This document shows, one piece after another, positions 1 through 64,000 of a stretch of 64,000 nucleotides of DNA. Position 1 is the stretch's first letter. Each line of letters begins with the position of its first letter. The position numbers and the translations under genes were made by a program. This stretch comes from a virus (taxonomy: Duplodnaviria; Caudoviricetes), in IMG/VR virus record IMGVR_UViG_3300037466_002669, positions 174 through 64,173 of that record; one strand, given 5' to 3'. The notes beneath the pieces were generated by a model that had not been told where the DNA came from, did not search any database, and saw only the letters and a list, made by a program, of their open reading frames with translations.

Positions 1-300
1 GATTTTAGTACATCTGATATGGTAGGGTAATGACTCACTCCCAACTTACTTTATACATTTTTACCTGTTCAAAAGGATGAATTACGCTTGTAACCGAATA
101 CCCTAAATCCATTAATTTTTTAACACCTTCAAGATTTATATGGATACCGAATAATAGAACTTCTTCAAATCCTAATTTAGACTGTGATTCAATTCTTTCA
201 ATAGCCTTTTCATAGTTTGCTGATTGAGCTATTTTTGCATCTGATCTTGCTTCAGATGCGTATAAAGTCTTTTTTACTTTTTTATCTTCCATCTGTTTTA
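1..300. repeat. Near-identical block to 51259-~51560 (offset 51,258)
   Basis: gattttagtacatctgatatggtagggtaatg at 1 and 51259; 85-aa ORFs differ at two residues. Confidence 0.95.
35..292 (-). CDS. Hypothetical phage protein (allele A of 51293..51550)
   Basis: 85-aa ORF conserved in both copies. Confidence 0.8.
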   Translation of the reverse strand: MEDKKVKKTLYASEARSDAKIAQSANYEKAIERIESQSKLGFEEVLLFGIHINLEGVKKLMDLGYSVTSVIHPFEQVKMYKVSWE

Positions 301-310
301 TTTTAGTTAT

Positions 311-646
311 TTAAAAATCAAGGTCAAAAATGATAGTTCCTTTTGGTAGAATAACAGCTTCATCTTCGGCGGCTTCCCGGTCGCTTTCGTCTTCTGAATT
401 AGCGTAACTACTTTTTGTTTCCAACCCTTCACCGGACGGATTAATTAAATCATCCTGAATCTCAGAGATAGCGTAAATTCCGCCTGCTTTTTCTTCGCCC
501 CAAACTCTTACAGGTTGTTTTAATTTATCTGGCGTTAGGGTTAAGCAGAAGTTGTAAATGTCTTCCCATATTAAACTTTTTTCATCGCCCTTTTTGTCCA
601 TCCTGTGAGGACGAACAAGCTGTTTTGTCATTTGTAAATCTTCCAT
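311..646 (-). CDS. Hypothetical protein, copy A only
   Basis: 111-aa ORF co-oriented in early operon. Confidence 0.7.
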   Translation of the reverse strand: MEDLQMTKQLVRPHRMDKKGDEKSLIWEDIYNFCLTLTPDKLKQPVRVWGEEKAGGIYAISEIQDDLINPSGEGLETKSSYANSEDESDREAAEDEAVILPKGTIIFDLDF

Positions 647-650
647 TTTT

Positions 651-848
651 TTAAATTTTACTTGTTTTGTTTAAGAAATCTTTCAATGATTTTTGAAACC
701 CTTTTTGACAACAAAAAAGATATTTTTGATTACCGACTTTAATTTCATCGGTTGGCTCCTTATCACATGCTTCAATTTTGCATACCTGTATAAATTTTTG
801 TTTTGAATTTATACCATCCGGTTTCTGTAAAGAATTCTGCTTTGTCAT
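651..848 (-). CDS. Hypothetical Cys-containing protein, copy A only
   Basis: 65-aa ORF, tight spacing. Confidence 0.6.
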   Translation of the reverse strand: MTKQNSLQKPDGINSKQKFIQVCKIEACDKEPTDEIKVGNQKYLFCCQKGFQKSLKDFLNKTSKI

Positions 849-866
849 CTGGTTTTATTTTAATTG

Positions 867-1064
867 TTATTCTTCATCCAAAATAACAACTACAGTGTCC
901 CGCGCCAATGCTTCTTCATCGTCCGGATCTTCTATAAAATTTATCTCATCACTTCTTACTGAATTCACTAATCCATAAGCAAATTCTGTTTTTCTTTCAG
1001 CTACAAATACATCCATGTTATCTGGATATTGAGATAGCTCTTCGCGTAGTTGTTTTACTGTCAT
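867..1064 (-). CDS. Small acidic hypothetical protein (allele of 51873..52067)
   Basis: Near-identical protein in copy B. Confidence 0.8.
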   Translation of the reverse strand: MTVKQLREELSQYPDNMDVFVAERKTEFAYGLVNSVRSDEINFIEDPDDEEALARDTVVVILDEE

Positions 1065-1072
1065 AAGATTTT

Positions 1073-1516
1073 TTATTTTGGTTGTTGATATTGTTCGTAC
1101 TCTTCACGGGTGGATGGAACGCAATTATCGAGGTGCATACTAATTTCTTCTTCATCGTGAGTTCCGGTATTGTCTAAAACAAGTATTAGTGCATAAGGCT
1201 CGTTTTCATTCCCATAATTGTAGCCTTCATCTGGATAATTACCATAAGCAATAGGTTTAAAAACACCGCAGATGCTACATCCACTATTGACTACTTTTAC
1301 ATACTCCGGCAAGTCTTCAATCTTTCTTTCTTCCCACCACTCCAATTTTTTAAAAAGGTGCGGGTATTCTTGCATATAGCCGCTATTACAAAAGCCTTCT
1401 CCTTTTACCAAATATGCTGATGTTCCGATTATAATATTACCCATTTCAAATGCCTGCGAAGGATAATCAGCAATTACTTTGTAGCGCGGTTTCAAAATCT
1501 CTTCTTTACTAAGCAT
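1073..1516 (-). CDS. Hypothetical protein, copy A only
   Basis: 147-aa ORF. Confidence 0.7.
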   Translation of the reverse strand: MLSKEEILKPRYKVIADYPSQAFEMGNIIIGTSAYLVKGEGFCNSGYMQEYPHLFKKLEWWEERKIEDLPEYVKVVNSGCSICGVFKPIAYGNYPDEGYNYGNENEPYALILVLDNTGTHDEEEISMHLDNCVPSTREEYEQYQQPK

Positions 1517-1527
1517 AATTTTTTATT

Positions 1528-1992
1528 TTAGATAAGTTCAAAAATGTAAATCAAATCCTTGTTCCATACTTTCTGTTCTGCTTCTTCCCATTCAAGTAGT
1601 TCTAATGCACCGTTTCGTTGAGAAAATAAAATAGGTGTACCGTCCGGTTTTTCGCCTAATGGATTCTCAAAATAAACTCCGTTGGCTTGTAAATAAGAGA
1701 AGAAAGATTCTTTGGCGGTTTTTACCCATCTATCTATAATAACGCCTTGCCAGTTGTAATTTTGAAAATGCTGATCTTGCATTAATTTTTCTACCCAATT
1801 CTGGAATTGCTCTTCTGTTATATAGGTTAGTTTGCCGACTTCTTTAATATTAAAATCAAATTTTGCCACGACTTTTGAAAATGGTTTAAAGTATGTCAAA
1901 TAATTGCCAAATCTTACTTTTACATTATAAGCACCTTCCGGCATCTCTACTAACAATAATTTCTTTTTAAGATTGAGTATTTGTTGTTTCAT
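1528..1992 (-). CDS. Hypothetical protein, likely start MKQQILN at 1992 (mosaic allele of 52288..52683)
   Basis: Copy B homolog starts at the same MKQQILNLKKKLLLVE and ends EEAEQKVWNKDLIYxFExI. Confidence 0.75.
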   Translation of the reverse strand: MKQQILNLKKKLLLVEMPEGAYNVKVRFGNYLTYFKPFSKVVAKFDFNIKEVGKLTYITEEQFQNWVEKLMQDQHFQNYNWQGVIIDRWVKTAKESFFSYLQANGVYFENPLGEKPDGTPILFSQRNGALELLEWEEAEQKVWNKDLIYIFELI

Positions 1993-2153
1993 TTGGGTTA
2001 AATTATTTTTGAGAAATAATAAGTGATTAATTCTTTTATTGTTAACCATTTATGGCAACCTTTAATGTCATACATCGTAACGCCTCCTCTCACTTCTTTT
2101 TTACAACTTTCTTCAAATTGAGCAAAGCCTGTTATTTGTTGTTTCATTGATTG

Positions 2154-2348
2154 TTATTTTAATAGTTCTAACCTGCTTTTTATTAACGCAGCACCTTCAT
2201 AATTTTCGGTTTGAACCTGATGTTTCATTAGTTTCAATAAATCTTCTTTATTCATCAATACCACAAATTCTATTGGTATAGAAATTTCTTTTTCAGTCGT
2301 TTCCAATAAACCTAAATATTCAGAAATACCTTTATGAAACATTTTCAT
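2154..2348 (-). CDS. Hypothetical protein with UVR-like C-terminal coil motif (ENYEGAALIKSRL)
   Basis: 64-aa ORF; motif resemblance only. Confidence 0.5.
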   Translation of the reverse strand: MKMFHKGISEYLGLLETTEKEISIPIEFVVLMNKEDLLKLMKHQVQTENYEGAALIKSRLELLK

Positions 2349-2358
2349 TTTACTTCAT

Positions 2359-2562
2359 TTATTGGTTTAATAATTCAACTTCATACCACAAGAATCTTAC
2401 GGGTTTCCCGTTTTTCATAAGGCAGTTAATCCACTTTGTTTCTCGTGGGTACTTTCTTCCCTGTTGCACTATTTCAATATTTTTGACTTCAAATATTTGC
2501 CACAGATATAAGCCCAAAGACTGTCTGGTATTCTTATCCATATTTACTATTCTTGCTCTCAA
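2359..2562 (-). CDS. Hypothetical protein
   Basis: 67-aa ORF, overlapping stop/start with neighbour. Confidence 0.6.
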   Translation of the reverse strand: MRARIVNMDKNTRQSLGLYLWQIFEVKNIEIVQQGRKYPRETKWINCLMKNGKPVRFLWYEVELLNQ

Positions 2563-2744
2563 ATTGGTTTAATTTCTACTTCTACTTTAATACATTTCCA
2601 GCCACGTTTTTTAAATTCTTTCCATTCAAAAAATCCTTCGTCCTCAAAACACTTTATCGACCTCTTTTTAGTTTCGGCAAGCGTTGAAAAGTCGTAAAAA
2701 GTCTTTTTAAATTCCTTTACACAGCACCAAAGTTTTTGTTTCAT
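2559..2744 (-). CDS. Hypothetical protein
   Basis: 61-aa ORF, ATGA-type coupling. Confidence 0.6.
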   Translation of the reverse strand: MKQKLWCCVKEFKKTFYDFSTLAETKKRSIKCFEDEGFFEWKEFKKRGWKCIKVEVEIKPI

Positions 2745-3124
2745 ATTTTTTCTTTTAAAGTTTTAGAATCAATAGCAAGACCGGATTCAATTAATCCGAA
2801 AAGATCAAAATGGCGAGAAAGGAGATAACGTACATCCTCAGGAGACCACGTAGTTAATCTAATTATGTAATTCATGTCTGCTCGTTCAACTCCTTTCAAA
2901 TTCCCTCTTTCACTTCTTAAACTTTTCAACTCTTCATCTGTCATATCAGAAAGTTTGCGCAGTTGAATTTGTATATCCTTTATACTCCAGTCGGTAGTTA
3001 TTTTGTTTAAAACATTTGTGGTTAACTGCTCCCAAACAGTCCATGTATTTTCTTCGTAATCATAATACGTGTACCTGACTTTTGCACCTAAATAGAGGTG
3101 GATAAAATCTTTTAATTCTTTCAT
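2741..3124 (-). CDS. Hypothetical phage protein
   Basis: 127-aa ORF, coupled to neighbours. Confidence 0.7.
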   Translation of the reverse strand: MKELKDFIHLYLGAKVRYTYYDYEENTWTVWEQLTTNVLNKITTDWSIKDIQIQLRKLSDMTDEELKSLRSERGNLKGVERADMNYIIRLTTWSPEDVRYLLSRHFDLFGLIESGLAIDSKTLKEKI

Positions 3125-3318
3125 AATTTCTTTTTTACAGTAGTAATAACTATTTGGTTATCCGGTATGTTAAATTGTTTTTGCCAATCAAATACCTGTT
3201 TAGGGAACGGAATTAAACTTTCGCCTACTTCCAATTTTTTCCATTTGAAAAATATTTTTTTCAATAGAGAATATCTGTAGTTATCATTCGTACACTCAAC
3301 TTGTATCTTGTATTTCAT
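3121..3318 (-). CDS. Hypothetical protein (likely start MKYKIQ)
   Basis: ATG at 3318 is more plausible than the TTG at 3363. Confidence 0.55.
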   Translation of the reverse strand: MKYKIQVECTNDNYRYSLLKKIFFKWKKLEVGESLIPFPKQVFDWQKQFNIPDNQIVITTVKKKL

Positions 3319-3350
3319 AATTTCTTTTTTACAGTAAACAAATTTTAGTT

Positions 3351-3505
3351 TTATAAATTCCAAACAGCCTTGTATCTTTTAATAAAATCTGCCGGAAAAT
3401 CAGTTTTAAAACCACAGCGAGGACACACAAATTGTTCGTATTAATGCAATAAGGTGTGTACCCCTCCCTTGTCATTAAATTTTCTCTTACAATTGATGAT
3501 TCCAT
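3351..3505 (-). pseudogene. Frameshifted small CxxC protein gene
   Basis: MESSIVRENLMTREGYTPYC in one frame; EQFVCPRCGFKTDFPADFIKRYKAVWNL* in another, 8 nt later. Confidence 0.5.
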
Positions 3506-3510
3506 AACTT

Positions 3511-3765
3511 TTAATTTTTAAAAATGTATTCTCTTAATTCCGGTTCTATTGATTCATTCATTTTACTTTCTGCGATTAATACTATTTCCCATTCACTATT
3601 TTCCATAGCCCTTTGATACTTATTCTTAAGAGATTCTGTCATCCATTTTATATAAGATTCTCTTACGTGGTAATTACTTTCAAAATCCATAAAATAATCC
3701 TTATTAGGTGGGGTTAAATCCACCGTTACCATAAAAGAACCTCTTATGTATAGTTCAAGTTTCAT
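3511..3765 (-). CDS. Hypothetical protein (truncated allele at 53266..53364)
   Basis: 84-aa ORF; first 32 codons conserved in copy B. Confidence 0.75.
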   Translation of the reverse strand: MKLELYIRGSFMVTVDLTPPNKDYFMDFESNYHVRESYIKWMTESLKNKYQRAMENSEWEIVLIAESKMNESIEPELREYIFKN

Positions 3766-4059
3766 TCAGTATTCGCAGTCATAAAAGTTCAACCTGTTTT
3801 CAAAATCTTGTAATTCTTTCATGCTGTTTGCTACGAAATTTAACATTGCGCCATTCGGCAATAAAACAGCGAACGTCCAGCAATTATAAAAACCGTGAAG
3901 TATCAATTTTATATCAGTGTCTTCGGGTGTATTATTAATTGGATTCCTATTTTCTATTGCTTTTTCAAATAAGACGATTGCCGGTTTTTCTTTTGATTTA
4001 ATCCACCCGTCGGCCAATAATTCAGTTTCCGTTATTTGAGCTTTTTTAATTTTTGCCAT
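3766..4059 (-). CDS. Hypothetical protein, copy A only
   Basis: 97-aa ORF. Confidence 0.7.
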   Translation of the reverse strand: MAKIKKAQITETELLADGWIKSKEKPAIVLFEKAIENRNPINNTPEDTDIKLILHGFYNCWTFAVLLPNGAMLNFVANSMKELQDFENRLNFYDCEY

Positions 4060-4069
4060 TTTTTTTATT

Positions 4070-4348
4070 TTAAGTGTTACTGATAAATTTTAAAGTATGT
4101 AATATCCTTGCCGCCTGTCTTAAAGTTTCGTTAGTAAATCTGATTCCTGTTCCCCGGCATTCCCTGACTAAATCCACCTTCAACTCTTCTGGTAAATCTT
4201 CTATCGGGGTTAAATCTTCTCTCACAAGTAATTCGTAGGTTCTCAGTAGTACTCTTTTAGGAACCGGATTTTCTATAAAAAAATCGAGCATACTTTTATT
4301 CCTGTTGTACATTCCTACAAACTTTGAAGCGAGTTCGAGATCAATCAT
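4070..4348 (-). CDS. Hypothetical protein; C-terminal ~33 aa shared with 53812..54267
   Basis: DLVRECRxTGIRFTNExLRQAARILHTLKFISNT in both copies. Confidence 0.75.
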   Translation of the reverse strand: MIDLELASKFVGMYNRNKSMLDFFIENPVPKRVLLRTYELLVREDLTPIEDLPEELKVDLVRECRGTGIRFTNETLRQAARILHTLKFISNT

Positions 4349-5241
4349 TGTCTTAAATCTTTTCCTTTTACGTCAATAATGTTGAACATTTCTTTCATCC
4401 GGCTTCTTACCCTGAATCCGTACTTTTCCTGAATTTGATCAAAATTGCAATTAGTGGAAATTATCAATCTTGAAAAATCTGTACTGTTCAGATAATAGCT
4501 TTCTAAAAACTCTTTAAACCAATTAATTTTACTTCCGTAATGATTCACGGTTTCTTCGCTACCCACGTCGTCCAGATAGATTACTTTCCCTTTAGCCTGG
4601 AATCCACCGTATTCTCTCACTTCATCTGAAATATCAATCATAGAATAAATTGAGATTGGTTTTATTTTGTTATCCTTTACGCAATTCACCAGGTAGGTTT
4701 TTCCTATTCCCGAAATTCCCCGAATCAGCAAACCTTTTTTAAGTGAAAAGTTTAATTCTGTTTCAAAGCGCGGATCTTCTGAAAGAAAAAAACAAATAGT
4801 TTTTATTAGCGGTTTATTAAACTCATTTTGGATTAATTTTTTGCCATAATTCCGGCTGGCGCAAGACATAACTTTAAAAAAATAACTTGCGTCACATTCT
4901 TTTTTTAGTTGCTCGTAATCGAGTTTTTCTTGCTCTTCCAGCTGTTTTAATTTTTCCTTAATCTCAATGCCAGCGTGTTTATTTTCGTTAGCCACCCTTA
5001 GAATTTCCTCTACATCAATTTCTTTTTCCCAATCAATTGATTTTACTTTTAGTTCAATATTTTCAGCACTTTCTTTTTTATCCCACAGTTTCCAAACGAA
5101 ATGTTTTTTAGCAGTTTCTATGGCGTGGCTTACAGCTTGCTCTTTTTCTTCAGGGGTAAGAATCATTTCTTTTTCTTCAGGGATTATCGAAGTCCATTTC
5201 TTGCCCAACCTTTTGAGGGTGCTTTTTAGTAAGGTTTCCAT
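4345..5241 (-). CDS. DnaC/IstB-like AAA+ ATPase (helicase loader)
   Basis: Walker A GISGIGKT, Walker B IYLDDVG, ISTN sensor; directly downstream of initiator. Confidence 0.85.
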   Translation of the reverse strand: METLLKSTLKRLGKKWTSIIPEEKEMILTPEEKEQAVSHAIETAKKHFVWKLWDKKESAENIELKVKSIDWEKEIDVEEILRVANENKHAGIEIKEKLKQLEEQEKLDYEQLKKECDASYFFKVMSCASRNYGKKLIQNEFNKPLIKTICFFLSEDPRFETELNFSLKKGLLIRGISGIGKTYLVNCVKDNKIKPISIYSMIDISDEVREYGGFQAKGKVIYLDDVGSEETVNHYGSKINWFKEFLESYYLNSTDFSRLIISTNCNFDQIQEKYGFRVRSRMKEMFNIIDVKGKDLRQ

Positions 5242-5968
5242 TTTTTGCTTGTATGATTGATTGAAAATATTTTTCTATTTGGGTTAGTGAGTACCTGGAA
5301 AAATGTTTATCTGAAGCGACGAAAGAAACTAATTCTCCCCATCGGAGTTTGATTGCATACTGTTCGTCCTTGTTAGTAAAAATCGTTTGCTCCTTAAATC
5401 CGAGAATTTTCCCGAAATGAACCGAAATTTTTCTAAGCGATTGAAAATCTTTAATTTGATCTTCTGGATAACCTTCGTTTTTTTCGAGAAACATTTTCGA
5501 CATGGCAGGGATTAAATTTTCGATTCGCGCGCTTTCTTTTTCTTTTTCTTGTTCTTTTTCTTGTTCCATTTCCTTAGCCCCTTGTAAGGGGCTTGTAAGG
5601 GGCTTTAATGAAAAATCCGAATTTATTAAATCATATTTTTTAAGAACAGAAATAACATTTAAGTGCGCCCGGTTTTTTTCTGAAAGTTTCCCATATTGGA
5701 ACAAGATAAAAGAAGGAATAAACCATTTTTTACCGCCGTCAATTTTTACGATTCTAATTTCATCATCATTAAAAAGGGTTAGCGCTCCAGCCTGTGTAAT
5801 AGGCATATCTTTTCCTACATAAGTTTGTGCAATCTCAAAATCTACAATCCATATTCCGGCGTGGTCGCAATCGTGATAAAGGAAATCCCAAAGTAATTTG
5901 TAAGCTCCAGGTAAATTTCTCATAAATGGTTTTTTATACTTATTGGTGTCAGTGAATCTCTTAGGCAT
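5177..5968 (-). CDS. Phage replication initiator (replisome organizer)
   Basis: N-terminal winged-helix-like region, low-complexity EQEKE linker with DNA repeats, upstream of DnaC-like gene. Confidence 0.7.
   Translation of the reverse strand: MPKRFTDTNKYKKPFMRNLPGAYKLLWDFLYHDCDHAGIWIVDFEIAQTYVGKDMPITQAGALTLFNDDEIRIVKIDGGKKWFIPSFILFQYGKLSEKNRAHLNVISVLKKYDLINSDFSLKPLTSPLQGAKEMEQEKEQEKEKESARIENLIPAMSKMFLEKNEGYPEDQIKDFQSLRKISVHFGKILGFKEQTIFTNKDEQYAIKLRWGELVSFVASDKHFSRYSLTQIEKYFQSIIQAKNGNLTKKHPQKVGQEMDFDNP
5533..5606. repeat. Putative origin A: tandem cttgtaagggg repeats/palindrome plus purine-skewed tract inside initiator gene
   Basis: cttgtaagggg at 5581-5591 and 5592-5602; palindrome agcccctt..aaggggct; tttc/ttgttc run 5533-5566. 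Confidence 0.5.
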
Positions 5969-6017
5969 AATTCAGTTTGTTTTAAGTCTTTCATTGGAAT
6001 ATAAAATCAGTTAAAAA

Positions 6018-6443
6018 CTATATCATAGATTTAGCTTTATCCATTAAAGCCAGCATATCCTTCATATTGTTATACTCAATACATACAACAGCCTGTATAC
6101 CTTCATCGTCTATTATGTCAACTGATATAAACACGCTGCCGTCGTTATTTAGGAAAACAGTTTCAACAAGTATCCTATCGTTTGGTCTTAGATATTTCTG
6201 AGACAATATTGGAGCACCTATACTTTTGTGGTATTCAACAACCTTATGGCAATGTTTACAAAGTGTTTTTAATTTATCAACAGGAGCTTCCCAAGGGTCG
6301 CCGGAATATTCTTCGTGATGAACATGTAATTCAGTTTCTTTATCACCGCAAAGGGTACATTTAAAATTATCTCTGTTTAAAATTTCGAGCCGTTTTTTTT
6401 GCCATCTTGGGTCAAGCAGTTTTTCTGCATAGGTTTTTTTCAT
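6018..6443 (-). CDS. HNH endonuclease family protein
   Basis: RD..CxxCG...LHVHH...LCxxCH zinc/HNH pattern. Confidence 0.85.
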   Translation of the reverse strand: MKKTYAEKLLDPRWQKKRLEILNRDNFKCTLCGDKETELHVHHEEYSGDPWEAPVDKLKTLCKHCHKVVEYHKSIGAPILSQKYLRPNDRILVETVFLNNDGSVFISVDIIDDEGIQAVVCIEYNNMKDMLALMDKAKSMI

Positions 6444-6502
6444 TTTTTTTTCAGTTATTATTGGATAAAATCTAATCTCTTAATTCGTGTTACATAAGCG
6501 GG

Positions 6503-6685
6503 TTATTTTAGTGCGCGATCTTTCATTTCCCGGATCAATCTTAAAATTTCATTTGCGGTTTGAACATCTATTTTGTAGTCCACTGCAGAAACTTTTATAA
6601 AGTCTTCCATGAATTCTACATCATTAATAAGCTGCATTAATTTTTGTTCGTTCATTATTTTTATTTTTTTAATAATCCCCTCCAT
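6503..6685 (-). CDS. Hypothetical protein (2 aa differences from 57293..57475)
   Basis: ORF conserved in both copies. Confidence 0.65.
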   Translation of the reverse strand: MEGIIKKIKIMNEQKLMQLINDVEFMEDFIKVSAVDYKIDVQTANEILRLIREMKDRALK

Positions 6686-6905
6686 CGTAATCCATTTTTG
6701 TCTCTATATATTCGGCAGTAGCATCACTATCAACAGATTTATTATCCATGCGTGCCATATATCTATTGTTATTTTCATCTTTTGCATAAACGGTGACACC
6801 TGAGCCAACAAACATGAATAATGTTTTGGGCGCTTTCTTCATTACCCTTTTGAAACTTTTAAGCCAGTCGGTTTCTTCTTTTGTAAATTCTCTATACATT
6901 TTCAA
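6669..6905 (-). CDS. Hypothetical protein
   Basis: 78-aa ORF. Confidence 0.7.
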   Translation of the reverse strand: MKMYREFTKEETDWLKSFKRVMKKAPKTLFMFVGSGVTVYAKDENNNRYMARMDNKSVDSDATAEYIETKMDYDGGDY

Positions 6906-7116
6906 TTAATTTTAATTCTTTTATCGGAACGATTGATGCGTGTTTATTTCCCTTAAATAAAACCTTAGCGTGACTACCGGAAACATATCTTACACTCTTA
7001 ACTTTGCCGGTTATTTCCTGTACAATTCCGGTTTTAGTTATGTAGGTAAAAGACTTTCTATTTAAATGGTGTTTATAAGTCCATTCTACTGTTGCTCCGC
7101 TTTTTAAGTGTATCAT
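6892..7116 (-). CDS. Hypothetical protein
   Basis: 74-aa ORF. Confidence 0.7.
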   Translation of the reverse strand: MIHLKSGATVEWTYKHHLNRKSFTYITKTGIVQEITGKVKSVRYVSGSHAKVLFKGNKHASIVPIKELKLIENV

Positions 7117-7121
7117 GTTCT

Positions 7122-7759
7122 TTAAAATAATTCAGTTTGTAATATTTTTTTCGAGTGAATTCCTTTAAAGCAGTTAAGAATATGTAAGCCGGTTTCAGGA
7201 TGTACACAGTTTCTATAAATCTGATCTTTCCTGGAGTTTATTTTATATTTTGATAAATCAAAACCATATAGCTTACTCCATTCATCTCTTGTTCCTCTAT
7301 TTATGTCAGCTTCTTTTATCTCCGTATTAAAGATTCTAAAGTTGCTCCAAAATAAGTGTCGTCCCATTTCTTTTGTCGGTTTTATTAAAGGTTCATAAAA
7401 TGGATTTACATTTTCCACTACATACCCCCCCCGAAATAATGTTTGAGAAATATAATTTCCTGATACAACTTCATGTCAGGGTATTTCTTTTCTACTTTTC
7501 TATTATTTTTAAAACCCCACATTCTTGCCCTGCTATGGGTTTGACAAGGCGGAGAAGTCCATATAAAATCAAATTCTTCGTAATGGTCTAACAGGTATTG
7601 ATGGGCATCGGCTACAATCACATTATCATCAGGGAAGTAATCTTTATAAACCGCTGCAATGTCTTCCCTGTATTCAACCGCCGTCACTTGTACCTCTTCC
7701 CAAAGTTTCCGGTTTCCTCCGATGCCGGCATACAGGTTTAATACTTTGAATTTTTTCAT
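7122..7759 (-). CDS. C5-cytosine DNA methyltransferase split by a frameshift at a G8 tract (possibly phase variable)
   Basis: Motif I LYAGIGG and motif IV SPPCQ in 7418..7759; motif VI ENV begins 7122..7418; C8 on + strand at 7425-7432 is the junction. Confidence 0.85.
7425..7432 (-). repeat. G8 homopolymer (simple sequence repeat) in methyltransferase
   Basis: catacccccccc gaaata. Confidence 0.95.
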
Positions 7760-7783
7760 TTTTATTCAGTAAACAATTAGTTA

Positions 7784-7999
7784 TTACGCTATTTTTAAAT
7801 ATTCATCCACATTAAAAAATCCTTCTTTCACTGATTCTTTTTTCTTCCGGTTATAAGGGTATTTAGCCAGATTTTCTTCTCTTTTGAACTTCTGTATAAA
7901 GAATCTCGTCGTTCCTAAAATACTGGCCATTTGAGGTTCAGTTAATTTTAAATAGTTGTTGCGGATGAAGTTCTTTTCGTGGTCGGTTAATTGTCTCAT
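7784..7999 (-). CDS. Small HTH-like DNA-binding protein
   Basis: LTEPQMASILGTTRFFIQ helix-turn-helix-like pattern. Confidence 0.55.
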   Translation of the reverse strand: MRQLTDHEKNFIRNNYLKLTEPQMASILGTTRFFIQKFKREENLAKYPYNRKKKESVKEGFFNVDEYLKIA

Positions 8000-8039
8000 A
8001 ATTTTTTTAATTCAGTTATAATTATTATGCTGTGTAATT

Positions 8040-8450
8040 CTATTTACAGACTTTTCTTATAAACTCAATTGGATTTTTGCAGTTAAATTTTTTAGACAAA
8101 CTAAAAATTGCGAAGGCTCTATTTGTTCCGTTGGTCAGATCTAATTCGTTTTCTATAGCTTGAAAAATTCCAAATTGCCTACATTGCTTTAGTGTGATTA
8201 CTCCTGCGTCTAATTGGGATGGGCAAACCTGTCGTAACCAAAAATCAAGAGGGCAATTACTTTTTTCATTATAAGGTGCAATAACTTCATTAAAGTATTT
8301 ATTGACAGGTGCGAAGTCTGTAGTTTCAATTATAAAATAGTTATTTTTATCCCACTCGTAGCCACTTTTAAAAGGTAATGATTTTTTTAAATCAGGGAAG
8401 TGCTTAACAACTTCTTCTGAGCATAGGTAATATTCAATTTCTGTTTTCAT
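8040..8450 (-). CDS. Hypothetical protein
   Basis: 136-aa ORF. Confidence 0.7.
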   Translation of the reverse strand: MKTEIEYYLCSEEVVKHFPDLKKSLPFKSGYEWDKNNYFIIETTDFAPVNKYFNEVIAPYNEKSNCPLDFWLRQVCPSQLDAGVITLKQCRQFGIFQAIENELDLTNGTNRAFAIFSLSKKFNCKNPIEFIRKVCK

Positions 8451-8483
8451 TTTTATATTGGTTTAAATATTTCGTTTTATTTT

Positions 8484-8957
8484 TTAATGCTTCATAAAAC
8501 ACAACCAAATTGTTTTTCCAGATTTCGCAGTTCTATGACCAAACAGCGGTTTATGATTTGTCAGCTGTAATACTTCGCTAACTTTTATTTGCGCCTCGTT
8601 CCATTTAAATATTAAAATTCCAAACGGTTCTAAAACCCGGAAACATTCTGAAAAACCCTGCTCAATATCTTTATGCCAATCAAAAGATAAAACACCGTAC
8701 TTCTTAGCCATCCATGTGTTATGGCCTAATTTTTTCATATGAGGCGGGTCGAAAACAACTACTTTAAATTTATTGTCTTCAAAAGGCATATTCCTAAAAT
8801 CAACTTCTAAATCAGGTTTGATTTCAAGGCTTCTTCCATCACACAAAACGTGGCTTTCTATTCTTTTATCTGTAAATAAAACATCCGGGTTATTTTTATC
8901 AAACCAGAACATTCTACTTCCACAGCAGGCATCAAGAATTAAGGGTACTTCAGGCAT
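8484..8957 (-). CDS. SAM-dependent (amino-type) methyltransferase
   Basis: LDACCGS SAM-binding motif and FDPPH catalytic-type motif. Confidence 0.8.
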   Translation of the reverse strand: MPEVPLILDACCGSRMFWFDKNNPDVLFTDKRIESHVLCDGRSLEIKPDLEVDFRNMPFEDNKFKVVVFDPPHMKKLGHNTWMAKKYGVLSFDWHKDIEQGFSECFRVLEPFGILIFKWNEAQIKVSEVLQLTNHKPLFGHRTAKSGKTIWLCFMKH

Positions 8958-9005
8958 TGGTTATAAATATTTTTTGCTTCAAATTCTTGTTTAAACTTTC
9001 CTCAC

Positions 9006-9362
9006 TTATTTCACTTTCCTTTCAATAAGTTGTAGATCAATTACCATATCTTTTAAATAAAGATCATCGGTATAAAACGCTCTCATGTTTTCAAAACTTT
9101 TATCAACAAATGCGCGTAAATTTTTTATACCGCTTATATAGATTTCGGGTATTGATCTATCTTTAAAAAACTTCCCAAGCCTCGCAGCTTCATCAATTAT
9201 TTCCTGCCTGTTTTTGAAAGGGAACAATGATTCAGTTATTTCCGTTTCTGAGCTCCTCAAATCTTCGTCGCTTATCTCATCAATGACCACTACATCCTGG
9301 TCAACTACAACCACTTCTTTTGGCTGCAAAACGATTTTATTGAGCGTTGATAGCGATAGCAT
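9006..9362 (-). CDS. Hypothetical protein
   Basis: 118-aa ORF. Confidence 0.6.
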   Translation of the reverse strand: MLSLSTLNKIVLQPKEVVVVDQDVVVIDEISDEDLRSSETEITESLFPFKNRQEIIDEAARLGKFFKDRSIPEIYISGIKNLRAFVDKSFENMRAFYTDDLYLKDMVIDLQLIERKVK

Positions 9363-10608
9363 TTTTTAAGTTTTTAATTCCAAAATCTTTTCTGAACCAT
9401 CTTAATGTATAGTCCTGCTTTGCAATCACTCTTTCATATATCTTTTCTTCTATTCCTCTTTCTGAAAAAATCCAATACAGCATACATTCCTCCTCTCTGT
9501 CTTTTGACTGTATGCGTGCTTTTGCCTGTTGGTAGCTTACAGAAGAAAAGTCAATGTTGTACATCACAAGTGCATCGGCTGTGGAAAGGTTAATTCCTTC
9601 TCTGCCGCTTTGAATTTGCGAGCAAAAAACTTTATGTTTTGAATGATTAAACTCCTCTGGTGAAAGTGTGATCTGTTCGCCAAACACTTTTAAGAGCGCT
9701 GTAAACTCCGCTTTGAATTTGTAGAATATAGCAATCTTTTCTCCTGTGAAATAGGTTTTTATAAAGTCTGCTTTATATGTATCAAAAATTATTGAAGCGC
9801 CACTTTCAGCGATAACCGTTCCGGAATAAATTTGATGCAGCTTTTGCATCAACTTCACTTCTGTATCGGCAATTATTTCCTGTCCATCTTTGCCAATATG
9901 CACACGCGTTTTTTTTATTTTATCTGCAAGGGCATAGGTGCTGTTTTTCATCTCAACTTTTAAAACCTGCTCTTTTACAGCCTGCGTAAATCCTGCATCT
10001 TTTTGAGTGTAAGACAGAAACAAGTGCTTTATTTTTTCGTTAATCAAAAATTCGTTTGCGTAGCTGTAATCATTTAACTGGCGGTTAAAAACATATTTTG
10101 TCTTCTTATACACATAGCCAGCATTTGCCCAAGCGTAAAAGTTTTTATGATCAGCAAAAGGAGAGAAAGAGGAAACGTGTAATTGATGAAAAATTTGAGA
10201 AAAAGATTCAGGCGTAGGTGTTCCGGAAAGAAATATCACAGGTAGTCCTTGCGCAATATTTTTTAATAATTTTGTTCTTTCTGCAATCACAGGAAATTGT
10301 CCTAAACAATGCGCTTCGTCACAAATTATCAGATCAAAATTTTCTTCCTGAAAGTTTTGCAGTTGCTCATAGTTAGTAACCACTATTTGAAAAGAAGGTT
10401 TAAAATCCTGGTAGTCATTCTTAATTGATCTGATTGCTTTTTTCTTTGTAAGAAAAATTACTTTTTTTGCGCCATAAAGTTGTGCTGCATGAAAAGAGGT
10501 AATTGTCTTGCCTGTTCTAACCTCCATCGACAGGTAGGCGATCTTATGTTCTTTTAAAAGTACAGCCGCCGAAACGGCTATACTTAATTGGTAGTCTCTT
10601 AGTGTCAT
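9337..10608 (-). CDS. Superfamily 2 (SNF2-like, DEAH) helicase
   Basis: RTGKT, CDEAH, LSGTP, GREGINLS, QAKARI motifs. Confidence 0.9.
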   Translation of the reverse strand: MTLRDYQLSIAVSAAVLLKEHKIAYLSMEVRTGKTITSFHAAQLYGAKKVIFLTKKKAIRSIKNDYQDFKPSFQIVVTNYEQLQNFQEENFDLIICDEAHCLGQFPVIAERTKLLKNIAQGLPVIFLSGTPTPESFSQIFHQLHVSSFSPFADHKNFYAWANAGYVYKKTKYVFNRQLNDYSYANEFLINEKIKHLFLSYTQKDAGFTQAVKEQVLKVEMKNSTYALADKIKKTRVHIGKDGQEIIADTEVKLMQKLHQIYSGTVIAESGASIIFDTYKADFIKTYFTGEKIAIFYKFKAEFTALLKVFGEQITLSPEEFNHSKHKVFCSQIQSGREGINLSTADALVMYNIDFSSVSYQQAKARIQSKDREEECMLYWIFSERGIEEKIYERVIAKQDYTLRWFRKDFGIKNLKNAIAINAQ

Positions 10609-10973
10609 ACTACGGCCTCCTCTTGCTCCTGGTTAAATAAATTCCATTCTTCACTTGTCATTTTTTCGATAATCTTTTGATTGTTATCTTTTCTGATTAT
10701 CGTTTTCTTCCCCTGCTCTGGTTTGTGATATTTAATCTCACACTCAACTTCACGTATTTCATAGCCGCTTGCAACCTTATTTGAGAGAGAATTCAAATCA
10801 GACTGAATAGAATCAAGTCTTGATTTAAACTGACTGCTTACGCTTTTCTTTTCATCGCTTACCGTCTGGAATTGTTGCGTTTTATTTGCCAAGTCCATTG
10901 ACAGGTCATGAATTTCAGGTGCAGTAAAATCATAGCGAAGCCACCTTTTTTCTGAATTGTTTAACACTTCCAT
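10605..10973 (-). CDS. Hypothetical coiled-coil protein
   Basis: 122-aa ORF. Confidence 0.7.
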   Translation of the reverse strand: MEVLNNSEKRWLRYDFTAPEIHDLSMDLANKTQQFQTVSDEKKSVSSQFKSRLDSIQSDLNSLSNKVASGYEIREVECEIKYHKPEQGKKTIIRKDNNQKIIEKMTSEEWNLFNQEQEEAVV

Positions 10974-10992
10974 TTTTATTTTGGTTTAAAGA

Positions 10993-11592
10993 TTAAAAAG
11001 GCATTTCATCTTCTGTTTCTTCGCCGGCCATTGCAGGTTCAGGGGTAGCTGTTTTTGAAAGTTTTGGGAAAATATCGTTTACTACCATTCTTTCAAGAAA
11101 GCTCATTAAATCGCTATCATCCCATTGAAGCTTGCCTTTTACTTTTATTTGCACCATTTGAGGCAAACCATTTGGATTTTCTTTTGTGTAAAAATGCTTC
11201 AAGGCCTTGCCGTCCTGGTTTAAAAAAAGTGTTACTTTCTTTTTGTCGCCTTCAATTTTCATTGATGGAGAAAAGCGCACCCTCTTTGTCAGGTCAACAT
11301 TTGGCAGCGTCTTTAAAAATGCTGAAGCATAGCCGCCGGAATAATTCATTTGGAGAATATACTTCTCTTCTCCATCCTGAATTGACACGTTCCAAAATCT
11401 ACCGAAAGAAGGATGGTCATGCGTTTTGATGTCGGTAATAATACCGCTCACGCCATCATAAATTTCTTCGTGGATCACGTTACCATTTTTCAGCGTCCGT
11501 GATTGTGAAATGTCAGTGGGTTGCTTTACCCGCTTTGTAATTTTGCCGTCACCGATTGATAGGTAAACAGCGTTGTTGTTTTTTTCTAACAT
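10993..11592 (-). CDS. Putative single-stranded DNA-binding protein
   Basis: Beta-rich, acidic tail ending EDEMPF, in recombination/replication cluster. Confidence 0.55.
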   Translation of the reverse strand: MLEKNNNAVYLSIGDGKITKRVKQPTDISQSRTLKNGNVIHEEIYDGVSGIITDIKTHDHPSFGRFWNVSIQDGEEKYILQMNYSGGYASAFLKTLPNVDLTKRVRFSPSMKIEGDKKKVTLFLNQDGKALKHFYTKENPNGLPQMVQIKVKGKLQWDDSDLMSFLERMVVNDIFPKLSKTATPEPAMAGEETEDEMPF

Positions 11593-11598
11593 AAAATT

Positions 11599-12078
11599 TT
11601 AAAATTTAAATTGTGTTGATATATTGTTTCTAATTTGATATACGAGTGTGGAATAAGGAATTCTTGTTTTTATTGAAGCGTCCTTAATTGTATTAAATAT
11701 CTCTCCTGTTATTTTATCAATTATTTTTTTTGATTTGAAGTGCTTGCCCCCAGAGGGAGGTGTTCTTAAACCTGTTATTAATGCGTGTTTTTGATTTTCT
11801 GAAATGGTGCACCATTCCAAATTTTCGACAACATTGTTATGTTTATTACCATCGATATGGTTTATAAAATTCTTGCCGTAAACCTTTGGCAGAAAATGAA
11901 GTGCAACAAGCCTGTGAATTTTAATTGTAGTAATTGTGCCGTTTTTTCGCAGGTTTACGTGCTTATAACCATTTGAACTTTTACCAGGAGATAAAACCTT
12001 GCCTTTATTGTTTTTTACGCTCCCGTCTGGAGATATAAAATACAAGCCCTCAAAACCTTCGATGTCTTTATAAGCCAT
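11599..12078 (-). CDS. NUMOD4/HNH homing endonuclease
   Basis: YKDIEGFEGLYFISPDG N-terminus; IHRLVA...INHIDGNKHNNVVENLEW. Confidence 0.9.
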   Translation of the reverse strand: MAYKDIEGFEGLYFISPDGSVKNNKGKVLSPGKSSNGYKHVNLRKNGTITTIKIHRLVALHFLPKVYGKNFINHIDGNKHNNVVENLEWCTISENQKHALITGLRTPPSGGKHFKSKKIIDKITGEIFNTIKDASIKTRIPYSTLVYQIRNNISTQFKF

Positions 12079-12110
12079 TTTGTTTTTAATTTAATTGTTA
12101 ATGAAAATTA

Positions 12111-12692
12111 TTATTGAGTGACTAATTGTGGTTTGGTAATGAGGTTATAAATTTGCCTTGTCAGGTCAATATCATATTGAGCTTCATGCAATCTGGTTTC
12201 ATCTATTTCTATTCCTAAATGTTTGGCTACAGTTTTAAGTTTGAAATCTGTCATTGTATGGCGGTTCTGGATAAGATGTTGTGACGCTAATACGAATACA
12301 TCAATAGGACTACTCCAGAACCATGAGCCGAAATAGTTATCATTGTTTTGAACGAAGAAGGCGCGGAAAAAAGCGTTATCAAAAGAAGCGTTATTGTATC
12401 CGACAAGGAAAAACTTATCTGATTTATCGTACCTGTCAACATATTTGGAAAGCAGATTAATTATTTGACAATAGACCTTTTCAAAATCTTCATACCCTTC
12501 TAAATCATTTCGTGAAATACCTGCCACAGCCAATGCTTCATCTTCAATTAGTGCCTGTTTAAATGGCTTCACGTTGAAATTAAAACGCTCTTTTATTTCT
12601 CCATCTATTTCAATGGCACCACTTATTTGATGAATTCCATTTTTCCAATATTTAACGCCTGTGGTTTCAAGATCAAAAAAGAATAGTTTCAT
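12111..12692 (-). CDS. DEDDh 3'-5' exonuclease (DnaQ/RNase T-like)
   Basis: FDLETTG, VGYNNASFD, HEAQYD motifs. Confidence 0.9.
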   Translation of the reverse strand: MKLFFFDLETTGVKYWKNGIHQISGAIEIDGEIKERFNFNVKPFKQALIEDEALAVAGISRNDLEGYEDFEKVYCQIINLLSKYVDRYDKSDKFFLVGYNNASFDNAFFRAFFVQNNDNYFGSWFWSSPIDVFVLASQHLIQNRHTMTDFKLKTVAKHLGIEIDETRLHEAQYDIDLTRQIYNLITKPQLVTQ

Positions 12693-12813
12693 TTTTATTT
12701 ACAGTTATTGAGTGACTAATTTTATTAAAAAGGAAGGGAGTTATAATATTGCTATAATGAAGCAAGACGTTATAACAATTTAAATTATAACTACCCCACC
12801 TGAGTGACTAATT
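12111..12813. repeat. Direct repeats ttattgagtgactaatt (12111-12127, 12705-12721) and tgagtgactaatt (12801-12813)
   Basis: Read directly from sequence. Confidence 0.9.
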
Positions 12814-13570
12814 TGTGTTTCAGTTGATAAGACAATTGCCGCGGCATCGCTCCTTCATTTTCCGCAAGCCAAAGTTTGTGCGTAGCTTGAAAAAGGTTCC
12901 ACTCTTTATCCAGGTTATCTTTAATAATTAACTGCCATCCCTTACCCTGCATAGTGCCAGCTTTGCCGTCAGTTTTTGTTTTTGCATTAAGCCAAAGGAT
13001 TGCCGTTTTCTGAATTGGGTTATAGCCGTATTCTTCGGTCAAAAGTTTTTCGTACGCTGCCAGTTGAAGCCAGTATGATGGCCATATTGAGCCGCTTGTT
13101 TTGATGTCGATCAAATATTTTTCACCATTCATTTCTATTACCCTGTCAAGCGTTCCTGCGAAGCCTAATTTTGCAGAAGCAAGCGATAGTTCTGAATGAA
13201 TAACCTCAAAAGGAAACCTTTCTCTGAATTCGATGTAGCGCTCGAACATAGCCCATTCACTCATTTTAAAGTTTACGTTCTCATCACCATATAAACATAT
13301 TTCTTCACCGGCATCATAGCGCTCTGTAAGGTTATGAACAACTGAGCCGCGGTTGCCTGCTTCATCTCTTATGGTATCTGAATCTTCGCCGTTTTTCTTT
13401 AGCCACTCGTAAAAGGCTGCGCCTTTCGGATACGCCTCTAATACGGTAGTTACGCTTGGCACTGGCACGCCGGCATTATCAAAATAAAACCTGTTATCCA
13501 GGAATGTTATCCTATTTTGCGATAGATCTATTTTGAAGTTTTTAGATCCGATTTTTGTAATTAGTTCCAT
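12791..13570 (-). CDS. PD-(D/E)XK exonuclease (RecB/Cas4-like family)
   Basis: PSVTTVL, GSVVH, GFAGTLD, IDIKTS, WLQLAAY motifs. Confidence 0.85.
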   Translation of the reverse strand: MELITKIGSKNFKIDLSQNRITFLDNRFYFDNAGVPVPSVTTVLEAYPKGAAFYEWLKKNGEDSDTIRDEAGNRGSVVHNLTERYDAGEEICLYGDENVNFKMSEWAMFERYIEFRERFPFEVIHSELSLASAKLGFAGTLDRVIEMNGEKYLIDIKTSGSIWPSYWLQLAAYEKLLTEEYGYNPIQKTAILWLNAKTKTDGKAGTMQGKGWQLIIKDNLDKEWNLFQATHKLWLAENEGAMPRQLSYQLKHKLVTQVG

Positions 13571-13663
13571 TTGTATCTTTGCTTTTTAGGTTCTTTAATT
13601 GGCTTGTTTCCAGCAAGCCTTTTTTAATTTATATTCAGTTGTCTTACTAATCCGGTTCTTGGC

Positions 13664-13984
13664 TTAGGATTCAAGACCTGTTCGTACTAGACTTTTGGTT
13701 TGGGTTTGAAGATTTTTATTTTCATATTTTGATTTTATCGCTTCAATGAAATCCGATTCGGTTAAAACATATTCTTGTCCTGAACCGTGTTGCATTGGGT
13801 AGTCATTACTATAGCTAACAGCCCATTTTCCTTTCTTTGTAATCCTGACTGAATAATCATCTCCATTTGAATATTTATTTTCCTTAAACCATTTAATTAA
13901 TTTAGCTTCAATTCTTTTTGTTTGATGAAGCAAAAATTCAGTTCTTGGTATAGTAAACTTTCCGCAATCGGTATCGTATTCCAT
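13664..13984 (-). CDS. Hypothetical protein
   Basis: 106-aa ORF. Confidence 0.65.
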   Translation of the reverse strand: MEYDTDCGKFTIPRTEFLLHQTKRIEAKLIKWFKENKYSNGDDYSVRITKKGKWAVSYSNDYPMQHGSGQEYVLTESDFIEAIKSKYENKNLQTQTKSLVRTGLES

Positions 13985-13990
13985 TGATTG

Positions 13991-14290
13991 TTATTTTGAA
14001 TATCTTTCAATTAAATCTTTTGCTAATTCAGGAATAAAAGGGGCTATGTTTTTGGCATAAGTGAGAACCGCTTTTCTGCACGCTTCAATATGATTTTTGT
14101 CGCTTCCTTTTTCGTCCAATCGTAATACAAAATACTCCGCGTTGTCGTCACATGGTATTACCCTATATGGGTTTTCTGAATCCCCTAATTTTACTCCCAT
14201 GATTTCAATTTCGTTAGGTACTATTTTTTGGATATAGTACCGTTGGTGCAATCCTTTGGGGTTTTCTTTATGTGTTGGAATTATTTTCAT
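13991..14290 (-). CDS. Hypothetical phage protein
   Basis: 99-aa ORF. Confidence 0.7.
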   Translation of the reverse strand: MKIIPTHKENPKGLHQRYYIQKIVPNEIEIMGVKLGDSENPYRVIPCDDNAEYFVLRLDEKGSDKNHIEACRKAVLTYAKNIAPFIPELAKDLIERYSK

Positions 14291-14309
14291 TTTATTTTCT
14301 TTAAAGAAC

Positions 14310-14483
14310 TTATTCTGATTCTATTTTACTCAAACATTCATTAATCACTCCATCCCCGTAATCCACCCTTGCCCAATACTTTTTCAATTCAATATCTTTT
14401 TTAACTTCCAGGTCAGCACTTAATTTTACATATACCGCACTTCCCACAATTATTGCCACAACAGGAATTAGTAAGTATATCAT
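14310..14483 (-). CDS. Small N-terminally anchored membrane protein (57 aa; not in ORF track)
   Basis: MIYLLIPVVAIIVGSAVYVKLSADLEVKK...; fills the gap between neighbours. Confidence 0.55.
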   Translation of the reverse strand: MIYLLIPVVAIIVGSAVYVKLSADLEVKKDIELKKYWARVDYGDGVINECLSKIESE

Positions 14484-14504
14484 AGCGAGTTAATTTATTA
14501 GGAT

Positions 14505-14864
14505 TTATTCATCCGTTTTTTCAGGTTCAGAAAAAAGAATTTTAATACTATCCAATTTAGAAAGAGGAATATATGTGGTGTCAACATTGTTTAAATAACC
14601 TCCATAGTTAGAAGGATGGTGGATATTTAATTTAACGTAGATGCCATTGCTATCTCTACCCATTTCTTTAATTCCAGCTACTTTAAAAACAGTATCACGC
14701 CTCAGTAGAACATCTCCTTTTTTGTATGGCACGAATTCGATAAAAGAGTTTACTAAATCATTTAAAGTAGCTTCTGTAACCCTTTTCGCATGTTCAAGAT
14801 TTTCAATTTCCTGGATATAGTGAGCAACACTGTTTAATCTTGTTTCTAATAATTTTTTATTCAT
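14505..14864 (-). CDS. Hypothetical protein
   Basis: 119-aa ORF. Confidence 0.7.
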   Translation of the reverse strand: MNKKLLETRLNSVAHYIQEIENLEHAKRVTEATLNDLVNSFIEFVPYKKGDVLLRRDTVFKVAGIKEMGRDSNGIYVKLNIHHPSNYGGYLNNVDTTYIPLSKLDSIKILFSEPEKTDE

Positions 14865-14870
14865 TTTCAG

Positions 14871-14990
14871 TTAATTTATCAGTCTATCAATAGTTATATC
14901 ATCATCTTCATCTTTTATAACCGTTGCGGCTATGACCATTACCACAGCGACTATAATTATTATGATCATCAGTATTAAAAATCCTTTCAT
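14871..14990 (-). CDS. Small single-pass membrane peptide (39 aa; not in ORF track)
   Basis: MKGFLILMIIIIIVAVVMVIAATVIKDEDDDITIDRLIN. Confidence 0.55.
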   Translation of the reverse strand: MKGFLILMIIIIIVAVVMVIAATVIKDEDDDITIDRLIN

Positions 14991-15119
14991 TTTGCAGTTG
15001 CTTTAATTCGTTTTTTAAAAATTTTTCTTGTGTTTCAGAGATCGGTTTTTCAAGTAGTTTGGAATAATGTTCTATCTGGAATTTCTTAAGATCGGATGGT
15101 GTGATTACGTGCATTTATT

Positions 15120-15893
15120 TTAGGATGACCAGTGTAAAAAATATTTTTCTATATCGGGTTGGCTTAACACATATTCTATTGTTTCCTTAACAATCTTTAA
15201 TGCAGTTATATACCAGCTATTTTGACCTTCTGTGATAACATAAGTGCACTGCTGTTTCTTTAACCAGGATTTCGTTCCAGGTATAAGCCCGAATACTTTT
15301 AGCGGCTCTGATAAATTGAATTCGCCGTTTATGTTTCCGTAATTACAATCATGATTTTTAGAAAGTTCAGCCGCGAAGACATTTAATGCGTCCTTTTCGG
15401 ATTCACATTTCGGTTGGCCTAATATGTTGTGGGAAACAGAAAAGCATCTATAATTTCCTGCATTTTCAAGTAAGCGAATTGATTCGTTACATTTATTTAG
15501 CGCAAGTTTCCATTTTGGCTGAAAGCAATATTCATCGCCTGCATCAAAAATATCGTTCAAGTCAGGCACGCTAAGGTTTCGTAAAATATTGTTTATTCCA
15601 CCTCCGTTATATGAGCTTCTAAAATATCCGACCTTAAAATAGTGATCCTTGTCAATGGCAGAATCACACTCAATTTTTACTTTATTTTTATCATCTTCGC
15701 CATATTCTCCAAGTTCCATTTCGATGGCTAATTCTTTATTTTTTCTACGAACCTCATCTTTCTTTTCCTGTGACATGGTTTCATAGCCTCCTGCATCATT
15801 CCAGTTTTTTTCTGAAATAACTTCATATTCTTTTTCGAGCCTGTCTGTTTCAGACTTATTTTCGTATTTATACAGAAAAACATCTAATCCCAT
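15120..15893 (-). CDS. Hypothetical phage protein
   Basis: 257-aa ORF. Confidence 0.75.
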   Translation of the reverse strand: MGLDVFLYKYENKSETDRLEKEYEVISEKNWNDAGGYETMSQEKKDEVRRKNKELAIEMELGEYGEDDKNKVKIECDSAIDKDHYFKVGYFRSSYNGGGINNILRNLSVPDLNDIFDAGDEYCFQPKWKLALNKCNESIRLLENAGNYRCFSVSHNILGQPKCESEKDALNVFAAELSKNHDCNYGNINGEFNLSEPLKVFGLIPGTKSWLKKQQCTYVITEGQNSWYITALKIVKETIEYVLSQPDIEKYFLHWSS

Positions 15894-15903
15894 ATTTTTG
15901 ATT

Positions 15904-16128
15904 TTAGTTTTGTCTCGAAAGTGTTGGAATATTATTTAATTCGGTTTCGAGTTCTTTTAATCTGGAACGGTCTCTCATATCTTCCTGAGCTAATTTTTGC
16001 CATCTGTATTCAGCAGAATTTGCTTTTCTTGTATGCTCATTAAATTCTTCTTTCAGTTTATCTAAAGATTCTGCACGCTGTTTAATTACACGGGATAATA
16101 AATTGTAGCGGTCTGTTAAGTTGCTCAT
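15904..16128 (-). CDS. Hypothetical coiled-coil protein
   Basis: 74-aa ORF. Confidence 0.65.
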   Translation of the reverse strand: MSNLTDRYNLLSRVIKQRAESLDKLKEEFNEHTRKANSAEYRWQKLAQEDMRDRSRLKELETELNNIPTLSRQN

Positions 16129-16134
16129 TTGTCT

Positions 16135-16362
16135 TTATTTTGATTGTCCTTCGATATTCCAATTCATAAATTCATCTTCATATATATCTTCAATCCATCC
16201 GTCATATGGTAGTTGATATCTTTTTATTAAAGACAATGCAACATCTTTAATAACAGCCCTTAGCAGGTTTGATTTATCAGCGGGTATACCATAAAAATCT
16301 ATTGCGTATTGTATTTTTTCACCGGGCGTATTAACCTCGTCTGGATATAATGTAGTTTGCAT
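16135..16362 (-). CDS. Hypothetical protein
   Basis: 75-aa ORF. Confidence 0.65.
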   Translation of the reverse strand: MQTTLYPDEVNTPGEKIQYAIDFYGIPADKSNLLRAVIKDVALSLIKRYQLPYDGWIEDIYEDEFMNWNIEGQSK

Positions 16363-16550
16363 TATTTTGCGTTTAGTATTAAAAAAGAGATTGCATTTTC
16401 TATCGAGTACCCTTTGTTGTAGAGTTTTTTACAGAGTTTTTCTGAAAGTTTATAATCACTATTTATAAACCTTAGTTTTAAACCTACCTCCTTTGAAAAC
16501 TCTTCGTAAGAAATTATTTTACCATCTTTCAATTGACCGTATGTACTCAT
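16362..16550 (-). CDS. Hypothetical protein
   Basis: 62-aa ORF, coupled. Confidence 0.6.
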   Translation of the reverse strand: MSTYGQLKDGKIISYEEFSKEVGLKLRFINSDYKLSEKLCKKLYNKGYSIENAISFLILNAK

Positions 16551-16584
16551 TTTGTTTACTTTGGGGAGTTACTTATTTGGTTTT

Positions 16585-16830
16585 TCAATAATTCACATTC
16601 TGCCAGTGATCTTCAAATTGGCGCTGTTCTTCTGAATCATCATAATCCTCCAATTTATAGTCGATATGATCTTTGATTTCATTGAGGGTTTCAAATGCGT
16701 CATCTGACCCTGGGTAAAAAAAGAAGCCGTCCAGTTCTGTAATTGACCAGCCTTTGTATCTGGTTACAATATTTTCCATTAAATTTGCCATGTTATGTAT
16801 TTTAAGTTTTATTGAGCCTTGTTGACGCAA
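16585..16830 (-). CDS. Hypothetical acidic protein
   Basis: ORF; true start probably internal. Confidence 0.55.
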   Translation of the reverse strand: MRQQGSIKLKIHNMANLMENIVTRYKGWSITELDGFFFYPGSDDAFETLNEIKDHIDYKLEDYDDSEEQRQFEDHWQNVNY

Positions 16831-16841
16831 GGCTTTTTTTA
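16815..16841 (+). terminator. Intrinsic terminator-like hairpin with T-tract on + strand (antisense to early operon)
   Basis: agccttg-ttgacg-caaggct followed by T run. Confidence 0.6.
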
Positions 16842-17114
16842 TTTTGTTGCGTGATCATTTAAGTAATTATCAATTTCTTTTTTCAGATACTTAATCTTTC
16901 TCCCGGTTGCAGTACTGTAAGTAAATACTCCGCGACTCCTTTTTTTTCTTAAACTACTTTTACCCAAACCGGTTAAGCTCATTACATCTTCTTCGCTAAT
17001 CCATTTGTGAGGGGTTTTATTACTCTTTGCTTCTTTTACAAAAGCTTCAATAGTATTAATCCGGTTCATTAGCTGCCTGAACTCTTTTCTATCTATAGTT
17101 AATGATTCTGACAT
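16839..17114 (-). CDS. Excisionase-like HTH DNA-binding protein
   Basis: WISEEDVMSLTGLGKSSLRKKRSRG...KIKYLKKEI MerR/HTH_17-type pattern. Confidence 0.75.
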   Translation of the reverse strand: MSESLTIDRKEFRQLMNRINTIEAFVKEAKSNKTPHKWISEEDVMSLTGLGKSSLRKKRSRGVFTYSTATGRKIKYLKKEIDNYLNDHATK

Positions 17115-17117
17115 TAT

Positions 17118-17387
17118 TTAATGAGTTTCTTGCAGTTGTGAAATTTGTGTATTAATATTGTCTTCTTTTTCTGTTACCACTTCAAGAAGATTTTTCTGAT
17201 TTATTTTTAAGTAATCAGATAAATGTTTCAATACCGTAACCTGTGTTAACTTGACACTATTATTATCGTTCAACACTTTCCGCATAGAAAGAATTGTGTG
17301 GCCGGTAAGTGATGCTATCTGACCATAAAGAATTGGGTCTTTTTTTATTTCATCCACTATATCCTTTTTCAAAGCAAATCGTTCCAT
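17118..17387 (-). CDS. Cro-like HTH regulator (likely start MERFAL)
   Basis: First gene of leftward operon; upstream ORF extension contains the promoter. Confidence 0.6.
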   Translation of the reverse strand: MERFALKKDIVDEIKKDPILYGQIASLTGHTILSMRKVLNDNNSVKLTQVTVLKHLSDYLKINQKNLLEVVTEKEDNINTQISQLQETH

Positions 17388-17430
17388 TATCTTAATCTTT
17401 TGTATTATTGTGTTGAATTGTTTTGTTGTA

Positions 17431-17438
17431 CAAATATA
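17431..17438 (-). promoter_or_regulatory. Bacteroidota -7 element of leftward early promoter
   Basis: TATATTTG on - strand matches TAnnTTTG. Confidence 0.7.
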
Positions 17439-17445
17439 TGTCGTA

Positions 17446-17478
17446 AAAGAGATAAAAAGAGACATAAAATATCTCTTT
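17446..17478. promoter_or_regulatory. Candidate operator, inverted repeat AAAGAGATA-N15-TATCTCTTT
   Basis: Perfect 9-bp inverted repeat between divergent regulators. Confidence 0.55.
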
Positions 17479-17503
17479 AACAATATTTTAACATTGCCTA
17501 AAT

Positions 17504-17836
17504 ATGGATTACAAAAAAGAGTTACAAAAACTAATTGATGCTTTGGATGCTAAAGGCGTAACCAGGGAGAAAGTAGAAAAAGATCTTCGTTATAGTGAAA
17601 ATTATATAGACAAAGTTCTATCCAAAGGCGGGAATTCGCGAGCATATAATAAGATAAAAACCTATCTTGAGGAAAAGCAATACGCATTACCAAAAGATGG
17701 TTTAGCAGAAGATCGGGCAACAATACAGGTGCTTATTATGGAAGTAGCAAAATTGAAATCTAGAATTTATGGGATTTCAGTAGAAGATGCAATCGAAGAG
17801 CTCCGTCAAAATAGTAAGCTTGCTTTGAAAAACTAA
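17504..17836 (+). CDS. CI-like repressor (HTH, no S24 peptidase domain)
   Basis: Divergent from cro-like gene; TREKVEKDLRYSENYIDKVLS HTH-like region. Confidence 0.6.
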   Translation: MDYKKELQKLIDALDAKGVTREKVEKDLRYSENYIDKVLSKGGNSRAYNKIKTYLEEKQYALPKDGLAEDRATIQVLIMEVAKLKSRIYGISVEDAIEELRQNSKLALKN

Positions 17837-18017
17837 TTTCTTTTTTTGAAAATTTAATTTTTTTAGATTCCTTTTTTTTGTTTTTCTTTCTCATGATTCG
17901 GTAATATTAGAAATGGCAAAGTACAAAGAAAAACTAATAATGTTAGCAAGTTTTTCCTAAATACTTTAGTTAATAAAAAGTTCGGTTAGCGAAAATAAAA
18001 AGACGTGGGACATTCAG

Positions 18018-18143
18018 AAGCGGTAACGAAGGTTCGCAAAAACCCTTTCCCCAACAACTAAAGCCCACGCCTTAGACGTGAGCGATAAGCTATTTCGGGG
18101 AATTTTAAAATTTGCGATTTACGTTACCCTAAAGCCTTCGCTT
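18018..18143 (-). ncRNA. Candidate rod-shaped structured RNA
   Basis: Nested complementary segments ggtaacg/cgttacc, tcgcaaa/tttgcga, ttcccc/ggggaa, gcccacg/cgtgagc (a G-U pair on the - strand). Confidence 0.45.
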
Positions 18144-18308
18144 AAATATTTTACAGGGCGTAAAATAGAAATAAAATTTGTATTAAAAAATAAAAAGCAA
18201 AAGAATACTTTTAATCCTATAAAATGAGAGCAATAATTTTAGAATTGTTTTAGTAAAATACTCACATTCTCTTGTAAAGCAATACGGTAAAGAATTCCAG
18301 AAACATGG

Positions 18309-18329
18309 TCGAATCCGCTCGGGACCTCC
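18309..18329 (+). other. attP-like core: 3' end of a tRNA (T-loop half plus acceptor strand)
   Basis: tcgaat-ccgct-cgggacc-tcc; 5' half of tRNA absent; 120 bp upstream of integrase. Confidence 0.7.
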
Positions 18330-18337
18330 TATAAATG

Positions 18338-18414
18338 TACTGAAAACTACTGAAAGCCGCGTAAAATGCGGCTTTTCGCTTTAAATCAAGAAGGAATAAG
18401 TGATAATAAGTGAT
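18338..18414 (+). repeat. Candidate integrase arm-type sites: tactgaaa x2 and aataagtgat x2, each at 10-bp period
   Basis: 18338-18345 and 18348-18355; 18395-18404 and 18405-18414. Confidence 0.55.
18353..18376 (+). terminator. Hairpin after att core
   Basis: aaagccgc-gtaaaat-gcggctttt. Confidence 0.7.
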
Positions 18415-18424
18415 ACTATTTTAC

Positions 18425-18432
18425 TACATTTG
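18425..18432 (+). promoter_or_regulatory. -7 element for integrase
   Basis: TACATTTG 19 nt before ATG. Confidence 0.6.
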
Positions 18433-18451
18433 TTTTAGATAAGTTTTAGAA

Positions 18452-19615
18452 ATGGATAAATATACCATCCGACTGACATTATGGAAGCACAACGCAAACG
18501 CAAAAGGGCTTTTCCCTATATATTTGAAGATTACTGTAAACAGGAAAACATCTTATAAGTCCACAGGGTATTTTGCGAATAAAAAAGACTGGGATGACAA
18601 GAACGAAAAACTAAAATCAAATCATCCTAATTATACTTCAATAAACGCTAAACTTTCTATTTTAAAAAATGATTGGGAAAAACAAATTATTTCAACCCAG
18701 TTAAAAGGATTGCAAATTTCTGCAGCCTCTATAAAAAAATCTTTCGGCAAAGATCTTACTAATATTTTTGAGTATGTTGACGATCTGATAATTAATCAAA
18801 AAGGCAAAAAATCAGACAATACCCTTGAAAACTACCGGAAGCATTTATTAAAACTTGAGCTGTTCAATAACGGACGCGTATTAAGGTTTGATGAGATCGA
18901 TGTAAGTTTTCTTGGGCGTTATGAAAGATGGTTACGGGAAAATATCAACTTTAGAAAAGAAGGTGATCAAAAAAACTACATTCACGCGATTTGGAAAACA
19001 TTAAAGACTTGGTTCAATGCCGCAAAAAAGCAAGGGCTAATTTCGTGCTATCCATTTGACTTTTACGAAAATCCTACCTATGTAGCTCCAGACAAAGACC
19101 ATTTAAATAAAAATGAATTAAAGTTAATGGAAGATTTTGCTGACACAACCCCGGATCCAGTTTTGAAAGAATGTGCAATATATTTTTTATTTGGCTGCTA
19201 TTCAGGATTAAGAATTTCAGACTGGTATAGGTTTAGCTTTAAAGAGCACGTAAAAGAAAATAAAATCAGAATCCGGCCCGCAAAAACAAAAAACAAGTGG
19301 GTAGAAATGATCATCAGTAAACCACTAGAAAGGAATTTTAAAAGAATGAAATCCGCCCCTCTTACACTCAAAGAACCGACAATAAATGAAAAATTAAAGA
19401 TCATTGCGAAGAAAGCAAAAATAAAAAAGTATCTTACCTCACACAGTGCGCGAGGATCCTTCGCAGTAACTATCTGCTTAGGAAATAAAATAAGTAGTGA
19501 AACGGCGGCGGAACTTATGGGAATTACTCTTGAGACCTTTGTAAAAAATTATAGCGAAGTAACACAGGAAAAGATTGACAGTGAAACCAGGGATGCATGG
19601 AAAATGTTATTATGA
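18452..19615 (+). CDS. int: Tyrosine recombinase (phage integrase, Bacteroidota type)
   Basis: Arm-binding N-terminus (FPIYLKITVNRK); GLRISD, KT, TSHSAR catalytic motifs. Confidence 0.92.
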   Translation: MDKYTIRLTLWKHNANAKGLFPIYLKITVNRKTSYKSTGYFANKKDWDDKNEKLKSNHPNYTSINAKLSILKNDWEKQIISTQLKGLQISAASIKKSFGKDLTNIFEYVDDLIINQKGKKSDNTLENYRKHLLKLELFNNGRVLRFDEIDVSFLGRYERWLRENINFRKEGDQKNYIHAIWKTLKTWFNAAKKQGLISCYPFDFYENPTYVAPDKDHLNKNELKLMEDFADTTPDPVLKECAIYFLFGCYSGLRISDWYRFSFKEHVKENKIRIRPAKTKNKWVEMIISKPLERNFKRMKSAPLTLKEPTINEKLKIIAKKAKIKKYLTSHSARGSFAVTICLGNKISSETAAELMGITLETFVKNYSEVTQEKIDSETRDAWKMLL

Positions 19616-19646
19616 CGGAAATAATCGGTAATCTTAACTTTGTATT

Positions 19647-19964
19647 ATGCCCCACTATCGCCTGACAATAAAGCTGGAAAATAAAGAAGTAAAGGAGTAC
19701 ATCATAGAAGATGAACGAAAGCAAATAGATTTTGTTTACCTGGATTACCGCAAAAGAGTTTACGATAAAAATGGCGCCGGAAGGGTGATTTATTTTGACC
19801 TGGTAATGCTGGCTGAAGAAAGTTTAAATCACCTGGAAGATCGAAGAGAAGTCTTCAATGAAGAGAATAATTTCCGGGTGCCTGAGATGACTGATAAAAA
19901 ATTTAAAAGAAATCCACCCACGCCAAAAATGACACTTGGCGAAAGGGCGAAATTGAAGAAATAA
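19647..19964 (+). CDS. Hypothetical protein with own TAACTTTG promoter (19635-19642)
   Basis: 105-aa ORF. Confidence 0.7.
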   Translation: MPHYRLTIKLENKEVKEYIIEDERKQIDFVYLDYRKRVYDKNGAGRVIYFDLVMLAEESLNHLEDRREVFNEENNFRVPEMTDKKFKRNPPTPKMTLGERAKLKK

Positions 19965-19982
19965 GTTTATCGTGGTATCTTT

Positions 19983-20192
19983 TCACCCATTGTCAGGATG
20001 TGAAGCCCATTGATTAAAAGCGAAAATGACGCCTTTTTTGCTTAAGTTAATTTCAATTTCTTCTACATCGTCTCTGGTACTATTTTCTTTATTCGTGTTG
20101 TCGGCTTTTAAAGCATCTTTTTTATTTGAAAAATATTCATAGCCTTTATGTTCAGCAAATTGATCTCGGTAAGATACCCTGTATAATTTCAT
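19983..20192 (-). CDS. Hypothetical protein
   Basis: 69-aa ORF. Confidence 0.6.
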   Translation of the reverse strand: MKLYRVSYRDQFAEHKGYEYFSNKKDALKADNTNKENSTRDDVEEIEINLSKKGVIFAFNQWASHPDNG

Positions 20193-20268
20193 AATTTTTT
20201 ATTTTATAATTCCTTAGCCGGTTGCCCGGCGTTGGTTTGATTAAAAAGAGAGTTTATAAATGTAATGA

Positions 20269-20460
20269 TTATTGATAGATGTTTTGAATTTTAGATAATA
20301 TTTCTGCTTTCTTTTTTGCCATCTCTTTTGTATAGGCAAAGAATTCTTTGTTTGATGCGAAATCTGTTAAAGGTTTGCGTGTGTTGCGCAGTGCATTCAT
20401 TTCATCAATTAAGATTTGAGATTCAGCGACAGATTTAGATACATCCCAGGCTTTTTTCAT
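20269..20460 (-). CDS. Hypothetical protein
   Basis: 63-aa ORF. Confidence 0.6.
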   Translation of the reverse strand: MKKAWDVSKSVAESQILIDEMNALRNTRKPLTDFASNKEFFAYTKEMAKKKAEILSKIQNIYQ

Positions 20461-20487
20461 GATTTTTTATTTTTGGTTGATTTATAA

Positions 20488-20664
20488 TTATTCCCCTTTC
20501 CACTCATTTACTACCCTTTCGCGTTCTTGGCTAATTTTTGCCCACTCTTCTAATATTGTTCTGCGTTCTTCTTTTGTAGTTTTCATATCTGCAAAAGTGT
20601 TAAGATCATTTTGCTGTTGATTAAGACTTTTTAATTCGCTTATTGTTTTTTCAATTGTGTTCAT
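20488..20664 (-). CDS. Hypothetical coiled-coil protein (start MNTIEK)
   Basis: Promoter lies within the annotated 5' extension. Confidence 0.6.
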   Translation of the reverse strand: MNTIEKTISELKSLNQQQNDLNTFADMKTTKEERRTILEEWAKISQERERVVNEWKGE

Positions 20665-20683
20665 GCTGTTTGCTTTTGTTACA

Positions 20684-20715
20684 CAAATGTACATCAAAAT
20701 GAAATACAAAACAAA
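20684..20715 (-). promoter_or_regulatory. Complete Bacteroidota promoter TTTG-N20-TACATTTG
   Basis: caaatgta at 20684-20691 and caaa at 20712-20715 on + strand. Confidence 0.75.
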
Positions 20716-20800
20716 TTTATTTCAATCTTTTTAAAACTTTAACATTTAGCGAGTTAAATAATTATTTGTACTTTAAAATAAAATACATTATCTTCGTATC

Positions 20801-20956
20801 ATGCCTATCAGAAAAAAAGCTAAAACAATTCGCATGGCACCCGATACAGATCAGCTGCTAAAAAAGTTATGCGAGAAATTAAACGATTCTGAATCGAATG
20901 TGATCAGAAAGGCGCTGGAAGACCTGGGTAAGAAAGAAAAGGTTAAAATCCAATAA
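20801..20956 (+). CDS. Ribbon-helix-helix (CopG/Arc-like) protein, 51 aa (not in ORF track)
   Basis: KTIRMAPDTDQLLKKLCEKLNDSESNVIRKALE. Confidence 0.7.
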   Translation: MPIRKKAKTIRMAPDTDQLLKKLCEKLNDSESNVIRKALEDLGKKEKVKIQ

Positions 20957-21049
20957 GAATAAGGTAATATACAATCACTTTTGCACACAATGTTAATAAA
21001 TTTAGCAAAGAAAAAGTGAATTGCTATGTATATTAGCTAAACTTTTCTA

Positions 21050-21274
21050 ATGAGCGCAAAACTATTTCATGCTAATATCAGAATATTGAGAAGGCAAGCC
21101 AAACTATCGCAAAAACAATTCTCTGAAAAGATCGGCGTAGAATTAAAGCGATACGCCAAATGGGAAGAAGGAAGATCGCAGCCCGACATTGATAATATCG
21201 AAGCTATTGCCCAGTCTCACAATATTCCTCTCGATGTACTTTTTAATTTAGACTTTGCCAGATTTACAAGCTAA
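21050..21274 (+). CDS. XRE-family HTH transcriptional regulator
   Basis: NIRILRRQAKLSQKQFSEKIGVELKRYAKWEEGRSQPD. Confidence 0.9.
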   Translation: MSAKLFHANIRILRRQAKLSQKQFSEKIGVELKRYAKWEEGRSQPDIDNIEAIAQSHNIPLDVLFNLDFARFTS

Positions 21275-21278
21275 TATA

Positions 21279-21314
21279 TTTAGCACGTTTCTACTAAAAT
21301 CGTTACTAATTTTG
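21279..21314 (+). promoter_or_regulatory. Late promoter 1 (terS): TTTAGC-N8-ACTAAA-N8-TAATTTTG
   Basis: Motif repeated before portal, capsid and two tail genes. Confidence 0.75.
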
Positions 21315-21319
21315 TTATA

Positions 21320-21856
21320 ATGAAATTAACTGCCAAACAGGAAAAGTTTTGCAATGAGTACTTAATTGATCTGAATGCTACACAGGCAGCAATCAGGGCC
21401 GGTTATTCACCTAAGACGGCACAGGTAATCGGAGCCGAAAACCTTACAAAACCTATTATTTCCGGATATATTCAAGAGCAACGGCACAAATCAGCCGAGA
21501 AAGCAGAAATTTCACGTGAAAAAGTCATTAACGAATATGCAAAACTTGCTTTTTTCGACATAAGAAAAATACTAACCGTCGATGGAGGATTGAAAGACAC
21601 AACAGAATGGGATGACGATAGCGCCGCCGCAATAGCCGGACTTGAAAGCTATGATGAAAAAGAACCCGATTCAGGAATGGTACTTGGAACCGTTAGGAAA
21701 ATAAAGGTCTCAGACAAACGCGCAGCCCTGGATAGTCTTTGCAAAGTCTTAGGTTATAATGCTCCCGAAAAGTCAGAAATGAAAATAAATAATTCTCCTT
21801 TCAATGATTCACAGGTAGAAAAAATTCTACATGAAATTAAACGCGCTCGCAAATAG
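21320..21856 (+). CDS. terS: Terminase small subunit
   Basis: LTAKQEKFCNEYLIDLNATQAAIRAGYSPKTA signature. Confidence 0.95.
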   Translation: MKLTAKQEKFCNEYLIDLNATQAAIRAGYSPKTAQVIGAENLTKPIISGYIQEQRHKSAEKAEISREKVINEYAKLAFFDIRKILTVDGGLKDTTEWDDDSAAAIAGLESYDEKEPDSGMVLGTVRKIKVSDKRAALDSLCKVLGYNAPEKSEMKINNSPFNDSQVEKILHEIKRARK

Positions 21857-23252
21857 TTTATTCAAAGATCTATCGGAAGAACTTCAGCATAATTTAAAAC
21901 TTTCCGGCGTTGTTCCCGTTGCTGATCCAATTATACCATTATGGGAACTTCCCGAAAAAACCAATACTGTAATTTTAATCGGTGGCCGGGGTGGAATGAA
22001 AACGTATGGCGTCTCTCAATTTATCGCTAACCAGGCAGCAGTTAATAAAAAACGGTGCGTCATTCTCCGTGACGAACATTCACTAATCAAAGAATCTATC
22101 CTATCGGAAATATTGCAGAGGTATGATGATATTCCATTTTCAACCAACACAGAAAAGTTAACCACCGGGATAAAAGATAAAGAAACGGGAACGGAATTAG
22201 TCTTTACCAAAGGCTTCAAGGCGTCGGATAATCAGAAGAAAGCCAATATGAAAGGCGTGTCGAATATAGATATCGCCGTGATTGAAGAGGCGGAAGATTT
22301 AACCGATAAAGACAAATTCAATACGTTCGTGGATTCACTCAGGAAAGAAGGGTGCCTGGTGATCGTCTTAATGAATACCCCTGATATTGGGCACTTCCTC
22401 CTTAAAAGTTATTTCTATACTAACATTCCTGCTCCTGTTCCTGTTAACATTCCAGAAAAACTTAAAGATGATTTTGACGGATATTTTGAAATTAAGCCAA
22501 AAGAAATTCCTGGCTTCGTTTGCATTCACACCGGATTTGAAGATAACAAATTTTTACCCCAAAATATAGTCGACCGTTATAAATCTTATGGCGATCCGGA
22601 TTCACATACTTACAATCCTCACTATTATATGACCGCTGTTAAAGGTTATGCGAGCACCGGAAGAAAAGGACAAGTATTAAGGAAGGTAAAAGAAATCTCA
22701 CTCAAAGATTACCTTGCCCTACCGTTCAAAGAATATTACGGCCAGGACTTCGGAACTGCTTCGCCGGCTGGATTGGTAGGAGTTAAATTTGACAAGAATA
22801 ATTGCTATGCGAGGGAGATTAATTACCTTCCTATGAATACGATCGCAATCGGGAAATTATATTGTACACTCAATTTCGGACTGAATGATAAAGTTATAGC
22901 CGATTCAGCAGATAAAGATGCGTGTGATAAACTCGCCGCTGGTTACCAAGCTAAAGAATTAAGCCAGGAGGATTTAATGAACTTTCCTAAGCTATTAAGG
23001 GGCTTCTTTGTGGAGAAATGTGTTAAAGGTGAAGGATCAATAAGGGCCGGGATCTCCACCATGGATGGGCTTAACTTATTTGCGGTAAAAGAATCTGAAA
23101 ACCTATGGAATGAAATCAGAAATTATACTTACGATGTTGATAAGAATGGTAATCTAACTAATGATCCTATTGATGCCTTCAACCATCTTATTGACCCCTG
23201 GAGATACGTATGCACCGATCAGCGCGGCAAACGCGAAATGTTTGGTATATAA
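21831..23252 (+). CDS. terL: Terminase large subunit (PBSX-like)
   Basis: GGRGGMKT Walker A, IEEAE Walker B, GQDFG and NHLIDPWRY nuclease motifs. Confidence 0.93.
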   Translation: MKLNALANSLFKDLSEELQHNLKLSGVVPVADPIIPLWELPEKTNTVILIGGRGGMKTYGVSQFIANQAAVNKKRCVILRDEHSLIKESILSEILQRYDDIPFSTNTEKLTTGIKDKETGTELVFTKGFKASDNQKKANMKGVSNIDIAVIEEAEDLTDKDKFNTFVDSLRKEGCLVIVLMNTPDIGHFLLKSYFYTNIPAPVPVNIPEKLKDDFDGYFEIKPKEIPGFVCIHTGFEDNKFLPQNIVDRYKSYGDPDSHTYNPHYYMTAVKGYASTGRKGQVLRKVKEISLKDYLALPFKEYYGQDFGTASPAGLVGVKFDKNNCYAREINYLPMNTIAIGKLYCTLNFGLNDKVIADSADKDACDKLAAGYQAKELSQEDLMNFPKLLRGFFVEKCVKGEGSIRAGISTMDGLNLFAVKESENLWNEIRNYTYDVDKNGNLTNDPIDAFNHLIDPWRYVCTDQRGKREMFGI

Positions 23253-23260
23253 CTAAAATA

Positions 23261-23297
23261 TTTAGCCATTTATTGCTAAAATTCTTACTTAGTTTTG
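23261..23297 (+). promoter_or_regulatory. Late promoter 2 (portal): TTTAGC-N8-GCTAAA-N9-TAGTTTTG
   Basis: Direct reading. Confidence 0.75.
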
Positions 23298-23301
23298 ATT
23301 T

Positions 23302-25026
23302 ATGATCTATACAGATGATCAAATCGCGGCAATAATCAAACTAAATCCTCAAAAAAAGCTGGTGGCTGATGCAAGGGCGCAAGCCGATAAATTAATGATG
23401 CTCATTCATGGGCACAATATAGCTTCAGCACTTTCACGTGATCTTTATTTTGAAAATGACGACATATTTAAATCCAGGAATAGTAAGGCGATGTCAAATA
23501 AAGACTTGTTCGCCAGATTATTTCAAAGGGAGCAAATGGTTTTCACCGCACAGGGAGGAGCTTCTTACTTCACAGGAATAACTGACGCCCAAGTGAAGCA
23601 GCTGAACGAAATATTAGATAGTATTCGTTTTTCCATGTCAATAAGAAGATGGATAGAGCATTTTGCTTTACCAGCTTTCAGGTGTGACCCTATGGGAGTT
23701 ATCTTTATTGAATCAGATGATGACAGTTCTTATCCGACTTACAAATGTAGTTCTACTGTTTACGATTATCTTCCGAATGGGAGAAAATTAGAGTATATTT
23801 CATTTCAACTGACTAAAGCTGAATGCGATCTGTTTAAAGTAGAGGATGAAAAGCTAAAAGACCAACAACCAGACTTTAAAACTAATTACTACCGGTTTGT
23901 AGATGACGTGAGAGATGTAATTGTGAGATATGAAAATTCAGTGGTTACAGAAGTTGATCGGTTAACACACGGATGGCAACAAACACCTGCCTTTATCATT
24001 TCTGATATTATTTCTTTTGAAAATACACAAAAATTTCTTTCACCAATTCATACAGTTGTTGAACTGGCTGATAGCTTTCTTAATGACCGTTCAATCCGGG
24101 ATCTGCAGAAGAAATATCACGGATTCTTAAAGGCTATTGAACCATTATTACAGTGTGGCATTTGTCAAGGAACCGGATTCTTATCAGGAGCAGCTTGTCC
24201 GGAGTGCACTCCAATTGGAGCTGACAAAGGAACGGGCTATAAATTAAGAACAAAGGTTGCCGATGTTGCCCGCTTCCCTATTAAGACCGGATCAGGGGAA
24301 AATTTTGATTTTAATAAATATTTTGGTTACGTAAAACTTCCGATTGAGGTGTGGGATAAACAAGATGCCTCTTTACAGGACATTGAAAATCTAATCACTG
24401 ATGTTTATTGGGGAACTGAAAAAAGACAGCAAACCAACGGGCCTAAGGTGGGTGATAAATCGGTAGAAGAAACGGCAACAAAAACACTTTCTAACTTACA
24501 ACCAATATACGCCAGGCTTAACGCAACCGCTGATTGGGCTGAAAAGACAGAAAATATAATCGCTGATTTTATAGGAAAGAAAGAATTTACTACATTCAAG
24601 AAGGCACAAATTTCCTATGGAAGATATTATATTCTTGAGACACCAGCGGAATTGATGGATGAATATCTTAAGTTAAAAAAAGAAGGCGCCTCGCAGTCGT
24701 CCTTATTTGCGGCACTCAAAAGATATTTACATTCAGCGTATGAAGCAGATCCTTCCATGCTCGCTGTAGAACTTAAGATGATCAATGTAGAACCGTTCAT
24801 TCATTATACTGTAAGCGAAGTGCTTGCAAACAATCCCGCAAAGATTGATTACTACTGTAAACTTTATTTTTCAGAATGGCGGCAATTGCAGGACTTTAAT
24901 TACCTGTTGGCAACCAAAGAAGACGTTTTAAGGCAGTCTCTCATTGAATATGCAACAGCAAAAATGGCGTTAGATCCAACCGAAGCCGTTGAAGCTGTTG
25001 GGGTAACAGAAAAAGTAAAAAATTAA
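23302..25026 (+). CDS. Portal protein with internal DnaJ-like zinc-finger motif
   Basis: Position after terL, 574 aa; CGICQGTG...CPEC...KGTG. Confidence 0.75.
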   Translation: MIYTDDQIAAIIKLNPQKKLVADARAQADKLMMLIHGHNIASALSRDLYFENDDIFKSRNSKAMSNKDLFARLFQREQMVFTAQGGASYFTGITDAQVKQLNEILDSIRFSMSIRRWIEHFALPAFRCDPMGVIFIESDDDSSYPTYKCSSTVYDYLPNGRKLEYISFQLTKAECDLFKVEDEKLKDQQPDFKTNYYRFVDDVRDVIVRYENSVVTEVDRLTHGWQQTPAFIISDIISFENTQKFLSPIHTVVELADSFLNDRSIRDLQKKYHGFLKAIEPLLQCGICQGTGFLSGAACPECTPIGADKGTGYKLRTKVADVARFPIKTGSGENFDFNKYFGYVKLPIEVWDKQDASLQDIENLITDVYWGTEKRQQTNGPKVGDKSVEETATKTLSNLQPIYARLNATADWAEKTENIIADFIGKKEFTTFKKAQISYGRYYILETPAELMDEYLKLKKEGASQSSLFAALKRYLHSAYEADPSMLAVELKMINVEPFIHYTVSEVLANNPAKIDYYCKLYFSEWRQLQDFNYLLATKEDVLRQSLIEYATAKMALDPTEAVEAVGVTEKVKN

Positions 25027-25031
25027 ATATT

Positions 25032-25397
25032 ATGGCAGATAAAAAAACAGAAATTAAAAAACTACCAAATGACAATTTGGATTTATCAAACTTTGATTAT
25101 GATAACCTAACAGGTGAATCATTTGAAAAATATCAGGAATTAGTAAACAGTCTTCCAGGGCACGAAAACAGAGACTTTGTGCAGTACATGGCCAGCGGCG
25201 TGTTTAAAACAATTTTGAATGATAACGCCGATAAAGAGGTGGTATTAGTGGGGATTAAGATAAACAACATTAAACCGGTAAACGTTACAAGAGTTCCCGT
25301 AAATGTTGCCCGTAATCTCAATGCGCAGATTATGGATAGAAACAACCCGTCTTCCAACAGCCGGTATTTTTTACTTAAAAAACCTTCCAATGCTTAA
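25032..25397 (+). CDS. Hypothetical head-module protein
   Basis: 121-aa ORF. Confidence 0.65.
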   Translation: MADKKTEIKKLPNDNLDLSNFDYDNLTGESFEKYQELVNSLPGHENRDFVQYMASGVFKTILNDNADKEVVLVGIKINNIKPVNVTRVPVNVARNLNAQIMDRNNPSSNSRYFLLKKPSNA

Positions 25398-26211
25398 AAA
25401 AGAAACAGCCGAAAAAATTAAATCATTTGGCTTTGATGTTGATAAACTTATAGCCGCAATCAAAGATGAAGCAGAAGTAGATTACCCATTACCGGAAATA
25501 CAGGTATTTTCCGCTGCCGATCTTGCTTCCAGAGATGTCAACACGAAATCCGAAGGTGAAAAAGAGGGCTTCAAAAAAGGTAAAGAAGCTGGAATAATTG
25601 TAGCCGGCAAAGCACTTGCAAAGAAATTTAATCTCCCGGAAACTGTTGACGTAAAAGAGCCGGATAAGGTTGCAGAAGCAATCAGCACGACCGTAAGTAA
25701 AGGTGATGCCGGCCTGCAGGAGCAAATAAAACTCCTTCAAAAAGATAAAGAAACTTTACAAAGTGAGGTTGAAAATACCAAGAAAGAAAAAGAAGCCCTG
25801 GCGTTTGACACTTCTTTAATCTCTTATTTTCCTCCAAATCGGGATGCTTCTTTGGAAGATTCCGAAAGGTTAATGCTGGTTAAACATGCGCTTCAGTTTG
25901 AAGTTGTTGACGGCAAACAAGTGGTGAAAAAGAATGGTGAAATATTAAGAAATCCAACCACAAAAGACCCGCTGCCGGTGAAGGACGCGATCAGCACTTT
26001 ATTCACTGAAAGAAAATGGGTAGCGGAATCAGGTGGTGGTAGAGGCGGCCAAGATAACCCGGGTAAAAGCGCAGGCGGATTAAAGAAATTCAGCGATGTA
26101 CAGGCCCAATGGCAAAAAGATAATCCAAACTTAAATCCGATATCCCCTGAATTCACTGCTTATGTAGGTGGCATCGCAAAAGAAACAACAGATTTTGACT
26201 GGAATAATTAA
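25390..26211 (+). CDS. Capsid scaffolding protein (likely start MLKKET)
   Basis: Charged coiled coil with GGGRGG linker, upstream of capsid gene. Confidence 0.65.
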   Translation: MLKKETAEKIKSFGFDVDKLIAAIKDEAEVDYPLPEIQVFSAADLASRDVNTKSEGEKEGFKKGKEAGIIVAGKALAKKFNLPETVDVKEPDKVAEAISTTVSKGDAGLQEQIKLLQKDKETLQSEVENTKKEKEALAFDTSLISYFPPNRDASLEDSERLMLVKHALQFEVVDGKQVVKKNGEILRNPTTKDPLPVKDAISTLFTERKWVAESGGGRGGQDNPGKSAGGLKKFSDVQAQWQKDNPNLNPISPEFTAYVGGIAKETTDFDWNN

Positions 26212-26214
26212 GTT

Positions 26215-26508
26215 ATGGGGAAAGCATCTAAATTAAAGCAAATCAGAAAGGCCCCAAAAGGCTTGCCTGCACTAGAAAGAAAAACAGTTGTAGGGATTAA
26301 CGTAACCGGAGCCGAATTAATCAAAGGAGGCGTGATAACAGTTAAAGAAAAAGAAGTAGATGAAAAAGAAATGTACCACGCAAAACGAACGGTTCGTCTT
26401 CCCGTAAACCATGCACGTTCAATGAAAAAACTGTATAATAAATACGACACCAAAGGAGTTAATGGCTATATTAATGCTGTAAACGATTTTGCGGGTAAAA
26501 TAAAATAG
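26215..26508 (+). CDS. Basic hypothetical protein
   Basis: 97-aa ORF. Confidence 0.6.
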   Translation: MGKASKLKQIRKAPKGLPALERKTVVGINVTGAELIKGGVITVKEKEVDEKEMYHAKRTVRLPVNHARSMKKLYNKYDTKGVNGYINAVNDFAGKIK

Positions 26509-26537
26509 TTTTCTTGTATCTCATAAGCGATCAATCA

Positions 26538-26560
26538 CCCTTGTTTCTACAGGGGTTTTT
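26538..26560 (+). terminator. Intrinsic terminator
   Basis: cccttgt-ttct-acagggg-ttttt. Confidence 0.7.
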
Positions 26561-26572
26561 ATTGCTACAATA

Positions 26573-26608
26573 TTTAGCTAAATAATACTAAATACTTTAC
26601 TACTTTTG
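26573..26608 (+). promoter_or_regulatory. Late promoter 3 (capsid): TTTAGC-N8-ACTAAA-N8-TACTTTTG
   Basis: Direct reading. Confidence 0.75.
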
Positions 26609-26702
26609 TTCCGTTGGTTGTACCAATCTAAAGGCTGTGCCTATTTTCTCCGAGCAGTGCTCAAACTCCAAACTCTTTCTCAAAAATTAAAATATACCAA
26701 AA

Positions 26703-27773
26703 ATGGCAGATTATGCAGCATCGGTATTGGCTAAAGGTCAAACCGTAGTAACCGCAAAATACCAGACACCGGAGCAGCGCAGGAAAATTCCGACTGTAAT
26801 GGAGCTTGCAATCAAAAATCAAAAAATCTCTATCCCGAATGCGCAGGATTTGAGAGTTTCCCCTTTGCGCACAGTTGATGTAAACTTTTTAACGAATATC
26901 GCAGCCGGGTCAGCAACCGCAAAAGTCGCCGCTCATACAGGTACTTATGGCGATTCCGCTAAGATCAATGTTGTTTACGTAACACACGTAGAAACAATGA
27001 GCTTGCCACGTAAGTTAGCTTACAACAACATCAATTCATACCAGGACTTGTTTAACAACCTGTTTGAAATGAAGTGGAAGAACCTTCGCACCCGCCAGGA
27101 CACTTCCGCTTTGGCTTTCCTTTTGGCTAACCGCTGCCAGTTGGATGCAGCCGTTATTAACCCACAGATTGCACCTGCCGGTTTCTCTGACACCTCCGCA
27201 ATTGGTTCGTGGGATAACACAAATTTTGCCGGATTGATTAAGGTGGCCGAAAAAGCCAGATTTATTCAATGGGCAAAAGCATTCATGGCAGCACGGCACT
27301 TTACCGGCGCCTATGATATTGTAGCCGATCTTCAAATGGCTGCTCAGTTTGAATACCAATTGAACCAGGGCCAGGGTAATGCAGCTAATACTTCGTTCCA
27401 GTTTGGGGATGCAGGAATAGCCACTACCCAGGATTCAGTTTCTTCTTTCTATCCACAAGGTTCTGCACTTGTGATGCCACAGGGCACACTTGCAGGTTTG
27501 GTTTGGAACGAAGGGTTAAACAAAGCTGGTGTAAATGCAGGTCAAAACAGCGTAGGTAATTTGGGAACCGTTGCCGATCCATTAGGGTCTGGTGCAATTG
27601 CTGATCTCTCAATGTACACAGCAAGGGCAGATACCAGTGCCAACACTACTGGTGGTTCTACTCAGGATATTGTGGATCAGTGGGAGCTTTCATTAACTAT
27701 AGGTTATGTAACTCCACCTCTCAGTGTAGCAAGTGATTCAGTAATTCATTTATTTGGACAATCAGCAACCTAA
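26703..27773 (+). CDS. Major capsid protein
   Basis: 356 aa, follows scaffold, own promoter; synteny-based. Confidence 0.7.
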   Translation: MADYAASVLAKGQTVVTAKYQTPEQRRKIPTVMELAIKNQKISIPNAQDLRVSPLRTVDVNFLTNIAAGSATAKVAAHTGTYGDSAKINVVYVTHVETMSLPRKLAYNNINSYQDLFNNLFEMKWKNLRTRQDTSALAFLLANRCQLDAAVINPQIAPAGFSDTSAIGSWDNTNFAGLIKVAEKARFIQWAKAFMAARHFTGAYDIVADLQMAAQFEYQLNQGQGNAANTSFQFGDAGIATTQDSVSSFYPQGSALVMPQGTLAGLVWNEGLNKAGVNAGQNSVGNLGTVADPLGSGAIADLSMYTARADTSANTTGGSTQDIVDQWELSLTIGYVTPPLSVASDSVIHLFGQSAT

Positions 27774-28915
27774 TGAACCCCGTGTATAGTAACGGTTTTG
27801 AAATTCAATCAGTTCTTAGTTCTTTGACAAAAAGATTAGGATGGAGGCAGCCGACACTTGCCGGCTCGCCCGTCCTGAATGCAGATAATAAAATGTCAGT
27901 TTCAGGCAGGTACTTTCAAAGTTTTCACTCACTGGTAACAATTGCAAAAATTAAAGACGTTTGCGAAGATAAAGATATAAGTGATGCTGACTTTAATACT
28001 TACCTGACTAATCTTCAGCAGGATGCCATAATGAGGTGCCTTAATGAAGTTTTCAGGGAGCCGGAACTAATAGAACAAAAACTATTATATACACGGTTTG
28101 CGACAATGGACCAGCCGGTAGGTAATTCAGGACTTTTTACAGGGTACATCATTAACGTGGCAAATGACTTTGGAATTTCTACTCAGATTAGTTCAGCTAC
28201 TCTTTATTTTGACCAGGATTGCTCCTTTAACCTTTATTTGTTTCAGGACGGCGTCAAAGCTCCTTTACAGACAATACCGGTTTCATGTGTAGCTTTTCAA
28301 AGAACGGTAAAAGAGTTTGATAACCTTGTACTCAATTTCAAGACAGGCCAAAAGTATTATTTCGGTTATTTTCAATCAGAACTTGGAGCGGCACGGGCCA
28401 TAAGAGAACAGGTTGAAACTTGGGCAACTACCCGCTGTTTTGAGGCTTTTGTTTTCCAGGCACCAGCTATAGATAATAATACCGATTTTGATCACAATCT
28501 CAGACAATACGGTTTTCTTCCTTACGGGTTAAATCTTGAGATGATCTCCTTTAAAGATCATACCCAAAAGATTTTAAGGAAAGCAAACCTCTTCGATGAA
28601 GTAGTAGGATTACAGGTAGCAGCGATGGTAATTGAAGAAATAGTAATGACCACCCGCACCAATAAGGACGAAAGGCAAATCGGGGAGATAGCCGGTAAGA
28701 TTTATGCCGAACTTAATCAGGCTTACGCAACGGAAACGGTTCCTATCATGCCGGGTTTAAAAAGTCGCATAGCAGGTGAATTAAAAAGGTTGAGATCAAC
28801 GTTCTTTCCGGAACAAAAGCCCATGTCAATCAGTATGGAGGCTGACAGTTTAGGAATAGAATCGAGCTGGTACAAACAAAATTATCGTCAACTTACTAAC
28901 CCGCCAATACAATGA
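27773..28915 (+). CDS. Head completion/structural protein
   Basis: Synteny. Confidence 0.5.
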   Translation: MNPVYSNGFEIQSVLSSLTKRLGWRQPTLAGSPVLNADNKMSVSGRYFQSFHSLVTIAKIKDVCEDKDISDADFNTYLTNLQQDAIMRCLNEVFREPELIEQKLLYTRFATMDQPVGNSGLFTGYIINVANDFGISTQISSATLYFDQDCSFNLYLFQDGVKAPLQTIPVSCVAFQRTVKEFDNLVLNFKTGQKYYFGYFQSELGAARAIREQVETWATTRCFEAFVFQAPAIDNNTDFDHNLRQYGFLPYGLNLEMISFKDHTQKILRKANLFDEVVGLQVAAMVIEEIVMTTRTNKDERQIGEIAGKIYAELNQAYATETVPIMPGLKSRIAGELKRLRSTFFPEQKPMSISMEADSLGIESSWYKQNYRQLTNPPIQ

Positions 28916-29466
28916 GTTTGATAATTAAAAATAACCCGGTTGGTATTGACGAAAGGATAGATATTTTACAGAAAGGATTATTTAGTTCTTTGATTAAAAA
29001 ATGGAATCTGGCAGAAAGTAAATACAACTGCTATCCAAGATGTTACCGCAATCAGACAGTTGACGGATATACCGCCGAAATGTTTACCGGCGGTACAGAC
29101 TACGAAGAACTCTATATAAATGATCAGGTTAGTATAACCAGTTTCTTTGGAATAGGACAAAATTCAAGAATTCAGGCTGATCAAGTGCAGGCAGATATTC
29201 ATTTGATCTTCTCGCTGAATTTAAATGAAATAAAGCCCGGAATTCAAAGAAACGACGAGGAAGCAAGATTAGATGTGCTGAGAGTGTTGGACACCTTCGG
29301 AGCGGCACATGGATTTTTATTACAATCACAAACAACAGGAATTGATAAGATACTCGCGGAATATCCAGGATCAAGAAAAACAATAGGACTTAAATATACG
29401 GATATGCACCCTAATCTTTGGTTCAGATTTGATCTTCAAGTTTTTTATCAACCCACTTTATGTTAA
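28912..29466 (+). CDS. Putative tail terminator/neck protein
   Basis: Synteny, size. Confidence 0.45.
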   Translation: MSLIIKNNPVGIDERIDILQKGLFSSLIKKWNLAESKYNCYPRCYRNQTVDGYTAEMFTGGTDYEELYINDQVSITSFFGIGQNSRIQADQVQADIHLIFSLNLNEIKPGIQRNDEEARLDVLRVLDTFGAAHGFLLQSQTTGIDKILAEYPGSRKTIGLKYTDMHPNLWFRFDLQVFYQPTLC

Positions 29467-29485
29467 CATTTAAAAATTAAAAACA

Positions 29486-30433
29486 ATGCTTATAAACCCT
29501 TGCGATCTAAATGTCGCACAATCCAACACCGGAATTGATTGTAGTGCTGCCATGAAGGCAAGCGCTATGATTATTGTGATGCCTCACGGCACTAAATGGA
29601 CTGACGCAGATATTACAGCAGCCGGTTCATTCACTGCTTTTTTGAATACCAAAATTTCTGCTGCTCCTGCTTTACGCTGGTATCCTATTTTCGGCAATAA
29701 CGCCCCCATCGCGTCAATTACTGAGAGCAATGAATCAGACGTTTTGGAAACATTGGATGACGGCTCACAATCTTTCATCCGTTACGGGATGTACAACAGG
29801 ACTTTTTTAACTACTAAAGGTGGTTTAAGCCTTGCGTCTCACTTAATGGGTTTGAGAGGTTCTTCTTATGATTTTATCGAAGTGGATATTATCGGACAAG
29901 TTGCATCAATGCAAAATGCTGATGCATCTTATAGCGGTTTTCCTGTAAATCTGATGTATGCGCCTGCTTCTGAGCTTGCCAATCTGAAAACTACTTTTAA
30001 GAATAAATTCATGATCTCTTTCAGTCCTAAAGTTTATATCCAGCAGGGTAAAATTTTCGCCTCTGATGCTACGGAAGATATTCTTAGCGTAACAGGTTTG
30101 AAAGATACTCAGGTCACAGCTGGTACCACTACTCAGACAGCCACCAATATTTTTGTAGGAGTGTCAACAGTAGGTGCAAAAACTGATCTGGTTGCTCTTT
30201 ATCCGGGCGTGTCTGGGATAGCACAAATTTCAAATTTCATTGTAAAGAAGAAATCTGATGGAACTGTAGTAACGATTTCAGCAGCAGCTATCGTGGGCGG
30301 CGAAGTTCAATTAACAGGAACCTTTACCACAGGAACCGATTACACAGTGGCATTGGCAGCACCCGCTGTAATGTCCACTAACGGAGTGCCAGGATATGAC
30401 GGAGTAATTACCGCAACTATTACAATACCATGA
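29486..30433 (+). CDS. Major tail (tube) protein with C-terminal Ig-like extension
   Basis: Synteny; Thr/Gly/Ala-rich beta C-terminus; followed by terminator. Confidence 0.6.
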   Translation: MLINPCDLNVAQSNTGIDCSAAMKASAMIIVMPHGTKWTDADITAAGSFTAFLNTKISAAPALRWYPIFGNNAPIASITESNESDVLETLDDGSQSFIRYGMYNRTFLTTKGGLSLASHLMGLRGSSYDFIEVDIIGQVASMQNADASYSGFPVNLMYAPASELANLKTTFKNKFMISFSPKVYIQQGKIFASDATEDILSVTGLKDTQVTAGTTTQTATNIFVGVSTVGAKTDLVALYPGVSGIAQISNFIVKKKSDGTVVTISAAAIVGGEVQLTGTFTTGTDYTVALAAPAVMSTNGVPGYDGVITATITIP

Positions 30434-30618
30434 TAGTTCACGGCAGTGATATTAACCTTGCAGCATTAAGTGAGGTTAAAAGTTTAGCTGACTTAAAAAA
30501 GCTCAACATATTTTCTCACCTAGCTAATGAAGATGAAGCTAATGAGAACCTATGGAAAATTCTAAAGCCGGTGAAAAAGCCGGAACCAAAACCAACTGAA
30601 GTGCCGGAAGGTAACTAA
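30430..30618 (+). CDS. Small hypothetical protein
   Basis: 62-aa coupled ORF. Confidence 0.6.
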   Translation: MIVHGSDINLAALSEVKSLADLKKLNIFSHLANEDEANENLWKILKPVKKPEPKPTEVPEGN

Positions 30619-30624
30619 AATAAG

Positions 30625-30646
30625 GCCGGGTAACACCGGCTTTTTT
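30625..30646 (+). terminator. Intrinsic terminator
   Basis: gccgg-gtaaca-ccggc-tttttt. Confidence 0.75.
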
Positions 30647-30649
30647 ATT

Positions 30650-31108
30650 ATGCTTGACTTGAAAAATTTAGAAACGATTATGAAAGGGCTTTCGTCCTTT
30701 AATGCGCATGATGAAGTAGAGCGAATTGTGGATGATAACCATGATGTAATAGTACAGCTGGAGCGCGATCAATTAAGCGAAGGAATCGATAGAGATGGCA
30801 ACGAAAGAAAAGACCATTACGCTCCCTTTACGGTAAAGATGAAAGAAATGTACGGCAAAGGACTTGGAGCCGTAACAGACCATGTAACATTCTATATGAC
30901 GGGCACGATGTATGAAAGTTTATTCTACAAGTCAGAAGGAGATGAATTTACGGTTACTTCACCGCTGGAGACTTACGATAAAATGATAGAGAGAATTGGT
31001 GAAGATGAATACGGGTTAAGCCCTGAAAAAAGACTTTATTTTGCTGAAGAGAAAGTACTCCCAAAATTTGCTGAAATATTCAAAGAAAAAACCACTTTTT
31101 TACTTTAA
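30650..31108 (+). CDS. Virion morphogenesis/tail completion-like protein
   Basis: YAPFTVKMK...TFYMTGTMYES resembles morphogenesis-family motif. Confidence 0.5.
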   Translation: MLDLKNLETIMKGLSSFNAHDEVERIVDDNHDVIVQLERDQLSEGIDRDGNERKDHYAPFTVKMKEMYGKGLGAVTDHVTFYMTGTMYESLFYKSEGDEFTVTSPLETYDKMIERIGEDEYGLSPEKRLYFAEEKVLPKFAEIFKEKTTFLL

Positions 31109-31170
31109 ATAAATTACTTTTATGATGATTATTTAAGAAGAAAAAACTTTATAAAATCAACAACTGAAAA

Positions 31171-31350
31171 ATGTCAAACAAATGCGATTGCGGTTTTAAT
31201 GGAGTTATTTTCGTAAGTAGGTATCTTGTAAAAAAGTATGGCGTGGAAGAGGCTATAAGAAAATCTATTGTAAGACGAAATTCAAAATATAAGAGTTTCA
31301 AGATAACCCTTGCCGATCCGTCTGTTTTTAATCAAGAAATAAAACTATAA
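31171..31350 (+). CDS. 59-aa hypothetical protein (not in ORF track)
   Basis: MSNKCDCGFNGVIFVSRYLVKKYG...; TAA overlaps next ATG. Confidence 0.6.
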   Translation: MSNKCDCGFNGVIFVSRYLVKKYGVEEAIRKSIVRRNSKYKSFKITLADPSVFNQEIKL

Positions 31351-31913
31351 TGGAATTACAAGATATTACAGTACGGGTTTTTATGAGATGCCTTTTCAAT
31401 AAGGATTATACAGGCGTGGATAATTGGGATGAACTCTATACAAAATATATTGATCTTTCCGGATTAGGAGAACAAGGGCAATTAAGTATCCATGTAGCAA
31501 TACATAATCTAAATGTGAGACTTTTCAGAATTACGGCTTTTCTTGAACTACATTCAAAAGTATTTGGTCTAATAGGGATGCCACACCTGGAAAAGATGGA
31601 TGACATGGCAGAATACGGACATAAACTAACTTGGGATCCTGACGAACCGGAAAAGTTTTTATCTCAACTGATCAGGATTGAGCAAAAGGAAAAAAGAAAT
31701 TACGTGGAGTTAAAGGAAATGGAAAAAGAACTGGAAGAAATGAAACAGGCAGAAGATCCAAAGACCGTAAGCGCCCGTAATTCATTTGTGATCATGCTTA
31801 ACGTACTCGGAAAAGAAGGTTATAAGATCGACAAGGATAAAACTGATATGGAGGAATTAAGCCTCATGATTAAACAACACAGCGACGACATTGCCGCACT
31901 AAACCAAAACTGA
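31350..31913 (+). CDS. Putative tail assembly chaperone
   Basis: Immediately upstream of tape measure gene. Confidence 0.45.
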   Translation: MELQDITVRVFMRCLFNKDYTGVDNWDELYTKYIDLSGLGEQGQLSIHVAIHNLNVRLFRITAFLELHSKVFGLIGMPHLEKMDDMAEYGHKLTWDPDEPEKFLSQLIRIEQKEKRNYVELKEMEKELEEMKQAEDPKTVSARNSFVIMLNVLGKEGYKIDKDKTDMEELSLMIKQHSDDIAALNQN

Positions 31914-34900
31914 TGGCGCAAAATATTGTTGATGTATCCTGGGATTTAGCCAAGTTTGACGAACAAACACAAGCTGTCCTGGCAAACATGACCAAAGTAT
32001 ATGATCTGGCAAACCAGGCAAAAGCTACAGGTATTAAACTTGGCAGCGATGGTGGTTTTACTGAACTTAAAAAAAACGTCACCGATTTCAATAAGGTACA
32101 GGAACAAAGTTTAAAGTTAACGGCTTTGCAAGAAAAAGCCGAGCAGGCCCGGATAAAAACACAAAAAGATGCAGCACTGGCAGCCAAAGCAAGGGATGCC
32201 GCCGAACAGCAACGTTTAAAAACTCAGTCGGCTCAACTTGACCTAACTAAAAAACAAACCGCTGCTGATGAGAAGGCCGCCGCCGCAAAAAAATCTGTAA
32301 ATGATATTTCGCTTATAATCCGCAATAAGGGTGACGATCCTGCCTCGGCAGAAACTACCGCTGCTTTTGAAGCTCAAAGACGTGCAGAAGCGGACGCCTC
32401 AATGGCCGCGATAGAGTACGGCAATAGTGTTAATAAATCCACCACAGCATTAAAAGAGCGTGAGGTTGTTTCTAAACAAACCAGTGCTGAAAGTATCCGT
32501 GATAAAGAAATTCAAAAACAACTTGAAAGGCAAGCGGCGCAAGAATTAAAAAACAATGTGCGCGAACAAATAGCCGCTAAGGGTTCACTCGAACAAAGGA
32601 GGGCCGCGTTAATTAGATTGAACGCTGTTTATGATCACTTGAATGCAAGCGAAAGAAATTCGCCTTATGGAGCAAGATTGCAAAAAACTATTGCAGGGGT
32701 GACTACGCAGGTAAAGGAATTGGAAGCCGCCACAGGACGAGCACAAAGAAATGTCGGTAATTACCCGAATGCATTAGAAAAGTTTGGAACTAGGGTAGAA
32801 TCTGTTTTCAGGAGACTTGCGGCCTATGTTTCTATTTTTGCAGTTTTTAATTTTTTCAAGACAGTTGTTGGTGACACATTAGAAGCAGAAAATGCATTGG
32901 TGCGTTTTAAGGCGACACTTGACAATTTAGGGAGGTCTGATGTTTTTGGCAGATTGGATTCCAAAGCGGAACAATTTACAGACCGGTTTAAATATTTGAA
33001 AAAAGAAGATGTTTTAGGCGTATTTGAGCTATTAATTAACTACGGAAAATTAACCGAAAATCAAATCACTGCTTTAATTCCTGTTATAACCAATTTCGCT
33101 GCAAAACAAAGAATCTCAATAGTTGAGGCTACACCAATTATTATTAAAGCACTTGCCGGACAGGGACGCGGATTAAAACAGTATGGAATAGATGTAAAAG
33201 ATGCTCATTCAGTTACAGAAAGGCTTGGGATGATCATGGATGATTTGGGGCCAAAAGTCGAAGGAGCTGCCGATGCATTCGGAAAAACAACACAAGGTAA
33301 AATCGCACAGACAAAAGAAGATTTTGTAAAGCTAAAAGAAGAAATTGGTAATGGATTACTTCCAACTATAAATAAATTATTAGCGGGGTTTGATAATTTA
33401 ATCAATCGCTTCCGTAATATGCACAGTGATATTGATTTGAATACAAGTGCATTTGGAAGAATGTGGGAAAAGATTCAAAACCTATTGCCGTCAAGAGGAA
33501 CCGACAGCAACGGACAAACATTACAGGAGCATTTAGATTCTGAAATGGCTCGCAAATTTGGCGGTCATCAGGTTGCTAATCCTGGCAATGGTGTTAATAC
33601 GTTTATATTACCAGATGATCTGAATCCAAATGGGAATAAAATTTTAGGCACGGGAGGAAGAGATCGGGATAAAACAAAAAAAGAACACAAGGCCGTTGTT
33701 TTAGAATCTGTGAAAAACGAGCTTGATCTTGAATTTGAGCTTTACAAAATTTCGCAACAGCATAAAATTAAATTACTTGATGAAGAGCAAAACGATACAA
33801 AAAAATCATTGGCAGAAAGAATGCTAGCTGCTGAAGATTTTACTAAAGCATCTATTGAACTTTCCGATAAAACTTATCAGCATGAAATAGCTAATGATAA
33901 GGAGAAATTAAAAATAATGGAAATTAATTTTAAGAGACTGAAAAAAGGAACTGAAAAAAATAATCTTGCTGTTGAAATAGAAAATACCGGAAAGGAAATT
34001 AAAGTTGCTCAGGCAAAACAAAATGATGAAAGACTTGCATTACAAGAAGCATTTGGTAAGAAATACCTTGAAATAGCTAAAGATACAGAAGCAGAAAGAT
34101 TAAGGATTTTAGAAAAAGCAGAAAAAGCGATTGAAAACGTACGTATAGAGCAGCATAATGCCATAGAAGCTAACAGGGCCTCAGAAAAAGCAGCACATGA
34201 TAATCTATTGCACGATAAAATAATCAGCCAGGAAAAGTATGATAAGTTAGAAAAAAAATCTATTAAGGAAAACGCTATCCTCCAAGCGCAATCTGATTTA
34301 CAGAAAGCACAAAGGATGAAAGATCTTGTTTTCACAAATTCGCGTTCTACCACTGAAGATAAAAATAACGCAGTTAATAATGTTACTACCGCTAATGCTA
34401 ATTTAATCAGTGCACAAAATACAGATGATAAAACTGATAAAGGACTTGAAAAAAGGCAAGAAATAGTAAAAGATGCACAATTGATCACTCAAACTATTGA
34501 TAGTTTGGTGGACATTGGATATCAAAAAGAAATTAACGCTATTCAGAAAATAATCGATCTTAACGAAGAGAGGAAAAACAGAGAAATTGCCAATATTAAT
34601 GCCTCGACTTTAAGCAACCAGGAGAAAGCGGCGCAAATGCTCCTTTTAGATAATACAGTCGCCGCAAATAACAAAAAATTAAAAAGAGAACAAGTTGCCG
34701 TCCAAATTAAACAGGCAAAGTTTGACCGTGATATGGCTGTTTTAGGCATTCTTGAAAATGTTGCTACTGCTAACTTCAAATTGATTGCACAAGGTGGTTT
34801 TGCTGGTATTGCCGCAGGTGTCGCAGTTGGATTACAAGCGGTATCGGCAATTGCTATGTTAATGGCCAAGCCTCTTCCTCAGATGCCGGCGTACGCCAAA

Positions 34901-35290
34901 GGAACTGATAACCACCCTGGTGGACCTGCAATAGTTGGTGAAGGGCAATATAAAGAACTTGTAACAGAGCCTGGAGGAAAATCTTTTATAGCCTCGCGGC
35001 CAATGTTATTAAACAATCTTCCGAAAGGTTCAAAAGTTACACCTTTAACTAATGAAATGATCATGGCAAGCATGACGCAAAGCGCAAATGCATCAATGGC
35101 AGAAAGAATGGTAGCAAGCAATAGTATTCAGGCAGAAGGAAACCGCGTAGAACTTACCGCAATCAAAGAGGCGGTTTATGAAACCGGACGAATGACTGCA
35201 CAGGCATTAAGAAAACAAAAAGGTGCAAACGTTGTGGTAAACGTTGATTCAAAATTTTATGCTCACATTATGAAAGTTGTGAAAGAGTGA
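31913..35290 (+). CDS. Tail tape measure protein
   Basis: 1125 aa, Ala/Lys/Glu coiled coil, hydrophobic patches, YAKGT...VGE C-terminal motif. Confidence 0.88.
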   Translation: MAQNIVDVSWDLAKFDEQTQAVLANMTKVYDLANQAKATGIKLGSDGGFTELKKNVTDFNKVQEQSLKLTALQEKAEQARIKTQKDAALAAKARDAAEQQRLKTQSAQLDLTKKQTAADEKAAAAKKSVNDISLIIRNKGDDPASAETTAAFEAQRRAEADASMAAIEYGNSVNKSTTALKEREVVSKQTSAESIRDKEIQKQLERQAAQELKNNVREQIAAKGSLEQRRAALIRLNAVYDHLNASERNSPYGARLQKTIAGVTTQVKELEAATGRAQRNVGNYPNALEKFGTRVESVFRRLAAYVSIFAVFNFFKTVVGDTLEAENALVRFKATLDNLGRSDVFGRLDSKAEQFTDRFKYLKKEDVLGVFELLINYGKLTENQITALIPVITNFAAKQRISIVEATPIIIKALAGQGRGLKQYGIDVKDAHSVTERLGMIMDDLGPKVEGAADAFGKTTQGKIAQTKEDFVKLKEEIGNGLLPTINKLLAGFDNLINRFRNMHSDIDLNTSAFGRMWEKIQNLLPSRGTDSNGQTLQEHLDSEMARKFGGHQVANPGNGVNTFILPDDLNPNGNKILGTGGRDRDKTKKEHKAVVLESVKNELDLEFELYKISQQHKIKLLDEEQNDTKKSLAERMLAAEDFTKASIELSDKTYQHEIANDKEKLKIMEINFKRLKKGTEKNNLAVEIENTGKEIKVAQAKQNDERLALQEAFGKKYLEIAKDTEAERLRILEKAEKAIENVRIEQHNAIEANRASEKAAHDNLLHDKIISQEKYDKLEKKSIKENAILQAQSDLQKAQRMKDLVFTNSRSTTEDKNNAVNNVTTANANLISAQNTDDKTDKGLEKRQEIVKDAQLITQTIDSLVDIGYQKEINAIQKIIDLNEERKNREIANINASTLSNQEKAAQMLLLDNTVAANNKKLKREQVAVQIKQAKFDRDMAVLGILENVATANFKLIAQGGFAGIAAGVAVGLQAVSAIAMLMAKPLPQMPAYAKGTDNHPGGPAIVGEGQYKELVTEPGGKSFIASRPMLLNNLPKGSKVTPLTNEMIMASMTQSANASMAERMVASNSIQAEGNRVELTAIKEAVYETGRMTAQALRKQKGANVVVNVDSKFYAHIMKVVKE

Positions 35291-35303
35291 TTATATTTGG
35301 TGT

Positions 35304-35834
35304 ATGAGAATAATAATAATAGTGTTGATTGCGCTATTTAATACCGCCTTCGCACAATTACCGGTTGATCCTGCAACACATTTAATAACCTTTACCGGTG
35401 TAATACAGGCCAATGGAACACAGGCCGAGCTTTATTCCCGTGCGAGAGAATGGTTTGCTAAGACTTATAATTCTGCTACCGATGTAATAAAAATGGACGA
35501 TAAAGATAAAATTGTAGGAAAGGCGAATATGATTGCTTATTATAAAAATTATCATTTCGGGAATATATTTTATCAGGTTTCAGTCTATTTAAAAGACGGG
35601 AAGTTTAAATATGAGATCACTGATTTTTACCATAAAGGCGAATTTGTAAACACCGGATATTCTTATACTCAAACACCGGATTTAGGACATTGCGAAGATT
35701 TGATGAATTCATCAAAAAAAAGAGATCAAAAAATATTTGAAGCCTTTTCTAAACAAATTAATGATGAAATTGAGCCGTTAATTTCCAGCCTCAAAGAAGC
35801 AATGAATAATCAGGTTGCCACCAAAGACTTTTAA
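35304..35834 (+). CDS. Secreted DUF4468-like protein (moron)
   Basis: Signal peptide with Gln+1; ELYSRAREWFAKTYNSATDVIKMDDKD...IVGKA; own TATATTTG promoter at 35292-35299. Confidence 0.65.
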   Translation: MRIIIIVLIALFNTAFAQLPVDPATHLITFTGVIQANGTQAELYSRAREWFAKTYNSATDVIKMDDKDKIVGKANMIAYYKNYHFGNIFYQVSVYLKDGKFKYEITDFYHKGEFVNTGYSYTQTPDLGHCEDLMNSSKKRDQKIFEAFSKQINDEIEPLISSLKEAMNNQVATKDF

Positions 35835-35842
35835 CTAAAAAT

Positions 35843-35879
35843 ATTAGCCTTCTATCCCAAAACCTTTAGTTTAATTTTG
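35843..35879 (+). promoter_or_regulatory. Late promoter 4: ATTAGC-N8-CCAAAA-N9-TAATTTTG
   Basis: Degenerate copy of the motif. Confidence 0.6.
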
Positions 35880-35884
35880 GAGGA

Positions 35885-38800
35885 ATGTTACCGTATAAAA
35901 CATTCCTTTACTTTCTATTGGATACTCCAACAGGTAAAGTATATTACCGTGATAATGGCACTTTAAAGATTCAGATAATTACTGCTGATTCTGACGTTTC
36001 TCTTAAAAACGCTCCTTTAAACTGGCTCGATACAGAATTATCTTTTGCCCGTAATTCGACTTACCACGGGATAAACAGATCTTATTCTACCCCACAGGAA
36101 TTTGTAAAGGATGCCGTAGTAATGATCAAAGAACTGTTCTTATTAGGCGTAGGTACAGAAGTTCCTTTAACGCTGGCTGTATTTAAATATAATTCACAAC
36201 CGCTCACCGGCGAACCTCAATACAAACTTTATTTTAAAGCCAATCTTGACCTTCCGGAAATAAACGAAACGGTACTGGAAACTCTCACGGTGAATTTAAT
36301 GGAGGGCGGCGTAACACAATTACTAAAGTCTTACGAAGGAACCACCTTACAAATTCCTTGCGATGGCTCAATTCAGGAAAATCAAAAAGTAAATTTGGAC
36401 GGCCTTTTAGTACCGGATGTATTTTACTACCAGACTGTTCCCCTGAAAGATTTAACCGAAGTAAAACCACTATGGATTTCAATTTCTCCACTTCCTCTCA
36501 CTTTCGTTAATAACGAAGGCGATAATTATGGCATTATTCACAACGATCAGACCTTAGAAGTGATTACCTATGACGGCTCTATTGATCCTAACCAGATAAT
36601 TACTTATTCCGCAACTTCTCCTAATTATCTTTTCTTGTCTGTAAGTAAGATCACTCTTTCAATAAAAGGATCACTTCCGTTAAGATATAATAACCCGGCT
36701 CAGGTTCAATTATTTCTTTCGACAAGCCAGGGGCAACTTATTCCCGTATCAGATAATTATTTTTCAGACAGTCACAGAATAATAACTTTTTCTATTGATA
36801 CGCAAATCACACTTGATGAAAACGAGGCGTTATTTTTATTTATTCAGATCAGAAACCCGTCTGGAGACATAACCCTTTCAAGAAATTTAATTGATGTTTT
36901 GAATGGCTCTTTTTCTCTTTCTTTTGTTTCCCAGGCTAAACCAACGCGCGCATGGGCCATAAGTGCTGCAGATCTCTTCAAATTAATGGTGAAAGAAATC
37001 TGTTTACTCGCCTCTACAACTAATCAGACTTTTAATTATTCAGCAGTAAGCAGTCTTTTAGCGGCGAACCTGAATATAATGTTTACTTCAGGGGATGCTC
37101 TCAGGGCTTCAGGGGATAGTTCTTATCAGAGGTTCTTTTCTTTAACTCAAAATAATAATATTCTTCAAACTTCATTCGGGCCGGTTATTAAGCTGACTTT
37201 AAAAGATTTCTACCAGGCAATAGAAACAATTCTGGTGGCTGAATTGAACGCAGGCCATAACGGTGTAACTGAAACGCTGGAAATTGAAGATTTAGAATCG
37301 ATTTATGATAGCAGTGTAGTTGATTTTTCTATTGGCGAAATGGCTTCTTTAAAATGGAATTTTGCGAAAGATTTGGCCTTTTCAGATTTAGAAATAGGTT
37401 ATCCACCGCAAACTTACGACCAGAAAGCCGGGAAGTATGAGTACAATACTACTCTTGAAATGAAGGCTCCAATTAATTCGTTTTCAAAGAAACTTTCTAA
37501 AATCTCAAAGATAAGGTTTGATTCTTACGGCATAGAGAGGCTTCGCTCGAATGTAGGAGCCCCGACTTCGACCACTCGGAACGATTCAGATAACGGCGTA
37601 TTCGGATTAAACGTTGATCTTAACCAAACTATTTTTGATTATTACAGTGCTGGGTTTACATCTCAGATTCCCGATCCAGGCAATCCGTTAAACACGAATA
37701 TTAACTTTCAGCAAAATGTAAGCTGTCAGCAAATACCAGCAACTTCTTTTGATGGAGAATACTTCCAGCCCAATACGGATAACGCCATTGTCATGTTTAG
37801 CGTGCCGGGATATATTGTTAATGAAACCTGCAATCTTACTGTTAGCGGGCTGATCAATTCAGTAAATAAGCCCCCACTAGCCCCGGACGATAGCTTTACA
37901 CTTAAATTGTGGCATAATGGGCAAGTAATCTATACTTATACCGTGGGAGTTTCGGGGGTGAATACGCCTATCTCTATTAATTACGACTTCACTCAGTTTT
38001 TCGCTTATAAGGACTGGGTCTATATTACGATGGAAACCACCGCTACCGGTGAAGCCACCATTAACACAGCTTCACTTAATATCGGTACTTACATAATAAT
38101 GAACGCGGCAAATATCCCGGTACTTTCAGGAAGTTTCAAATTACTTTCATGGCTTTCTTTTAGCCCGGATTCCAAACCGTATGTAGAAACCTCTCACGTC
38201 CAGTATGGATTCCAGTATTTTGTCTTTAACTCGCTCGTTCCCAATACAAACTTTTTACTTCAGTCTTTCTTTAATTCATGGATTTCTAACCAGGTTGCGG
38301 ATTTTTCGGTTGATTGTCATATAAACGATTTAGTTCAAAGTTCAGTTGTTACTGGCTCTGTTGATGGATTGCCGTTGGTAAATAGTATCAGTCTACCTCG
38401 CGATTATGCTTTAAATGATATTGTATTTTTTTCTGCAAATGTTTTAGGCAGCGTTTTAAACGTTTCCATGACAAGCCTGGACGTCACTTTCTACTCCACT
38501 CAAATAAAGTGCTATTCCTTAAAAAGAGTGCAGTATGATTCACTTTCAGGTGTTCCAAATATTGCTAAAAATGACGCAGGAGAAATAAGAACAGATATTT
38601 CGGGTGCTCCCTATAATATTGAGGACTTAACGCCAAAGACTTTATACAGAAAATGGAGGAATTATATTATGTCCACCTTTATGGATCAGGTAACAGGATT
38701 AATGAAGTTTCAAACGTTGAGTAAAAACTCTTACCTCTCAAGATCTATTAACGGCGAAGTGATCACAGAAAATTCCGATGAACAGGTACTGGGATTTAAA

Positions 38801-40003
38801 CGGCTGTTTTATCCGATCGAACTACAGGTAAAAGCGAACGTTCCCTTAGGATTCGCAGAACTGATGAACAAAACGAAAAACGCTCATATTCACGGCACAT
38901 TTATGGGAACGGATATTTATTTCTTTGCGGATTCCCTTAATCAGAAAGCAGCCTTAAATGAATCGCAGACCTGGAAAGCAATCCTTTCTCCCAAAACAGA
39001 TTTAACAGCTTTTGCACGAATAACATCTTTTAAAATTCCCGCTATGGAAGACAATCAAATATCGTATGCCTTTTCTAACGCAATTCAGTTAGTGCCCTAT
39101 AACCAAACCTTACCGGATAAATACCACACAAGAAACCGTGATACGTTCTTATTTAAAGACCAGATAGGCAATTGGGTAAATCAGGATGATTATGGCCAAC
39201 CAGTTCAAATCGGCGATCCGTTGCCGTTCCAGTTTATTACGAACGGACTAAGTAACATTACTTACACGGTTTATAATTGTGACGGCATTTACTTAGGCCC
39301 AACGGCTTTGGATGTAGCTATTTCACCTGCTGTAAGTGATCCTTATGCATTGTGGCAAAAAATTATTGATACAACAGGATGGGCGCGCGATAATTATTAC
39401 ATCGTGATCAGCGCTGCCGGTTCGCCTGTTTATAGAAGTGAGCCGTTATGGTTAAGGAATAAGATTGAACTGGAAGGCAGCGTACTACTGGAAGCCACCA
39501 ACACCTTTAATACACAAGGAATTGTATTTGATGCGGGATTTGTGATCTCGATGCGTTTCAAAGGTGGTTATGATAATAAATTCAAACAAAAGTACTTGGG
39601 CAAATTCTACATAGATCAACCCCAAGACATTACCGTTCTTAACGCGATTCCGTATGAAACGAGCACCCTTTTAATCGGCCGCGATGGTGGAGTTCCGGAT
39701 TACGTTCCTAAGAAGATTTTAAGAATGCTATTGATGGACGGATGTATGTTGGACGGCGAAGGGTTCTCTTTAAATGACGGCGCAGAACTGGAAGAGGTCT
39801 TTACCAAAGGTGCACCAAAGAAATTCCAAAAAGTAGAAATCAGACCATCCAAGAATAAGCCCGGAATTAGCACACTTCCTTCCGGTGTGTCTTCGGATGA
39901 TAGTAGTATGATTGTAACAGTTAATCCGCAATCTTTTGGCCCGAACGTAACTAATTCAAGTGGTACGACTGAAACAGATTTAATAAGTATTATAGTAGAA
40001 TAA
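35885..40003 (+). CDS. Large tail tip/structural protein
   Basis: 1372 aa, beta-rich, downstream of tape measure gene. Confidence 0.75.
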   Translation: MLPYKTFLYFLLDTPTGKVYYRDNGTLKIQIITADSDVSLKNAPLNWLDTELSFARNSTYHGINRSYSTPQEFVKDAVVMIKELFLLGVGTEVPLTLAVFKYNSQPLTGEPQYKLYFKANLDLPEINETVLETLTVNLMEGGVTQLLKSYEGTTLQIPCDGSIQENQKVNLDGLLVPDVFYYQTVPLKDLTEVKPLWISISPLPLTFVNNEGDNYGIIHNDQTLEVITYDGSIDPNQIITYSATSPNYLFLSVSKITLSIKGSLPLRYNNPAQVQLFLSTSQGQLIPVSDNYFSDSHRIITFSIDTQITLDENEALFLFIQIRNPSGDITLSRNLIDVLNGSFSLSFVSQAKPTRAWAISAADLFKLMVKEICLLASTTNQTFNYSAVSSLLAANLNIMFTSGDALRASGDSSYQRFFSLTQNNNILQTSFGPVIKLTLKDFYQAIETILVAELNAGHNGVTETLEIEDLESIYDSSVVDFSIGEMASLKWNFAKDLAFSDLEIGYPPQTYDQKAGKYEYNTTLEMKAPINSFSKKLSKISKIRFDSYGIERLRSNVGAPTSTTRNDSDNGVFGLNVDLNQTIFDYYSAGFTSQIPDPGNPLNTNINFQQNVSCQQIPATSFDGEYFQPNTDNAIVMFSVPGYIVNETCNLTVSGLINSVNKPPLAPDDSFTLKLWHNGQVIYTYTVGVSGVNTPISINYDFTQFFAYKDWVYITMETTATGEATINTASLNIGTYIIMNAANIPVLSGSFKLLSWLSFSPDSKPYVETSHVQYGFQYFVFNSLVPNTNFLLQSFFNSWISNQVADFSVDCHINDLVQSSVVTGSVDGLPLVNSISLPRDYALNDIVFFSANVLGSVLNVSMTSLDVTFYSTQIKCYSLKRVQYDSLSGVPNIAKNDAGEIRTDISGAPYNIEDLTPKTLYRKWRNYIMSTFMDQVTGLMKFQTLSKNSYLSRSINGEVITENSDEQVLGFKRLFYPIELQVKANVPLGFAELMNKTKNAHIHGTFMGTDIYFFADSLNQKAALNESQTWKAILSPKTDLTAFARITSFKIPAMEDNQISYAFSNAIQLVPYNQTLPDKYHTRNRDTFLFKDQIGNWVNQDDYGQPVQIGDPLPFQFITNGLSNITYTVYNCDGIYLGPTALDVAISPAVSDPYALWQKIIDTTGWARDNYYIVISAAGSPVYRSEPLWLRNKIELEGSVLLEATNTFNTQGIVFDAGFVISMRFKGGYDNKFKQKYLGKFYIDQPQDITVLNAIPYETSTLLIGRDGGVPDYVPKKILRMLLMDGCMLDGEGFSLNDGAELEEVFTKGAPKKFQKVEIRPSKNKPGISTLPSGVSSDDSSMIVTVNPQSFGPNVTNSSGTTETDLISIIVE

Positions 40004-40013
40004 TACTATAATT

Positions 40014-40050
40014 TTTAGCCATAAATTACTAAAGGCTTTGGGTAATTTTG
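40014..40050 (+). promoter_or_regulatory. Late promoter 5: TTTAGC-N8-ACTAAA-N9-TAATTTTG
   Basis: Direct reading. Confidence 0.75.
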
Positions 40051-40054
40051 TTTA

Positions 40055-41419
40055 ATGCAAATAAGCGTATCAAGCCAGACTACCCTGCTAAATGCAAGCA
40101 ATTTTTTTGTTTTTGCGCTTTATGATGCATCGGCCCCAACTGTATTACTGGAATCGCAGCAGCCCCCAAAACCTTACGGCAACCCTATTCAAATATCCTT
40201 TACGTACAACTGCCTGGCAGGGCATATCTATATAATCAAGTTATGGGAATCTCCTGATGATACCCCTACAGGCATCGTACGTAACTCATTTTCTCAGGCG
40301 GTTAACTCAAATGAAAGCTCCGTTAAAATTAAGTTAGACGAATATTTAGAAGCAGATCTTACCGCCGGACTTGTAAGCGGTACAACTGCTTACGTAAATA
40401 CAGACTGGGCAGGATGGGATTACTCAATAGAAAGGGTAGGTGCAGGAACGATGACACCGGATTCTGAAGTGAGCGCCAACCCACAGTATCATCAAGATGC
40501 TACAGGAGGTTTCCATTTAATTATCGACGGAGATGTTTTTGCCGCAAACGAAAAGTTTGTAGTAAGATTCATTCCACAGGTAGTTTCTATTACTCCTGCA
40601 GGCGTTCCTTCTTCTATATTCTCCGATGGGAGAATAGTCACAGCGGATGCCACTTTGACTCTTACGGACATAGGGAAAGCAATATTTATTCAATCGGCGA
40701 CCACGAAGATCACAATTGCTTTACCGGCCTTATCCACCGTTTCAGATTATTCGTTTTTTTATCTCTTTTCTAATGGTGGTTTACATTATAACGCAATTAT
40801 TCAGGCGCCAGGATCAGACAAATTCTTATTTAATACAGACCGATCACAGCTTATTTTAGGCCAATGCGAAAACGCCAAAATCTTCAAAGCAAACGGAAAG
40901 TGGAATATCGAAAACGACTTACCAGGGGTTTTGAAAGTGGGAGAACTATTTCATACTCACATGGGAGAGGAAATAAATTCCCTGCCATTGTCAGGCCAGC
41001 TGGTTTCCCGTGCTGATTATCCGAGACTTTGGGCATGGGCTCAATCTCTTCCGTCTGGAAGTATCGTTGCTGATTCTGCATGGACTTCAACAAGTGTTAC
41101 AGTCGATGATATCGGGTACTACACTTTAAAAGGCGGTTTTAGTGTAGGAGATGGATCAACAACTTTCCGCCTTCCTTTAATTGACAAATATTTTATTCGT
41201 CCTATTAATTCTGACAGGGTTGCAGGATCTCTTGAACTTCAAACAGTACAATTACACGACCACGGAATTACAGGGTCAAGTCTTACCAACTTTGGCGGCA
41301 ATGGATGGGTTCCGGCTGTTAATCCGCGGACTCCTGAAAGTGCAGGACGCACCGACAAAGCTGGCAGCGTAGAAACCAAACCAACAAATATCGGAGTTCC
41401 CTTATTAATCAGAATATGA
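40055..41419 (+). CDS. Tail protein with C-terminal phage tail collar domain
   Basis: GQLVSRADYPRLW...GDGSTTFRLP...ETKPTNIGVPLLIRI. Confidence 0.8.
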   Translation: MQISVSSQTTLLNASNFFVFALYDASAPTVLLESQQPPKPYGNPIQISFTYNCLAGHIYIIKLWESPDDTPTGIVRNSFSQAVNSNESSVKIKLDEYLEADLTAGLVSGTTAYVNTDWAGWDYSIERVGAGTMTPDSEVSANPQYHQDATGGFHLIIDGDVFAANEKFVVRFIPQVVSITPAGVPSSIFSDGRIVTADATLTLTDIGKAIFIQSATTKITIALPALSTVSDYSFFYLFSNGGLHYNAIIQAPGSDKFLFNTDRSQLILGQCENAKIFKANGKWNIENDLPGVLKVGELFHTHMGEEINSLPLSGQLVSRADYPRLWAWAQSLPSGSIVADSAWTSTSVTVDDIGYYTLKGGFSVGDGSTTFRLPLIDKYFIRPINSDRVAGSLELQTVQLHDHGITGSSLTNFGGNGWVPAVNPRTPESAGRTDKAGSVETKPTNIGVPLLIRI

Positions 41420-42381
41420 AAAAACTATTTACAATATTACTAGTCTTAATTTCTTTGACCTCACAAAGTCAGGTATTGCAAGAACCTACTATTTACGGGA
41501 TCTTGTATAACATTAATGGAGCGAAAACCGCAACCCTTGTTCCTACCGTTAACGGTGTTCCAGTTTTACCTACTCCTCTAAAAAAATACAATCAAGGCGC
41601 CATCTGGATAGATTCTACCAATAAAAAACTTTACTTCTATAACCCTTCCGATTCTTCCTATAACGAAGCAGGTCTATCTCAATCCACAGTAGACAGTATT
41701 TTAGGAGGGTATTATACTAGAGGACAAGTAGATAGTATAATAGCAGTAACTAAATCTCTTTTTAACGGCGGTACAACAGGGCAAACTTTAGTAAAAAACA
41801 GCAATACAGATTTAGATTTTAGCTGGAGTACGCCCGCGGGTTCGACTAATAGTAATACAGGTTCGGGGTATAGGCTCGCAGTTCCTTTCACGAATAATAT
41901 AAGAACAATATTTTCAGTTTCGCCAATTCTATTAGACAGCGTAACAAATACTAATGCACTGACTTTTACTTTTGACACAACTTTATATCATAGTACAGCT
42001 TACAGTAATACTGTTTACGGTTCACTTTCTCAGCAAAACACCAACACTTCAAACATTGCAAGTAATACAACTGCTATTACAGGTAAACAAAATTCTTTAA
42101 CTCTCACTACAACCGGAACAAGCGGTGCGGCTACTTTAACAGGGAGTACTTTAAATATTCCGCAATATACAGGCGGCGGAATAACAGCCGATAGCATTAT
42201 AACAGCAACAGCAGGACAAACTTCATTCATATTTTCAAGTGTGCCAGCTTCAATAAATGATTACATAATTTTTATTAACGGAAATGCTACGACAAATTTC
42301 ACTACTTCAGGTAATACGATAACTCTTGGAATGACAGATTTACTTGCAGGTGACAAAGTAAGATACAAAAGAATAAAATGA
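41416..42381 (+). CDS. Tail-fibre-like protein with N-terminal signal peptide
   Basis: MKKLFTILLVLISLTSQSQ; fibre motifs GGTTGQTLVK, LTLTTTGTSGAATLTGSTLNIPQY. Confidence 0.65.
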   Translation: MKKLFTILLVLISLTSQSQVLQEPTIYGILYNINGAKTATLVPTVNGVPVLPTPLKKYNQGAIWIDSTNKKLYFYNPSDSSYNEAGLSQSTVDSILGGYYTRGQVDSIIAVTKSLFNGGTTGQTLVKNSNTDLDFSWSTPAGSTNSNTGSGYRLAVPFTNNIRTIFSVSPILLDSVTNTNALTFTFDTTLYHSTAYSNTVYGSLSQQNTNTSNIASNTTAITGKQNSLTLTTTGTSGAATLTGSTLNIPQYTGGGITADSIITATAGQTSFIFSSVPASINDYIIFINGNATTNFTTSGNTITLGMTDLLAGDKVRYKRIK

Positions 42382-44351
42382 GAATTATTTTAACGATATT
42401 ATTTCTTTTTTCAGTTGCTTACGGGCAAACAAATTATTACGTTTCTAATGCAGGGAATGATAGTAATGATGGGCTTACCACAACAACAGCGTGGCAAACG
42501 CTTTCTAAAGTAAATGCCTCAACATTTAATGCAGGCGATTCTATCCTACTTAAAAGAGGCGATTCGTGGAATGAGAAGCTGACTTTAACAAGCTCAGGAA
42601 GTGCGGGAAGTCCTATTGTAGTGAGTGCTTACGGGTCAGGAGTAAAGCCGCTAGTAACCGGATTTCAAACACTCACAGGCTTTGTAAATACCAGTGGGAA
42701 TATTTGGACGGTAACAGCATCAAATTCAGTTCCTAGTTTAAACACGGTATTAGTCGATGGGAAGATTCAGGCTAAAGGACGTTACCCCAATGCGAGTGGG
42801 GTAAATGGAGGGTATTTAACTTACCAGACAGCAACCCAAACATCTTTAACGTCAAGTTCTCTTACTGGTGCTCCAAACTACACCGGCAAAGAATGTGTAG
42901 TAAGAACTGCTGCATGGATTCTTGATGTGGTGAAGGTTGCTTCTCAATCAACAAGTACTTTAAACTTTAGCCAATTGTTGACTTATAATGCCGGTACATT
43001 GGGGGGATCAGGGTTCTTCTTTCAAAATGACAGTACCTTTTTAGATGTTCAGGGAGAATGGAGTTTTGATTCAGCAACAAAAAGACTACAGGTTTATTCA
43101 ATTTCCTCACCAACAGTTCAGATTTCAACTATTGACACCTTAATTTATGTCAATGGCCATCATTATATCACTTTTGACAATCTTTCTATAACAGGAGCCA
43201 ACAAGGCGGCATTCCAGTTTGATTCATTAAGTAATATTACTGTACAGAATAGTTCCATAAATAACTCTGGAAACATCGCCTTATCGGCTCAAAAATCATC
43301 CGACCTCTCTATCATAAATGACAGTGTTCAAAACTCTTTAAGTAACGGCATTTTCTTCAAAAGTATATACTACAACAACTTAATGATTGACACCTGTAAT
43401 TATCCTGTAATAAGTAATAATTATATTAAAAACACGGGTATCTATGCTGGAATGGGTATGAGTAACAATGGCAGATATGTGGGCGTTTATGTAATAGGTC
43501 ACAAGCCTAACATATCTAATAACCAAATAGATTCGACAGGATATAATAGTTTAATGTTCAATGGTGACACCTCTCTAATCGAGAAAAACTATGTGAGCAA
43601 TTTTTGTTTTGTAAAAGACGATGGCGCAGGAATTTACACAGTAGTAGGAACGTACATTCCGGCTGATTACAATAATGGCTCTATTATAAGAAAAAACATC
43701 GTTGTTAATGGAGTTGGTGCACCGCAAGGTAAGTCATTTCGTGCAGAGGCTTATGGTATTTACCTAGACAATGGCATTAAAAATATAGCCATAGATTCCA
43801 ACGCAATTTATAATGCGACGTTTGGAGGGCTTTATTTACATGAAGCTGATTCTAATACCGTCAGGGTTAATAATGTTTTTAATACCGTTGGGAACGGGTT
43901 TTATTATAATGGAGACAACTCTTTAATATCTGCCGGAGGGAATCAGATTAAAAATAATGCTTTCTATTCTTCTTCTCCATCCTGGTACAATATATTAAGA
44001 TCATCTGGAACTAATTTGGGTAATATCGATAGCAACTATTATTCTCGCCCTTCTGATACCCTTACAAATTTCAGCTTAAATGGCGTAAACTACGCGCTTG
44101 CAGGGTGGAAATCAGCAAGTGGGAAAGATTTAAATTCTGTAGGAACTCCGCTAGGAATAGTAAGTAGTTCAGCAACTATCGTTTATAATCCTACTCAAAA
44201 CGATAGCACGATTTCTTTTACGAACAGAAAAATGTCAATAAGAAACGTTCGTTACAATTCAATAACATTGGCCCCCTTTGCTTCAGCTATTCTCTTTGAT
44301 GAGATTATCACAATTGCCCCAAGACAATACCAATATAAACATTACCAATGA
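42378..44351 (+). CDS. Right-handed parallel beta-helix protein with signal peptide (depolymerase/adhesin-like)
   Basis: YYVSNAGNDSNDG..AWQTL N-cap, PbH1-like Asn-rich repeats, KDDGAGIY. Confidence 0.75.
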   Translation: MRIILTILFLFSVAYGQTNYYVSNAGNDSNDGLTTTTAWQTLSKVNASTFNAGDSILLKRGDSWNEKLTLTSSGSAGSPIVVSAYGSGVKPLVTGFQTLTGFVNTSGNIWTVTASNSVPSLNTVLVDGKIQAKGRYPNASGVNGGYLTYQTATQTSLTSSSLTGAPNYTGKECVVRTAAWILDVVKVASQSTSTLNFSQLLTYNAGTLGGSGFFFQNDSTFLDVQGEWSFDSATKRLQVYSISSPTVQISTIDTLIYVNGHHYITFDNLSITGANKAAFQFDSLSNITVQNSSINNSGNIALSAQKSSDLSIINDSVQNSLSNGIFFKSIYYNNLMIDTCNYPVISNNYIKNTGIYAGMGMSNNGRYVGVYVIGHKPNISNNQIDSTGYNSLMFNGDTSLIEKNYVSNFCFVKDDGAGIYTVVGTYIPADYNNGSIIRKNIVVNGVGAPQGKSFRAEAYGIYLDNGIKNIAIDSNAIYNATFGGLYLHEADSNTVRVNNVFNTVGNGFYYNGDNSLISAGGNQIKNNAFYSSSPSWYNILRSSGTNLGNIDSNYYSRPSDTLTNFSLNGVNYALAGWKSASGKDLNSVGTPLGIVSSSATIVYNPTQNDSTISFTNRKMSIRNVRYNSITLAPFASAILFDEIITIAPRQYQYKHYQ

Positions 44352-45613
44352 AAAAAAATACTATCCTAATGAAAAAAATACTATTAAGCATATTATTATT
44401 ATCACCTTTCTTTTTAGTGGCCCAACAGGCAAGGGTACTGAATGGGCAATATAACGATGGGCAAAGTTTCGGCAAACCTATTCCTGATACCGTTAGAACA
44501 CTCGTAGCCACATCTCCCTTATCCATCGCAAGCGGTGGGGCTTCTTTGGTAGACACTATTAAATCCAGTGGCTCAGGAACTCCGGCTGGCTCAAATGGGT
44601 ATATTCAATTTAATAATTCTGGTAGTTTTGGAGCAAGTTCAAACCTTTTCTGGGACAATACAAATAGTAGGCTTGGATTGGGAGGTGTACCCAGCTATCC
44701 ACTTCATATTCAAACAAACGCAAATTCAACACAAAGAATACGTATTGAAAATATCAATACTGGTTACGCAGCAGTAGCTCAGATTGATGCAGGAAATGGA
44801 ACAGGCTCTTTTAAGGAGGGAGTGACAAGTACTGGATTCACTCCTAATGGTCTCCTTGTTCCCAATACAGTTTTCTTTCAATCTAGCGCTGCAAGCAGGC
44901 TTTTGTTTCAGTCCGTATCTACTACTGCACCGATTATTTTTGCAAGTGGCACAGATGGTTTAGGTAATACAGAAATAATGAGAATGTTTGTAAACGGCAC
45001 TGTGGCCATTGCGCAAAATACAGACAGCACCTCTGGAAAATTGGTTGTCGGCGGAAATATAGTAGCAGGGAACAATATAATAGACGCAACCAACAACAGA
45101 ATAGGAGTAAATACTAAAGTACCAATCCACGCCCTTGACGTTCAGGGAGCATCAGGTAATACCATTGTAGGGGTTGGTGATAATTTCGGCACCGCGCCAC
45201 TTATCTATTTACAGGCGGATGCTACTAACGGGGTTGTATCCTTTAATTCAAGACGGAATTACCCTTTCGCTATTCTTGTTAATAATACAGAGTACATAAG
45301 AACATTAACGACCGGCAATACAGGATTTGGGCTGACTGTTCCAACTGCGATAATTCACATAAAGGCAGGTACGGCAACAGCCGGAACAGCACCTTTAAAA
45401 TTTACATCTGGGATCAACTTGACTACATCGGAAGCGGGAGCAATGGAATACGATGGCAATAATTTATTTTTTACGCCAAGTTCAGCTGTTAGGAATGCCC
45501 TTTTAATGACGGCGTCTGTTAATACTGTTTCACCAACTTCGCCTAATAGGACTTTGACCGTAGTAATTAACGGAACCACATATTACATACCAGCTAAAAC
45601 TTCAAATGACTAA
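44348..45613 (+). CDS. Tail-fibre-like protein with signal peptide
   Basis: MKKILLSILLLSPFFLVA-QQ; PAGSNGYIQFNNSGSFGASSNLFWD and RIGVNT beta-repeat motifs. Confidence 0.65.
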   Translation: MKKNTILMKKILLSILLLSPFFLVAQQARVLNGQYNDGQSFGKPIPDTVRTLVATSPLSIASGGASLVDTIKSSGSGTPAGSNGYIQFNNSGSFGASSNLFWDNTNSRLGLGGVPSYPLHIQTNANSTQRIRIENINTGYAAVAQIDAGNGTGSFKEGVTSTGFTPNGLLVPNTVFFQSSAASRLLFQSVSTTAPIIFASGTDGLGNTEIMRMFVNGTVAIAQNTDSTSGKLVVGGNIVAGNNIIDATNNRIGVNTKVPIHALDVQGASGNTIVGVGDNFGTAPLIYLQADATNGVVSFNSRRNYPFAILVNNTEYIRTLTTGNTGFGLTVPTAIIHIKAGTATAGTAPLKFTSGINLTTSEAGAMEYDGNNLFFTPSSAVRNALLMTASVNTVSPTSPNRTLTVVINGTTYYIPAKTSND

Positions 45614-45831
45614 TGAAAATACTATTTCTTTTATTGATTCCAATTCTAGTAAACGCACAAGAGAAAAAAGATACTTCAATCTATATTTTAAAAGGTAAAA
45701 TACCTGATTTCCAAATGCTTTATAAAGCTGTAACGCAGCCCCGTGATGTAACGCCTAATCAACAGGAAGCAATCGCAAAATGGATTGAGGGGATTAAACC
45801 TGAAAAAGAAAAAGCTGATTCTACTAAATGA
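45613..45831 (+). CDS. Small secreted protein
   Basis: MKILFLLLIPILVNA-Q. Confidence 0.65.
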   Translation: MKILFLLLIPILVNAQEKKDTSIYILKGKIPDFQMLYKAVTQPRDVTPNQQEAIAKWIEGIKPEKEKADSTK

Positions 45832-45868
45832 AAACCCTAACCATATTAACCTTCAAAACAGATCAAAC

Positions 45869-45958
45869 ATGACTAAAGAAAAAGAAGACCATATCCCATT
45901 TGCCTTAATGATTATCCTCTTACTGGCAATGTTGGTGGGGGCTATCTTTTCAATATAA
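45869..45958 (+). CDS. 29-aa membrane peptide (not in ORF track)
   Basis: MTKEKEDHIPFALMIILLLAMLVGAIFSI. Confidence 0.4.
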   Translation: MTKEKEDHIPFALMIILLLAMLVGAIFSI

Positions 45959-46076
45959 TTCCCGTGCTCACCGAAGGGAACAAAACTGCCGGTGAAAAAC
46001 ATTTATAACTAAGGGATTTTAAAGGAAATCCTTGCAAAATGGATTGTTCAGGTTATTAGATTTTAAACTTTAAGGG

Positions 46077-46105
46077 AGGAGGTTTTTAGTTAGCGAAAAG
46101 CCTCC
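46077..46105 (+). terminator. Hairpin (terminator-like)
   Basis: ggaggtttt...aaaagcctcc. Confidence 0.5.
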
Positions 46106-46113
46106 TTATTTAT

Positions 46114-46455
46114 ATGAAACATTTACTTACGATATTATTTTTACTGTTGAGCTCGATGGCTTTTAGCCAGACTACAAATACAGTTACTTTAGACGGTTCC
46201 GGATCAACAGATCCCGATGGAACAATCGTAAAGTACAAATGGGTGCAAACATCCGGTACAACGACCCCGATTGTGAATTCAGATTCGGCCAAAGCCACAG
46301 TAGTTTATACCATTCCGGGGATTTATGTGTACTCTCTAACTGTAACCGATAATAGTGGAGCCACAGCGACCGGAAGCACCCAAGTAACCGTTTTACCTCC
46401 AAATCAATTACCTCACGCTGTAATAGTGCCTAAAATAACAATTCAGCTTCCATGA
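46114..46455 (+). CDS. Secreted stand-alone PKD domain protein
   Basis: Signal peptide; VTLDGSGSTDPDGTIVKYKWVQ...YVYSLTVTDNSGAT. Confidence 0.85.
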   Translation: MKHLLTILFLLLSSMAFSQTTNTVTLDGSGSTDPDGTIVKYKWVQTSGTTTPIVNSDSAKATVVYTIPGIYVYSLTVTDNSGATATGSTQVTVLPPNQLPHAVIVPKITIQLP

Positions 46456-46685
46456 AATACCTCTTAATCATATTACTTTCCTCTTGTGTGACTACTGAAA
46501 AGGTCACTCTTGACGGATCAAAAAGTTATGATACGGACGGGAGAATAGTCAGTTACGAATGGCAGGTAAATGGACGGGTGGTGAGCCGTGATATTACAGC
46601 TTCAGTACCGGTAAATTCAACAGTTAAACTAATAGTAACGGATGATAAAGGAGGGATAGGTTCAACAACTAAAATAATACAATGA
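46452..46685 (+). CDS. Lipoprotein with PKD domain
   Basis: Lipobox LSSC; VTLDGSKSYDTDGRIVSYEW...LIVTDDKG. Confidence 0.8.
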   Translation: MKYLLIILLSSCVTTEKVTLDGSKSYDTDGRIVSYEWQVNGRVVSRDITASVPVNSTVKLIVTDDKGGIGSTTKIIQ

Positions 46686-46810
46686 AAACAGAGCACAATT
46701 TTAAAAACACGGCCTTAGCAATATTCTATTGGACTTTAGCCATAGGTGGAATTATTACGGCGATCTGTTTTATTTCATGGATGATCTCAAAAACAATTTT
46801 TCAACAATAA
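46682..46810 (+). CDS. 42-aa membrane protein (not in ORF track)
   Basis: MKTEHNFKNTALAIFYWTLAIGGIITAICFISWMISK...; ATGA coupling. Confidence 0.55.
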   Translation: MKTEHNFKNTALAIFYWTLAIGGIITAICFISWMISKTIFQQ

Positions 46811-46820
46811 ATTTTAAATT

Positions 46821-47012
46821 ATGAAACGTTTCTCTTTATTACTTATTGCAATTCCGGGAGGACTGGGATTTGTATTTTTATTCTGTGTGACCAGACTAGC
46901 TTATTTCCACAACAGCTTCTTTCAACGCAATCACATTGCTCTTGGCCTGTTATGTCTGGTCATCGCAGCAGTAATTTTTAAACTCAATTACAAACCTGGA
47001 AAAAAGAGATGA
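46821..47012 (+). CDS. Two-TM small membrane protein
   Basis: Two hydrophobic segments, basic tail. Confidence 0.6.
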   Translation: MKRFSLLLIAIPGGLGFVFLFCVTRLAYFHNSFFQRNHIALGLLCLVIAAVIFKLNYKPGKKR

Positions 47013-47320
47013 GCGAGGACGAAAAAAAAGAAATCATAGATAAAGAGTTAAGAGGCGTTACAGCCCGCAATCTACTATGGCTTATGGGTGGCATTGTAAC
47101 CGTCCTTATAACGGTAATGTCCACTTACTTTTCTATTATCCGAAAGTTGGACGGGCTTAATGTGATGCAGAATAATATCAATGTTATGTCTACTAAGGTC
47201 GAAAATAACACCGAAGATATCAAGAACATTCAACAACACATCATCCCTTCACTTGACAACCGAATGAGCATTATGGAAGAAAAAATGAAAGATAAAGTAT
47301 TTTTAAAAACAGCACCATGA
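47009..47320 (+). CDS. Single-TM coiled-coil protein (holin/antiholin-like)
   Basis: One TM segment plus coiled coil. Confidence 0.5.
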   Translation: MSEDEKKEIIDKELRGVTARNLLWLMGGIVTVLITVMSTYFSIIRKLDGLNVMQNNINVMSTKVENNTEDIKNIQQHIIPSLDNRMSIMEEKMKDKVFLKTAP

Positions 47321-47628
47321 CACAACTTATTTTACAGGTCTCTTTCATTATTCTGGCGGCAATTTGCAAGGCATTGACCGATACCATTGCCTTTCATAAA
47401 GGTGGTGTATTTAAGAGTAAGTTTTTCGACATTAATTCGCAAGGGAAATTCCTGCCGTTCACAAAATACCCCTTGGACGGGTTTCACCTCTCTAACTCTT
47501 TAATGATTGCCTTTTTCGTGGCTGCGATGTGCATCCCTTCGCCATTAGTCTGGTATTTTAATATTGTGCTTCTCGGCGTAATATTCAACCTTGTTTTTAA
47601 TCTTTTTTGGAACCATATTTTTAATTAA
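47317..47628 (+). CDS. Multi-TM membrane protein
   Basis: Three hydrophobic segments. Confidence 0.6.
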   Translation: MTQLILQVSFIILAAICKALTDTIAFHKGGVFKSKFFDINSQGKFLPFTKYPLDGFHLSNSLMIAFFVAAMCIPSPLVWYFNIVLLGVIFNLVFNLFWNHIFN

Positions 47629-47642
47629 AAAACTTTTTTGTT

Positions 47643-47801
47643 ATGAAAAATTTAAACTGGTATTTAATCAAATCAATTTTTGTTGAAGCTTTCGCAGGTG
47701 GTCTCTTTTGGTCTTATGGACACCATATAACTGGTGGGATCTTCTTTGCCCTTTGCGCGGCAACATTCGTGTATGCCATACTTAAAAAAATAATTCAATG
47801 A
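47643..47801 (+). CDS. 52-aa two-TM protein (not in ORF track)
   Basis: MKNLNWYLIKSIFVEAFAGGLFW...; TGA overlaps next ATG. Confidence 0.55.
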   Translation: MKNLNWYLIKSIFVEAFAGGLFWSYGHHITGGIFFALCAATFVYAILKKIIQ

Positions 47802-48190
47802 AAGAATTAATCTTCAAGTCCATTCATGACACCTTCACGATAATTGGAGGAGGAAAGCAGTTAAGCTATTATCTCGCGGGGTTCTTTTTTGCGTTCCTGG
47901 GAATTATGCTTTCGCTCTACCAGAGTTCTCGAAGCCGTGACAAATTAAGTCCAAGTACACCTTTAAAGTTTTCCTGGTTATTTCTTATTTGGGATAACCT
48001 AAGAAGGGCGGTAGTAACCCTTGTTGTGATGTTCATTCTGTTTCGGGTGCTGGATCTCTCTTATGTTCCTCTCATGATTGGGGTAGGGATAGTAGTTTCA
48101 GTGGCGCTCGATAGAATTATTGTATTGCTCATGAGTTGGAGTGATAACATTTTTGATTTACTCGCTTCTGCCAGAAAAAAAGCACAATGA
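47798..48190 (+). CDS. Putative holin
   Basis: Three TM segments, directly upstream of spanin. Confidence 0.5.
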   Translation: MKELIFKSIHDTFTIIGGGKQLSYYLAGFFFAFLGIMLSLYQSSRSRDKLSPSTPLKFSWLFLIWDNLRRAVVTLVVMFILFRVLDLSYVPLMIGVGIVVSVALDRIIVLLMSWSDNIFDLLASARKKAQ

Positions 48191-48708
48191 TAGACTATAA
48201 AAAATGGTTGCTCTTTTTATGCATTGCTGCGGTCGTGGTAATGCTGCTGACTTCATGCACCACCTCTAAAGACAATAAAGCATTCGCCAGGGTAACCGCA
48301 AATACAACTCTTCTTAACAAGGCTGGCCGCATTTGGGAAAAGTCAAACCCTTGTGTAGTTGATACAGTAATTCAATTTAAAAATGGTGTTGAAACGATTC
48401 GTTATGACACTCTTTGGAATGATGTAGTAAAAGTTTATTATGATACTGCAACCCGGACTAACACCGTAACAGAATACAAGACCATCGTGAAAAACGTAGT
48501 CAAAACCGACACCATTTTAGTCGACAAAACGGATGTGCGAAGATTGAATTTAGCCTTGTCAGATAACGACAAGTTACAAGCCGAAAACAACCAGGTTAAA
48601 TCCGACAATAAGGATCTGAAAAGTAAGTTAAATAAACGCACTTGGGAGTTTTGGGGATTGATAGTACTGATTGCAGGTGCAATAGGATTGAAATTTTATT
48701 TAAAATGA
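48187..48708 (+). CDS. Unimolecular spanin (u-spanin)
   Basis: N-terminal lipobox LTSC plus coiled coil plus C-terminal TM (WEFWGLIVLIAGAIGL). Confidence 0.75.
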   Translation: MIDYKKWLLFLCIAAVVVMLLTSCTTSKDNKAFARVTANTTLLNKAGRIWEKSNPCVVDTVIQFKNGVETIRYDTLWNDVVKVYYDTATRTNTVTEYKTIVKNVVKTDTILVDKTDVRRLNLALSDNDKLQAENNQVKSDNKDLKSKLNKRTWEFWGLIVLIAGAIGLKFYLK

Positions 48709-48743
48709 AACCTTTCTGTAAATAGGTTAACAGAATTAAAATT

Positions 48744-49019
48744 ATGAGTTGGAATATAGATTTTATCGGAAATCCCGAAAACGTAGTAAAGGCTCTTCAA
48801 GAAAACAGCGCAAAACTTGATGGAGCATCAAAAGTTGAATACGATGCTGTGGTGCCTCATCTTATAGGGTTAGTGAGTCAGAATTTCAATAGTAACAAAG
48901 CAGTTGGAATAGTAGTGAAAGTAACCGCATCTGGCCACGGTTATATTAGCACAGATGGTACTGATCAATACCGTCAATGTTCAGCTTCAGTAGAGCAACT
49001 TTATGGCGTTCTTGTTTAA
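48744..49019 (+). CDS. Hypothetical protein
   Basis: 91-aa ORF. Confidence 0.7.
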   Translation: MSWNIDFIGNPENVVKALQENSAKLDGASKVEYDAVVPHLIGLVSQNFNSNKAVGIVVKVTASGHGYISTDGTDQYRQCSASVEQLYGVLV

Positions 49020-49047
49020 GTGAAAAGTTCTTTAAAATACCAATAAT

Positions 49048-49216
49048 AGCGGCAAACCTTTGGCGGCGTGCGAAAGCGAATAACAGTAGCGAGTAGATGT
49101 ACCGACTGGCAAGCAGGGCTATAAGCTCTATTCCATAACAATTAAAAGAAAGTGAAGGAGGTAATTAGCGTGAACAAGATCTATTCCGGCGTTAAAATAT
49201 GCCTTCACTGTTTTTT
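49048..49216 (+). ncRNA. Candidate structured RNA
   Basis: GC-richer intergenic stretch; gc-gaaa-gc, gggct-ata-agctc, agtgaagg/ccttcact stem plus T6. Confidence 0.35.
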
Positions 49217-49229
49217 AGATATCTAAAAA

Positions 49230-49382
49230 ATGTACCAGGTAAAAGTATTTGTGTGCACGTGCTCGCAATGTAAAGGAGTAAAAAATAAACGTCACAAAGC
49301 CAGAAAAAAGATCAAAAGGATGTTGAACAAAAAGAGACGCAAGATGAAACTTGGGGAAGTTTATAATTTTTATTACGCATGA
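49230..49382 (+). CDS. 50-aa basic Cys-rich protein (not in ORF track)
   Basis: MYQVKVFVCTCSQCKGVKNKRHKARKKIKR... Confidence 0.55.
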   Translation: MYQVKVFVCTCSQCKGVKNKRHKARKKIKRMLNKKRRKMKLGEVYNFYYA

Positions 49383-49495
49383 AAAAAGAAAAACCAATAT
49401 CCGCTATTCGTCTTGTAATGAGAAAGGCAGAATTTAAAAAAGTAATCAGTTACTTCAAATTTAAAATTTGGAAAACAACTTCATCAACGTTATGA
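49379..49495 (+). CDS. 38-aa basic peptide (not in ORF track)
   Basis: ATGA-coupled at both ends. Confidence 0.45.
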   Translation: MKKEKPISAIRLVMRKAEFKKVISYFKFKIWKTTSSTL

Positions 49496-50076
49496 CAGCA
49501 CAGGAACAAAGACAACAGCTATTTGACACAATGATTATCCGGGATAAGATAACCAAAGGTGACACCGTTATTATGGATGATGTAGAAAAAATAGCGGATT
49601 ATATTGTAGGGCGAATCTTAGAAAATAAATACCGGTATGTTAACATCGCGCATAAATTCCCAAATCCAGGCTTAAAGTGGTGGCTAATCGCGGTTATTCA
49701 CTATATGGAATGCAACTTGAATTTTAATTGTTATCTTGGCAATGGCCAGCCGTGGAACCAACGAACAACCATAGTTCCCAAAGGTCGTGGAGCTTTCAAG
49801 TCTTTTGAAGAGGGCGCAATTGATGCAATTAAATTACAGGGCTTGGATAAGGTCACTGATTGGAGCATAGGGAATGTTCTTTATATTCTTGAGGGATATA
49901 ACGGCTATGGTTATGCGAAATATCGCGGAATTAATTCTCCTTACTTGTGGTCAGGGACTAATCAATATACTTCCGGTAAATATATTTTTGATGGAACGTA
50001 TAAAGCAGACGCAGTAAGTAATCAAATTGGCGCCGCTGTTTTACTAAAAAAACTATTACGAAAGACGCATTGGTAA
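49492..50076 (+). CDS. Endolysin, lysozyme-family (COG5526-like); likely start MTAQ
   Basis: IAVIHYMEC, NGQPW, TTIVPKGRG, LEGYNGYGY, SPYLWSGT motifs. Confidence 0.8.
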   Translation: MTAQEQRQQLFDTMIIRDKITKGDTVIMDDVEKIADYIVGRILENKYRYVNIAHKFPNPGLKWWLIAVIHYMECNLNFNCYLGNGQPWNQRTTIVPKGRGAFKSFEEGAIDAIKLQGLDKVTDWSIGNVLYILEGYNGYGYAKYRGINSPYLWSGTNQYTSGKYIFDGTYKADAVSNQIGAAVLLKKLLRKTHW

Positions 50077-50081
50077 CTTCT

Positions 50082-50150
50082 TAGCCGCCGTTAACATTTT
50101 ATAACATCGTTTATAATTTGTTTTTTCAAAGAGGGGCGGCGGCTATTTTT
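50082..50150. terminator. Inverted repeat at convergent late/early junction
   Basis: tagccgccg (50082-50090) / cggcggcta (50137-50145) plus T-run. Confidence 0.5.
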
Positions 50151-50154
50151 TAAA

Positions 50155-50481
50155 TTATTTCAATTTCGTTTTCCAAAAATTCAAAGCACCTTTTGCAAGC
50201 GTTTCTGGATCTGTTGACATATCCTGTACGGTTACTGGAAGGTTTACGTGTTTACAAAGTTTTATTGCTTCTTTTAAATCGCTGGAATAGCGTGGCGCAA
50301 AAAATCCTTTATGAATTACACCCACCCGTGGTAGCCAATTATAATATTCTTGTGTTGCTTCTTTATTAGCATCAAATAATATTTCGCAAGAGTTTTCGCC
50401 AAAGGCGTCTTTTCCCACATAAATTGGCTTCCATCCGAATATTGTTTCTACTATTTCTGCATCTAAATCTCTATTTGTCAT
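50155..50481 (-). CDS. Phage hypothetical protein (ABA-sandwich-like)
   Basis: DLDAEIVETIFGW...PRYSSDL pattern. Confidence 0.5.
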   Translation of the reverse strand: MTNRDLDAEIVETIFGWKPIYVGKDAFGENSCEILFDANKEATQEYYNWLPRVGVIHKGFFAPRYSSDLKEAIKLCKHVNLPVTVQDMSTDPETLAKGALNFWKTKLK

Positions 50482-50643
50482 TTTATTATTTTTTCTTCTT
50501 TATCACTAAAAAATAACGATACAACGATAGCTAATATTCCTAATCCATTGTGATTGAAATGTATTAACACACAACCTAAAGTAAATACCGGACAGGTAAA
50601 AATTCCAATTATCGTTAGTAGTATCATTTTATTAATTTTTCTA

Positions 50644-50850
50644 TTACGCAACAGTTACCAGCATCACAGAAGGAGGCAATATTGTAATTTTTACAACCGC
50701 GTACTCAAGTTGTTTTTCGTGTGGCATAAGATTGCATTCCGTTTCTTTGAAATTTACAAATTGGCCTTTACAAGGGGTAAAGAAACATTCCCAATCTCTG
50801 AAAATTTCTTTTCTTTCTAAGGTTTGATAAATGATAACTTTTTTATCCAT
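50644..50850 (-). CDS. Hypothetical protein
   Basis: 68-aa ORF. Confidence 0.55.
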   Translation of the reverse strand: MDKKVIIYQTLERKEIFRDWECFFTPCKGQFVNFKETECNLMPHEKQLEYAVVKITILPPSVMLVTVA

Positions 50851-50861
50851 TTTGGTTAATT

Positions 50862-51302
50862 TTATTTTTCACATTTAATATTTTTTTCAACTTCTCTTAA
50901 AACTTGCTGGTAATTAATACAGGTAAATCGTAAAACTTTCCACCCTAAACTAATTGCCAGATTAATCTTTTCAGTGTCTTTTGTGAATCCGAGAAGGGTT
51001 GTATGGCTCGACTTATCACTATTTAATCCATCGTACTCAATTGCTATTTTAAATTCCGGCAAAGCAAAATCAAACCTGAATCTTCTTTTACTGAATCGGT
51101 ATTCCTTTTCCAATGTGTACCCCTTTTCCTGGCACCAATATTTTAATTGCCATGCAATCCACTGCACTTCTTTACAATCGTTACGGGCTTTCTTTGCACT
51201 TTTCTTTGCAGGTTCTTTGCAGTTGTTTGCAAGGTGCTGGTTTCTTGGAGCACAAGCTGATTTTAGTACATCTGATATGGTAGGGTAATGGCTCACGCCC
51301 AA
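50862..51302 (-). CDS. DUF559/Vsr-like PD-(D/E)XK endonuclease
   Basis: EYRF..RRFRFDFA..KIAIEYDG...H...GWKVLRFT. Confidence 0.85.
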   Translation of the reverse strand: MGVSHYPTISDVLKSACAPRNQHLANNCKEPAKKSAKKARNDCKEVQWIAWQLKYWCQEKGYTLEKEYRFSKRRFRFDFALPEFKIAIEYDGLNSDKSSHTTLLGFTKDTEKINLAISLGWKVLRFTCINYQQVLREVEKNIKCEK

Positions 51303-51550
51303 CTTACTTTATACATTTTTACCTGTTCAAAAGGATGAATTACGCTTGTTACCGAATACCCTAAATCCATTAATTTTTTAACCCCTTCAAGATTTATATG
51401 GATACCGAATAATAGAACTTCTTCAAATCCTAATTTAGACTGTGATTCAATTCTTTCAATAGCCTTTTCATAGTTTGCTGATTGAGCTATTTTTGCATCT
51501 GATCTTGCTTCAGATGCGTATAAAGTCTTTTTTACTTTTTTCTCTTCCAT
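51293..51550 (-). CDS. Hypothetical protein (allele B of 35..292)
   Basis: Homology within window. Confidence 0.8.
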   Translation of the reverse strand: MEEKKVKKTLYASEARSDAKIAQSANYEKAIERIESQSKLGFEEVLLFGIHINLEGVKKLMDLGYSVTSVIHPFEQVKMYKVSWA

Positions 51551-51556
51551 CTGTTT

Positions 51557-51847
51557 TTATTTTAATTGTGATTGTAAACGATCAATTTCGGCAGCGATTA
51601 ATGCACCGGCAATAACAAGGCGTTCAAAATATGGTTTCCGGCACAACCGATAAAACCAAACATGATCCCAGTTTTTAGGGTACCAAACATTCCCGGATAA
51701 ATCAGGCGTACTTAAAACTTTTGCAGCCTCTACTAATTGGTTTTCATCATACCATTCTATATGATTTACATGATGTTCACCTGTAAATCCATGCTTAATA
51801 ATTTGCTCTTGCCTTTCTTCTGCAATTAATTCAACTCCGTTTTTCAT
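51557..51847 (-). CDS. Hypothetical phage protein, copy B only (likely start MKNGVELIA)
   Basis: Flanked by 18-bp direct repeat. Confidence 0.7.
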   Translation of the reverse strand: MKNGVELIAEERQEQIIKHGFTGEHHVNHIEWYDENQLVEAAKVLSTPDLSGNVWYPKNWDHVWFYRLCRKPYFERLVIAGALIAAEIDRLQSQLK

Positions 51848-51872
51848 TTTATTTATTTTAATTGTGATTAAA

Positions 51873-52067
51873 TTATTCTTCGTCCAAAATAACAACAGTG
51901 TCCCGCGCCAATGCTTCTTCATCGTCCGGATCTTCTATAAAATTTATCTCATCGCTTCTTACTGAATTCACTAATCCGTAAGCAAATTCTGTTTTTCTTT
52001 CAGCTACAAATACATCCATGTTATCAGGATATTGAGATAGTTTCTCTTTTAATTCTTTTACTGTCAT
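51873..52067 (-). CDS. Small acidic protein (allele of 867..1064)
   Basis: Homology within window. Confidence 0.8.
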   Translation of the reverse strand: MTVKELKEKLSQYPDNMDVFVAERKTEFAYGLVNSVRSDEINFIEDPDDEEALARDTVVILDEE

Positions 52068-52287
52068 ATGTTTTCATTTTAAATTATTTCAAAAATGGTT
52101 CACCTATACACCATAAGGTTTTTGAACTTAAAACATTTGCCTGTGCTGAAATATCCCGTTGTAAAACACGTCAACGCCGACAATTTTCCCATTTCTTTGT
52201 ACTTCAAAGACAATGGTTTCACCTTTTAATTTTGCCATGATTTATTCTGTTACCTATACACAGAAAGGTTTTTAATTATAAATATTT

Positions 52288-52683
52288 TTAGATGATCTCA
52301 AAAACGTAAATCAAATCCTTGTTCCATACTTTCTGTTCTGCTTCTTCAAACTCTTTAAAATCTTCTTCACTTGCACCATAATACACACTACCATCACCTT
52401 GCCTCATTGTTAATTCAGGATCGCGTAATTTATTCTCAAAATAAATCCCCTGCGATTCCAAATAAGAGAAGAAAAATTCTTTAGCGGTTTTAAATGAAAT
52501 ACTCCACCCTATTAATGCCAATTGCGCAAATTGTTGTTCTGTTATACCAGTTAGTTTGCCGATTAGATGTTTGGTTTTTATAGAATATCCATCCCACACG
52601 AAATTTGTAATATTTTTTTTATCATCTTCCGACAATTCTACTAACAGTAGTTTCTTTTTAAGATTGAGTATTTGTTGTTTCAT
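52288..52683 (-). CDS. Hypothetical protein (mosaic allele of 1528..1992)
   Basis: Shared termini. Confidence 0.75.
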   Translation of the reverse strand: MKQQILNLKKKLLLVELSEDDKKNITNFVWDGYSIKTKHLIGKLTGITEQQFAQLALIGWSISFKTAKEFFFSYLESQGIYFENKLRDPELTMRQGDGSVYYGASEEDFKEFEEAEQKVWNKDLIYVFEII

Positions 52684-52692
52684 TTCAGATTA

Positions 52693-52962
52693 TTAAAGTT
52701 TTTTGCCACATTGACAAATCCATTCCACTTTTGTAACATTATTTTCCGTCGTTCTCACTTCCCTGTATTGGTGCTTTCCTTTACAGATAAATTGATCTTT
52801 TACAGTTTCAATAGGGTATGGATTGTTTATAATAAGCGGTTCCGATTTAGGGAAGGGTAGTTGCTTTGCTTCCTCAGGTGAAACAAGAATAGCCTTATCC
52901 ATTTTTTCTAAAATGGTTCTTGCTGTTATTCCGCTACCAATAATTGCGATTTGTTGTTTCAT
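52693..52962 (-). CDS. Hypothetical protein with C-terminal CxxxH..CxCG motif, copy B only
   Basis: 89-aa ORF. Confidence 0.65.
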   Translation of the reverse strand: MKQQIAIIGSGITARTILEKMDKAILVSPEEAKQLPFPKSEPLIINNPYPIETVKDQFICKGKHQYREVRTTENNVTKVEWICQCGKKL

Positions 52963-52973
52963 TGATTGTTATT

Positions 52974-53219
52974 TTATGCATTTGAAGTAAAACAAGCAAT
53001 ACAAACATCCTTGGGTCTCGAATCTTTACATTTTATATCTATTTCATCAAAGGGCATCCCACACACTCCGCAGTGTGTAACTCCTACCGCTTTATGGTAA
53101 TCAATAGCTAGTTTTTCTATAACATCCCATACTTGATAAACTTGTTTCATCATAATGTTATCAGGATCAGGGTGGACAGATGATACGAAATTGGAAAATG
53201 GCGTATTGCTTGTTTTCAT
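52974..53219 (-). CDS. Hypothetical CxxC zinc-binding protein, copy B only
   Basis: CGVCG...C...CIAC. Confidence 0.65.
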   Translation of the reverse strand: MKTSNTPFSNFVSSVHPDPDNIMMKQVYQVWDVIEKLAIDYHKAVGVTHCGVCGMPFDEIDIKCKDSRPKDVCIACFTSNA

Positions 53220-53265
53220 TTTACTTCATTTATTGGTTTAATCTTTAAGTTTTATGTGATAGCTT

Positions 53266-53364
53266 TTAATAATTGCTTTCAAAATCCATAAAATAGTCTT
53301 TATTAGGCGGCGTTAAATCCACCGTGACCATGAAAGAGCCTCTTATGTATAGTTCGAGTTTCAA
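53266..53364 (-). pseudogene. Truncated allele of 3511..3765
   Basis: TTG-KLELYIRGSFMVTVDLTPPNKDYFMDFESNY then TAA. Confidence 0.7.
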
Positions 53365-53801
53365 AACGGTAAATCGTCTGAATCAAATGATATACTATCG
53401 CCTTTGCTTATCAAATCTTCAATTACGCATTTTTGATACATAATAACGGTTTGTTTTTCTCTGTGAGTTCCAGTTTTACTAATAGCATCGAGCATATAAT
53501 AAACGGACATCAGTTTACTCCTGTTTCTTACCCCAACTTCCTGCAGGTGTTCTTCAAACTTTTTTTTATTTCGTTCAATTTCATCTTTCAGTGAAATAAT
53601 TTCGTTTCTTCTTTCATCAAATAAGTGCCCGTTTGTCCTTAGATACGATTCGGCAAGCAACCATGCGTTTTCTTCGTTGTCGCTGCAAAATGAATAATCA
53701 TACCCATTGCAAGTGCCATAGCAGTAATAGTTGTTTGTCACATTATTTTTCATGATTTTAAAATTCTCTTTAAACCATTGTAAACAGTGTACTTGTTTCA
53801 T
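53361..53801 (-). CDS. Hypothetical protein, copy B only
   Basis: 146-aa ORF ending DDLPF. Confidence 0.65.
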   Translation of the reverse strand: MKQVHCLQWFKENFKIMKNNVTNNYYCYGTCNGYDYSFCSDNEENAWLLAESYLRTNGHLFDERRNEIISLKDEIERNKKKFEEHLQEVGVRNRSKLMSVYYMLDAISKTGTHREKQTVIMYQKCVIEDLISKGDSISFDSDDLPF

Positions 53802-53811
53802 AATTTTTATT

Positions 53812-54267
53812 TTAAGTGTTACTGATAAATTTTAAAGTGTGTAATATCCTTGCCGCCTGTCTTAAACTTTCGTTAGTAAATCTTATTCCTGTAGCCCGGC
53901 ATTCTCTGACTAAATCTGTTTTCTCAGATTCCGGTTTCAATTGTTTAAAAATCGATTCCCACCTTAAAGCCTTGCCTGGATTGAGTTGTAGCTTATTGGG
54001 AATCGATTTTATCGTTTTTTCTCCGTTTCTTACTTTTCTCTGAGAAAAAAATATTGAAAAAAAATAGGGGTGGGTGGTAAAATGAAAAAAATCGGTTCCA
54101 TCGGTTACCTTGTTGATTATCAATGAGAAATCGATTCCCAAATCGATTCCCAATCGGTTACTATTTCTATAAATCGATTCCCTAAAACTGTGACTGGGAA
54201 AAAAATTTATCAAGTCACATACCTTTTTACAGAATTTTTTTATCCAGTCACATATATTTCGCTTCAT
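53812..54267 (-). CDS. Chimeric ORF: shared C-terminus with 4070..4348; N-terminal part overlaps iteron array
   Basis: C-terminal homology clear, N-terminal coding status doubtful. Confidence 0.45.
   Translation of the reverse strand: MKRNICDWIKKFCKKVCDLINFFPSHSFRESIYRNSNRLGIDLGIDFSLIINKVTDGTDFFHFTTHPYFFSIFFSQRKVRNGEKTIKSIPNKLQLNPGKALRWESIFKQLKPESEKTDLVRECRATGIRFTNESLRQAARILHTLKFISNT
53949..54252. repeat. Iteron-like array AAATCGATTCCC (putative origin B)
   Basis: Direct copies at 53949, 54128, 54140, 54171; inverted copy at 53998-54010; variants at 54089, 54152; tgtgactgg/ccagtcaca inverted pair. Confidence 0.7.
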
Positions 54268-56774
54268 ATTGCTTCCATTTTTACATAAAGAAGGTTGTTG
54301 TCTTGCTTATTTTTCTTTTCCGTCAACCGGTAACCGAAATTATCGGCACTGATTTTTAATCCTTTTTTAAATCTTTTCATGCTGTAATCCTTTTTATCGA
54401 ACCCACTTACATTTTGAAATTGAGTGAACAGGTCCATAAACTTGTGCTCGGTAGCGCATCCATTTTGAGAATAATCGTCGAACCAGGAAAGAAACTCTTC
54501 CCCGAACATATTTTTTATCTTCTTTTTCTTATAGCTGTCTTTTTGATTTAAATCCTTAATCCCATGTTTTAAATAAAACCTGATGCAGTAAAACATAAAG
54601 TTGTAAAACCGGTTCCATTCATCTTTATCCCAATCGTCAAAAAGCAGGTGGCCATATTCATCTAATGGGGTTCTGTCAGGAGAAAAATAATTTGAAAACT
54701 CAATTAATTTCTGCCGGCGCTTGGCATGGTTGCCATCGTCGTTAACTGTATAGTTCGTAGTAAGGATCACTTTTGGGCTGTCATCATACTTAATATATAA
54801 TTCGTCCTTATTCTTTTTCTCTATTGGCATTCCTTCTGTAATTATGGAATAGAATTTTTTAAAGTCAAAGTTTTGCTCCACATCCTGTATGGCGATTAAC
54901 TTTGTGTCAAGGGAAACTCTTTGGAAGGCGAAAGTTTTGTCCGGTTTAAAATTTTTACCATCCACTGTTTCTACATTGATCATCTTTTCAATGGCTTTAA
55001 TAAAAACCCCCTTCCCGGTCCCACCACCTTTTGATTCATCCTCTGTTTCTTCGCCAAGGATAACAGCGAATGATTTTGCGGGATGCTTATATTTGTGCAG
55101 CAGATAGCCAATAATGGAAATAATATTTTCAAGCCTTTCCTGATCTTCGGCGGCAACCTTGCTCACAAAATCAAGGAACTCACAGCCGTTATCATCTTCA
55201 AGCTGAATATCCACATTGAAATCTATAAGGTCGCTCTTCCAAATAACCTTATTTACCTGCCCATGTTTTAATATTTGAACGTCACTGGCTTTTATTTCTA
55301 CAATACCATTTTTAAAAGGGATATAACACGTATCTTTGGTGTCTCTTAAAAAGTCAATTTGTAAGGAAGGAAGGTATTCATAAAGGCTATCTGCAAAAAT
55401 GTTATTATTCCTGTAAAGCACTTCTAAAAGCTGCTCCTTAGTATATTGTACTCCTTCAAGATTATAATTCTCAATGTATTCCTGGGTAATCTTTTTTATA
55501 CGTTCATTGCTTGCCTCTTCTAATCTGTTGTAGTCATTATGAACTATTTTAAATATAGTTGAGGATGGATCATAAAAATATAATCCAAAGCCTTTGGATT
55601 GAAGAAAAAGTTTGAAGCGTGTGTAAATAATAGAGATTTTTTCTTTGTCTGCATCCCAGCTCCAAAAGCTATCATCGTCTTTTTCTTCGGACCTTAAAAC
55701 AGACTCAATTACCTCTTTTGCTTCAGTAAGTGTAAGGTCATGGGATGCAGAAAGTTTGGCCTGAATCTTTGATTCTTCCATCCCTTCCTCTGTCATCTTT
55801 ATTACGGATTTCCTTACATCGCGCGAAACTTTTTTAAACGGTTCACCAAAACCTTCGGCAAGTAATTTTTTTGCAGCCACCTTATAATCATTGCCACATT
55901 CAAGCATAGCGTATACCGATGCAGGCCTGTAACCTTTGTTTGGCTCAAACTCACTTGAAGTGGTAAAGACACTAAAGAGGCCCATCTTTTTTGAATAATC
56001 GCCACTGCTTTTACTTTTTGTGTCGCCAGGGCGAAGTACCACTGTTTTTTCAGGAGTTTCTTTTACTACGCGCCAGCCGTGTTTCTGTAAGACACTTATT
56101 ATGTCGCCGCGTTCATTATAATCCTGAAAAGGGCTTTTATTAAAAGGCTTATTTTCTATAAAAGAATGATTGTGCACCTCCTCAATAACCGTGTTAAAGC
56201 TGCGGGCCGCGTCCAAAATTAATTGCCGTTCTGCCGGCGTTATTTCGGCAATATCTCTGATTGTACCCTGAAAATATTTATATCCATCTGTCGGCGCTGC
56301 AATCACATAACCTGCCTCTCCACGGGTTTCAATTAATACTTTTACTTTTTCATGCGGATTATCTTCTTTCTCTTTATCGGTGGTAAATCTTTGTGCCAGC
56401 TTCTTGTTACCTTCAACAGTCCCGCACCTGTAAAAAATATGATAACCGGCGGATTTTGTTTTTGATACCACCAGCTTTTTAGCAATCTCAGGATCCGCGT
56501 CAACAATAGCCTGCATAAAATCCTCAAAGAGCGATCCTGTAATATCATATTTACAATCCACATCAATAACCTCCATATTGCCGGAAACCTCACCACAGAT
56601 TGCGGCAATTCCTACAGCTCTATCACTTGCAAACATTTCTGAAATTTCAGTGTCTGTAGCAATGCGTTCCTGGTATTTTTTCCATTGCTGTATAGATCGC
56701 TTATTTACATCCGTAGCAATTACGGACACGCCAAGTTTTTTATATTCAGCAGCAGCCTTTAGTAATTTACTCAT
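54264..56774 (-). CDS. Primase-helicase: N-terminal bifunctional primase/polymerase (Prim-Pol) plus C-terminal P-loop NTPase
   Basis: EVIDVD, TKSAGYHIF, IETRGEAGYVIAAPT; GGTGKG Walker A, IAIQDV, ILTTNY. Confidence 0.9.
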   Translation of the reverse strand: MSKLLKAAAEYKKLGVSVIATDVNKRSIQQWKKYQERIATDTEISEMFASDRAVGIAAICGEVSGNMEVIDVDCKYDITGSLFEDFMQAIVDADPEIAKKLVVSKTKSAGYHIFYRCGTVEGNKKLAQRFTTDKEKEDNPHEKVKVLIETRGEAGYVIAAPTDGYKYFQGTIRDIAEITPAERQLILDAARSFNTVIEEVHNHSFIENKPFNKSPFQDYNERGDIISVLQKHGWRVVKETPEKTVVLRPGDTKSKSSGDYSKKMGLFSVFTTSSEFEPNKGYRPASVYAMLECGNDYKVAAKKLLAEGFGEPFKKVSRDVRKSVIKMTEEGMEESKIQAKLSASHDLTLTEAKEVIESVLRSEEKDDDSFWSWDADKEKISIIYTRFKLFLQSKGFGLYFYDPSSTIFKIVHNDYNRLEEASNERIKKITQEYIENYNLEGVQYTKEQLLEVLYRNNNIFADSLYEYLPSLQIDFLRDTKDTCYIPFKNGIVEIKASDVQILKHGQVNKVIWKSDLIDFNVDIQLEDDNGCEFLDFVSKVAAEDQERLENIISIIGYLLHKYKHPAKSFAVILGEETEDESKGGGTGKGVFIKAIEKMINVETVDGKNFKPDKTFAFQRVSLDTKLIAIQDVEQNFDFKKFYSIITEGMPIEKKNKDELYIKYDDSPKVILTTNYTVNDDGNHAKRRQKLIEFSNYFSPDRTPLDEYGHLLFDDWDKDEWNRFYNFMFYCIRFYLKHGIKDLNQKDSYKKKKIKNMFGEEFLSWFDDYSQNGCATEHKFMDLFTQFQNVSGFDKKDYSMKRFKKGLKISADNFGYRLTEKKNKQDNNLLYVKMEAI

Positions 56775-56986
56775 AGTTCGCTAAATTCTTTTTCCAATTG
56801 TTTAACAACTTTTGCCAACTCTTTTTTGACGGCTGTAAAGGCTTTTTCTTTCATATTCTCTTTATATGGAGAACTAAGGTTTTCAAGAAAAGAGAGGTTC
56901 CCCTCATCAGTTTTGGCAAGTACAGCTTGTAACTCTAAAATTTCTTTGCGAAGGCTTTGCGCGCGGTAAAAATTTTCAATTTGCAT
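56771..56986 (-). CDS. Hypothetical coiled-coil protein, copy B only
   Basis: 71-aa ORF. Confidence 0.6.
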   Translation of the reverse strand: MQIENFYRAQSLRKEILELQAVLAKTDEGNLSFLENLSSPYKENMKEKAFTAVKKELAKVVKQLEKEFSEL

Positions 56987-56992
56987 AAGACA

Positions 56993-57235
56993 TTATATTT
57001 TATTCATTATTTCTGTTTTGCAGCCGTACTTTTCCAGTTGGTTAATGCGGTATTTTTGCAGTTCACTAAGCCGCCCTGTTTCGGTCTTTACTTCAATAAA
57101 AAAAGGATGAACACCCTCTTTGATTAGCAGCAGGTCAGGAATTCCGTTTTTTGAGCTTTGGATGATCTTTATTACTAAAAAGCCTTTGGCTTCATAGTGC
57201 TTAATAATTTTAGCCTGCAGTTCTGATTCTTTCAT
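56993..57235 (-). CDS. VRR-NUC domain nuclease
   Basis: ESELQAKI...GIPDLL...FFIEVKTETGRLSELQ. Confidence 0.9.
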   Translation of the reverse strand: MKESELQAKIIKHYEAKGFLVIKIIQSSKNGIPDLLLIKEGVHPFFIEVKTETGRLSELQKYRINQLEKYGCKTEIMNKI

Positions 57236-57911
57236 AATTTTTCATTATTATTGGATAAAATCTAATCTCTTAATTCGTGTTACATAAGCGGGTTATTTTA
57301 ATGCGCGATCTTTCATTTCCCGGATCAATCTTAAAATTTCATTTGCGGTTTGAGTATCTATTTTATAGTCCACTGCTGAAACTTTTATAAAGTCTTCCAT
57401 GAATTCTACATCATGAATAAGCTGCATTAATTTTTGTTCGTTCATTATTTTTATTTTTTTAATAATCCCCTCCATCGTAATCCATTTTTGTCTCTATATA
57501 TTCGGCAGTAGCATCACTATCAACAGATTTATTATCCATGCGTGCCATATATCTATTGTTATTTTCATCTTTTGCATAAACGGTGACACCTGAGCCAACA
57601 AACATGAATAATGTTTTGGGCGCTTTCTTCATTACCCTTTTGAAACTTTTAAGCCAGTCGGTTTCTTCTTTTGTAAATTCTCTATACATTTTCAATTAAT
57701 TTTAATTCTTTTATCGGAACGATTGATGCGTGTTTATTTCCCTTAAATAAAACCTTAGCGTGACTACCGGAAACATATCTTACACTCTTAACTTTGCCGG
57801 TTATTTCCTGTACAATTCCGGTTTTAGTTATGTAGGTAAAAGACTTTCTATTTAAATGGTGTTTATAAGTCCATTCTACTGTTGCTCCGCTTTTTAAGTG
57901 TATCATGTTCT

Positions 57912-58549
57912 TTAAAATAATTCAGTTTGTAATATTTTTTTCGAGTGAATTCCTTTAAAGCAGTTAAGAATATGTAAGCCGGTTTCAGGATGTACACAGT
58001 TTCTATAAATCTGATCTTTCCTGGAGTTTATTTTATATTTTGATAAATCAAAACCATATAGCTTACTCCATTCATCTCTTGTTCCTCTATTTATGTCAGC
58101 TTCTTTTATCTCCGTATTAAAGATTCTAAAGTTGCTCCAAAATAAGTGTCGTCCCATTTCTTTTGTCGGTTTTATTAAAGGTTCATAAAATGGATTTACA
58201 TTTTCCACTACATACCCCCCCCGAAATAATGTTTGAGAAATATAATTTCCTGATACAACTTCATGTCAGGGTATTTCTTTTCTACTTTTCTATTATTTTT
58301 AAAACCCCACATTCTTGCCCTGCTATGGGTTTGACAAGGCGGAGAAGTCCATATAAAATCAAATTCTTCGTAATGGTCTAACAGGTATTGATGGGCATCG
58401 GCTACAATCACATTATCATCAGGGAAGTAATCTTTATAAACCGCTGCAATGTCTTCCCTGTATTCAACCGCCGTCACTTGTACCTCTTCCCAAAGTTTCC
58501 GGTTTCCTCCGATGCCGGCATACAGGTTTAATACTTTGAATTTTTTCAT
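57912..58549 (-). CDS. C5 methyltransferase split at G8 (copy 2)
   Basis: Same as 7122-7759; C8 at 58215-58222. Confidence 0.85.
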
Positions 58550-59273
58550 TTTTATTCAGTAAACAATTAGTTATTACGCTATTTTTAAATATTCATCCAC
58601 ATTAAAAAATCCTTCTTTCACTGATTCTTTTTTCTTCCGGTTATAAGGGTATTTAGCCAGATTTTCTTCTCTTTTGAACTTCTGTATAAAGAATCTCGTC
58701 GTTCCTAAAATACTGGCCATTTGAGGTTCAGTTAATTTTAAATAGTTGTTGCGGATGAAGTTCTTTTCGTGGTCGGTTAATTGTCTCATAATTTTTTTAA
58801 TTCAGTTATAATTATTATGCTGTGTAATTCTATTTACAGACTTTTCTTATAAACTCAATTGGATTTTTGCAGTTAAATTTTTTAGACAAACTAAAAATTG
58901 CGAAGGCTCTATTTGTTCCGTTGGTCAGATCTAATTCGTTTTCTATAGCTTGAAAAATTCCAAATTGCCTACATTGCTTTAGTGTGATTACTCCTGCGTC
59001 TAATTGGGATGGGCAAACCTGTCGTAACCAAAAATCAAGAGGGCAATTACTTTTTTCATTATAAGGTGCAATAACTTCATTAAAGTATTTATTGACAGGT
59101 GCGAAGTCTGTAGTTTCAATTATAAAATAGTTATTTTTATCCCACTCGTAGCCACTTTTAAAAGGTAATGATTTTTTTAAATCAGGGAAGTGCTTAACAA
59201 CTTCTTCTGAGCATAGGTAATATTCAATTTCTGTTTTCATTTTTATATTGGTTTAAATATTTCGTTTTATTTT

Positions 59274-59747
59274 TTAATGCTTCATAAAACACAACCAAAT
59301 TGTTTTTCCAGATTTCGCAGTTCTATGACCAAACAGCGGTTTATGATTTGTCAGCTGTAATACTTCGCTAACTTTTATTTGCGCCTCGTTCCATTTAAAT
59401 ATTAAAATTCCAAACGGTTCTAAAACCCGGAAACATTCTGAAAAACCCTGCTCAATATCTTTATGCCAATCAAAAGATAAAACACCGTACTTCTTAGCCA
59501 TCCATGTGTTATGGCCTAATTTTTTCATATGAGGCGGGTCGAAAACAACTACTTTAAATTTATTGTCTTCAAAAGGCATATTCCTAAAATCAACTTCTAA
59601 ATCAGGTTTGATTTCAAGGCTTCTTCCATCACACAAAACGTGGCTTTCTATTCTTTTATCTGTAAATAAAACATCCGGGTTATTTTTATCAAACCAGAAC
59701 ATTCTACTTCCACAGCAGGCATCAAGAATTAAGGGTACTTCAGGCAT
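59274..59747 (-). CDS. SAM-dependent methyltransferase (copy 2)
   Basis: Translation identical to 8484..8957. Confidence 0.8.
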   Translation of the reverse strand: MPEVPLILDACCGSRMFWFDKNNPDVLFTDKRIESHVLCDGRSLEIKPDLEVDFRNMPFEDNKFKVVVFDPPHMKKLGHNTWMAKKYGVLSFDWHKDIEQGFSECFRVLEPFGILIFKWNEAQIKVSEVLQLTNHKPLFGHRTAKSGKTIWLCFMKH

Positions 59748-60126
59748 TGGTTATAAATATTTTTTGCTTCAAATTCTTGTTTAAACTTTCCTCACTTATT
59801 TCACTTTCCTTTCAATAAGTTGTAGATCAATTACCATATCTTTTAAATAAAGATCATCGGTATAAAACGCTCTCATGTTTTCAAAACTTTTATCAACAAA
59901 TGCGCGTAAATTTTTTATACCGCTTATATAGATTTCGGGTATTGATCTATCTTTAAAAAACTTCCCAAGCCTCGCAGCTTCATCAATTATTTCCTGCCTG
60001 TTTTTGAAAGGGAACAATGATTCAGTTATTTCCGTTTCTGAGCTCCTCAAATCTTCGTCGCTTATCTCATCAATGACCACTACATCCTGGTCAACTACAA
60101 CCACTTCTTTTGGCTGCAAAACGATT

Positions 60127-61398
60127 TTATTGAGCGTTGATAGCGATAGCATTTTTTAAGTTTTTAATTCCAAAATCTTTTCTGAACCATCTTAATGTAT
60201 AGTCCTGCTTTGCAATCACTCTTTCATATATCTTTTCTTCTATTCCTCTTTCTGAAAAAATCCAATACAGCATACATTCCTCCTCTCTGTCTTTTGACTG
60301 TATGCGTGCTTTTGCCTGTTGGTAGCTTACAGAAGAAAAGTCAATGTTGTACATCACAAGTGCATCGGCTGTGGAAAGGTTAATTCCTTCTCTGCCGCTT
60401 TGAATTTGCGAGCAAAAAACTTTATGTTTTGAATGATTAAACTCCTCTGGTGAAAGTGTGATCTGTTCGCCAAACACTTTTAAGAGCGCTGTAAACTCCG
60501 CTTTGAATTTGTAGAATATAGCAATCTTTTCTCCTGTGAAATAGGTTTTTATAAAGTCTGCTTTATATGTATCAAAAATTATTGAAGCGCCACTTTCAGC
60601 GATAACCGTTCCGGAATAAATTTGATGCAGCTTTTGCATCAACTTCACTTCTGTATCGGCAATTATTTCCTGTCCATCTTTGCCAATATGCACACGCGTT
60701 TTTTTTATTTTATCTGCAAGGGCATAGGTGCTGTTTTTCATCTCAACTTTTAAAACCTGCTCTTTTACAGCCTGCGTAAATCCTGCATCTTTTTGAGTGT
60801 AAGACAGAAACAAGTGCTTTATTTTTTCGTTAATCAAAAATTCGTTTGCGTAGCTGTAATCATTTAACTGGCGGTTAAAAACATATTTTGTCTTCTTATA
60901 CACATAGCCAGCATTTGCCCAAGCGTAAAAGTTTTTATGATCAGCAAAAGGAGAGAAAGAGGAAACGTGTAATTGATGAAAAATTTGAGAAAAAGATTCA
61001 GGCGTAGGTGTTCCGGAAAGAAATATCACAGGTAGTCCTTGCGCAATATTTTTTAATAATTTTGTTCTTTCTGCAATCACAGGAAATTGTCCTAAACAAT
61101 GCGCTTCGTCACAAATTATCAGATCAAAATTTTCTTCCTGAAAGTTTTGCAGTTGCTCATAGTTAGTAACCACTATTTGAAAAGAAGGTTTAAAATCCTG
61201 GTAGTCATTCTTAATTGATCTGATTGCTTTTTTCTTTGTAAGAAAAATTACTTTTTTTGCGCCATAAAGTTGTGCTGCATGAAAAGAGGTAATTGTCTTG
61301 CCTGTTCTAACCTCCATCGACAGGTAGGCGATCTTATGTTCTTTTAAAAGTACAGCCGCCGAAACGGCTATACTTAATTGGTAGTCTCTTAGTGTCAT
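60127..61398 (-). CDS. SF2 helicase (copy 2)
   Basis: Translation identical to 9337..10608. Confidence 0.9.
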   Translation of the reverse strand: MTLRDYQLSIAVSAAVLLKEHKIAYLSMEVRTGKTITSFHAAQLYGAKKVIFLTKKKAIRSIKNDYQDFKPSFQIVVTNYEQLQNFQEENFDLIICDEAHCLGQFPVIAERTKLLKNIAQGLPVIFLSGTPTPESFSQIFHQLHVSSFSPFADHKNFYAWANAGYVYKKTKYVFNRQLNDYSYANEFLINEKIKHLFLSYTQKDAGFTQAVKEQVLKVEMKNSTYALADKIKKTRVHIGKDGQEIIADTEVKLMQKLHQIYSGTVIAESGASIIFDTYKADFIKTYFTGEKIAIFYKFKAEFTALLKVFGEQITLSPEEFNHSKHKVFCSQIQSGREGINLSTADALVMYNIDFSSVSYQQAKARIQSKDREEECMLYWIFSERGIEEKIYERVIAKQDYTLRWFRKDFGIKNLKNAIAINAQ

Positions 61399-61782
61399 AC
61401 TACGGCCTCCTCTTGCTCCTGGTTAAATAAATTCCATTCTTCACTTGTCATTTTTTCGATAATCTTTTGATTGTTATCTTTTCTGATTATCGTTTTCTTC
61501 CCCTGCTCTGGTTTGTGATATTTAATCTCACACTCAACTTCACGTATTTCATAGCCGCTTGCAACCTTATTTGAGAGAGAATTCAAATCAGACTGAATAG
61601 AATCAAGTCTTGATTTAAACTGACTGCTTACGCTTTTCTTTTCATCGCTTACCGTCTGGAATTGTTGCGTTTTATTTGCCAAGTCCATTGACAGGTCATG
61701 AATTTCAGGTGCAGTAAAATCATAGCGAAGCCACCTTTTTTCTGAATTGTTTAACACTTCCATTTTTATTTTGGTTTAAAGA

Positions 61783-62382
61783 TTAAAAAGGCATTTCATC
61801 TTCTGTTTCTTCGCCGGCCATTGCAGGTTCAGGGGTAGCTGTTTTTGAAAGTTTTGGGAAAATATCGTTTACTACCATTCTTTCAAGAAAGCTCATTAAA
61901 TCGCTATCATCCCATTGAAGCTTGCCTTTTACTTTTATTTGCACCATTTGAGGCAAACCATTTGGATTTTCTTTTGTGTAAAAATGCTTCAAGGCCTTGC
62001 CGTCCTGGTTTAAAAAAAGTGTTACTTTCTTTTTGTCGCCTTCAATTTTCATTGATGGAGAAAAGCGCACCCTCTTTGTCAGGTCAACATTTGGCAGCGT
62101 CTTTAAAAATGCTGAAGCATAGCCGCCGGAATAATTCATTTGGAGAATATACTTCTCTTCTCCATCCTGAATTGACACGTTCCAAAATCTACCGAAAGAA
62201 GGATGGTCATGCGTTTTGATGTCGGTAATAATACCGCTCACGCCATCATAAATTTCTTCGTGGATCACGTTACCATTTTTCAGCGTCCGTGATTGTGAAA
62301 TGTCAGTGGGTTGCTTTACCCGCTTTGTAATTTTGCCGTCACCGATTGATAGGTAAACAGCGTTGTTGTTTTTTTCTAACAT
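61783..62382 (-). CDS. Putative SSB (copy 2)
   Basis: Translation identical to 10993..11592. Confidence 0.55.
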   Translation of the reverse strand: MLEKNNNAVYLSIGDGKITKRVKQPTDISQSRTLKNGNVIHEEIYDGVSGIITDIKTHDHPSFGRFWNVSIQDGEEKYILQMNYSGGYASAFLKTLPNVDLTKRVRFSPSMKIEGDKKKVTLFLNQDGKALKHFYTKENPNGLPQMVQIKVKGKLQWDDSDLMSFLERMVVNDIFPKLSKTATPEPAMAGEETEDEMPF

Positions 62383-62388
62383 AAAATT

Positions 62389-62868
62389 TTAAAATTTAAA
62401 TTGTGTTGATATATTGTTTCTAATTTGATATACGAGTGTGGAATAAGGAATTCTTGTTTTTATTGAAGCGTCCTTAATTGTATTAAATATCTCTCCTGTT
62501 ATTTTATCAATTATTTTTTTTGATTTGAAGTGCTTGCCCCCAGAGGGAGGTGTTCTTAAACCTGTTATTAATGCGTGTTTTTGATTTTCTGAAATGGTGC
62601 ACCATTCCAAATTTTCGACAACATTGTTATGTTTATTACCATCGATATGGTTTATAAAATTCTTGCCGTAAACCTTTGGCAGAAAATGAAGTGCAACAAG
62701 CCTGTGAATTTTAATTGTAGTAATTGTGCCGTTTTTTCGCAGGTTTACGTGCTTATAACCATTTGAACTTTTACCAGGAGATAAAACCTTGCCTTTATTG
62801 TTTTTTACGCTCCCGTCTGGAGATATAAAATACAAGCCCTCAAAACCTTCGATGTCTTTATAAGCCAT
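62389..62868 (-). CDS. NUMOD4/HNH endonuclease (copy 2)
   Basis: Translation identical to 11599..12078. Confidence 0.9.
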   Translation of the reverse strand: MAYKDIEGFEGLYFISPDGSVKNNKGKVLSPGKSSNGYKHVNLRKNGTITTIKIHRLVALHFLPKVYGKNFINHIDGNKHNNVVENLEWCTISENQKHALITGLRTPPSGGKHFKSKKIIDKITGEIFNTIKDASIKTRIPYSTLVYQIRNNISTQFKF

Positions 62869-62900
62869 TTTGTTTTTAATTTAATTGTTAATGAAAATTA

Positions 62901-63482
62901 TTATTGAGTGACTAATTGTGGTTTGGTAATGAGGTTATAAATTTGCCTTGTCAGGTCAATATCATATTGAGCTTCATGCAATCTGGTTTCATCTATTTCT
63001 ATTCCTAAATGTTTGGCTACAGTTTTAAGTTTGAAATCTGTCATTGTATGGCGGTTCTGGATAAGATGTTGTGACGCTAATACGAATACATCAATAGGAC
63101 TACTCCAGAACCATGAGCCGAAATAGTTATCATTGTTTTGAACGAAGAAGGCGCGGAAAAAAGCGTTATCAAAAGAAGCGTTATTGTATCCGACAAGGAA
63201 AAACTTATCTGATTTATCGTACCTGTCAACATATTTGGAAAGCAGATTAATTATTTGACAATAGACCTTTTCAAAATCTTCATACCCTTCTAAATCATTT
63301 CGTGAAATACCTGCCACAGCCAATGCTTCATCTTCAATTAGTGCCTGTTTAAATGGCTTCACGTTGAAATTAAAACGCTCTTTTATTTCTCCATCTATTT
63401 CAATGGCACCACTTATTTGATGAATTCCATTTTTCCAATATTTAACGCCTGTGGTTTCAAGATCAAAAAAGAATAGTTTCAT
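62901..63482 (-). CDS. DEDDh exonuclease (copy 2)
   Basis: Translation identical to 12111..12692. Confidence 0.9.
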   Translation of the reverse strand: MKLFFFDLETTGVKYWKNGIHQISGAIEIDGEIKERFNFNVKPFKQALIEDEALAVAGISRNDLEGYEDFEKVYCQIINLLSKYVDRYDKSDKFFLVGYNNASFDNAFFRAFFVQNNDNYFGSWFWSSPIDVFVLASQHLIQNRHTMTDFKLKTVAKHLGIEIDETRLHEAQYDIDLTRQIYNLITKPQLVTQ

Positions 63483-63580
63483 TTTTATTTACAGTTATTG
63501 AGTGACTAATTTTATTAAAAAGGAAGGGAGTTATAATATTGCTATAATGAAGCAAGACGTTATAACAATTTAAATTATAA

Positions 63581-64000
63581 CTACCCCACCTGAGTGACTA
63601 ATTTGTGTTTCAGTTGATAAGACAATTGCCGCGGCATCGCTCCTTCATTTTCCGCAAGCCAAAGTTTGTGCGTAGCTTGAAAAAGGTTCCACTCTTTATC
63701 CAGGTTATCTTTAATAATTAACTGCCATCCCTTACCCTGCATAGTGCCAGCTTTGCCGTCAGTTTTTGTTTTTGCATTAAGCCAAAGGATTGCCGTTTTC
63801 TGAATTGGGTTATAGCCGTATTCTTCGGTCAAAAGTTTTTCGTACGCTGCCAGTTGAAGCCAGTATGATGGCCATATTGAGCCGCTTGTTTTGATGTCGA
63901 TCAAATATTTTTCACCATTCATTTCTATTACCCTGTCAAGCGTTCCTGCGAAGCCTAATTTTGCAGAAGCAAGCGATAGTTCTGAATGAATAACCTCAAA
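63581..64000 (-). CDS. PD-(D/E)XK exonuclease (copy 2, 5' end outside window)
   Basis: Matches 3' part of 12791..13570. Confidence 0.85.
   Translation of the reverse strand, partial: FEVIHSELSLASAKLGFAGTLDRVIEMNGEKYLIDIKTSGSIWPSYWLQLAAYEKLLTEEYGYNPIQKTAILWLNAKTKTDGKAGTMQGKGWQLIIKDNLDKEWNLFQATHKLWLAENEGAMPRQLSYQLKHKLVTQVG

Follow-up and report, generated by a model that had tools for sequence, protein, structure and literature searches.

The record consists of one IMG/VR contig (64,173 nt), and the window, the whole stretch of DNA analysed here (64,000 nt, contig positions 174–64173), omits only its first 173 nt. The window sequence is continuous with zero N, IMG/VR classes the record as 'linear', CheckV gives it a completeness of 100%, and neither a tRNA gene nor host DNA is present in the 64,173-nt contig. 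Based on the ORF list and family matches, a single-copy body spans 13211–51258; it opens with the rest of an early arm on the minus strand (to ~17483) and continues with a divergent control region, attP, the integrase gene (int), and then the late genes. On the plus strand, family matches identify the genes for the small terminase (terS, 21320–21856) and the large terminase (terL, Terminase_3, 21831–23252), and the same strand encodes the portal (23302–25026) and the tape measure (31913–35290); head, tail, and fibre genes also reside in the body. This plus-strand late arm ends at ~50076, after which minus-strand genes occupy 50155–51302. A megablast search against 50,697 deposited phage genomes returned zero matches to the late region, an exact-protein look-up found nothing on record for the 146-aa protein encoded at 50862–51302, and an exact 39-mer taken from the contig start was absent from the viral contigs searched. 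Three large relatives (G001, G002, and G003) have only early modules in common with this phage, at 73–93% identity across aligned segments, and do not share its structural genes; therefore, they are not usable as unit-length references for the late region.

The attachment site and the integrase

The attP core, TCGAATCCGCTCGGGACCTCC (18309–18329, plus strand, 21 nt), matches the 3' end of tRNA-Cys(GCA) at 21 of 21 positions, and a tRNA-Cys(GCA) 3' end exactly equal to this core occurs in more than 100 Bacteroidota genomes. Judged from such matches, the host would be placed among the Bacteroidota, at no finer rank. A tyrosine integrase gene begins 122 nt downstream of the core (18452–19615, plus strand) and contains the Pfam domains Arm-DNA-bind_5, Phage_int_SAM_5, and Phage_integrase. 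The initial annotation had placed an att site with phage DNA on either side at 18309, and we confirmed both the exact tRNA-Cys 3' end and the phage sequence on its two flanks. A junction of the attP type is equally expected from a circle or a concatemer. An 18-nt fragment of the tRNA-Cys 3' end also adjoins a 65%-identical integrase elsewhere. When used as a query, the integrase had zero relatives among genome contigs and viral contigs and found three short contigs only among metagenome contigs; none of these three reached a full tRNA, so they gave neither attL nor the identity of the host. Exact-protein look-up returned nothing on record for the integrase.

An attR-type junction was found in one short contig (L224, 1,137 nt) from sample 3300038443. 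This contig is 100% identical to window 17293–18328 and then runs into a hairpin and a T-run, a terminator-like sequence unlike the phage; beyond the core, its host flank had no match among the tRNA-Cys loci retrieved. This junction suggests that the phage does form lysogens, and its integration in tandem is biologically feasible.

Two alternative early modules next to a shared segment

The left part of the window holds an early/replication module on the minus strand (A arm, 1–6446; PHROG and Pfam matches), which is truncated at the contig start, 173 nt to the left of the window. It encodes a DnaC-like helicase loader (4345–5241) and an HNH endonuclease (6018–6443), both on the minus strand and matched in PHROG/Pfam, and between them a minus-strand ORF of 263 aa without a family match (5177–5968), whose position next to the loader suggests an initiator. 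The alternative module (B arm, 51259–57237, minus strand; family matches) encodes an 836-aa protein with Prim-Pol and DUF5906 (D5-type) primase-helicase domains (54264–56774, minus strand) and a VRR-NUC protein. Small ORFs are also carried by both arms.

Each arm adjoins a copy of the same early segment, here called S1, on the minus strand. The first copy, delimited by pairwise alignment and family matches, covers 6626–13210, and the second covers 57416–64000 and reaches the last base of the contig; the two are identical across 6,585 nt. Its contents include fragments of a C5 DNA methyltransferase, an SNF2/DEAD helicase gene (9337–10608), an HNH gene (11599–12078), and a 3'–5' exonuclease-like gene (12111–12692), the last three on the minus strand. 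A PD-(D/E)XK exonuclease gene (12791–13570, minus strand) has its 3' part within S1. Exact-protein look-up found no record elsewhere of the proteins encoded at 12791–13570 and 13664–13984, just right of S1, whereas proteins of S1, the A arm, and the B arm do have exact matches on record. This difference between S1 and its right-hand neighbours fits S1 being a module common to several genomes, and thus a repeat in the assembly graph.

Anatomy of the repeats

Self-BLAST revealed a long repeat, in which 6447–13210 corresponds to 57238–64000 at 99.9% over 6,764 nt, and a short one, in which 1–308 corresponds to 51259–51567 at 97.7%. By pairwise alignment, all six mismatches and the single indel of the long repeat are confined to 6454–6625, within a transition zone between arms and shared segment (6447–6625). 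In contig coordinates, 1–481 resembles 51256–51740 at 92.8%; within the single 64,173-nt contig, homology thus spans from the first base to the last. Between the two repeats, self-BLAST detected only short patches of 82–100% identity (854–1079, 1526–1587, 1652–1722, 1932–1994, 2134–2161, 2342–2371, 3671–3764, and 4062–4174), which leaves a mosaic or non-homologous stretch of ~6 kb within a terminal overlap of 13.4 kb. The initial annotation had described an early operon that occurs twice, with ~6 kb of different mosaics between the two pairs of matching stretches, and both parts of that description hold. Headful terminal redundancy and direct terminal repeats were considered for this overlap and rejected, as the terminal copies are not identical and ~6 kb of the 13.4 kb is mosaic or non-homologous.

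The repeats are spaced by 51,258 and 50,790 nt. These spacings had been read as two unit genomes, A (51,258 bp) and B (50,790 bp); the spacings are correct, but the contig content is ~1.26 unit lengths, with the early region doubled and int, attP, and the late genes single, and only B is complete. The B-type circle alone closes in the contig (window 6626–57415, 50,790 bp), and the A arm is a 6.6-kb overhang. Taken together, the two copies of the long repeat make up a duplicated region of 13.5 kb, or ~21% of the contig.

The arms and the shared segment in sister samples

A sister JGI sample, 3300037418, has a separate contig for each of the A arm, the B arm, and S1, and these three are 99.97–100% identical to this contig: L222 covers window 2605–6504 of the A arm (99.97%), L219 covers 52949–57542 of the B arm (100%), and L220 covers 6936–13258 in S1 (100%). 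The A and B arms thus co-occur in this sample. L219 ends exactly 127 nt beyond the last A/B difference (57415), a distance equal to a junction vertex at K=127. These separate edges with overlaps of k-mer length were seen in the sister assembly; for the record's own assembly, we infer the assembler and k-mer size from the sister samples. S1 is 100% identical in another sample too, so the perfect identity of the two S1 copies does not discriminate between explanations.

Pieces of the A arm (99.9–100%) are separate contigs in samples 3300037312, 3300037418, 3300037467, and 3300037419. In an incomplete index of exact matches, the A-arm protein encoded at 311–646 occurs in 3300037312, 3300037467, 3300037419, and one Logan run, and the B-arm Prim-Pol occurs in 3300037418 only. 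Another sequence lies to the left of the A arm in two other samples: L216 and L218 run past the first base of this contig into a flank with a GH19 endolysin gene, and L217 links the A arm to this contig's own flank. The first bases of this contig carry the G allele, which is the one seen with the foreign flank (two of the three sister contigs).

Contig ends and k-mer signatures

This phage and G001, a more distant relative, share a block of 185 nt (13107–13291) without any difference. The end of this contig, which corresponds to 13210 in the first copy, lies inside this block, as do three independent contig ends (G002 at 13172, G001 at 13199, and L220 at 13258), so that four contig ends from different assemblies fall within 86 nt. 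Moreover, the last 126 nt of G001 and the last 99 nt of G002 match this contig exactly. The contig appears to stop at a graph junction and not at a biological end.

G001 (56,788 nt), a related UViG from sample 3300037466, is over-length in the same way. The identity between its two ends is 75–95%, and an exact repeat of its first 127 nt lies at 52635; G002, which comes from a different sample and has a single copy, matches one of the G001 end variants at ~97%. A clean 127-nt signature is absent at the two ends of this contig, where the exact runs measure 3 nt (start versus second copy) and 104 nt (end versus G001), and the k-mer argument is thus built on the sister contigs and G001.

Origin of the head-to-tail arrangement

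The initial annotation had interpreted the window as a hetero-dilysogen or heteroconcatemer of two sister phages joined head to tail. The anatomy beneath this headline stands, namely two early/replication alleles, the rest in single copy, and attP amid phage DNA; the headline itself is not supported. The A arm is cut at the contig start and there carries an allele tied to another left flank in two of three sister contigs, the contig end is a breakpoint of independent contigs as well, and the sister assembly keeps A, B, and the shared segment apart. A real molecule, whether a tandem hetero-dilysogen at tRNA-Cys in an uncultured Bacteroidota host or a packaged heteroconcatemer whose ends are heterozygous, is an unlikely source of the contig. 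In a true dilysogen, prophages with the A and B cassettes would sit side by side at tRNA-Cys, the attP at 18309 would be their hybrid junction, and the contig would be internal to the pair. Lambda, CTXphi, and others are known to form tandem polylysogens at a single att site, and these precedents favour such an arrangement, as do the phage DNA on both sides of attP, the attR-type junction in a sister sample, which suggests integration, and the two arms found together in 3300037418. However, the record is without host DNA, attL, and attR, holds 1.26 units only, and doubles the early region alone in place of two complete units in series. With a duplicated body and a three-way att junction, a contig from a short-read graph should break at the att core, whereas the break observed is at 13210, a position shared with unrelated contigs. 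In addition, the A arm is found in three samples in which the incomplete index gave no exact match to the B Prim-Pol, it has the other left flank in two, and G001 repeats the over-length shape with ends that are only 75–95% identical and a start that is repeated over exactly 127 nt. We consider the dilysogen very improbable.

The heteroconcatemer, in which two variants would recombine after co-infection or induction and yield one molecule of over-unit length whose two ends bear different alleles, A and B, is likewise very improbable. The phage encodes a small terminase and a large subunit of the Terminase_3 family, which includes pac/headful packagers, both variants are present together in at least one sister sample, and terminal-redundancy heterozygotes, classic in T4, provide a precedent. 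Against this, the redundancy would amount to 13.4 kb on a 50.8-kb unit (26%), far more than headful packaging usually gives, a single molecule cannot be reported by a short-read assembly, the contig end matches graph junctions of other assemblies, and the A arm begins with the allele tied to a foreign flank in two sister contigs. A genuine genome of at least 64 kb, with the two replication cassettes and an early region that had been duplicated internally or terminally and had diverged, would agree with the CheckV rating and the continuous, N-free sequence, but we regard it as extremely improbable. A perfect direct repeat of 6,585 nt would be recombinationally unstable, the repeat runs off the contig end, and the single-copy relatives G002 (46.7 kb) and G003 (53.1 kb) have completeness ratings of 100% and 98%. 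True terminal repeats, being copied from one template, do not differ, whereas here 6 kb of the 'repeat' lacks homology; because the two copies differ, a real genome with long terminal repeats was rejected.

Collectively, the evidence indicates that the contig is probably one path of a short-read de Bruijn-graph assembler through co-occurring, mosaically related temperate phages of presumed Bacteroidota, and the head-to-tail join is most likely an assembly artefact and not a physical double prophage. The other option named in the initial annotation, an assembler joining two co-occurring variants, is the better supported one; the separate A, B, and shared contigs come from the sister assembly, and we infer that the source assembly behaved alike. 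The real unit would be a ~50.8-kb genome that assembles as a circle, encodes a Terminase_3 large terminase, and integrates by its tyrosine integrase into the 3' end of tRNA-Cys. Window 6626–57415 would represent one whole turn of a B-type genome with the Prim-Pol/D5 primase-helicase, and a relative in the same community would carry the A arm, with its DnaC-like loader replication cassette, next to a 6.6-kb S1 that is 100% identical. The path may have started in the A arm, passed through S1, and continued along the body, attP included; where the arms fork, it would have taken the still-unused B arm, entered S1 a second time, and ended at the far junction of S1. The underlying biology would then be ordinary module exchange among related phages.

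Implications and comparison with known systems

A real join would offer a snapshot from nature, with two phages that replicate by different strategies physically linked in one cell and module exchange between them caught in the very arrangement where modular recombination is thought to occur. On the assembly-path reading, the head-to-tail join would not be a molecule, and the value of the finding is practical and concerns record quality. A record rated 'linear, 100% complete' is ~26% over-length, with a true unit of ~50.8 kb, and probably chimeric between two variants at its left end; this record and the similar G001 would mislead analyses of genome size, gene content, or clustering. The underlying biology is real but familiar: replication cassettes swapped between shared flanks, a tRNA-Cys attP, and one integrated junction.

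Tandem polylysogeny with a hybrid attP-like junction occurs in lambda dilysogens and CTXphi arrays. The window resembles these in having an attP amid phage DNA and two alleles of one region, but here there is no attL, attR, host DNA, second int, or second set of late genes, and the content is 1.26 units. The exchange of replication modules is well known among lambdoid phages and dairy siphoviruses and belongs to the modular theory of phage evolution. Similarly, the DnaC-loader and Prim-Pol/D5 cassettes occupy the same slot between shared flanks, with conserved patches of 28–234 nt at gene boundaries; here, however, the hosts would be uncultured freshwater or soil-type Bacteroidota, and the variants are known from metagenome contigs only.

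Variant phage 'bubbles' have been described in assembly graphs by Phables (PMC10104058), where alternative modules of a circular component form parallel arms between shared unitigs. The sister assembly gives just such pieces as A, B, and shared contigs, whereas in the record one linear path would go via both arms with no break at the forks. The CheckV paper reported IMG/VR contigs with large duplications, flagged by k-mer frequency, in which assemblers concatenate genome copies, and terminal repeats of k-mer length (PMC8116208). In the present record, by contrast, the path switches between two variants, and ~6 kb of the 'repeat' consists of another gene cassette, which is why the IMG/VR end-repeat test calls it 'linear'. 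As in those flagged contigs, an IMG/VR contig exceeds its unit genome and contains a large duplication, and a related contig has an exact terminal repeat of 127 nt.

Repeat structure of the contig

The source record is a single 64,173-nt contig from the IMG/VR virus collection, of which the window omits the first 173 nt; its ends are classed as 'linear' by IMG/VR, and its completeness is rated 100% by CheckV. Positions about 51 kb upstream of the att site and near 69 kb, where the initial annotation would look for attL and attR, lie beyond this contig. Self-comparison matched 6447-13210 to 57238-64000 at 99.9% over 6,764 nt and 1-308 to 51259-51567 at 97.7%, which bears out almost to the base the early-operon duplication and the match of 1-300 to 51259 described in the initial annotation. 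Between the two repeats, only short patches of 28-234 nt are alike (82-100% identity). Once the 173 nt that precede the window are counted in, homology begins at base 1 of the contig (contig 1-481 against 51256-51740, 92.8%), and it ends only at the contig's last base. All six mismatches and the single indel of the long repeat are confined to 6454-6625; the 6,585 nt that follow (6626-13210) do not differ between the copies. The contig thus comprises an A arm (1-6446), a first copy of S1, the early segment common to both arms (6626-13210), a single-copy body (13211-51258), a B arm (51259-57237), and a second copy of S1 that runs to the contig end. Because the early region is present twice and the body once, the whole amounts to about 1.26 unit lengths. 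The only closed unit is a B-type circle of 50,790 nt (6626-57415), whose closure rests on the exact overlap of 6,585 nt.

Gene content of the body and the two arms

The unit, a temperate tailed phage, has an early arm that runs leftward on the minus strand from about 17483, and its plus strand encodes an integrase (18452-19615; Arm-DNA-bind_5, Phage_int_SAM_5, and Phage_integrase domains), the small and large terminases (21320-23252; Terminase_3), and portal, head and tail proteins, a tape measure, and fibre genes. S1 carries C5-methyltransferase fragments, an SNF2/DEAD helicase, an HNH endonuclease, a 3'-5' exonuclease-like gene, and part of a PD-(D/E)XK nuclease gene. The A arm encodes a DnaC-like helicase loader (4345-5241), a 263-aa ORF without a family match, and an HNH gene, and the B arm an 836-aa Prim-Pol plus DUF5906 primase-helicase; the two arms are swapped replication cassettes of the classic modular kind. 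An A-type cassette, at 88% identity, is also present in a 53-kb relative (IMGVR_UViG_3300038393_002038), whose bases 1-510 open with a tandem array of copies offset by multiples of 30 nt.

Two S1 ORFs (7418-7759 and 8484-8957, again at 58208-58549 and 59274-59747) match DNA methyltransferase families only in part (positions 51-132 of a 327-position profile and 54-202 of a 229-position one) and may be split or frameshifted genes. The free-standing HNH endonuclease gene (11599-12078), between the exonuclease-like gene and a 199-aa gene, is missing from a variant contig of JGI sample 3300038443, which is 100% identical along 12935-12072 and resumes directly at 11589-11389 with 86% identity. The gene is a presence/absence polymorphism with one side diverged, the pattern expected of a homing endonuclease.

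The arms and S1 lie on separate contigs in a sister sample

Exact-protein look-up found pieces of the same phage in a series of sister JGI samples (Ga0395899 to Ga0395903). One of these samples, 3300037418, has a separate contig for each of the three parts: L222 for the A arm (2605-6504, 99.97%), L219 for the B arm (52949-57542, 100%), and L220 for S1 (6936-13258, 100%). L219 ends exactly 127 nt beyond the last A/B difference (57415), an overhang such as a K=127 de Bruijn assembler produces at merging paths. The three separate contigs and the overhang indicate that the region formed a bubble, with two arms and a shared edge, in that assembly. The other end of L219 (bases 4567-4604, against 2124-2161 and 52949-52976) crosses a 28-nt linker common to both arms and continues for about 10 nt in the A-arm version, which hints at B/A recombinants with crossovers at gene-boundary linkers.

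An exact A-arm protein occurs in four data sets and the exact B-arm Prim-Pol in one; although the exact-match index is incomplete, this unequal occurrence suggests that the arms are not obligately linked. The proteins encoded just right of S1 were found in no other record by exact-protein look-up, whereas S1 and arm proteins do recur, a pattern that fits S1 as a module common to several genomes.

Both contig ends are probable assembly breaks

The right end of the contig falls at the equivalent of first-copy position 13210, where the first copy runs on uninterrupted, which does not fit a biological terminus. L220 ends at 13258, and two related IMG/VR records, G001 and G002, end at the equivalents of 13199 and 13172. 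All four ends fall within a 185-nt block (13107-13291) in which this phage and G001 do not differ, although their sequences around it are only about 90% alike; the last 126 nt of G001 and the last 99 nt of G002 match the contig exactly. Such clustering of ends from several assemblies in a conserved block fits graph breaks at an inter-genome repeat.

The left end also appears to be an assembly break. Three metagenome contigs (L216, L217, and L218) match up to base 1 and then extend further, L216 and L218 into a different flank and L217 into the contig's own flank, the latter join indicating that recombinants exist. The L216 flank encodes a GH19 endolysin, and only short patches of it resemble the 49.4-51.1-kb region of the contig. 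Base 4 of the contig is G, the allele seen with the foreign flank, and not T, the allele seen with its own flank; this argues against a 51,258-nt 'unit A' on the same body, although it is one SNP only.

The attachment site

The attP proposed at 18309 was upheld. More than 100 Bacteroidota genomes, including Chitinophagaceae, Flavobacteriales, and Cytophagales, carry its 21-nt core (18309-18329) as the 3' end of their tRNA-Cys(GCA), and in the phage the sequence to the left of the core is non-tRNA; a search of the whole window found no tRNA gene. A 1,137-nt contig from JGI 3300038443 (L224, Ga0395901_0576843) matches 17293-18328 at 100%, taking in the left att arm and 20 nt of the core, and switches within the core to a hairpin and T-run that resemble the terminators after host tRNA-Cys genes and are unlike any phage sequence here. 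L224 therefore reads as an attR-type junction, suggesting that the phage integrates at tRNA-Cys and occurs as a lysogen in that sister sample; the host flank of L224 had no match among the Bacteroidota loci fetched. One Logan contig retains the attP arrangement.

A related integrase (65% identical) on an otherwise unrelated contig (Ga0134125_10406375; bases 1-170 of locus L214) adjoins an 18-nt tRNA-Cys 3' fragment with non-tRNA DNA upstream; the integrase-target pairing seems to be kept in this distant relative. The same 21-nt core, preceded by non-tRNA sequence, lies at 2449-2469 of a Chitinophagaceae MAG locus (DATHDV010000118.1), where a different tRNA-Cys-integrated element may have its far junction.

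Origin of the over-length contig

The most likely account, and one we consider quite probable, is that the contig is an assembly path through co-occurring mosaic variants: the assembler would have passed from the A arm through S1 and the body to the B arm and into S1 again. The left 6.6 kb is then one of two alternative arms and may derive from another phage background. This path account demands identical S1 copies, as found, although their identity alone is not decisive because S1 is 100% identical in another sample too. An assembler join of two variants was the second option of the initial annotation, and the separate A, B, and S1 contigs, the clustered contig ends, and G001 make it the best supported.

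The headline of that annotation, two sister genomes joined head-to-tail, is most likely not real, given about 1.26 units with only a B-type circle closed. Readings that invoke a real molecule draw on the apparent existence of lysogens (L224) and on the contig's own two ends, where a clean k-mer signature was looked for and not found. An attP with phage DNA on both sides is predicted equally by a circle, a concatemer, and a tandem array. We consider it unlikely that the contig represents a real heteroconcatemer or a headful-packaged heterozygous molecule, and at least as unlikely that it is a true tandem hetero-dilysogen; that it is one genuine genome of 64 kb or more is very improbable. Hence, under the assembly-path account, the 'complete' UViG IMGVR_UViG_3300037466_002669 exceeds its unit length, and its left end is probably chimeric.

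The over-length shape is seen again in G001 (IMGVR_UViG_3300037466_002354, 56,788 nt), which has early modules in common with this phage and is likewise rated linear and 100% complete. Its bases 1-5051 are homologous to its 52635-56788 at only 75-95%, and its first 127 nt recur exactly at 52635; two variants of a single ~52-kb genome are therefore probably present in it. G002, which comes from another sample, is single-copy and about 97% identical to one of these end variants. IMG/VR contigs with large assembler-made duplications and k-mer-length terminal repeats are known (CheckV; PMC8116208), as are variant bubbles in phage assembly graphs (PMC10104058).

Follow-up and report, generated by a model that had tools for sequence, protein, structure and literature searches.

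Non-homologous replication modules in one slot of a temperate phage contig, and a candidate origin inside a putative initiator gene

Two unrelated replication modules occupy the same slot in a 64,000-nt stretch of viral DNA (the window), which covers nearly all of one 64,173-bp IMG/VR virus contig, and one of them contains, within the coding sequence of a putative initiator, candidate origin sites that are under selection at the DNA level. We consider it likely that the contig derives from a temperate, siphovirus-type phage of ~50.8 kb, of which it makes ~1.26 turns, and that its two ends come from co-resident genotypes with non-homologous replication modules, here referred to as cassettes A (with the candidate in-gene origin) and B, swapped at short linkers; the host phylum is probably Bacteroidota. 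Modular, mosaic evolution of temperate phages, including the lambdoid, dairy and staphylococcal phages, is established knowledge, and the swap itself is phage mosaicism of a textbook kind, the probable in-gene origin being the less ordinary part. The latter provides a testable origin-plus-initiator prediction for a large unannotated protein family, a more useful product than the swap, and could yield replicons and help to annotate origins in phages of a phylum with few characterised ones.

Table 1. Features of the two cassettes and their flanks, in window coordinates
Feature	Positions	Strand	Remarks
92-aa gene, no function assigned	4070-4348	-	Kept with the cassette in L083, 89% aa identity
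DnaC/DnaI/IstB-like AAA+ helicase loader, 298 aa	4345-5241	-	PHROG 3277, E 1e-9
Putative initiator / replisome organiser, 263 aa	5177-5968	-	Overlaps the DnaC-like gene
A/T- and purine-rich tract adjoining the sites	5533-5574	-	Encodes EMEQEKEQEKEKE; (KD)n in relatives
Candidate in-gene origin sites, three 9-mers	5575-5605	-	AAGCCCCTT / AAGCCCCTT / AAGGGGCTA
HNH endonuclease, 141 aa	6018-6443	-	PHROG 119, E 2e-13; also matched by a further ten HNH PHROGs
Common right flank	6447-13210 = 57238-64000	-	99.9% identity over 6764 bp
SF2 helicase	9337-10608	-	Right flank
HNH	11599-12078	-	Right flank
DnaQ-like exonuclease	12111-12692	-	Right flank
Left linker in B	53812-53916	-	3' end (34 codons) of a 92-aa-type gene; 5' part replaced
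Origin-like non-coding region	53946-54260		Repeats, A/T run, inverted pair 54189-54252
Primase-helicase, 836 aa	54264-56774	-	N-terminal Prim-Pol and C-terminal P-loop NTPase
71-aa ORF, no function assigned	56771-56986	-	64% aa identity in L004 and L005
VRR-NUC nuclease, 80 aa	56993-57235	-	PF08774, E 5e-10, 40 bits (cut-off 23.8); PHROG 93

Overlapping contig ends and their flanks

Self-alignment of the window shows that its ends overlap (1-13210 with 51259-64000) at a period of ~50.79 kb; the backbone in between, 13211-51082, occurs only once, since the window is close to the whole of the contig. Within the overlap, 4175-6446 (A) and 53917-57237 (B) are unrelated sequences that fill one slot with sharp junctions. 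The first-pass annotation of this DNA had described a swap between otherwise near-identical phages with the same flanks, a description that holds for the right flank (Table 1), where the seven A/B differences all lie less than 180 bp from the junction, at 6454-6625, and 6626-13210 is identical to 57416-64000 (6585 bp). On the left it breaks down: only 113 bp are common to A and B, at 94.7% identity, and the sequence beyond is mosaic, with ~24% of the 4.2 kb to the left of cassette A alignable to B, unlike gene sets (14 versus 7 ORFs) and a contig start that falls inside diverged sequence (84% identity). Because the left flank is mosaic, the differences between A and B reach well beyond the replicon, and because the backbone is present once, near-identity of the whole phages is not visible in the sequence. 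In addition to the genes listed in Table 1, the right flank contains small ORFs, a split C5 methylase, a DNA methyltransferase and the start of a PD-(D/E)XK exonuclease; the SF2 helicase and exonuclease genes reported beside the cassettes are thereby confirmed, with two exonucleases, while no profile matched an SSB-like gene among the flank ORFs. An integrase is encoded at 18452-19615 and the window has no tRNA genes. A megablast search with 1-13210 against 50,697 GenBank phages gave zero matches, and an exact search of IMG/VR with both right-junction sequences returned no contigs. Two contigs from other samples match the cassettes: L133 (sister sample 3300037418), which carries cassette B, is 100% identical to 57542-52949 and begins exactly 127 nt beyond the point where A and B last differ, and L132 (sample 3300037467) is 99.9% identical to 5195-4175. 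At its end, L133 passes through a 28-bp linker and then becomes A-like, a possible sign of a third mosaic.

The presence of both cassettes on one contig can be read in several ways. A long diverged terminal repeat of a single genome was rejected, because the terminal repeats of a phage have a single template and are hence expected to be identical, yet 6.4 kb are mosaic here. Most likely, the contig is an assembler path through two variants and not one molecule, because L133 stops 127 nt past the last difference, as a bubble in a k=127 graph would; a B edge ending exactly there, k=127 nt into common sequence, points to short-read de Bruijn assembly with a variant bubble. It seems quite improbable to us that the contig is instead one physical molecule in which two sister phages are joined, as a tandem hetero-dilysogen or as a heteroconcatemer that is packaged or replicating, with the cassettes linked head-to-tail. 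The integrase and the order early(A)-int-late-early(B) would fit a tandem double lysogen or concatemer, and the two ends of a related contig, 3300037466_002354, likewise bear diverged copies of the helicase region, but neither end of the present contig has host DNA, its ends fall at arbitrary points in the early region, the 6585 bp that occur twice are base-identical, as expected of one graph node walked twice, and the B segment of the sister sample is an isolated edge. Segment A might also come from a substantially different phage that has no more in common with phage B than a recently exchanged 6.6-kb block; to speak of one phage with a swapped replicon would then exaggerate the resemblance, the replicon difference being one of many. 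The poorly alignable left part with its unlike gene sets, the diverged contig start, the third mosaic suggested by L133 and the occurrence of A-type cassettes in quite different backbones, as in L083, all speak for such an origin; we nevertheless regard it as unlikely, as the assembler carried a single path across the 38-kb backbone and identity over 6585 bp means that at least this block goes back to a very recent common ancestor. If the contig is, as we favour, a path through two variants, it represents a chain of two genotypes and not one genome, which bears on calls of genome length and completeness.

Cassette A and its candidate in-gene origin

The HNH endonuclease and DnaC-like ATPase assigned to cassette A by the first-pass annotation are both borne out by profile matches (Table 1), and in the case of the loader by structure comparison. 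The HNH gene, for which no Pfam match was found at E 0.01, takes the position in A that VRR-NUC has in B; in 6 of 45 IMG/VR loci a homologue is located immediately upstream of the initiator-family gene, and the other A-type contig, L083, lacks the HNH gene. The loader has a Walker A (GISGIGKT) and a Walker B (YLDDVG) motif, which are invariant in 43 loader homologues together with RVRSR, an arginine-rich C-terminal motif. It matches NCBIfam PRK06835 at E 5e-11 with 42 bits, below the cut-off of 215, has no Pfam IstB/DnaC match, and is a distant relative of the DnaC loaders, not a member by the curated threshold. With its AF2 model (pLDDT 84.7), Foldseek ranks 1-12 are occupied by DnaC (3ecc/3ec2, E 1e-6), DnaI (2qgz/5he8/5he9/2w58), IstB (8q3w/5bq5) and DnaA (2hcb), and several of its at least 420 homologues are called DnaC by JGI. 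The last 34 codons of the 92-aa gene (4070-4174) form the left recombination linker common to A and B.

For the protein named as an initiator in the same annotation, direct profile evidence was not obtained, but indirect support was. The 263-aa protein, composed of an N-domain (residues 7-122), a disordered linker (125-149) and a helical C-domain (150-246), has more than 1351 homologues without an assigned family and no match in Pfam, PHROGs, NCBIfam or PDB sequences, searched as a single sequence and as a profile; domain-wise Pfam searches at E 10 and Foldseek against the PDB, using an AF2 model with pLDDT 79.5, yielded nothing usable. Structural resemblances are weak, with Z 5.2 (VIA) between the C-domain and the DnaD domain 2i5u, where Z ~5 is noise level for helical domains, and Z 4.5-4.8 (VIA) between the N-domain and Cdc6/ORC winged helices; the atlas neighbours are PF09524 and PF07261 DnaB_2, at 0.95. 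Relatives with the same N-domain are more informative: L102 and L111 bear PF09524 (E 2e-22 and 3e-21), and the C-domains of L102 and L094 match PHROG 428 (E 1.5e-23) and PHROG 270 (E 7e-16), each annotated as 'replication initiation protein'. A DnaC-like gene is found directly downstream in 10 of 48 initiator-family loci (L083/L087, L086, L127, L088, L090, L101, L112, L120 and L121; nine by tblastn among L084-L131 plus L083, which is the same contig as L087), while in L084 and L085, which have the same C-domain as the 263-aa protein, the downstream gene is not recognisably DnaC-like. Some relatives have an HNH domain inserted in the linker, and HNH genes repeatedly adjoin genes of this type. 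We describe the protein as a putative initiator of the lambda O, SPP1 G38P or DnaD-like kind; the literature searched contained no description of the family or of its in-gene sites.

The linker of this protein includes the sequence KPLTSPLQGAK, which is encoded by three 9-mers (5597-5605, 5586-5594 and 5575-5583) with an 11-bp spacing. Selection on these sites acts at the DNA level: across 46 distinct homologous genes, synonymous codons are near-fixed at the 9-mers (Ser AGC 39/39, Pro CCC 35/36, Ala GCT 33/33, Lys AAG 42/43 and Leu CTT 38/41), whereas at 4- to 6-fold degenerate residues of the N-domain, used as a within-gene control, the top codon reaches only 0.30-0.84. Furthermore, residue 2 alternates between Pro (CCC) and Gly (GGG), and the DNA word AAGSSSCTT is kept. 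Because three 11-bp-spaced 9-mers have frozen synonymous codons in 46 genes, the sequence suggests a lambda-O-like origin inside the gene, with the adjoining tract at 5533-5574 as a candidate unwinding element. A broader proposal, for and against which we are evenly balanced, is that the protein represents a large unannotated initiator family of Bacteroidota phages (>1300 proteins) whose origin lies in the linker-coding part and is made up of three 9-bp sites, near-palindromic and spaced by one helical turn, and a (KD)n-coded, A/T-rich unwinding tract, that N-domain and origin move as a unit between C-domains of at least three kinds, which choose different loaders, and that the Pro-to-Gly changes are dictated by the DNA site (CCC to GGG) and not by the protein.

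The frozen linker might instead serve as operator, RNA element or nuclease target, and the 263-aa protein might be a DNA-binding regulator or anti-repressor-like protein, with A replicating in another way, for example by recombination-dependent replication with the common helicase and exonucleases. The want of a direct family match, an N-domain resembling generic winged helices and the recurrent association with HNH, in adjoining genes and within the linker of some relatives, are compatible with such a role. We judge it improbable in view of the pairing, with overlap, of the gene with a DnaC-like loader (seen in the 10 of 48 loci), the C-domains of relatives that match replication-initiation PHROGs and PF09524, and the arrangement of three sites one helical turn apart beside an A/T-rich tract, which is the layout of the lambda ori; a nuclease target, moreover, would exploit conservation and not cause it.

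Cassette B and the distribution of both modules

The VRR-NUC, 71-aa ORF and 836-aa Prim-Pol/P-loop protein attributed to cassette B were recovered with all Pfam matches above their cut-offs. The 836-aa protein matches PF09250 (E 6e-10, 40.3 bits, cut-off 22.8) and PF19263, the DUF5906 P-loop (E 3e-8, 34.6 bits, cut-off 27.6), as well as PHROG 19930 (E 6e-70), and has a DxD motif at 'VIDVD' and a P-loop, GGGTGKG; profiles thus identify a replication protein directly at 54264-56774, and not at 5177-5968. Its match to TIGR01613 (P4-family primase C-terminus; E 1e-7, 30.7 bits) is below the cut-off of 108.7, and it is not within the P4 alpha family proper. It has no PDB sequence relative, and its tblastn matches among GenBank phages are all distant, in phages of Cellulophaga, Polaribacter and Arthrobacter. 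For the 71-aa ORF, no family match was found in Pfam, PHROGs or NCBIfam.

The non-coding region next to the primase-helicase gene is likely the origin of cassette B, judging from its repeats. The iteron array noted earlier is present as five exact copies of the 11-mer AATCGATTCCC, one of them inverted, in 233 bp (53950-54182) within an A/T-rich stretch, with none elsewhere in the 64 kb; in a shuffle control, 1 of 100 shuffles reached five matches anywhere in the window. The region also contains ATCGGTTMC variants, and L004/L005 have its core (54011-54154) in inverted orientation, 75% identical and with stops in frame. A 151-aa ORF over the repeats is not taken to be a gene: conservation at the protein level is confined to its last ~34 codons, and the remainder matches the opposite strand of relatives, with stops. 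The idea of a family-wide iteron word was dropped, because the 11-mer is not conserved in L004-L018; L004/L005 bear other repeats in its place.

In this phage group, the SF2 helicase is usually accompanied by cassette B. Among 79 IMG/VR loci with a homologue of the helicase, 74 have VRR-NUC and/or the primase-helicase (both in 66), VRR-NUC lies beside the helicase in 73, and none has A-type genes; the closest relatives, with 93% helicase identity, are B-type. The A core, comprising the genes for the 263-aa, DnaC-like and 92-aa proteins, was found in one other phage backbone, L083, at 88% nucleotide identity over 1.95 kb, where it adjoins a different helicase (a 905-aa SNF2-methylase helicase) and an Erf recombinase. 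The search of relatives for both cassettes and the origin-like DNA that each cassette has of its own agree with the earlier suggestion that the replicon is an exchangeable cassette.

Proposed exchange and comparison with known systems

In the model we propose, two genotypes in the same community would carry non-homologous modules at one position of the early operon, downstream of the SF2 helicase. The module of variant B would supply its own primer synthesis and unwinding and use the repeat-rich, A/T-rich stretch as origin. In variant A, by analogy with lambda O/P, SPP1 G38P and 80alpha ORF20/21, the initiator may bind the three phased 9-bp sites within its own gene, the DNA may then open at the adjoining A/T-rich tract, and the DnaC/DnaI-like loader may bring in the host DnaB helicase, the contacts among initiator, loader and DnaB being likewise postulated from these systems. 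The swap would have occurred by recombination at short conserved linkers, one formed by the 3' end of the 92-aa gene and the other by intergenic DNA upstream of the nuclease gene, and would have imported the A core from another phage lineage into a B-type backbone. The exchange could have run the opposite way at an earlier time, as B-type genomes have a 3' relic of the A-type 92-aa gene. The first-pass annotation had further suggested that different replicons let the two phages coexist by avoiding origin incompatibility; a temperate phage with an integrase does not require this, because incompatibility belongs to plasmid-like maintenance.

The ori-lambda lies inside gene O. Similarly, SPP1 oriL lies inside gene 38, and ORF20 and ORF21 of phage 80alpha are sufficient for autonomous replication (PMC5499656); 'initiator-helicase loader' is a module type of Weigel & Seitz 2006, as cited in PMC5499656. 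Like lambda O/P, SPP1 G38P and 80alpha ORF20/ORF21, cassette A has a two-domain putative initiator followed by an overlapping loader gene, site-like repeats and an A/T-rich tract in the linker-coding part, and lacks a replicative helicase or primase of its own, implying that host DnaB and DnaG are used. The contrast drawn earlier between a host-dependent initiator and loader and a self-supplied primase-helicase is reasonable from domain content. On the other hand, the 263-aa protein has no detectable sequence relationship to O, G38P or DnaD, its putative sites are three 9-mers at 11-bp spacing and not four ~19-bp iterons, and the loader is DnaC/DnaI-like as in 80alpha and not lambda P-like.

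Cassette B resembles the fused primase-helicases (P4 alpha, N15 RepA-like, Prim-Pol with a D5/SF3-type P-loop; surveyed in PMC4889955) in combining an N-terminal Prim-Pol and a C-terminal P-loop in one 836-aa chain and in having a repeat-rich candidate origin next to its gene. It differs from them in its weak match to the P4-family C-terminal model, in the conserved triad of this gene with the SF2 helicase and VRR-NUC, and in that near relatives do not keep the origin repeats and have the core of the origin in inverted orientation.

That related phages exchange replication modules has been established for a long time (Weigel & Seitz 2006, as cited in PMC5499656 and PMC4889955), and the swap adds an example of exchangeable modules bounded by short linkers, a clean one because both states have a flank that is identical to the base. 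As in the lambdoid, dairy and staphylococcal phages, a single syntenic slot between short conserved linkers houses non-homologous replication modules in genomes that are otherwise related; unlike in those cases, the phages are uncultured and probably infect Bacteroidota, and both states co-occur in the same samples with a base-identical flank.

Two gene sets in one slot

The IMG/VR record, of which the window covers nearly all, is 64,173 bp long and classed as linear. In a self-comparison of the window, 51259-64000 repeats 1-13210 with a period of about 50.79 kb, so that the contig amounts to about 1.26 unit lengths of what looks like a temperate tailed phage. Within the overlapping ends, unrelated gene sets with sharp edges, cassette A (4175-6446) and cassette B (53917-57237), occupy one slot, and the swap of a replication cassette reported in the first-pass annotation is real. 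Its description of the carriers as near-identical phages was overstated: 13211-51082 is single-copy in the window, and two such phages can therefore not be read from the sequence, comparison being limited to the overlapping ends.

The claim of identical flanks holds on the right, where 6447-13210 and 57238-64000 are 99.9% identical, all seven A/B differences being confined to 6454-6625 and 57416-64000 matching 6626-13210 perfectly over 6585 bp. The left overlap is a mosaic, with islands of 81-100% identity totalling about 1 kb within the first 4.2 kb of A and dissimilar ORF sets (14 small genes in A versus 7 in B); the 173 record bases preceding the window share 84% identity with B. On the right, A/B identity begins a short way upstream of the start codon of each cassette's first gene, while the left edge is intragenic, the final 34 codons of the 92-aa ORF of A (4070-4174) being common to B (94.7%). 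Most gene assignments were upheld (HNH, DnaC-like, VRR-NUC, Prim-Pol/P-loop, SF2 helicase and exonucleases), annotation of the shared flank revealed no SSB, and the initiator was reached by indirect lines. The flank also contains a C5 cytosine methyltransferase that seems split into two ORFs (7122-7759, equal to 57912-58549; both copies identical), of which one (7418-7759) corresponds to the N-terminal portion of PF00145 and the other (7122-7418) is without a match, and a second, unrelated HNH endonuclease (11599-12078; PHROG 59, E 6e-42) between a 199-aa gene and the DnaQ-like exonuclease.

Features of the unit phage, the two cassettes and their shared right flank
Feature	Position	Strand	Matches and motifs
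Early genes	50.1-64 kb and 1-17 kb	minus	
Tyrosine integrase	18452-19615		
Terminase, portal, structural genes		plus	
A: HNH endonuclease	6018-6443	minus	PHROG 119, E 2e-13
A: 263-aa protein, putative initiator	5177-5968	minus	
A: distant DnaC/DnaI/IstB-type AAA+ protein	4345-5241	minus	PHROG 3277, E 1e-9; NCBIfam PRK06835, E 5e-11, far below cut-off
B: VRR-NUC	56993-57235	minus	PF08774
B: 71-aa ORF	56771-56986	minus	without family
B: 836-aa Prim-Pol + P-loop protein	54264-56774	minus	PF09250 and PF19263, both above cut-offs; DxD, GGGTGKG
Flank: SF2 helicase			ResIII/SNF2/Helicase_C
Flank: DnaQ-like exonuclease			
Flank: PD-(D/E)XK exonuclease			

The cassettes were found separately on two short contigs from sister metagenomes. 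L132 (1021 bp, from sample 3300037467) agrees with 5195-4175 at 99.9% identity and ends exactly at the left junction, and L133 (4605 bp, from sample 3300037418) has 100% identity to 57542-52949 and starts exactly 127 nt past the last A/B difference, which looks like a branch edge in a de Bruijn graph with k=127 and a second variant present. In addition, the related contig 3300037466_002354 (56,788 bp; ends L005 and L010) has the helicase region at both ends, in copies only 90-95% identical, and appears to be another chain of two variants, not a true terminal repeat. Taken together with the base-perfect 6585-bp repeat, these contigs make it the simplest reading that two genotypes, variants A and B, co-occur, that their shared backbone was collapsed in the graph and that the assembler path ran through A, the backbone, B and part of the backbone again; that the contig is instead a physical tandem or concatemer is improbable. 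The proposal that the variants might coexist by avoiding origin incompatibility is unnecessary. At its other end, L133 tracks B to 52949 and finishes, past a 28-bp word common to A and B, with 10 A-like bases (L133:4567-4605 compared with 2124-2161 and 52949-52976), which hints at a third mosaic with a crossover in this short linker.

The putative initiator and its in-gene element

The AAA+ protein of cassette A has Walker A, Walker B and arginine motifs that are invariant across 43 homologues, and its AlphaFold model (pLDDT 84.7) has DnaC (3ecc, E 1e-6), DnaI, IstB and DnaA as top PDB matches. In six further loci an HNH homologue immediately precedes the initiator-family gene, so that the HNH gene is a frequent but optional companion; the A core of contig 3300038393_002038 is without it.

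The 263-aa protein has more than 1351 homologues and no match in Pfam, PHROGs, NCBIfam or PDB sequences. Its model (pLDDT 79.5) has a helical C-domain joined through a disordered linker (residues 125-149) to an N-domain in which helices accompany a small sheet, and gave no Foldseek match; a wide structure aligner returned weak fold matches of the C-domain to DnaD domain 2i5u (Z 5.2) and of the N-domain to Cdc6/ORC winged helices (Z 4.5-4.8). In the protein Atlas, the nearest clusters carry PF09524 and PF07261 (DnaB_2). Three indirect lines, namely gene pairing, domain partners and a DNA element in the linker, point to an initiator. The gene overlaps the loader gene in cassette A, and a DnaC-like gene lies directly downstream of the homologue in another A-type contig (L083/L087), at L086 and L127 and at more distant loci (L088, L090, L101, L112, L120 and L121); none was detected at L084 and L085. 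Most relatives share the N-domain and linker alone (60-75% identity) and differ in their C-domains: those of L102 and L111 are PF09524 (E about 1e-22), and L102 and L094 match PHROGs 428 and 270, respectively, both of which bear the name replication initiation protein; a weaker match is to a PHROG for a DnaD-like helicase loader. The family occurs in genomes of Paraflavitalea and Aquimarina and in Flavobacteriales/Bacteroidales MAGs, which supports a Bacteroidota host. Directly upstream of the family gene, the prophage of Paraflavitalea pollutisoli encodes a stand-alone protein of 144 aa that has the DnaA C-terminal DNA-binding domain (PF08299; L084:5535-5969).

Three 9-mers spaced 11 bp apart make up the coding strand at 5605-5575, AAGCCCCTT-AC-AAGCCCCTT-AC-AAGGGGCTA. 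After them comes an A/T tract rich in purines, which codes for EKEQEKEKE in the window and for (KD)n in relatives. In a comparison of 46 distinct homologous genes drawn from IMG/VR, metagenomes and genomes of Bacteroidota, the motif codons are near-fixed (Ser AGC 39/39, Pro CCC 35/36, Ala GCT 33/33, Lys AAG 42/43, Leu CTT 38/41); at conserved 4- to 6-fold degenerate N-domain residues of the same genes, used as control alongside background codon usage, the top codon reaches a share of only 0.30-0.84. Motif residue 2 switches between Pro (CCC) and Gly (GGG), and as these codons are reverse complements the word AAGSSSCTT is preserved. The motif is thus selected at the nucleic-acid rather than the peptide level. 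It is possible that it serves as an operator or RNA element, but its layout, with sites one helical turn apart and an adjoining A/T-rich tract in the linker of a gene, is that of ori-lambda inside gene O and SPP1 oriL inside gene 38, both in-gene origins (PMC5499656), and for this reason the 9-mers and tract are read as a candidate in-gene origin. Relatives P0061 and P0110 carry a ~105-residue HNH domain (PF01844/PF14279) inserted in frame between N- and C-domain, at the linker position of the phased 9-mers, where the site peptide is degraded (APSNNLEGAM). Synonymous codons are also unusually conserved at 5900-5923 (codons 16-23; Ile ATA 0.91, Gly GGC 0.84, Ala GCT 0.83, Tyr TAT 0.84 across the 46 genes), which might mark a further DNA- or RNA-level element.

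Cassette B and the distribution of the two cassettes

The profile search bore out the primase-helicase as a replication protein. Downstream of its gene, 53950-54182 contains all five exact copies of the 11-mer AATCGATTCCC in the 64 kb, one of them inverted; beside them are an inverted pair, A/T runs and variants of ATCGGTTMC. The core (54011-54154) is ~75% conserved in the nearest relatives (L004:7939-8037, L005:7914-8058), inverted relative to the flanking genes; the 11-mer is not kept there, and other repeats occupy the same place. A 151-aa ORF over this region was rejected as a gene, the inverted core of the relatives containing in-frame stops.

Among 79 IMG/VR loci with an SF2 helicase homologue, VRR-NUC is present in 73, the primase-helicase in 67, either or both in 74 and both in 66, and the five remaining loci are mostly cut by contig ends; A-type genes are present in none. 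Both closest relatives, at 93% identity in the helicase, are B-type as well. The usual complement of this phage group is therefore helicase, VRR-NUC and primase-helicase, from which A departs. Contig 3300038393_002038 has the A core (the 263-aa, loader and 92-aa genes) at 88% nucleotide identity, with an Erf recombinase and an SNF2-methylase helicase of 905 aa beside it.

Exchange and comparison with known replication modules

As at other places in the mosaic region, short conserved linkers delimit the exchange. The 3' end of the A-type 92-aa gene persists in B-type genomes, suggesting that the slot was probably overwritten more than once; from the distribution, we infer that the latest event imported A into a B-type backbone. 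Phages are known to exchange replication modules in the course of evolution, and the swap is thus a new example and not a new kind. The part worth following is a putative initiator family without annotation, with an origin-like element under DNA-level selection inside its gene.

In variant B, the cassette would supply its own primase and helicase, and replication would probably start in the repeat region downstream of the primase-helicase gene. No polymerase was found in the annotated parts of either variant, so both presumably use that of the host. Cassette A is without primase and helicase, and most likely represents an initiator-loader module that would recruit host DnaB and then DnaG, as 80alpha ORF20/21 and lambda O/P do (PMC5499656).

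Follow-up and report, generated by a model that had tools for sequence, protein, structure and literature searches.

A compact C5 cytosine methyltransferase gene in a temperate phage is broken at a run of eight G's, and comparison with its relatives suggests that this run is probably a slippage-prone contingency tract recorded in its OFF state. The gene occupies positions 7122-7759 (minus strand) of the window, the term used here for the whole 64,000-nt stretch of DNA that was analysed, and would encode 211-212 amino acids if read through. A slippage switch had been proposed in an earlier note on the same DNA, and it is the best-supported reading because relatives carry G9, the gene shows no decay, and the wider family is polymorphic in both tract length and reading frame at a second site. 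At the window's own site the lengths found are only G8 and G9, with G9 occurring at no more than 89.5% nucleotide identity.

Phage and contig

The window covers nearly all of its source, a virus record that consists of one contig of 64,173 bp. The phage is temperate, siphovirus-like and of Bacteroidota type, with a genome of about 51 kb whose gene content includes an integrase, large terminase, portal, tape measure and a leftward block of replication and modification genes. The contig makes 1.26 turns round this genome and passes through two variants of it (1-6446 versus 51259-57237). Between the passes, a 6.6-kb stretch is 100% identical (6626-13210 and 57416-64000), and the longer alignment of 6447-13210 with 57238-64000 has 99.9% identity, every difference being confined to 6447-6625. 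Upstream of 6626 the replication modules differ, with a DnaC-like loader in one pass and an 836-aa primase-polymerase in the other. The methylase gene and its surroundings comprise the following features.

7418-7759, minus strand: N-terminal half, 113 aa, with motif I (LYAGIGG) and motif IV (SPPCQ), ending HYF-GGG-M-stop
7425-7432, minus strand: run of eight G's in the coding strand (C8 on the plus strand), where the frame breaks; with G9 the ORF is in frame
7122-7424, minus strand: C-terminal half in the -1 frame, with YVVENV (motif VI), GRHLFWSNF and RKDQIYRNCVHP, without internal stop
7416-7420, minus strand: TAGTG overlap, in which the stop of the N-terminal half overlaps the GTG opening a 98-aa ORF (M-ENVNPF...)
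57912-58549, minus strand: second copy of the split gene, identical to the first, with G8 at 58215-58222
8484-8957, minus strand: neighbouring small DNA methyltransferase, 157 aa, intact and without a tract (phrog_954, 4.1e-76)

Both copies of the gene do carry G8, as had been noted earlier, but they are one identical stretch assembled twice, so the second G8 is not independent evidence. The intact 157-aa methyltransferase sits 0.7 kb upstream of the split gene in the same leftward block, which means that the phage encodes two orphan methylases. An HNH/NUMOD4 homing-type endonuclease (11599-12078, minus strand) is also present in this early block, as is an RNase T-like exonuclease (12111-12692, minus strand).

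The break at the poly-G tract

The break lies where the earlier note had placed it: the N-terminal half runs through the G's and ends HYFGGGM-stop, and YVVENV continues in the -1 frame. Motif VI (ENV) is present, but the G8 allele puts it out of frame with motif IV, with which it is in frame in relatives carrying G9. Rereading the tract as G6 or G9 gives a single ORF of 211-212 aa, in agreement with the length of about 212 aa predicted earlier. In homopolymeric contingency loci, a run of about seven or more within an ORF sets the frame by its length, and the G8 run, with G9 or G6 restoring the ORF, has this feature.

The tract had also been regarded as unusual for this genome. The two G8 tracts are the only G/C runs of at least 7 nt in the 64-kb window, but shuffled windows contain a mean of 0.35 G8 runs and 8 of 100 shuffles contain at least two. 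The mere presence of a G8 run in a window of this size is therefore no rarity, and the non-random feature is its coincidence with the sole frame break of a conserved gene.

Enzyme family and predicted fold

Identification of the product as a phage C5 DNA methyltransferase, made in the earlier note from its motifs, is borne out by motifs I and IV, by a DNMT-like structural model and by profile searches. The N-terminal half matches PF00145 with 40.3 bits, rising to 45.4 bits for the read-through sequence (gathering threshold 22), a match limited to profile positions 1-88. Its best PHROG is the DNA methyltransferase family phrog_363 (6.5e-18), and the C-terminal half alone has no Pfam or PHROG profile match. 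Residues G12, G14, G15 and C72, belonging to motifs I and IV, are invariant across the homolog alignments.

More than 8,000 database proteins match the C5-MTase, and the best 120 of these are single ORFs of about 207-244 aa with 67-92% identity. In the phage GenBank collection there is no close relative, the only matches being Vibrio phage methyltransferases with 67-69% nucleotide identity over part of the gene. Comparison of the residues between F and YVVENV, which the earlier note had proposed as a check, gives the family junction motif HYF-x-G-x-[WY]-VVENV. Since this motif fixes the spacing as F-x-G-x, only G9 (F-GGG-Y) fits the family.

An AlphaFold2 (AF2) model of the closest intact relative (P0002) has the Rossmann fold of a C5-MTase (pLDDT 88.4, pTM 0.86), and its best Foldseek matches in the PDB are DNMT2, DNMT3A/B and DNMT1 (probability 1.00, TMq up to 0.62). 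Between GRHLFWSNF and RKDQIYRNCVHP there are only about 40 residues where a target-recognition domain (TRD) would sit. The family is thus predicted to consist of TRD-poor methyltransferases of about 211 aa, almost devoid of a target-recognition domain and built on a DNMT3/DNMT2-like core. In the same model the residues encoded by the tract form a loop that connects helix 96-108 to the ENV strand (112-118), and a frame break at this position should inactivate the G8 allele, as motifs VI-X would be lost.

Relatives of the window's tract and selection on the gene

Two relatives carry the window's tract at its in-frame length. L001 (Logan SRR23961922), with 92% amino acid and 89.5% nucleotide identity to the window, is intact with a pure G9 and the same flanks, and L003 (JGI 3300061627), with 78% amino acid identity, is intact with pure GGG GGG GGG and other flanking codons. 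The exact G8 allele recurs on a separate 6.3-kb JGI contig (L002) that is 100% identical to the window over 3,824 bp and may originate in the window's own population, perhaps even in its source sample, and the C-terminal half is found on a third contig (as P0123). Tract lengths at this site are accordingly G8 in the window's population and G9 only in relatives that are at most 89.5% identical in nucleotides; no near-identical genome with another tract length was found in IMG/VR, the JGI metagenome contigs, the GTDB genomes or a search of 5.8 billion proteins.

Exact and degenerate DNA patterns of the window's tract yielded no further homologs in viral, metagenome and genome collections. The matches returned by the patterns GGGGGG+YVVENV and KHY[FY]+G7 in these collections (61 stretches, L004-L064, together with L128) are due to chance. 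A search for shorter proteins, combined with a listing of cluster members, gave no other frameshifted allele of the window's lineage, and the additional members of the protein cluster proved to be fragments at contig ends or homologs without the tract.

The composition of the tract departs from that of the family at large. In 42 other IMG/VR homologs the three tract codons have the form x-GGN-x, with K/E/D/N and K/L/Q as flanks, and the middle codon is mostly GGT, GGA or GGC; GGG makes up only 15% of Gly codons across the long ORFs of the window. L003 has diverged from the lineage of the window and L001 to saturation at synonymous sites (pS about 0.9), and all nine G's are retained. A pure G run at the window's site is thus kept beyond the codon-usage expectation. 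The tree separates the pair formed by the window and P0002 from P0033 (the protein of L003), and an AU test did not reject a single clade for the carriers of the pre-motif-VI tract, namely the L001/window lineage and L003 (p = 0.476), for which reason a convergent origin of this tract is not claimed.

Gene decay, which the earlier note had named as evidence that would point to a plain pseudogene, is absent. Compared with L001, dN/dS is 0.047 in the N-terminal half (dS 0.74) and 0.124 in the C-terminal half (dS 0.27, over 100 codons), and there are no stops in the 100 codons downstream of the frame break. Both halves of the split gene are, judging from these substitution rates, under purifying selection and without decay, which implies that the inactivation is recent or reversible.

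A second poly-G site in the same family

Counting of G/C runs in the relatives brought to light a homolog (L069) whose G9 lies downstream of motif I and encodes GNRKLW-GG-D. When IMG/VR was scanned for the pattern of this post-motif-I site (GNRKLW-GG-D/E/V), 21 stretches from 20 contigs (L107-L127) were returned, with tracts from G7 to G12. The contigs bearing the tract represent distinct lineages, with the exception of three near-identical pairs. Examples of the tract, and the genes that are out of frame at it, are as follows.

L108, 4575-4599: post-motif-I tract
L118, 4841-4863: post-motif-I tract
L123, 1960-1982: post-motif-I tract
L112, L114 and L116: out of frame at the run, G9
L118: out of frame at the run, G8
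L123: out of frame at the run, G7
L126: out of frame at the run, G10

Alignment by tblastn placed 13 of the 19 evaluable tract genes in frame, all of them with G9, and in the other six the frame shifts precisely at the run, the sequence downstream being intact. Frameshifts are thus present in 6/19 genes with the tract versus 0/39 evaluable relatives without it (Fisher p = 0.0007). Allowing any glycine codon in the pattern added just three loci, with the result that GGG GGG is used at 19 of 22 W-G-G sites; codon usage would lead to an expectation of a few per cent, although the lineages are related and the counts not fully independent. Length heterogeneity is also recorded within a single assembly. 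In IMGVR_UViG_3300033463_000374 (40.5 kb), the two ends share a 159-nt overlap (L115:1-159 and L126:14468-14627) in which the only difference is C9 versus C10 in the tract of the methylase gene, so that both tract lengths are present in one assembly. This difference may be the reason why the circle failed to close cleanly.

The post-motif-I evidence concerns a different tract from the window's, in homologs about 50% identical. At the level of the family, the compared alleles show that poly-G runs in these C5-MTase genes are maintained and that frame changes occur at them.

Two other G-rich sites were observed in related phages. One contig (L090) has an in-frame G9 at 7018-7026, encoding N-GGG-T within an HNH-type endonuclease-like ORF (6697-7185), and this could be another slippage site. 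Another (L086) has two G7 runs 5 nt apart at 8542-8560 (GGGGGGGAAGAAGGGGGGG).

Alternative explanations

The split gene could be a plain and effectively irreversible pseudogene, in which a one-off -1 slip in a chance tract inactivated a dispensable methylase too recently for decay to be visible. G8 alone is seen in the window's population, a second intact methyltransferase lies nearby such that loss may be tolerated, and a G8 run somewhere in 64 kb is not improbable in itself. This explanation is nevertheless unlikely, given that the gene has no further lesions and low dN/dS in both halves, that a pure G9 has been kept through saturated synonymous divergence at a position where the family tolerates many residues, and that tracts recur in the family with heterogeneous lengths and about one third of alleles OFF. 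The pseudogene and the contingency tract differ only in whether the run is maintained for switching, and the codon and family evidence argues for its probable maintenance.

Homopolymer length is a classic source of indel errors, and the true genome might have G9 and an intact gene, the G8 being a miscount in sequencing or assembly. The contig over-runs its circular genome by 13 kb, as is common in long-read assemblies, and the two copies of the tract in the window are one identical stretch. Against this, a scan of 266 homopolymers in the window, including 17 A/T runs of 8-9 nt, identified no other real frameshift, in line with the observation of the earlier note that no other break was associated with a homopolymer. 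The ORF 'fusions' flagged by the scan are ordinary overlapping gene junctions (46900-48750 inspected), and pervasive homopolymer errors in the assembly are thereby ruled out. With the same G8 also present on the separate 6.3-kb contig L002, a miscount of this run is improbable.

A further possibility is that G8 is the normal state and that the full-length enzyme is produced by recoding, either through -1 ribosomal frameshifting on G_GGG_GGT or through slippage of the RNA polymerase. The sequence G GGG GGT formally matches the slippery heptamer X XXY YYZ, the stop codon follows two codons downstream, and the G run is Shine-Dalgarno-like. Low-level leaky slippage by ribosome or RNA polymerase is possible. 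The suggestion of the earlier note that a -1 slip on the G run would restore the frame does not, however, find support: the 90 nt downstream contain no stimulatory structure (MFE -9.2 kcal/mol, z = 0.54, with 136 of 200 shuffles folding at least as well), the two-frame layout is not conserved in relatives, where the window's tract is in frame at G9, and more than 100 homologs are single ORFs. Recoding as the normal route to the enzyme is accordingly very improbable.

Separate synthesis of the two halves, with restart at TAGTG and assembly as in naturally split C5-MTases, is scarcely credible in spite of the stop/start overlap and the Shine-Dalgarno-like G run 6 nt upstream of its GTG, since in the predicted fold the cut would fall within the Rossmann core, where the motif VI strand begins, and remove Y-V-V, a break at this position occurs in no other member of the family (the search for shorter proteins gave only the window's allele at high identity), and L001 reads these nucleotides in frame, making the arrangement incidental.

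Proposed switch and its significance

In the contingency-tract reading favoured here, the poly-G tract would lie in a surface-exposed, permissive loop immediately ahead of motif VI, with G9 (Gly-Gly-Gly) as the ON length. At G8, translation would stop after 113 residues, resulting in the loss of motifs VI-X and an enzyme that is OFF. Slipped-strand mispairing during replication would gain or lose a G, and a population of phages or lysogens might thus continually yield both ON and OFF variants in the manner of a contingency locus. The window's own tract would, on this account, switch reversibly at a high rate, and switching would be under selection. A plausible benefit is that the ON state would shield the phage from host Type II restriction and the OFF state would allow escape from methyl-directed Type IV nucleases.

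A wider proposal is held at somewhat less than even odds, namely that the family has repeatedly evolved and actively maintains poly-G in two permissive loops, one following motif I and one preceding motif VI, with about one third of alleles OFF, as a form of bet-hedging in which the window's tract would represent the rarer second position. Such bet-hedging would trade protection against Type II restriction for exposure to methyl-directed Type IV nucleases.

If the tract switches, one phage lineage would continuously make both methylated and unmethylated genomes, and the choice of hosts open to infection would depend on this, given the opposing pressures of restriction and methyl-directed defence. 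In lysogens, the host genome could acquire a variable layer of 5mC. Hedging between these two kinds of defence, or a reprogrammed methylome in the lysogen, had been put forward in the earlier note as what such a switch might do. A widespread methylase family of environmental Bacteroidota phages would in this way join the short list of phage contingency loci. For annotation, split genes of this kind should not be dismissed as pseudogenes or 'fixed' as errors. The practical value of this addition and this caution is modest but real.

Comparison with known systems

Repeat tracts are known to switch bacterial DNA methyltransferases, as in the Type III mod phasevarions and in the poly-G tracts of restriction-modification genes in Campylobacter and Helicobacter. 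The phage gene resembles these in having a simple sequence repeat within its methyltransferase ORF, with ON/OFF switching by slipped-strand mispairing as the mechanism proposed here. The bacterial examples are chromosomal, for the most part N6-adenine methyltransferases of Type III or Type IIG, and regulons have been demonstrated for some of them, whereas the gene described here encodes an orphan phage C5-MTase.

Among phages, Bordetella phage BPP-1 offers a precedent, as its DNA methylase gene is reported to contain a poly-G tract (Liu et al. 2004, J Bacteriol 186:1503, as cited in bioRxiv 10.1101/2025.10.21.683753). In terms of what is given in that citation, both are methylase genes of temperate phages with a poly-G run able to shift the frame, but the phage, the host phylum and the methylase family are different, the present enzyme being a 211-aa TRD-poor C5-MTase of Bacteroidota phages. 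Contingency loci have been shown experimentally in T2 and T4, where homopolymer runs in phage ORFs shift the frame reversibly and so diversify the population, which helps it to evade host defences (Gomez, Barrick and Waters 2025, bioRxiv 10.1101/2025.10.21.683753). The window's tract resembles these loci as a homopolymer run inside a phage ORF; the T2/T4 runs, one of them in the glucosyltransferase gene agt, belong to virulent coliphages and were measured experimentally, whereas the G8/G9 tract of the temperate-phage methylase is known from comparative evidence. In Campylobacter Fletchervirus phages, hypermutable polyG tracts of G7-G11 give rise to ON/OFF subpopulations (Sorensen et al. 2021, Cell Rep 35:109214). 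These tracts are located within genes for receptor-binding proteins and change the recognition of the host, in contrast to the DNA-modification gene considered here.

Poly-G switches in phage methylase genes have therefore already been reported, and the present case does not involve a new kind of mechanism. What is new is the compact TRD-poor C5-MTase family in which the tract occurs, its two recurrent tract positions, and the estimate that about one third of alleles are OFF at the commoner of the two.

Follow-up and report, generated by a model that had tools for sequence, protein, structure and literature searches.

We regard it as on balance probable that the late promoters of this temperate Bacteroidota phage are gated by the SOS response, in a manner resembling the late promoter P3 of the Bacillus thuringiensis phage GIL01, with a small XRE protein as a possible domain-only partner. 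Because five promoters of virion genes carry pairs of operators of the host LexA type, particle production is probably wired to the host SOS response and not just turned on by an activator of the phage. In the window (the whole 64,000-nt stretch of DNA that was analysed), the boxes were seen to equal published host operators, to be phased by 23 bp, to have dyads under selection and to occur together with the XRE gene, and from these observations we infer the binder and the sign of its effect.

Tandem 13-bp boxes at five late promoters

The first-pass annotation described a palindrome, TTTAGC-N8-RCTAAA, shared by five late gene starts just upstream of a host -7 element. Exact copies are found four times on the plus strand (21279, 23261, 26573 and 40014; 0.07 expected from shuffles, none of which reached five), and the 23261 copy is fully symmetric and hence also matched on the minus strand. 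A fifth, degenerate copy (ATTAGC-N8-CCAAAA) lies at 35843. The late operon has no sizeable intergenic gaps other than those that hold the five copies. Each has an exact TAnnTTTG 8-9 bp downstream (21307, 23290, 26601, 35872 and 40043), so the shared arrangement holds at all five starts.

The palindrome arises where two 13-bp palindromes, CTAA-N5-TTAG and CTAA-N5-TTAc, stand side by side, and it consists of their facing half-sites. These boxes lie 23 bp apart (22 bp in the cassette at 35835), with centres at about -42/-43 (O1) and -19/-20 (O2). The functional unit proposed earlier is promoter-associated and under selection, but it consists of two 13-bp boxes and not of one 20-bp dyad. That dyad varies at its first and sixth bases, whereas the half-sites on either side of it always keep their outer CTA. 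Exact CTAA-N5-TTAG boxes number five (17934, 17957, 21271, 23253 and 35835); those at 26565 and 40006 and all O2 boxes have one mismatch. Single-box and tandem patterns are both far more frequent than chance. The tandem pattern gives 12 matches over both strands (five tandem sites plus two overlapping hits) with 0.47 expected, a count reached by none of 100 shuffles. No further conserved motif, such as an activator site separate from the boxes, was found within the cassettes, where O1 itself fills the region around -42.

The terS cassette (21271..21319; plus strand, as are all sites below) comprises an exact O1 at 21271-21283 (CTAATATATTTAG), an O2 at 21294-21306 with one mismatch (TTAC), a -7 box at 21307-21314 and the ATG at 21320. 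In the portal cassette (23253..23301), an exact O1 (23253-23265) is followed by O2 (23276-23288), the -7 box (23290-23297) and the ATG at 23302, the A of which is the predicted +1. The head-module cassette (26537..26702, counted from the terminator-like hairpin at 26537-26556 that precedes it) has O1 at 26565-26577 (CTAC, one mismatch), O2 at 26588-26600, the -7 box at 26601-26608 and a 95-nt leader before the ATG at 26703. The cassette before a 1372-aa tail-region gene (35835..35884) has an exact O1 at 35835-35847 (CTAAAAATATTAG), O2 at 35857-35869 (CCAA) with a 22-bp phasing, the -7 box at 35872-35879 and the ATG at 35885. The one before a 454-aa gene (40006..40054) has O1 at 40006-40018 (CTAT, one mismatch), O2 at 40029-40041 (TTGG), the -7 box at 40043-40050 and the ATG at 40055, again with the predicted +1 on its A. 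Of the gene names, terS, terL and portal are backed by PHROGs, but "large tail gene" and "collar" lack family support; the "capsid" product is a 356-aa virion structural protein (phrog_7231). A Pfam search of the late genes behind the cassettes gave no hits.

Bacteroidota sigma-A(Bfr) promoters combine a -33 TTTG with a -7 TAnnTTTG (PMC6847099 and references therein). The -7 element is exact in all five cassettes and its distance to the predicted start fits the published rule; the cassettes differ in lacking a TTTG 17-21 bp upstream of the -7 box and in a predicted start at the ATG. The earlier remark that the palindrome sits about where the -33 element would be agrees with the missing TTTG and with relatives that carry TTTG-N19-TAnnTTTG at the same junctions. 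In F. johnsoniae numbering the -7 box runs from T-12 to G-5 and transcription starts 4-5 nt past it (PMC6847099). Applied to the cassettes, where the gap from box to ATG is 4-5 nt in all except the 26573 copy, this numbering places the predicted +1 on or beside the ATG in four of the five. In F. johnsoniae itself, the leader exceeds 10 nt in 87% of mRNAs, and the promoters have a weak -33 element together with AT-rich motifs near -18 and -28 (PMC6847099). A sigma-70-type promoter scan was uninformative in this phylum. An RNA hairpin formed by the palindrome was considered and rejected: the five folds are no better than shuffles (z -1.2 to +1.2) and mutually inconsistent, and the tail copy (35843) is unable to form a stem.

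The boxes were compared between this phage (lineage W) and a relative at about 80% (lineage B). All 64 dyad positions are unchanged (0 of 64), whereas 16 of the 79 positions in spacers and between boxes differ (Fisher p = 6e-5). All substitutions lie outside the 4-bp dyads, and among the bases affected are the last one of TTTAGC and the first one of ATTAGC; the dyad G and C are invariant and the A/T spacers drift. Among relatives, L066 keeps the 35843 copy in the same degenerate form as well as the cassette before the 454-aa gene. The portal cassette is conserved in L012 and L100, and in L102 it precedes a portal of only 32% identity; the L102 equivalent of the head-module cassette lies at reverse-complement position 8360. 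In phage C, of a third lineage, cassettes precede portal and head genes that are only about 30% identical, so the cassettes go with the XRE-terS-terL module. Their positions coincide with module borders, and the genes that they flank in phage C have been swapped. Pattern scans of IMG/VR beyond lineages B and C gave only single, apparently chance matches. A palindrome with an AATT-N5-AATT core at the orthologous junctions of L013 was considered as the operator of that phage's own CI/Cro region and is not that operator; no HTH protein adjoins terS in L013.

Boxes are also found away from these promoters. Two perfect CTAA-N5-TTAG boxes, 23 bp apart and the first being CTAATAATGTTAG, lie at 17934..17969 between a 110-aa gene (17504-17836) and attP/int. 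The related site reported here earlier (GTTAGC-N8-CCTAAA at 17942) is confirmed, though the pair lacks a -7 box downstream. Upstream of the XRE gene (20993..21036) are two boxes with one mismatch each, at 20993-21005 (TTAA-N5-TTAG) and 21024-21036 (CTAT-N5-TTAG). The second is kept in lineages B and C, so that each of the three lineages has a related site ahead of the XRE gene. The dyad ATTAGC-N8-TCTAAT noted at 21032 is present, but it falls below the cut-off of the weight-matrix scan and relatives do not keep its right arm; with only the left 13-bp unit conserved, it was rejected as an autoregulatory dyad.

Identity of the boxes with a host SOS operator

CTAA-N5-TTAG is the EMSA-proven operator of the LexA-like protein of Pontibacter actiniarum, and changes in the dyad or in spacer length abolish binding (PMC8565304). 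This non-canonical LexA of Bacteroidota, which joins PF01381 (HTH_3) to an S24 autopeptidase, was described only in 2021, and the motif defines large SOS regulons in Hymenobacteraceae, Sphingobacteriaceae and Chitinophagaceae (Sanchez-Osuna et al., 2021, PMC8565304). Three phage 13-mers, CTAATATATTTAG, CTAAAAATATTAG and CTAATAATGTTAG, are found letter for letter among the host SOS boxes of Table S5. The terS O1 (21271) equals the boxes of Niastella imuA and Pedobacter dinB, the O1 at 35835 equals Mucilaginibacter and Marivirga boxes, and the 13-mer at 17934 equals that of Mucilaginibacter umuD. The 23-bp pairing is also found at Niastella recA, umuD and the lexA-like gene, and at the Pedobacter lexA-like gene. 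Phage and host sites thus share the 13-bp palindrome, A/T-rich spacers and the tandem spacing. The published targets, by contrast, serve repair and mutagenesis or are lexA-like genes, and the portions of that text and Table S5 consulted name no promoter of a phage virion gene as regulated.

Two scans of genome contigs with a portal or terL profile turned up no related prophage in the GTDB representative genomes, so possession of a CTAA-group LexA by the host is only presumed. The closest portal homologues are 87-72% identical (P0002-P0008). One of 52% identity lies in a Mucilaginibacter MAG, and Sphingobacteriaceae use CTAA-N5-TTAG.

Since the boxes match the operator of a host LexA-like protein, host-linked repression is no less likely than activation by a phage protein. 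O2, centred at -19, butts against the -7 box, which is a repressor position. The earlier proposal of a dimeric phage activator at the late promoters is supported by the lack of a -33 element and by the co-occurring XRE gene, but not by these two properties of the boxes.

Under SOS gating, each cassette would be a host sigma-A promoter core, with the -7 element only, overlaid by tandem CTAA-N5-TTAG operators. In a lysogen, or early after entry, dimers of the host LexA-like protein bound at O1 and O2 would block access to the promoter. DNA damage would cause self-cleavage of the LexA-like protein and free the five late promoters, four of which would start mRNA at the AUG or one base before it. 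The phage has no self-cleaving repressor of its own: Peptidase_S24 (PF00717) has no match in the whole 64-kb record, and an S24 peptidase is present in four of six complete relatives without boxes. XRE, whose gene opens the late region and has weaker boxes in front of it, would also target these promoters; its most plausible role is class II-type activation from O1, like that of gp6 at GIL01 P3. Several points stand against this explanation, the differing recognition helix of XRE (below) among them. Repression by the host alone leaves the co-travel of cassettes and XRE unexplained, O2 nearly always has one mismatch, and direct SOS control bypasses the early-to-late order unless an activator or template titration adds delay.

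Two more specific claims are tentative. Gating of the virion promoters may have been handed to the host LexA, with the domain-only XRE converting the same operators to activator sites after cleavage. It is possible, though on the present sequences no better than a guarded suggestion, that this is a convergent counterpart of the GIL01 circuit, one that uses a non-homologous LexA and has late mRNAs without leaders.

The XRE protein and competing explanations

The XRE protein (74 aa; 21050..21274, plus strand) is the only HTH_3 protein of the phage and is probably a domain-only relative of the LexA-like repressor. From end to end it is colinear with the N-terminal DNA-binding domain of the P. actiniarum LexA-like protein: the alignment covers 68 residues (2-69 of that protein) without gaps, at 32% identity and E = 2e-12, though thousands of HTH_3 proteins have comparable scores. 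The recognition helices differ (ELKRYAKWE in XRE, KRSLVGAYE in LexA-like proteins), so a common specificity is not a given. Longer, fused relatives of XRE were also looked at, and none among the matches examined has S24. The XRE gene runs straight into terS without a terminator, and in phage C the TGA is directly followed by the ATG with no gap.

Lineages W, B and C have both the cassettes and the XRE gene, whereas about 45 other relatives have neither, including L011, although its terL is as close as that of C. This favours XRE as a regulator, as had been proposed, but not the autorepression proposed with it, which relied on the unconserved dyad at 21032. The other candidate, a 51-aa ribbon-helix-helix protein (20801..20956, plus strand; weak match), is missing from L012, which keeps the cassettes, and is therefore an unlikely partner.

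The same co-occurrence suits a rather doubtful alternative, in which an XRE dimer alone activates the five -33-less promoters (class II, O1 at -42) and the host LexA-like protein is uninvolved. The identity with SOS boxes would then reflect common descent of HTH_3 repressors, which we find equally doubtful. The tracking of the XRE-terS-terL module in phage C and the complete TTTG-N19-TAnnTTTG promoters of relatives agree with XRE acting alone. So do the location of XRE directly upstream of terS, as for late activators of the RinA/ArpU type (PMC3753634), and an O1 centre near -42, which fits Mu C at -43.5 (PMC2582627) and GIL01 gp6 at -43.5. Such an activator would give no reason to keep a second box at -19, and it would be a coincidence that three 13-mers and the 23-bp phasing exactly match the host SOS operators in Table S5. 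The co-occurrence comes from only three related lineages, and F. johnsoniae promoters in any case have a weak -33 element (PMC6847099).

It is decidedly unlikely that XRE is an uncleavable repressor owned by the phage, a LexA mimic that silences the virion promoters until removed or outcompeted. The boxes at -42 and -19 are in classic operator positions, XRE resembles the N-terminal domains of P22 C2 and of LexA-like proteins, and a box lies upstream of its own gene; yet XRE would share a transcript with terminase, an unusual arrangement for a maintenance repressor, and no inactivation route is evident. Very improbably, the cassettes are constitutive strong promoters or recombination linkers conserved through AT-rich context or junction homology, or act as RNA hairpins: the F. 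johnsoniae motifs near -18 and -28 and the module-boundary location would fit, but the dyad G/C is invariant while the spacers drift, the half-site spacing is off helical phasing and the RNA folds equal shuffles.

Relation to known late promoters

SOS gating of this kind has its closest parallel in GIL01, where P3 involves host LexA, gp7 and gp6 (PMC6182141, PMC4551915). Both phages are temperate, have no dedicated self-cleaving repressor, carry tandem boxes of the host LexA type in the late promoter with an activator-type position near -43, and encode before the late genes a small protein that is a domain-only relative of the host SOS repressor in GIL01 and a candidate for one here. They belong to hosts of different phyla, and the LexA proteins are non-homologous (HTH_3 + S24 here, winged-helix in GIL01). 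The phage described here has five dispersed late promoters where GIL01 has one, its -42 site is the SOS box itself where GIL01 has a distinct gp6 palindrome, its mRNAs are predicted to be leaderless, and it is known from sequence alone. It also has an integrase and a separate immunity-like region, and no gp7-like corepressor was identified in it. Activator-dependent late promoters are known from Mu C (PMC2582627), P1 Lpa (PMC10695390) and RinA/ArpU upstream of terS (PMC3152322, PMC3753634). These share with the cassettes one dyad common to several late promoters, a good downstream element without an upstream hexamer, a regulator gene adjoining terS and a site near -43; the candidate HTH_3 regulator, the second site at -19 and the identity of the site with a host repressor operator are different here.

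If SOS gating is true, it would be the first link, in the literature found, of the non-canonical Bacteroidota LexA system, as described in the consulted portions of PMC8565304, to phage particle production in the phylum. It would provide a concrete induction route for a temperate phage without a self-cleaving repressor. The cassettes would be natural, compact (about 45 bp), probably damage-inducible and leaderless promoters for the genetics of Sphingobacteriia and Chitinophagia. A second independent case of the GIL01 logic would suggest a recurrent solution.

Late-promoter cassettes of the phage

The IMG/VR virus record holds a temperate siphovirus-like phage, here W, with an integrase gene (18452-19615) and a long, rightward late operon that includes the small terminase gene terS (start 21320), the large terminase gene terL (21831) and the portal gene (start 23302). 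The first-pass annotation had described a TTTAGC-N8-RCTAAA palindrome at a fixed distance from the -7 element of late genes, and both points hold. Exact + strand copies lie at 21279 (terS), 23261 (portal), 26573 (a head gene) and 40014 (a 454-aa gene), with 0.07 expected, and a fifth, degenerate copy is present at 35843 before a 1372-aa tail-region gene. Each of the five is followed at 8 or 9 bp by an exact TAnnTTTG, and each occupies a real intergenic gap, of which the late operon has few. The -7 box is only 4-5 nt from the ATG in four of the five copies. In Flavobacterium johnsoniae this box spans T-12 to G-5 and transcription begins 4-5 nt downstream (PMC6847099). By that numbering, the predicted start is the A of the ATG for the portal and 454-aa genes, and the same A or one base earlier for terS and the 1372-aa gene; mRNAs of these four genes would be leaderless. 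The 26573 copy has a 95-nt leader and sits after a terminator-like hairpin (26537-26556). RNA folding of the cassettes was unremarkable. Exact TAnnTTTG boxes 4 nt 5' of an ATG also occur at 19635-19646 (gene 19647) and 35292-35303 (gene 35304), both without any SOS boxes, and W seems to make general use of leaderless starts. Another strong terminator-like hairpin (30622-30643) ends 6 nt 5' of the ATG of the next tail-region gene (30650), with no recognisable promoter in between; the downstream stretch 30650-35290 includes a 1125-aa gene.

Alignment of 13 cassettes revealed four half-sites in each: CTAAA, an A/T-only triplet, TTTAG, ten variable bases, CTAAA, three bases and a terminal TTTAc that abuts the -7 box. 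The 20-bp dyad of the first-pass annotation is the inner two of these. The same bases can be parsed as two 13-bp palindromes, CTAA-N5-TTAG, with a spacing of 23 bp and centres near -42/-43 (O1) and -19/-20 (O2). Substitutions between W and a related lineage, B, decide between the two parses. None of 64 dyad positions has changed, against 16 of 79 positions in the spacers and between the boxes (p = 6e-5), and the changes hit the final C of TTTAGC and the initial base of ATTAGC while sparing the CTAA/TTAG dyads; TTTAGC-N8-RCTAAA is thus not the functional unit. Box-to-box spacing is 23 bp at five places and 22 bp at one. The tandem pattern matches 12 times on both strands of the window (0.47 expected), and all exact CTAA-N5-TTAG boxes of the window fall within cassettes, counting among them a tandem pair at 17934-17969.

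Identity with a published SOS operator

CTAA-N5-TTAG is one of two operators of the non-canonical Bacteroidetes LexA, which combines a PF01381 HTH domain with an S24 autopeptidase domain (PMC8565304). In EMSA reported there, the Pontibacter actiniarum LexA-like protein binds this operator; binding is lost when the dyad or spacer length is changed and kept when the spacer is substituted. Large CTAA-N5-TTAG regulons are described for Hymenobacteraceae, Sphingobacteriaceae and Chitinophagaceae, with two or more boxes at many promoters. Three 13-mers of W equal published SOS boxes (PMC8565304 Table S5): CTAATATATTTAG at 21271 (Niastella imuA, Pedobacter dinB), CTAAAAATATTAG at 35835 (Mucilaginibacter recQ and imuA, Marivirga) and CTAATAATGTTAG at 17934 (Mucilaginibacter umuD). 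The same table has host box pairs with a spacing of exactly 23 bp at three Niastella genes (recA, umuD and lexA-like) and at the lexA-like gene of Pedobacter. A portal homologue in a Mucilaginibacter MAG fits a host range using this operator; no prophage relative turned up in either of two GTDB genome scans.

The 17934-17969 pair is the strongest site in the genome, with two perfect boxes 23 bp apart. It lies between attP/int and a 110-aa gene adjoining the early region. Neither strand has a TAnnTTTG after it, TAATAAAA occupying the -7 position. The pair could represent a decayed cassette, serve as a repressor sink, or control a small ORF or RNA candidate downstream of it. The inverted repeat AAAGAGATA-N15-TATCTCTTT at 17440-17503, between a leftward early promoter (-7 box 17438, - strand) and the rightward 110-aa gene, probably serves as an operator for the immunity switch that W itself encodes, and it has no relation to the SOS boxes.

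Relatives, module exchange and the XRE protein

Relatives were gathered by related-locus search and pattern scans. Besides W, cassettes are present in lineage B (L012/L065/L100 and L066/L069; proteins 74-96% identical) and lineage C (L102/L078; terL 73% identical, portal only 32%, head gene 30%). About 45 further portal relatives lack both the cassettes and a homologue of XRE, the 74-aa HTH_3 protein encoded just before terS (21050..21274, +); one of them, L011, has a terL as close as that of lineage C. Where promoters exist at the same junctions, these relatives carry canonical TTTG-N19-TAnnTTTG. The cassettes are markers of module-exchange boundaries. In L012 (1800-1910, compared with L100) terS is swapped for an unrelated 117-aa terS; the cassette has stayed with the XRE gene, and the ATG of the cassette now starts an ORF of only 3 codons. 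Phage C has the same cassette in front of the 32%-identical portal gene. A 45%-identity relative, L013 (IMG/VR record of 45.4 kb, G001), has another palindrome, GTAATTA-N3-TAATTAC, whose core AATT-N5-AATT shares the 4-N5-4 format. It occurs at 9796, 9936, 9954 and 14644 (one at the terL end, two before portal, one before the head gene) and adjoins -7-like boxes. L013 encodes an HTH + S24 CI, and its CI/Cro intergenic region has different repeats (TACAAAGTA). In W, the final 6.8 kb of the window (57238-64000) duplicates 6447-13210 at 99.9% identity, leaving a unique unit of ~51 kb; 51259-57237 is, relative to 1-6446, a mosaic variant of the module adjoining the repeat. Such a layout suggests either two sister genomes or a concatemer, joined end to end in the assembly.

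XRE is the only HTH_3 protein in the W record, where no S24 peptidase was found; of six complete relatives that lack boxes, four have an S24 repressor. XRE homologues are encoded in all three cassette lineages (80%, 77% and 55% by BLAST), with an invariant recognition helix, KRYAKWEEGR. The P. actiniarum LexA-like protein was retrieved by means of 77 residues of its C-terminal domain given in the supplement of PMC8565304. Its residues 2-69 align with XRE without gaps (32% identity, 57% positives, E = 2e-12), a better match than XRE gives to the P22 C2 N-terminal domain. The recognition helices differ and many HTH_3 proteins score alike, so the two proteins may or may not share a DNA specificity. 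Two one-mismatch boxes lie 5' of the XRE gene. The ATTAGC-N8-TCTAAT dyad previously noted at the XRE start survives in its left part, the proximal CTAT-N5-TTAG box kept in W, B and C; its right arm is not conserved. In phage C (L102, reverse complement, ~2170-2240) a TTAC-N5-GTAA (TTACTCTTAGTAA) upstream of the XRE homologue adjoins this conserved box, and a second HTH_3 gene (66 aa) lies just upstream. TTAC-N5-GTAA belongs to the variant operator type for which PMC8565304 gives EMSA evidence with a LexA-like paralogue from Elizabethkingia.

Proposed control of late transcription

We lean towards reading the cassettes as SOS-gated double-operator late promoters, held by the host LexA-like repressor with XRE as a possible partner. 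The first-pass model, in which XRE alone activates at the cassettes, appears unlikely. XRE acting alone as a repressor is harder still to credit, and cassettes without any specific regulator are very improbable. Neither host LexA boxes on phage promoters nor late activators that work at dyads are new designs; a literature search found no account of late-promoter control in Bacteroidota phages, and the regulated genes named in the available part of PMC8565304 are repair, mutagenesis and lexA-like genes, with no phage virion genes. The cassettes closely resemble the late promoter P3 of Bacillus thuringiensis phage GIL01, where repression comes from tandem LexA boxes and the small protein gp6, a truncated LexA homologue, acts as activator from a position at -43.5 (PMC6182141). 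The W cassettes likewise have tandem SOS-type boxes in late promoters and a co-travelling candidate partner. Under SOS gating, a dimer on O2, abutting the -7 box, would block RNA polymerase. XRE may take a gp6-like activating role from O1, which would account for the missing -33 element and for the co-occurrence of XRE and cassettes. The boxes are most likely occupied by the LexA-like repressor of the host, and late transcription of the phage would therefore be released by DNA damage.
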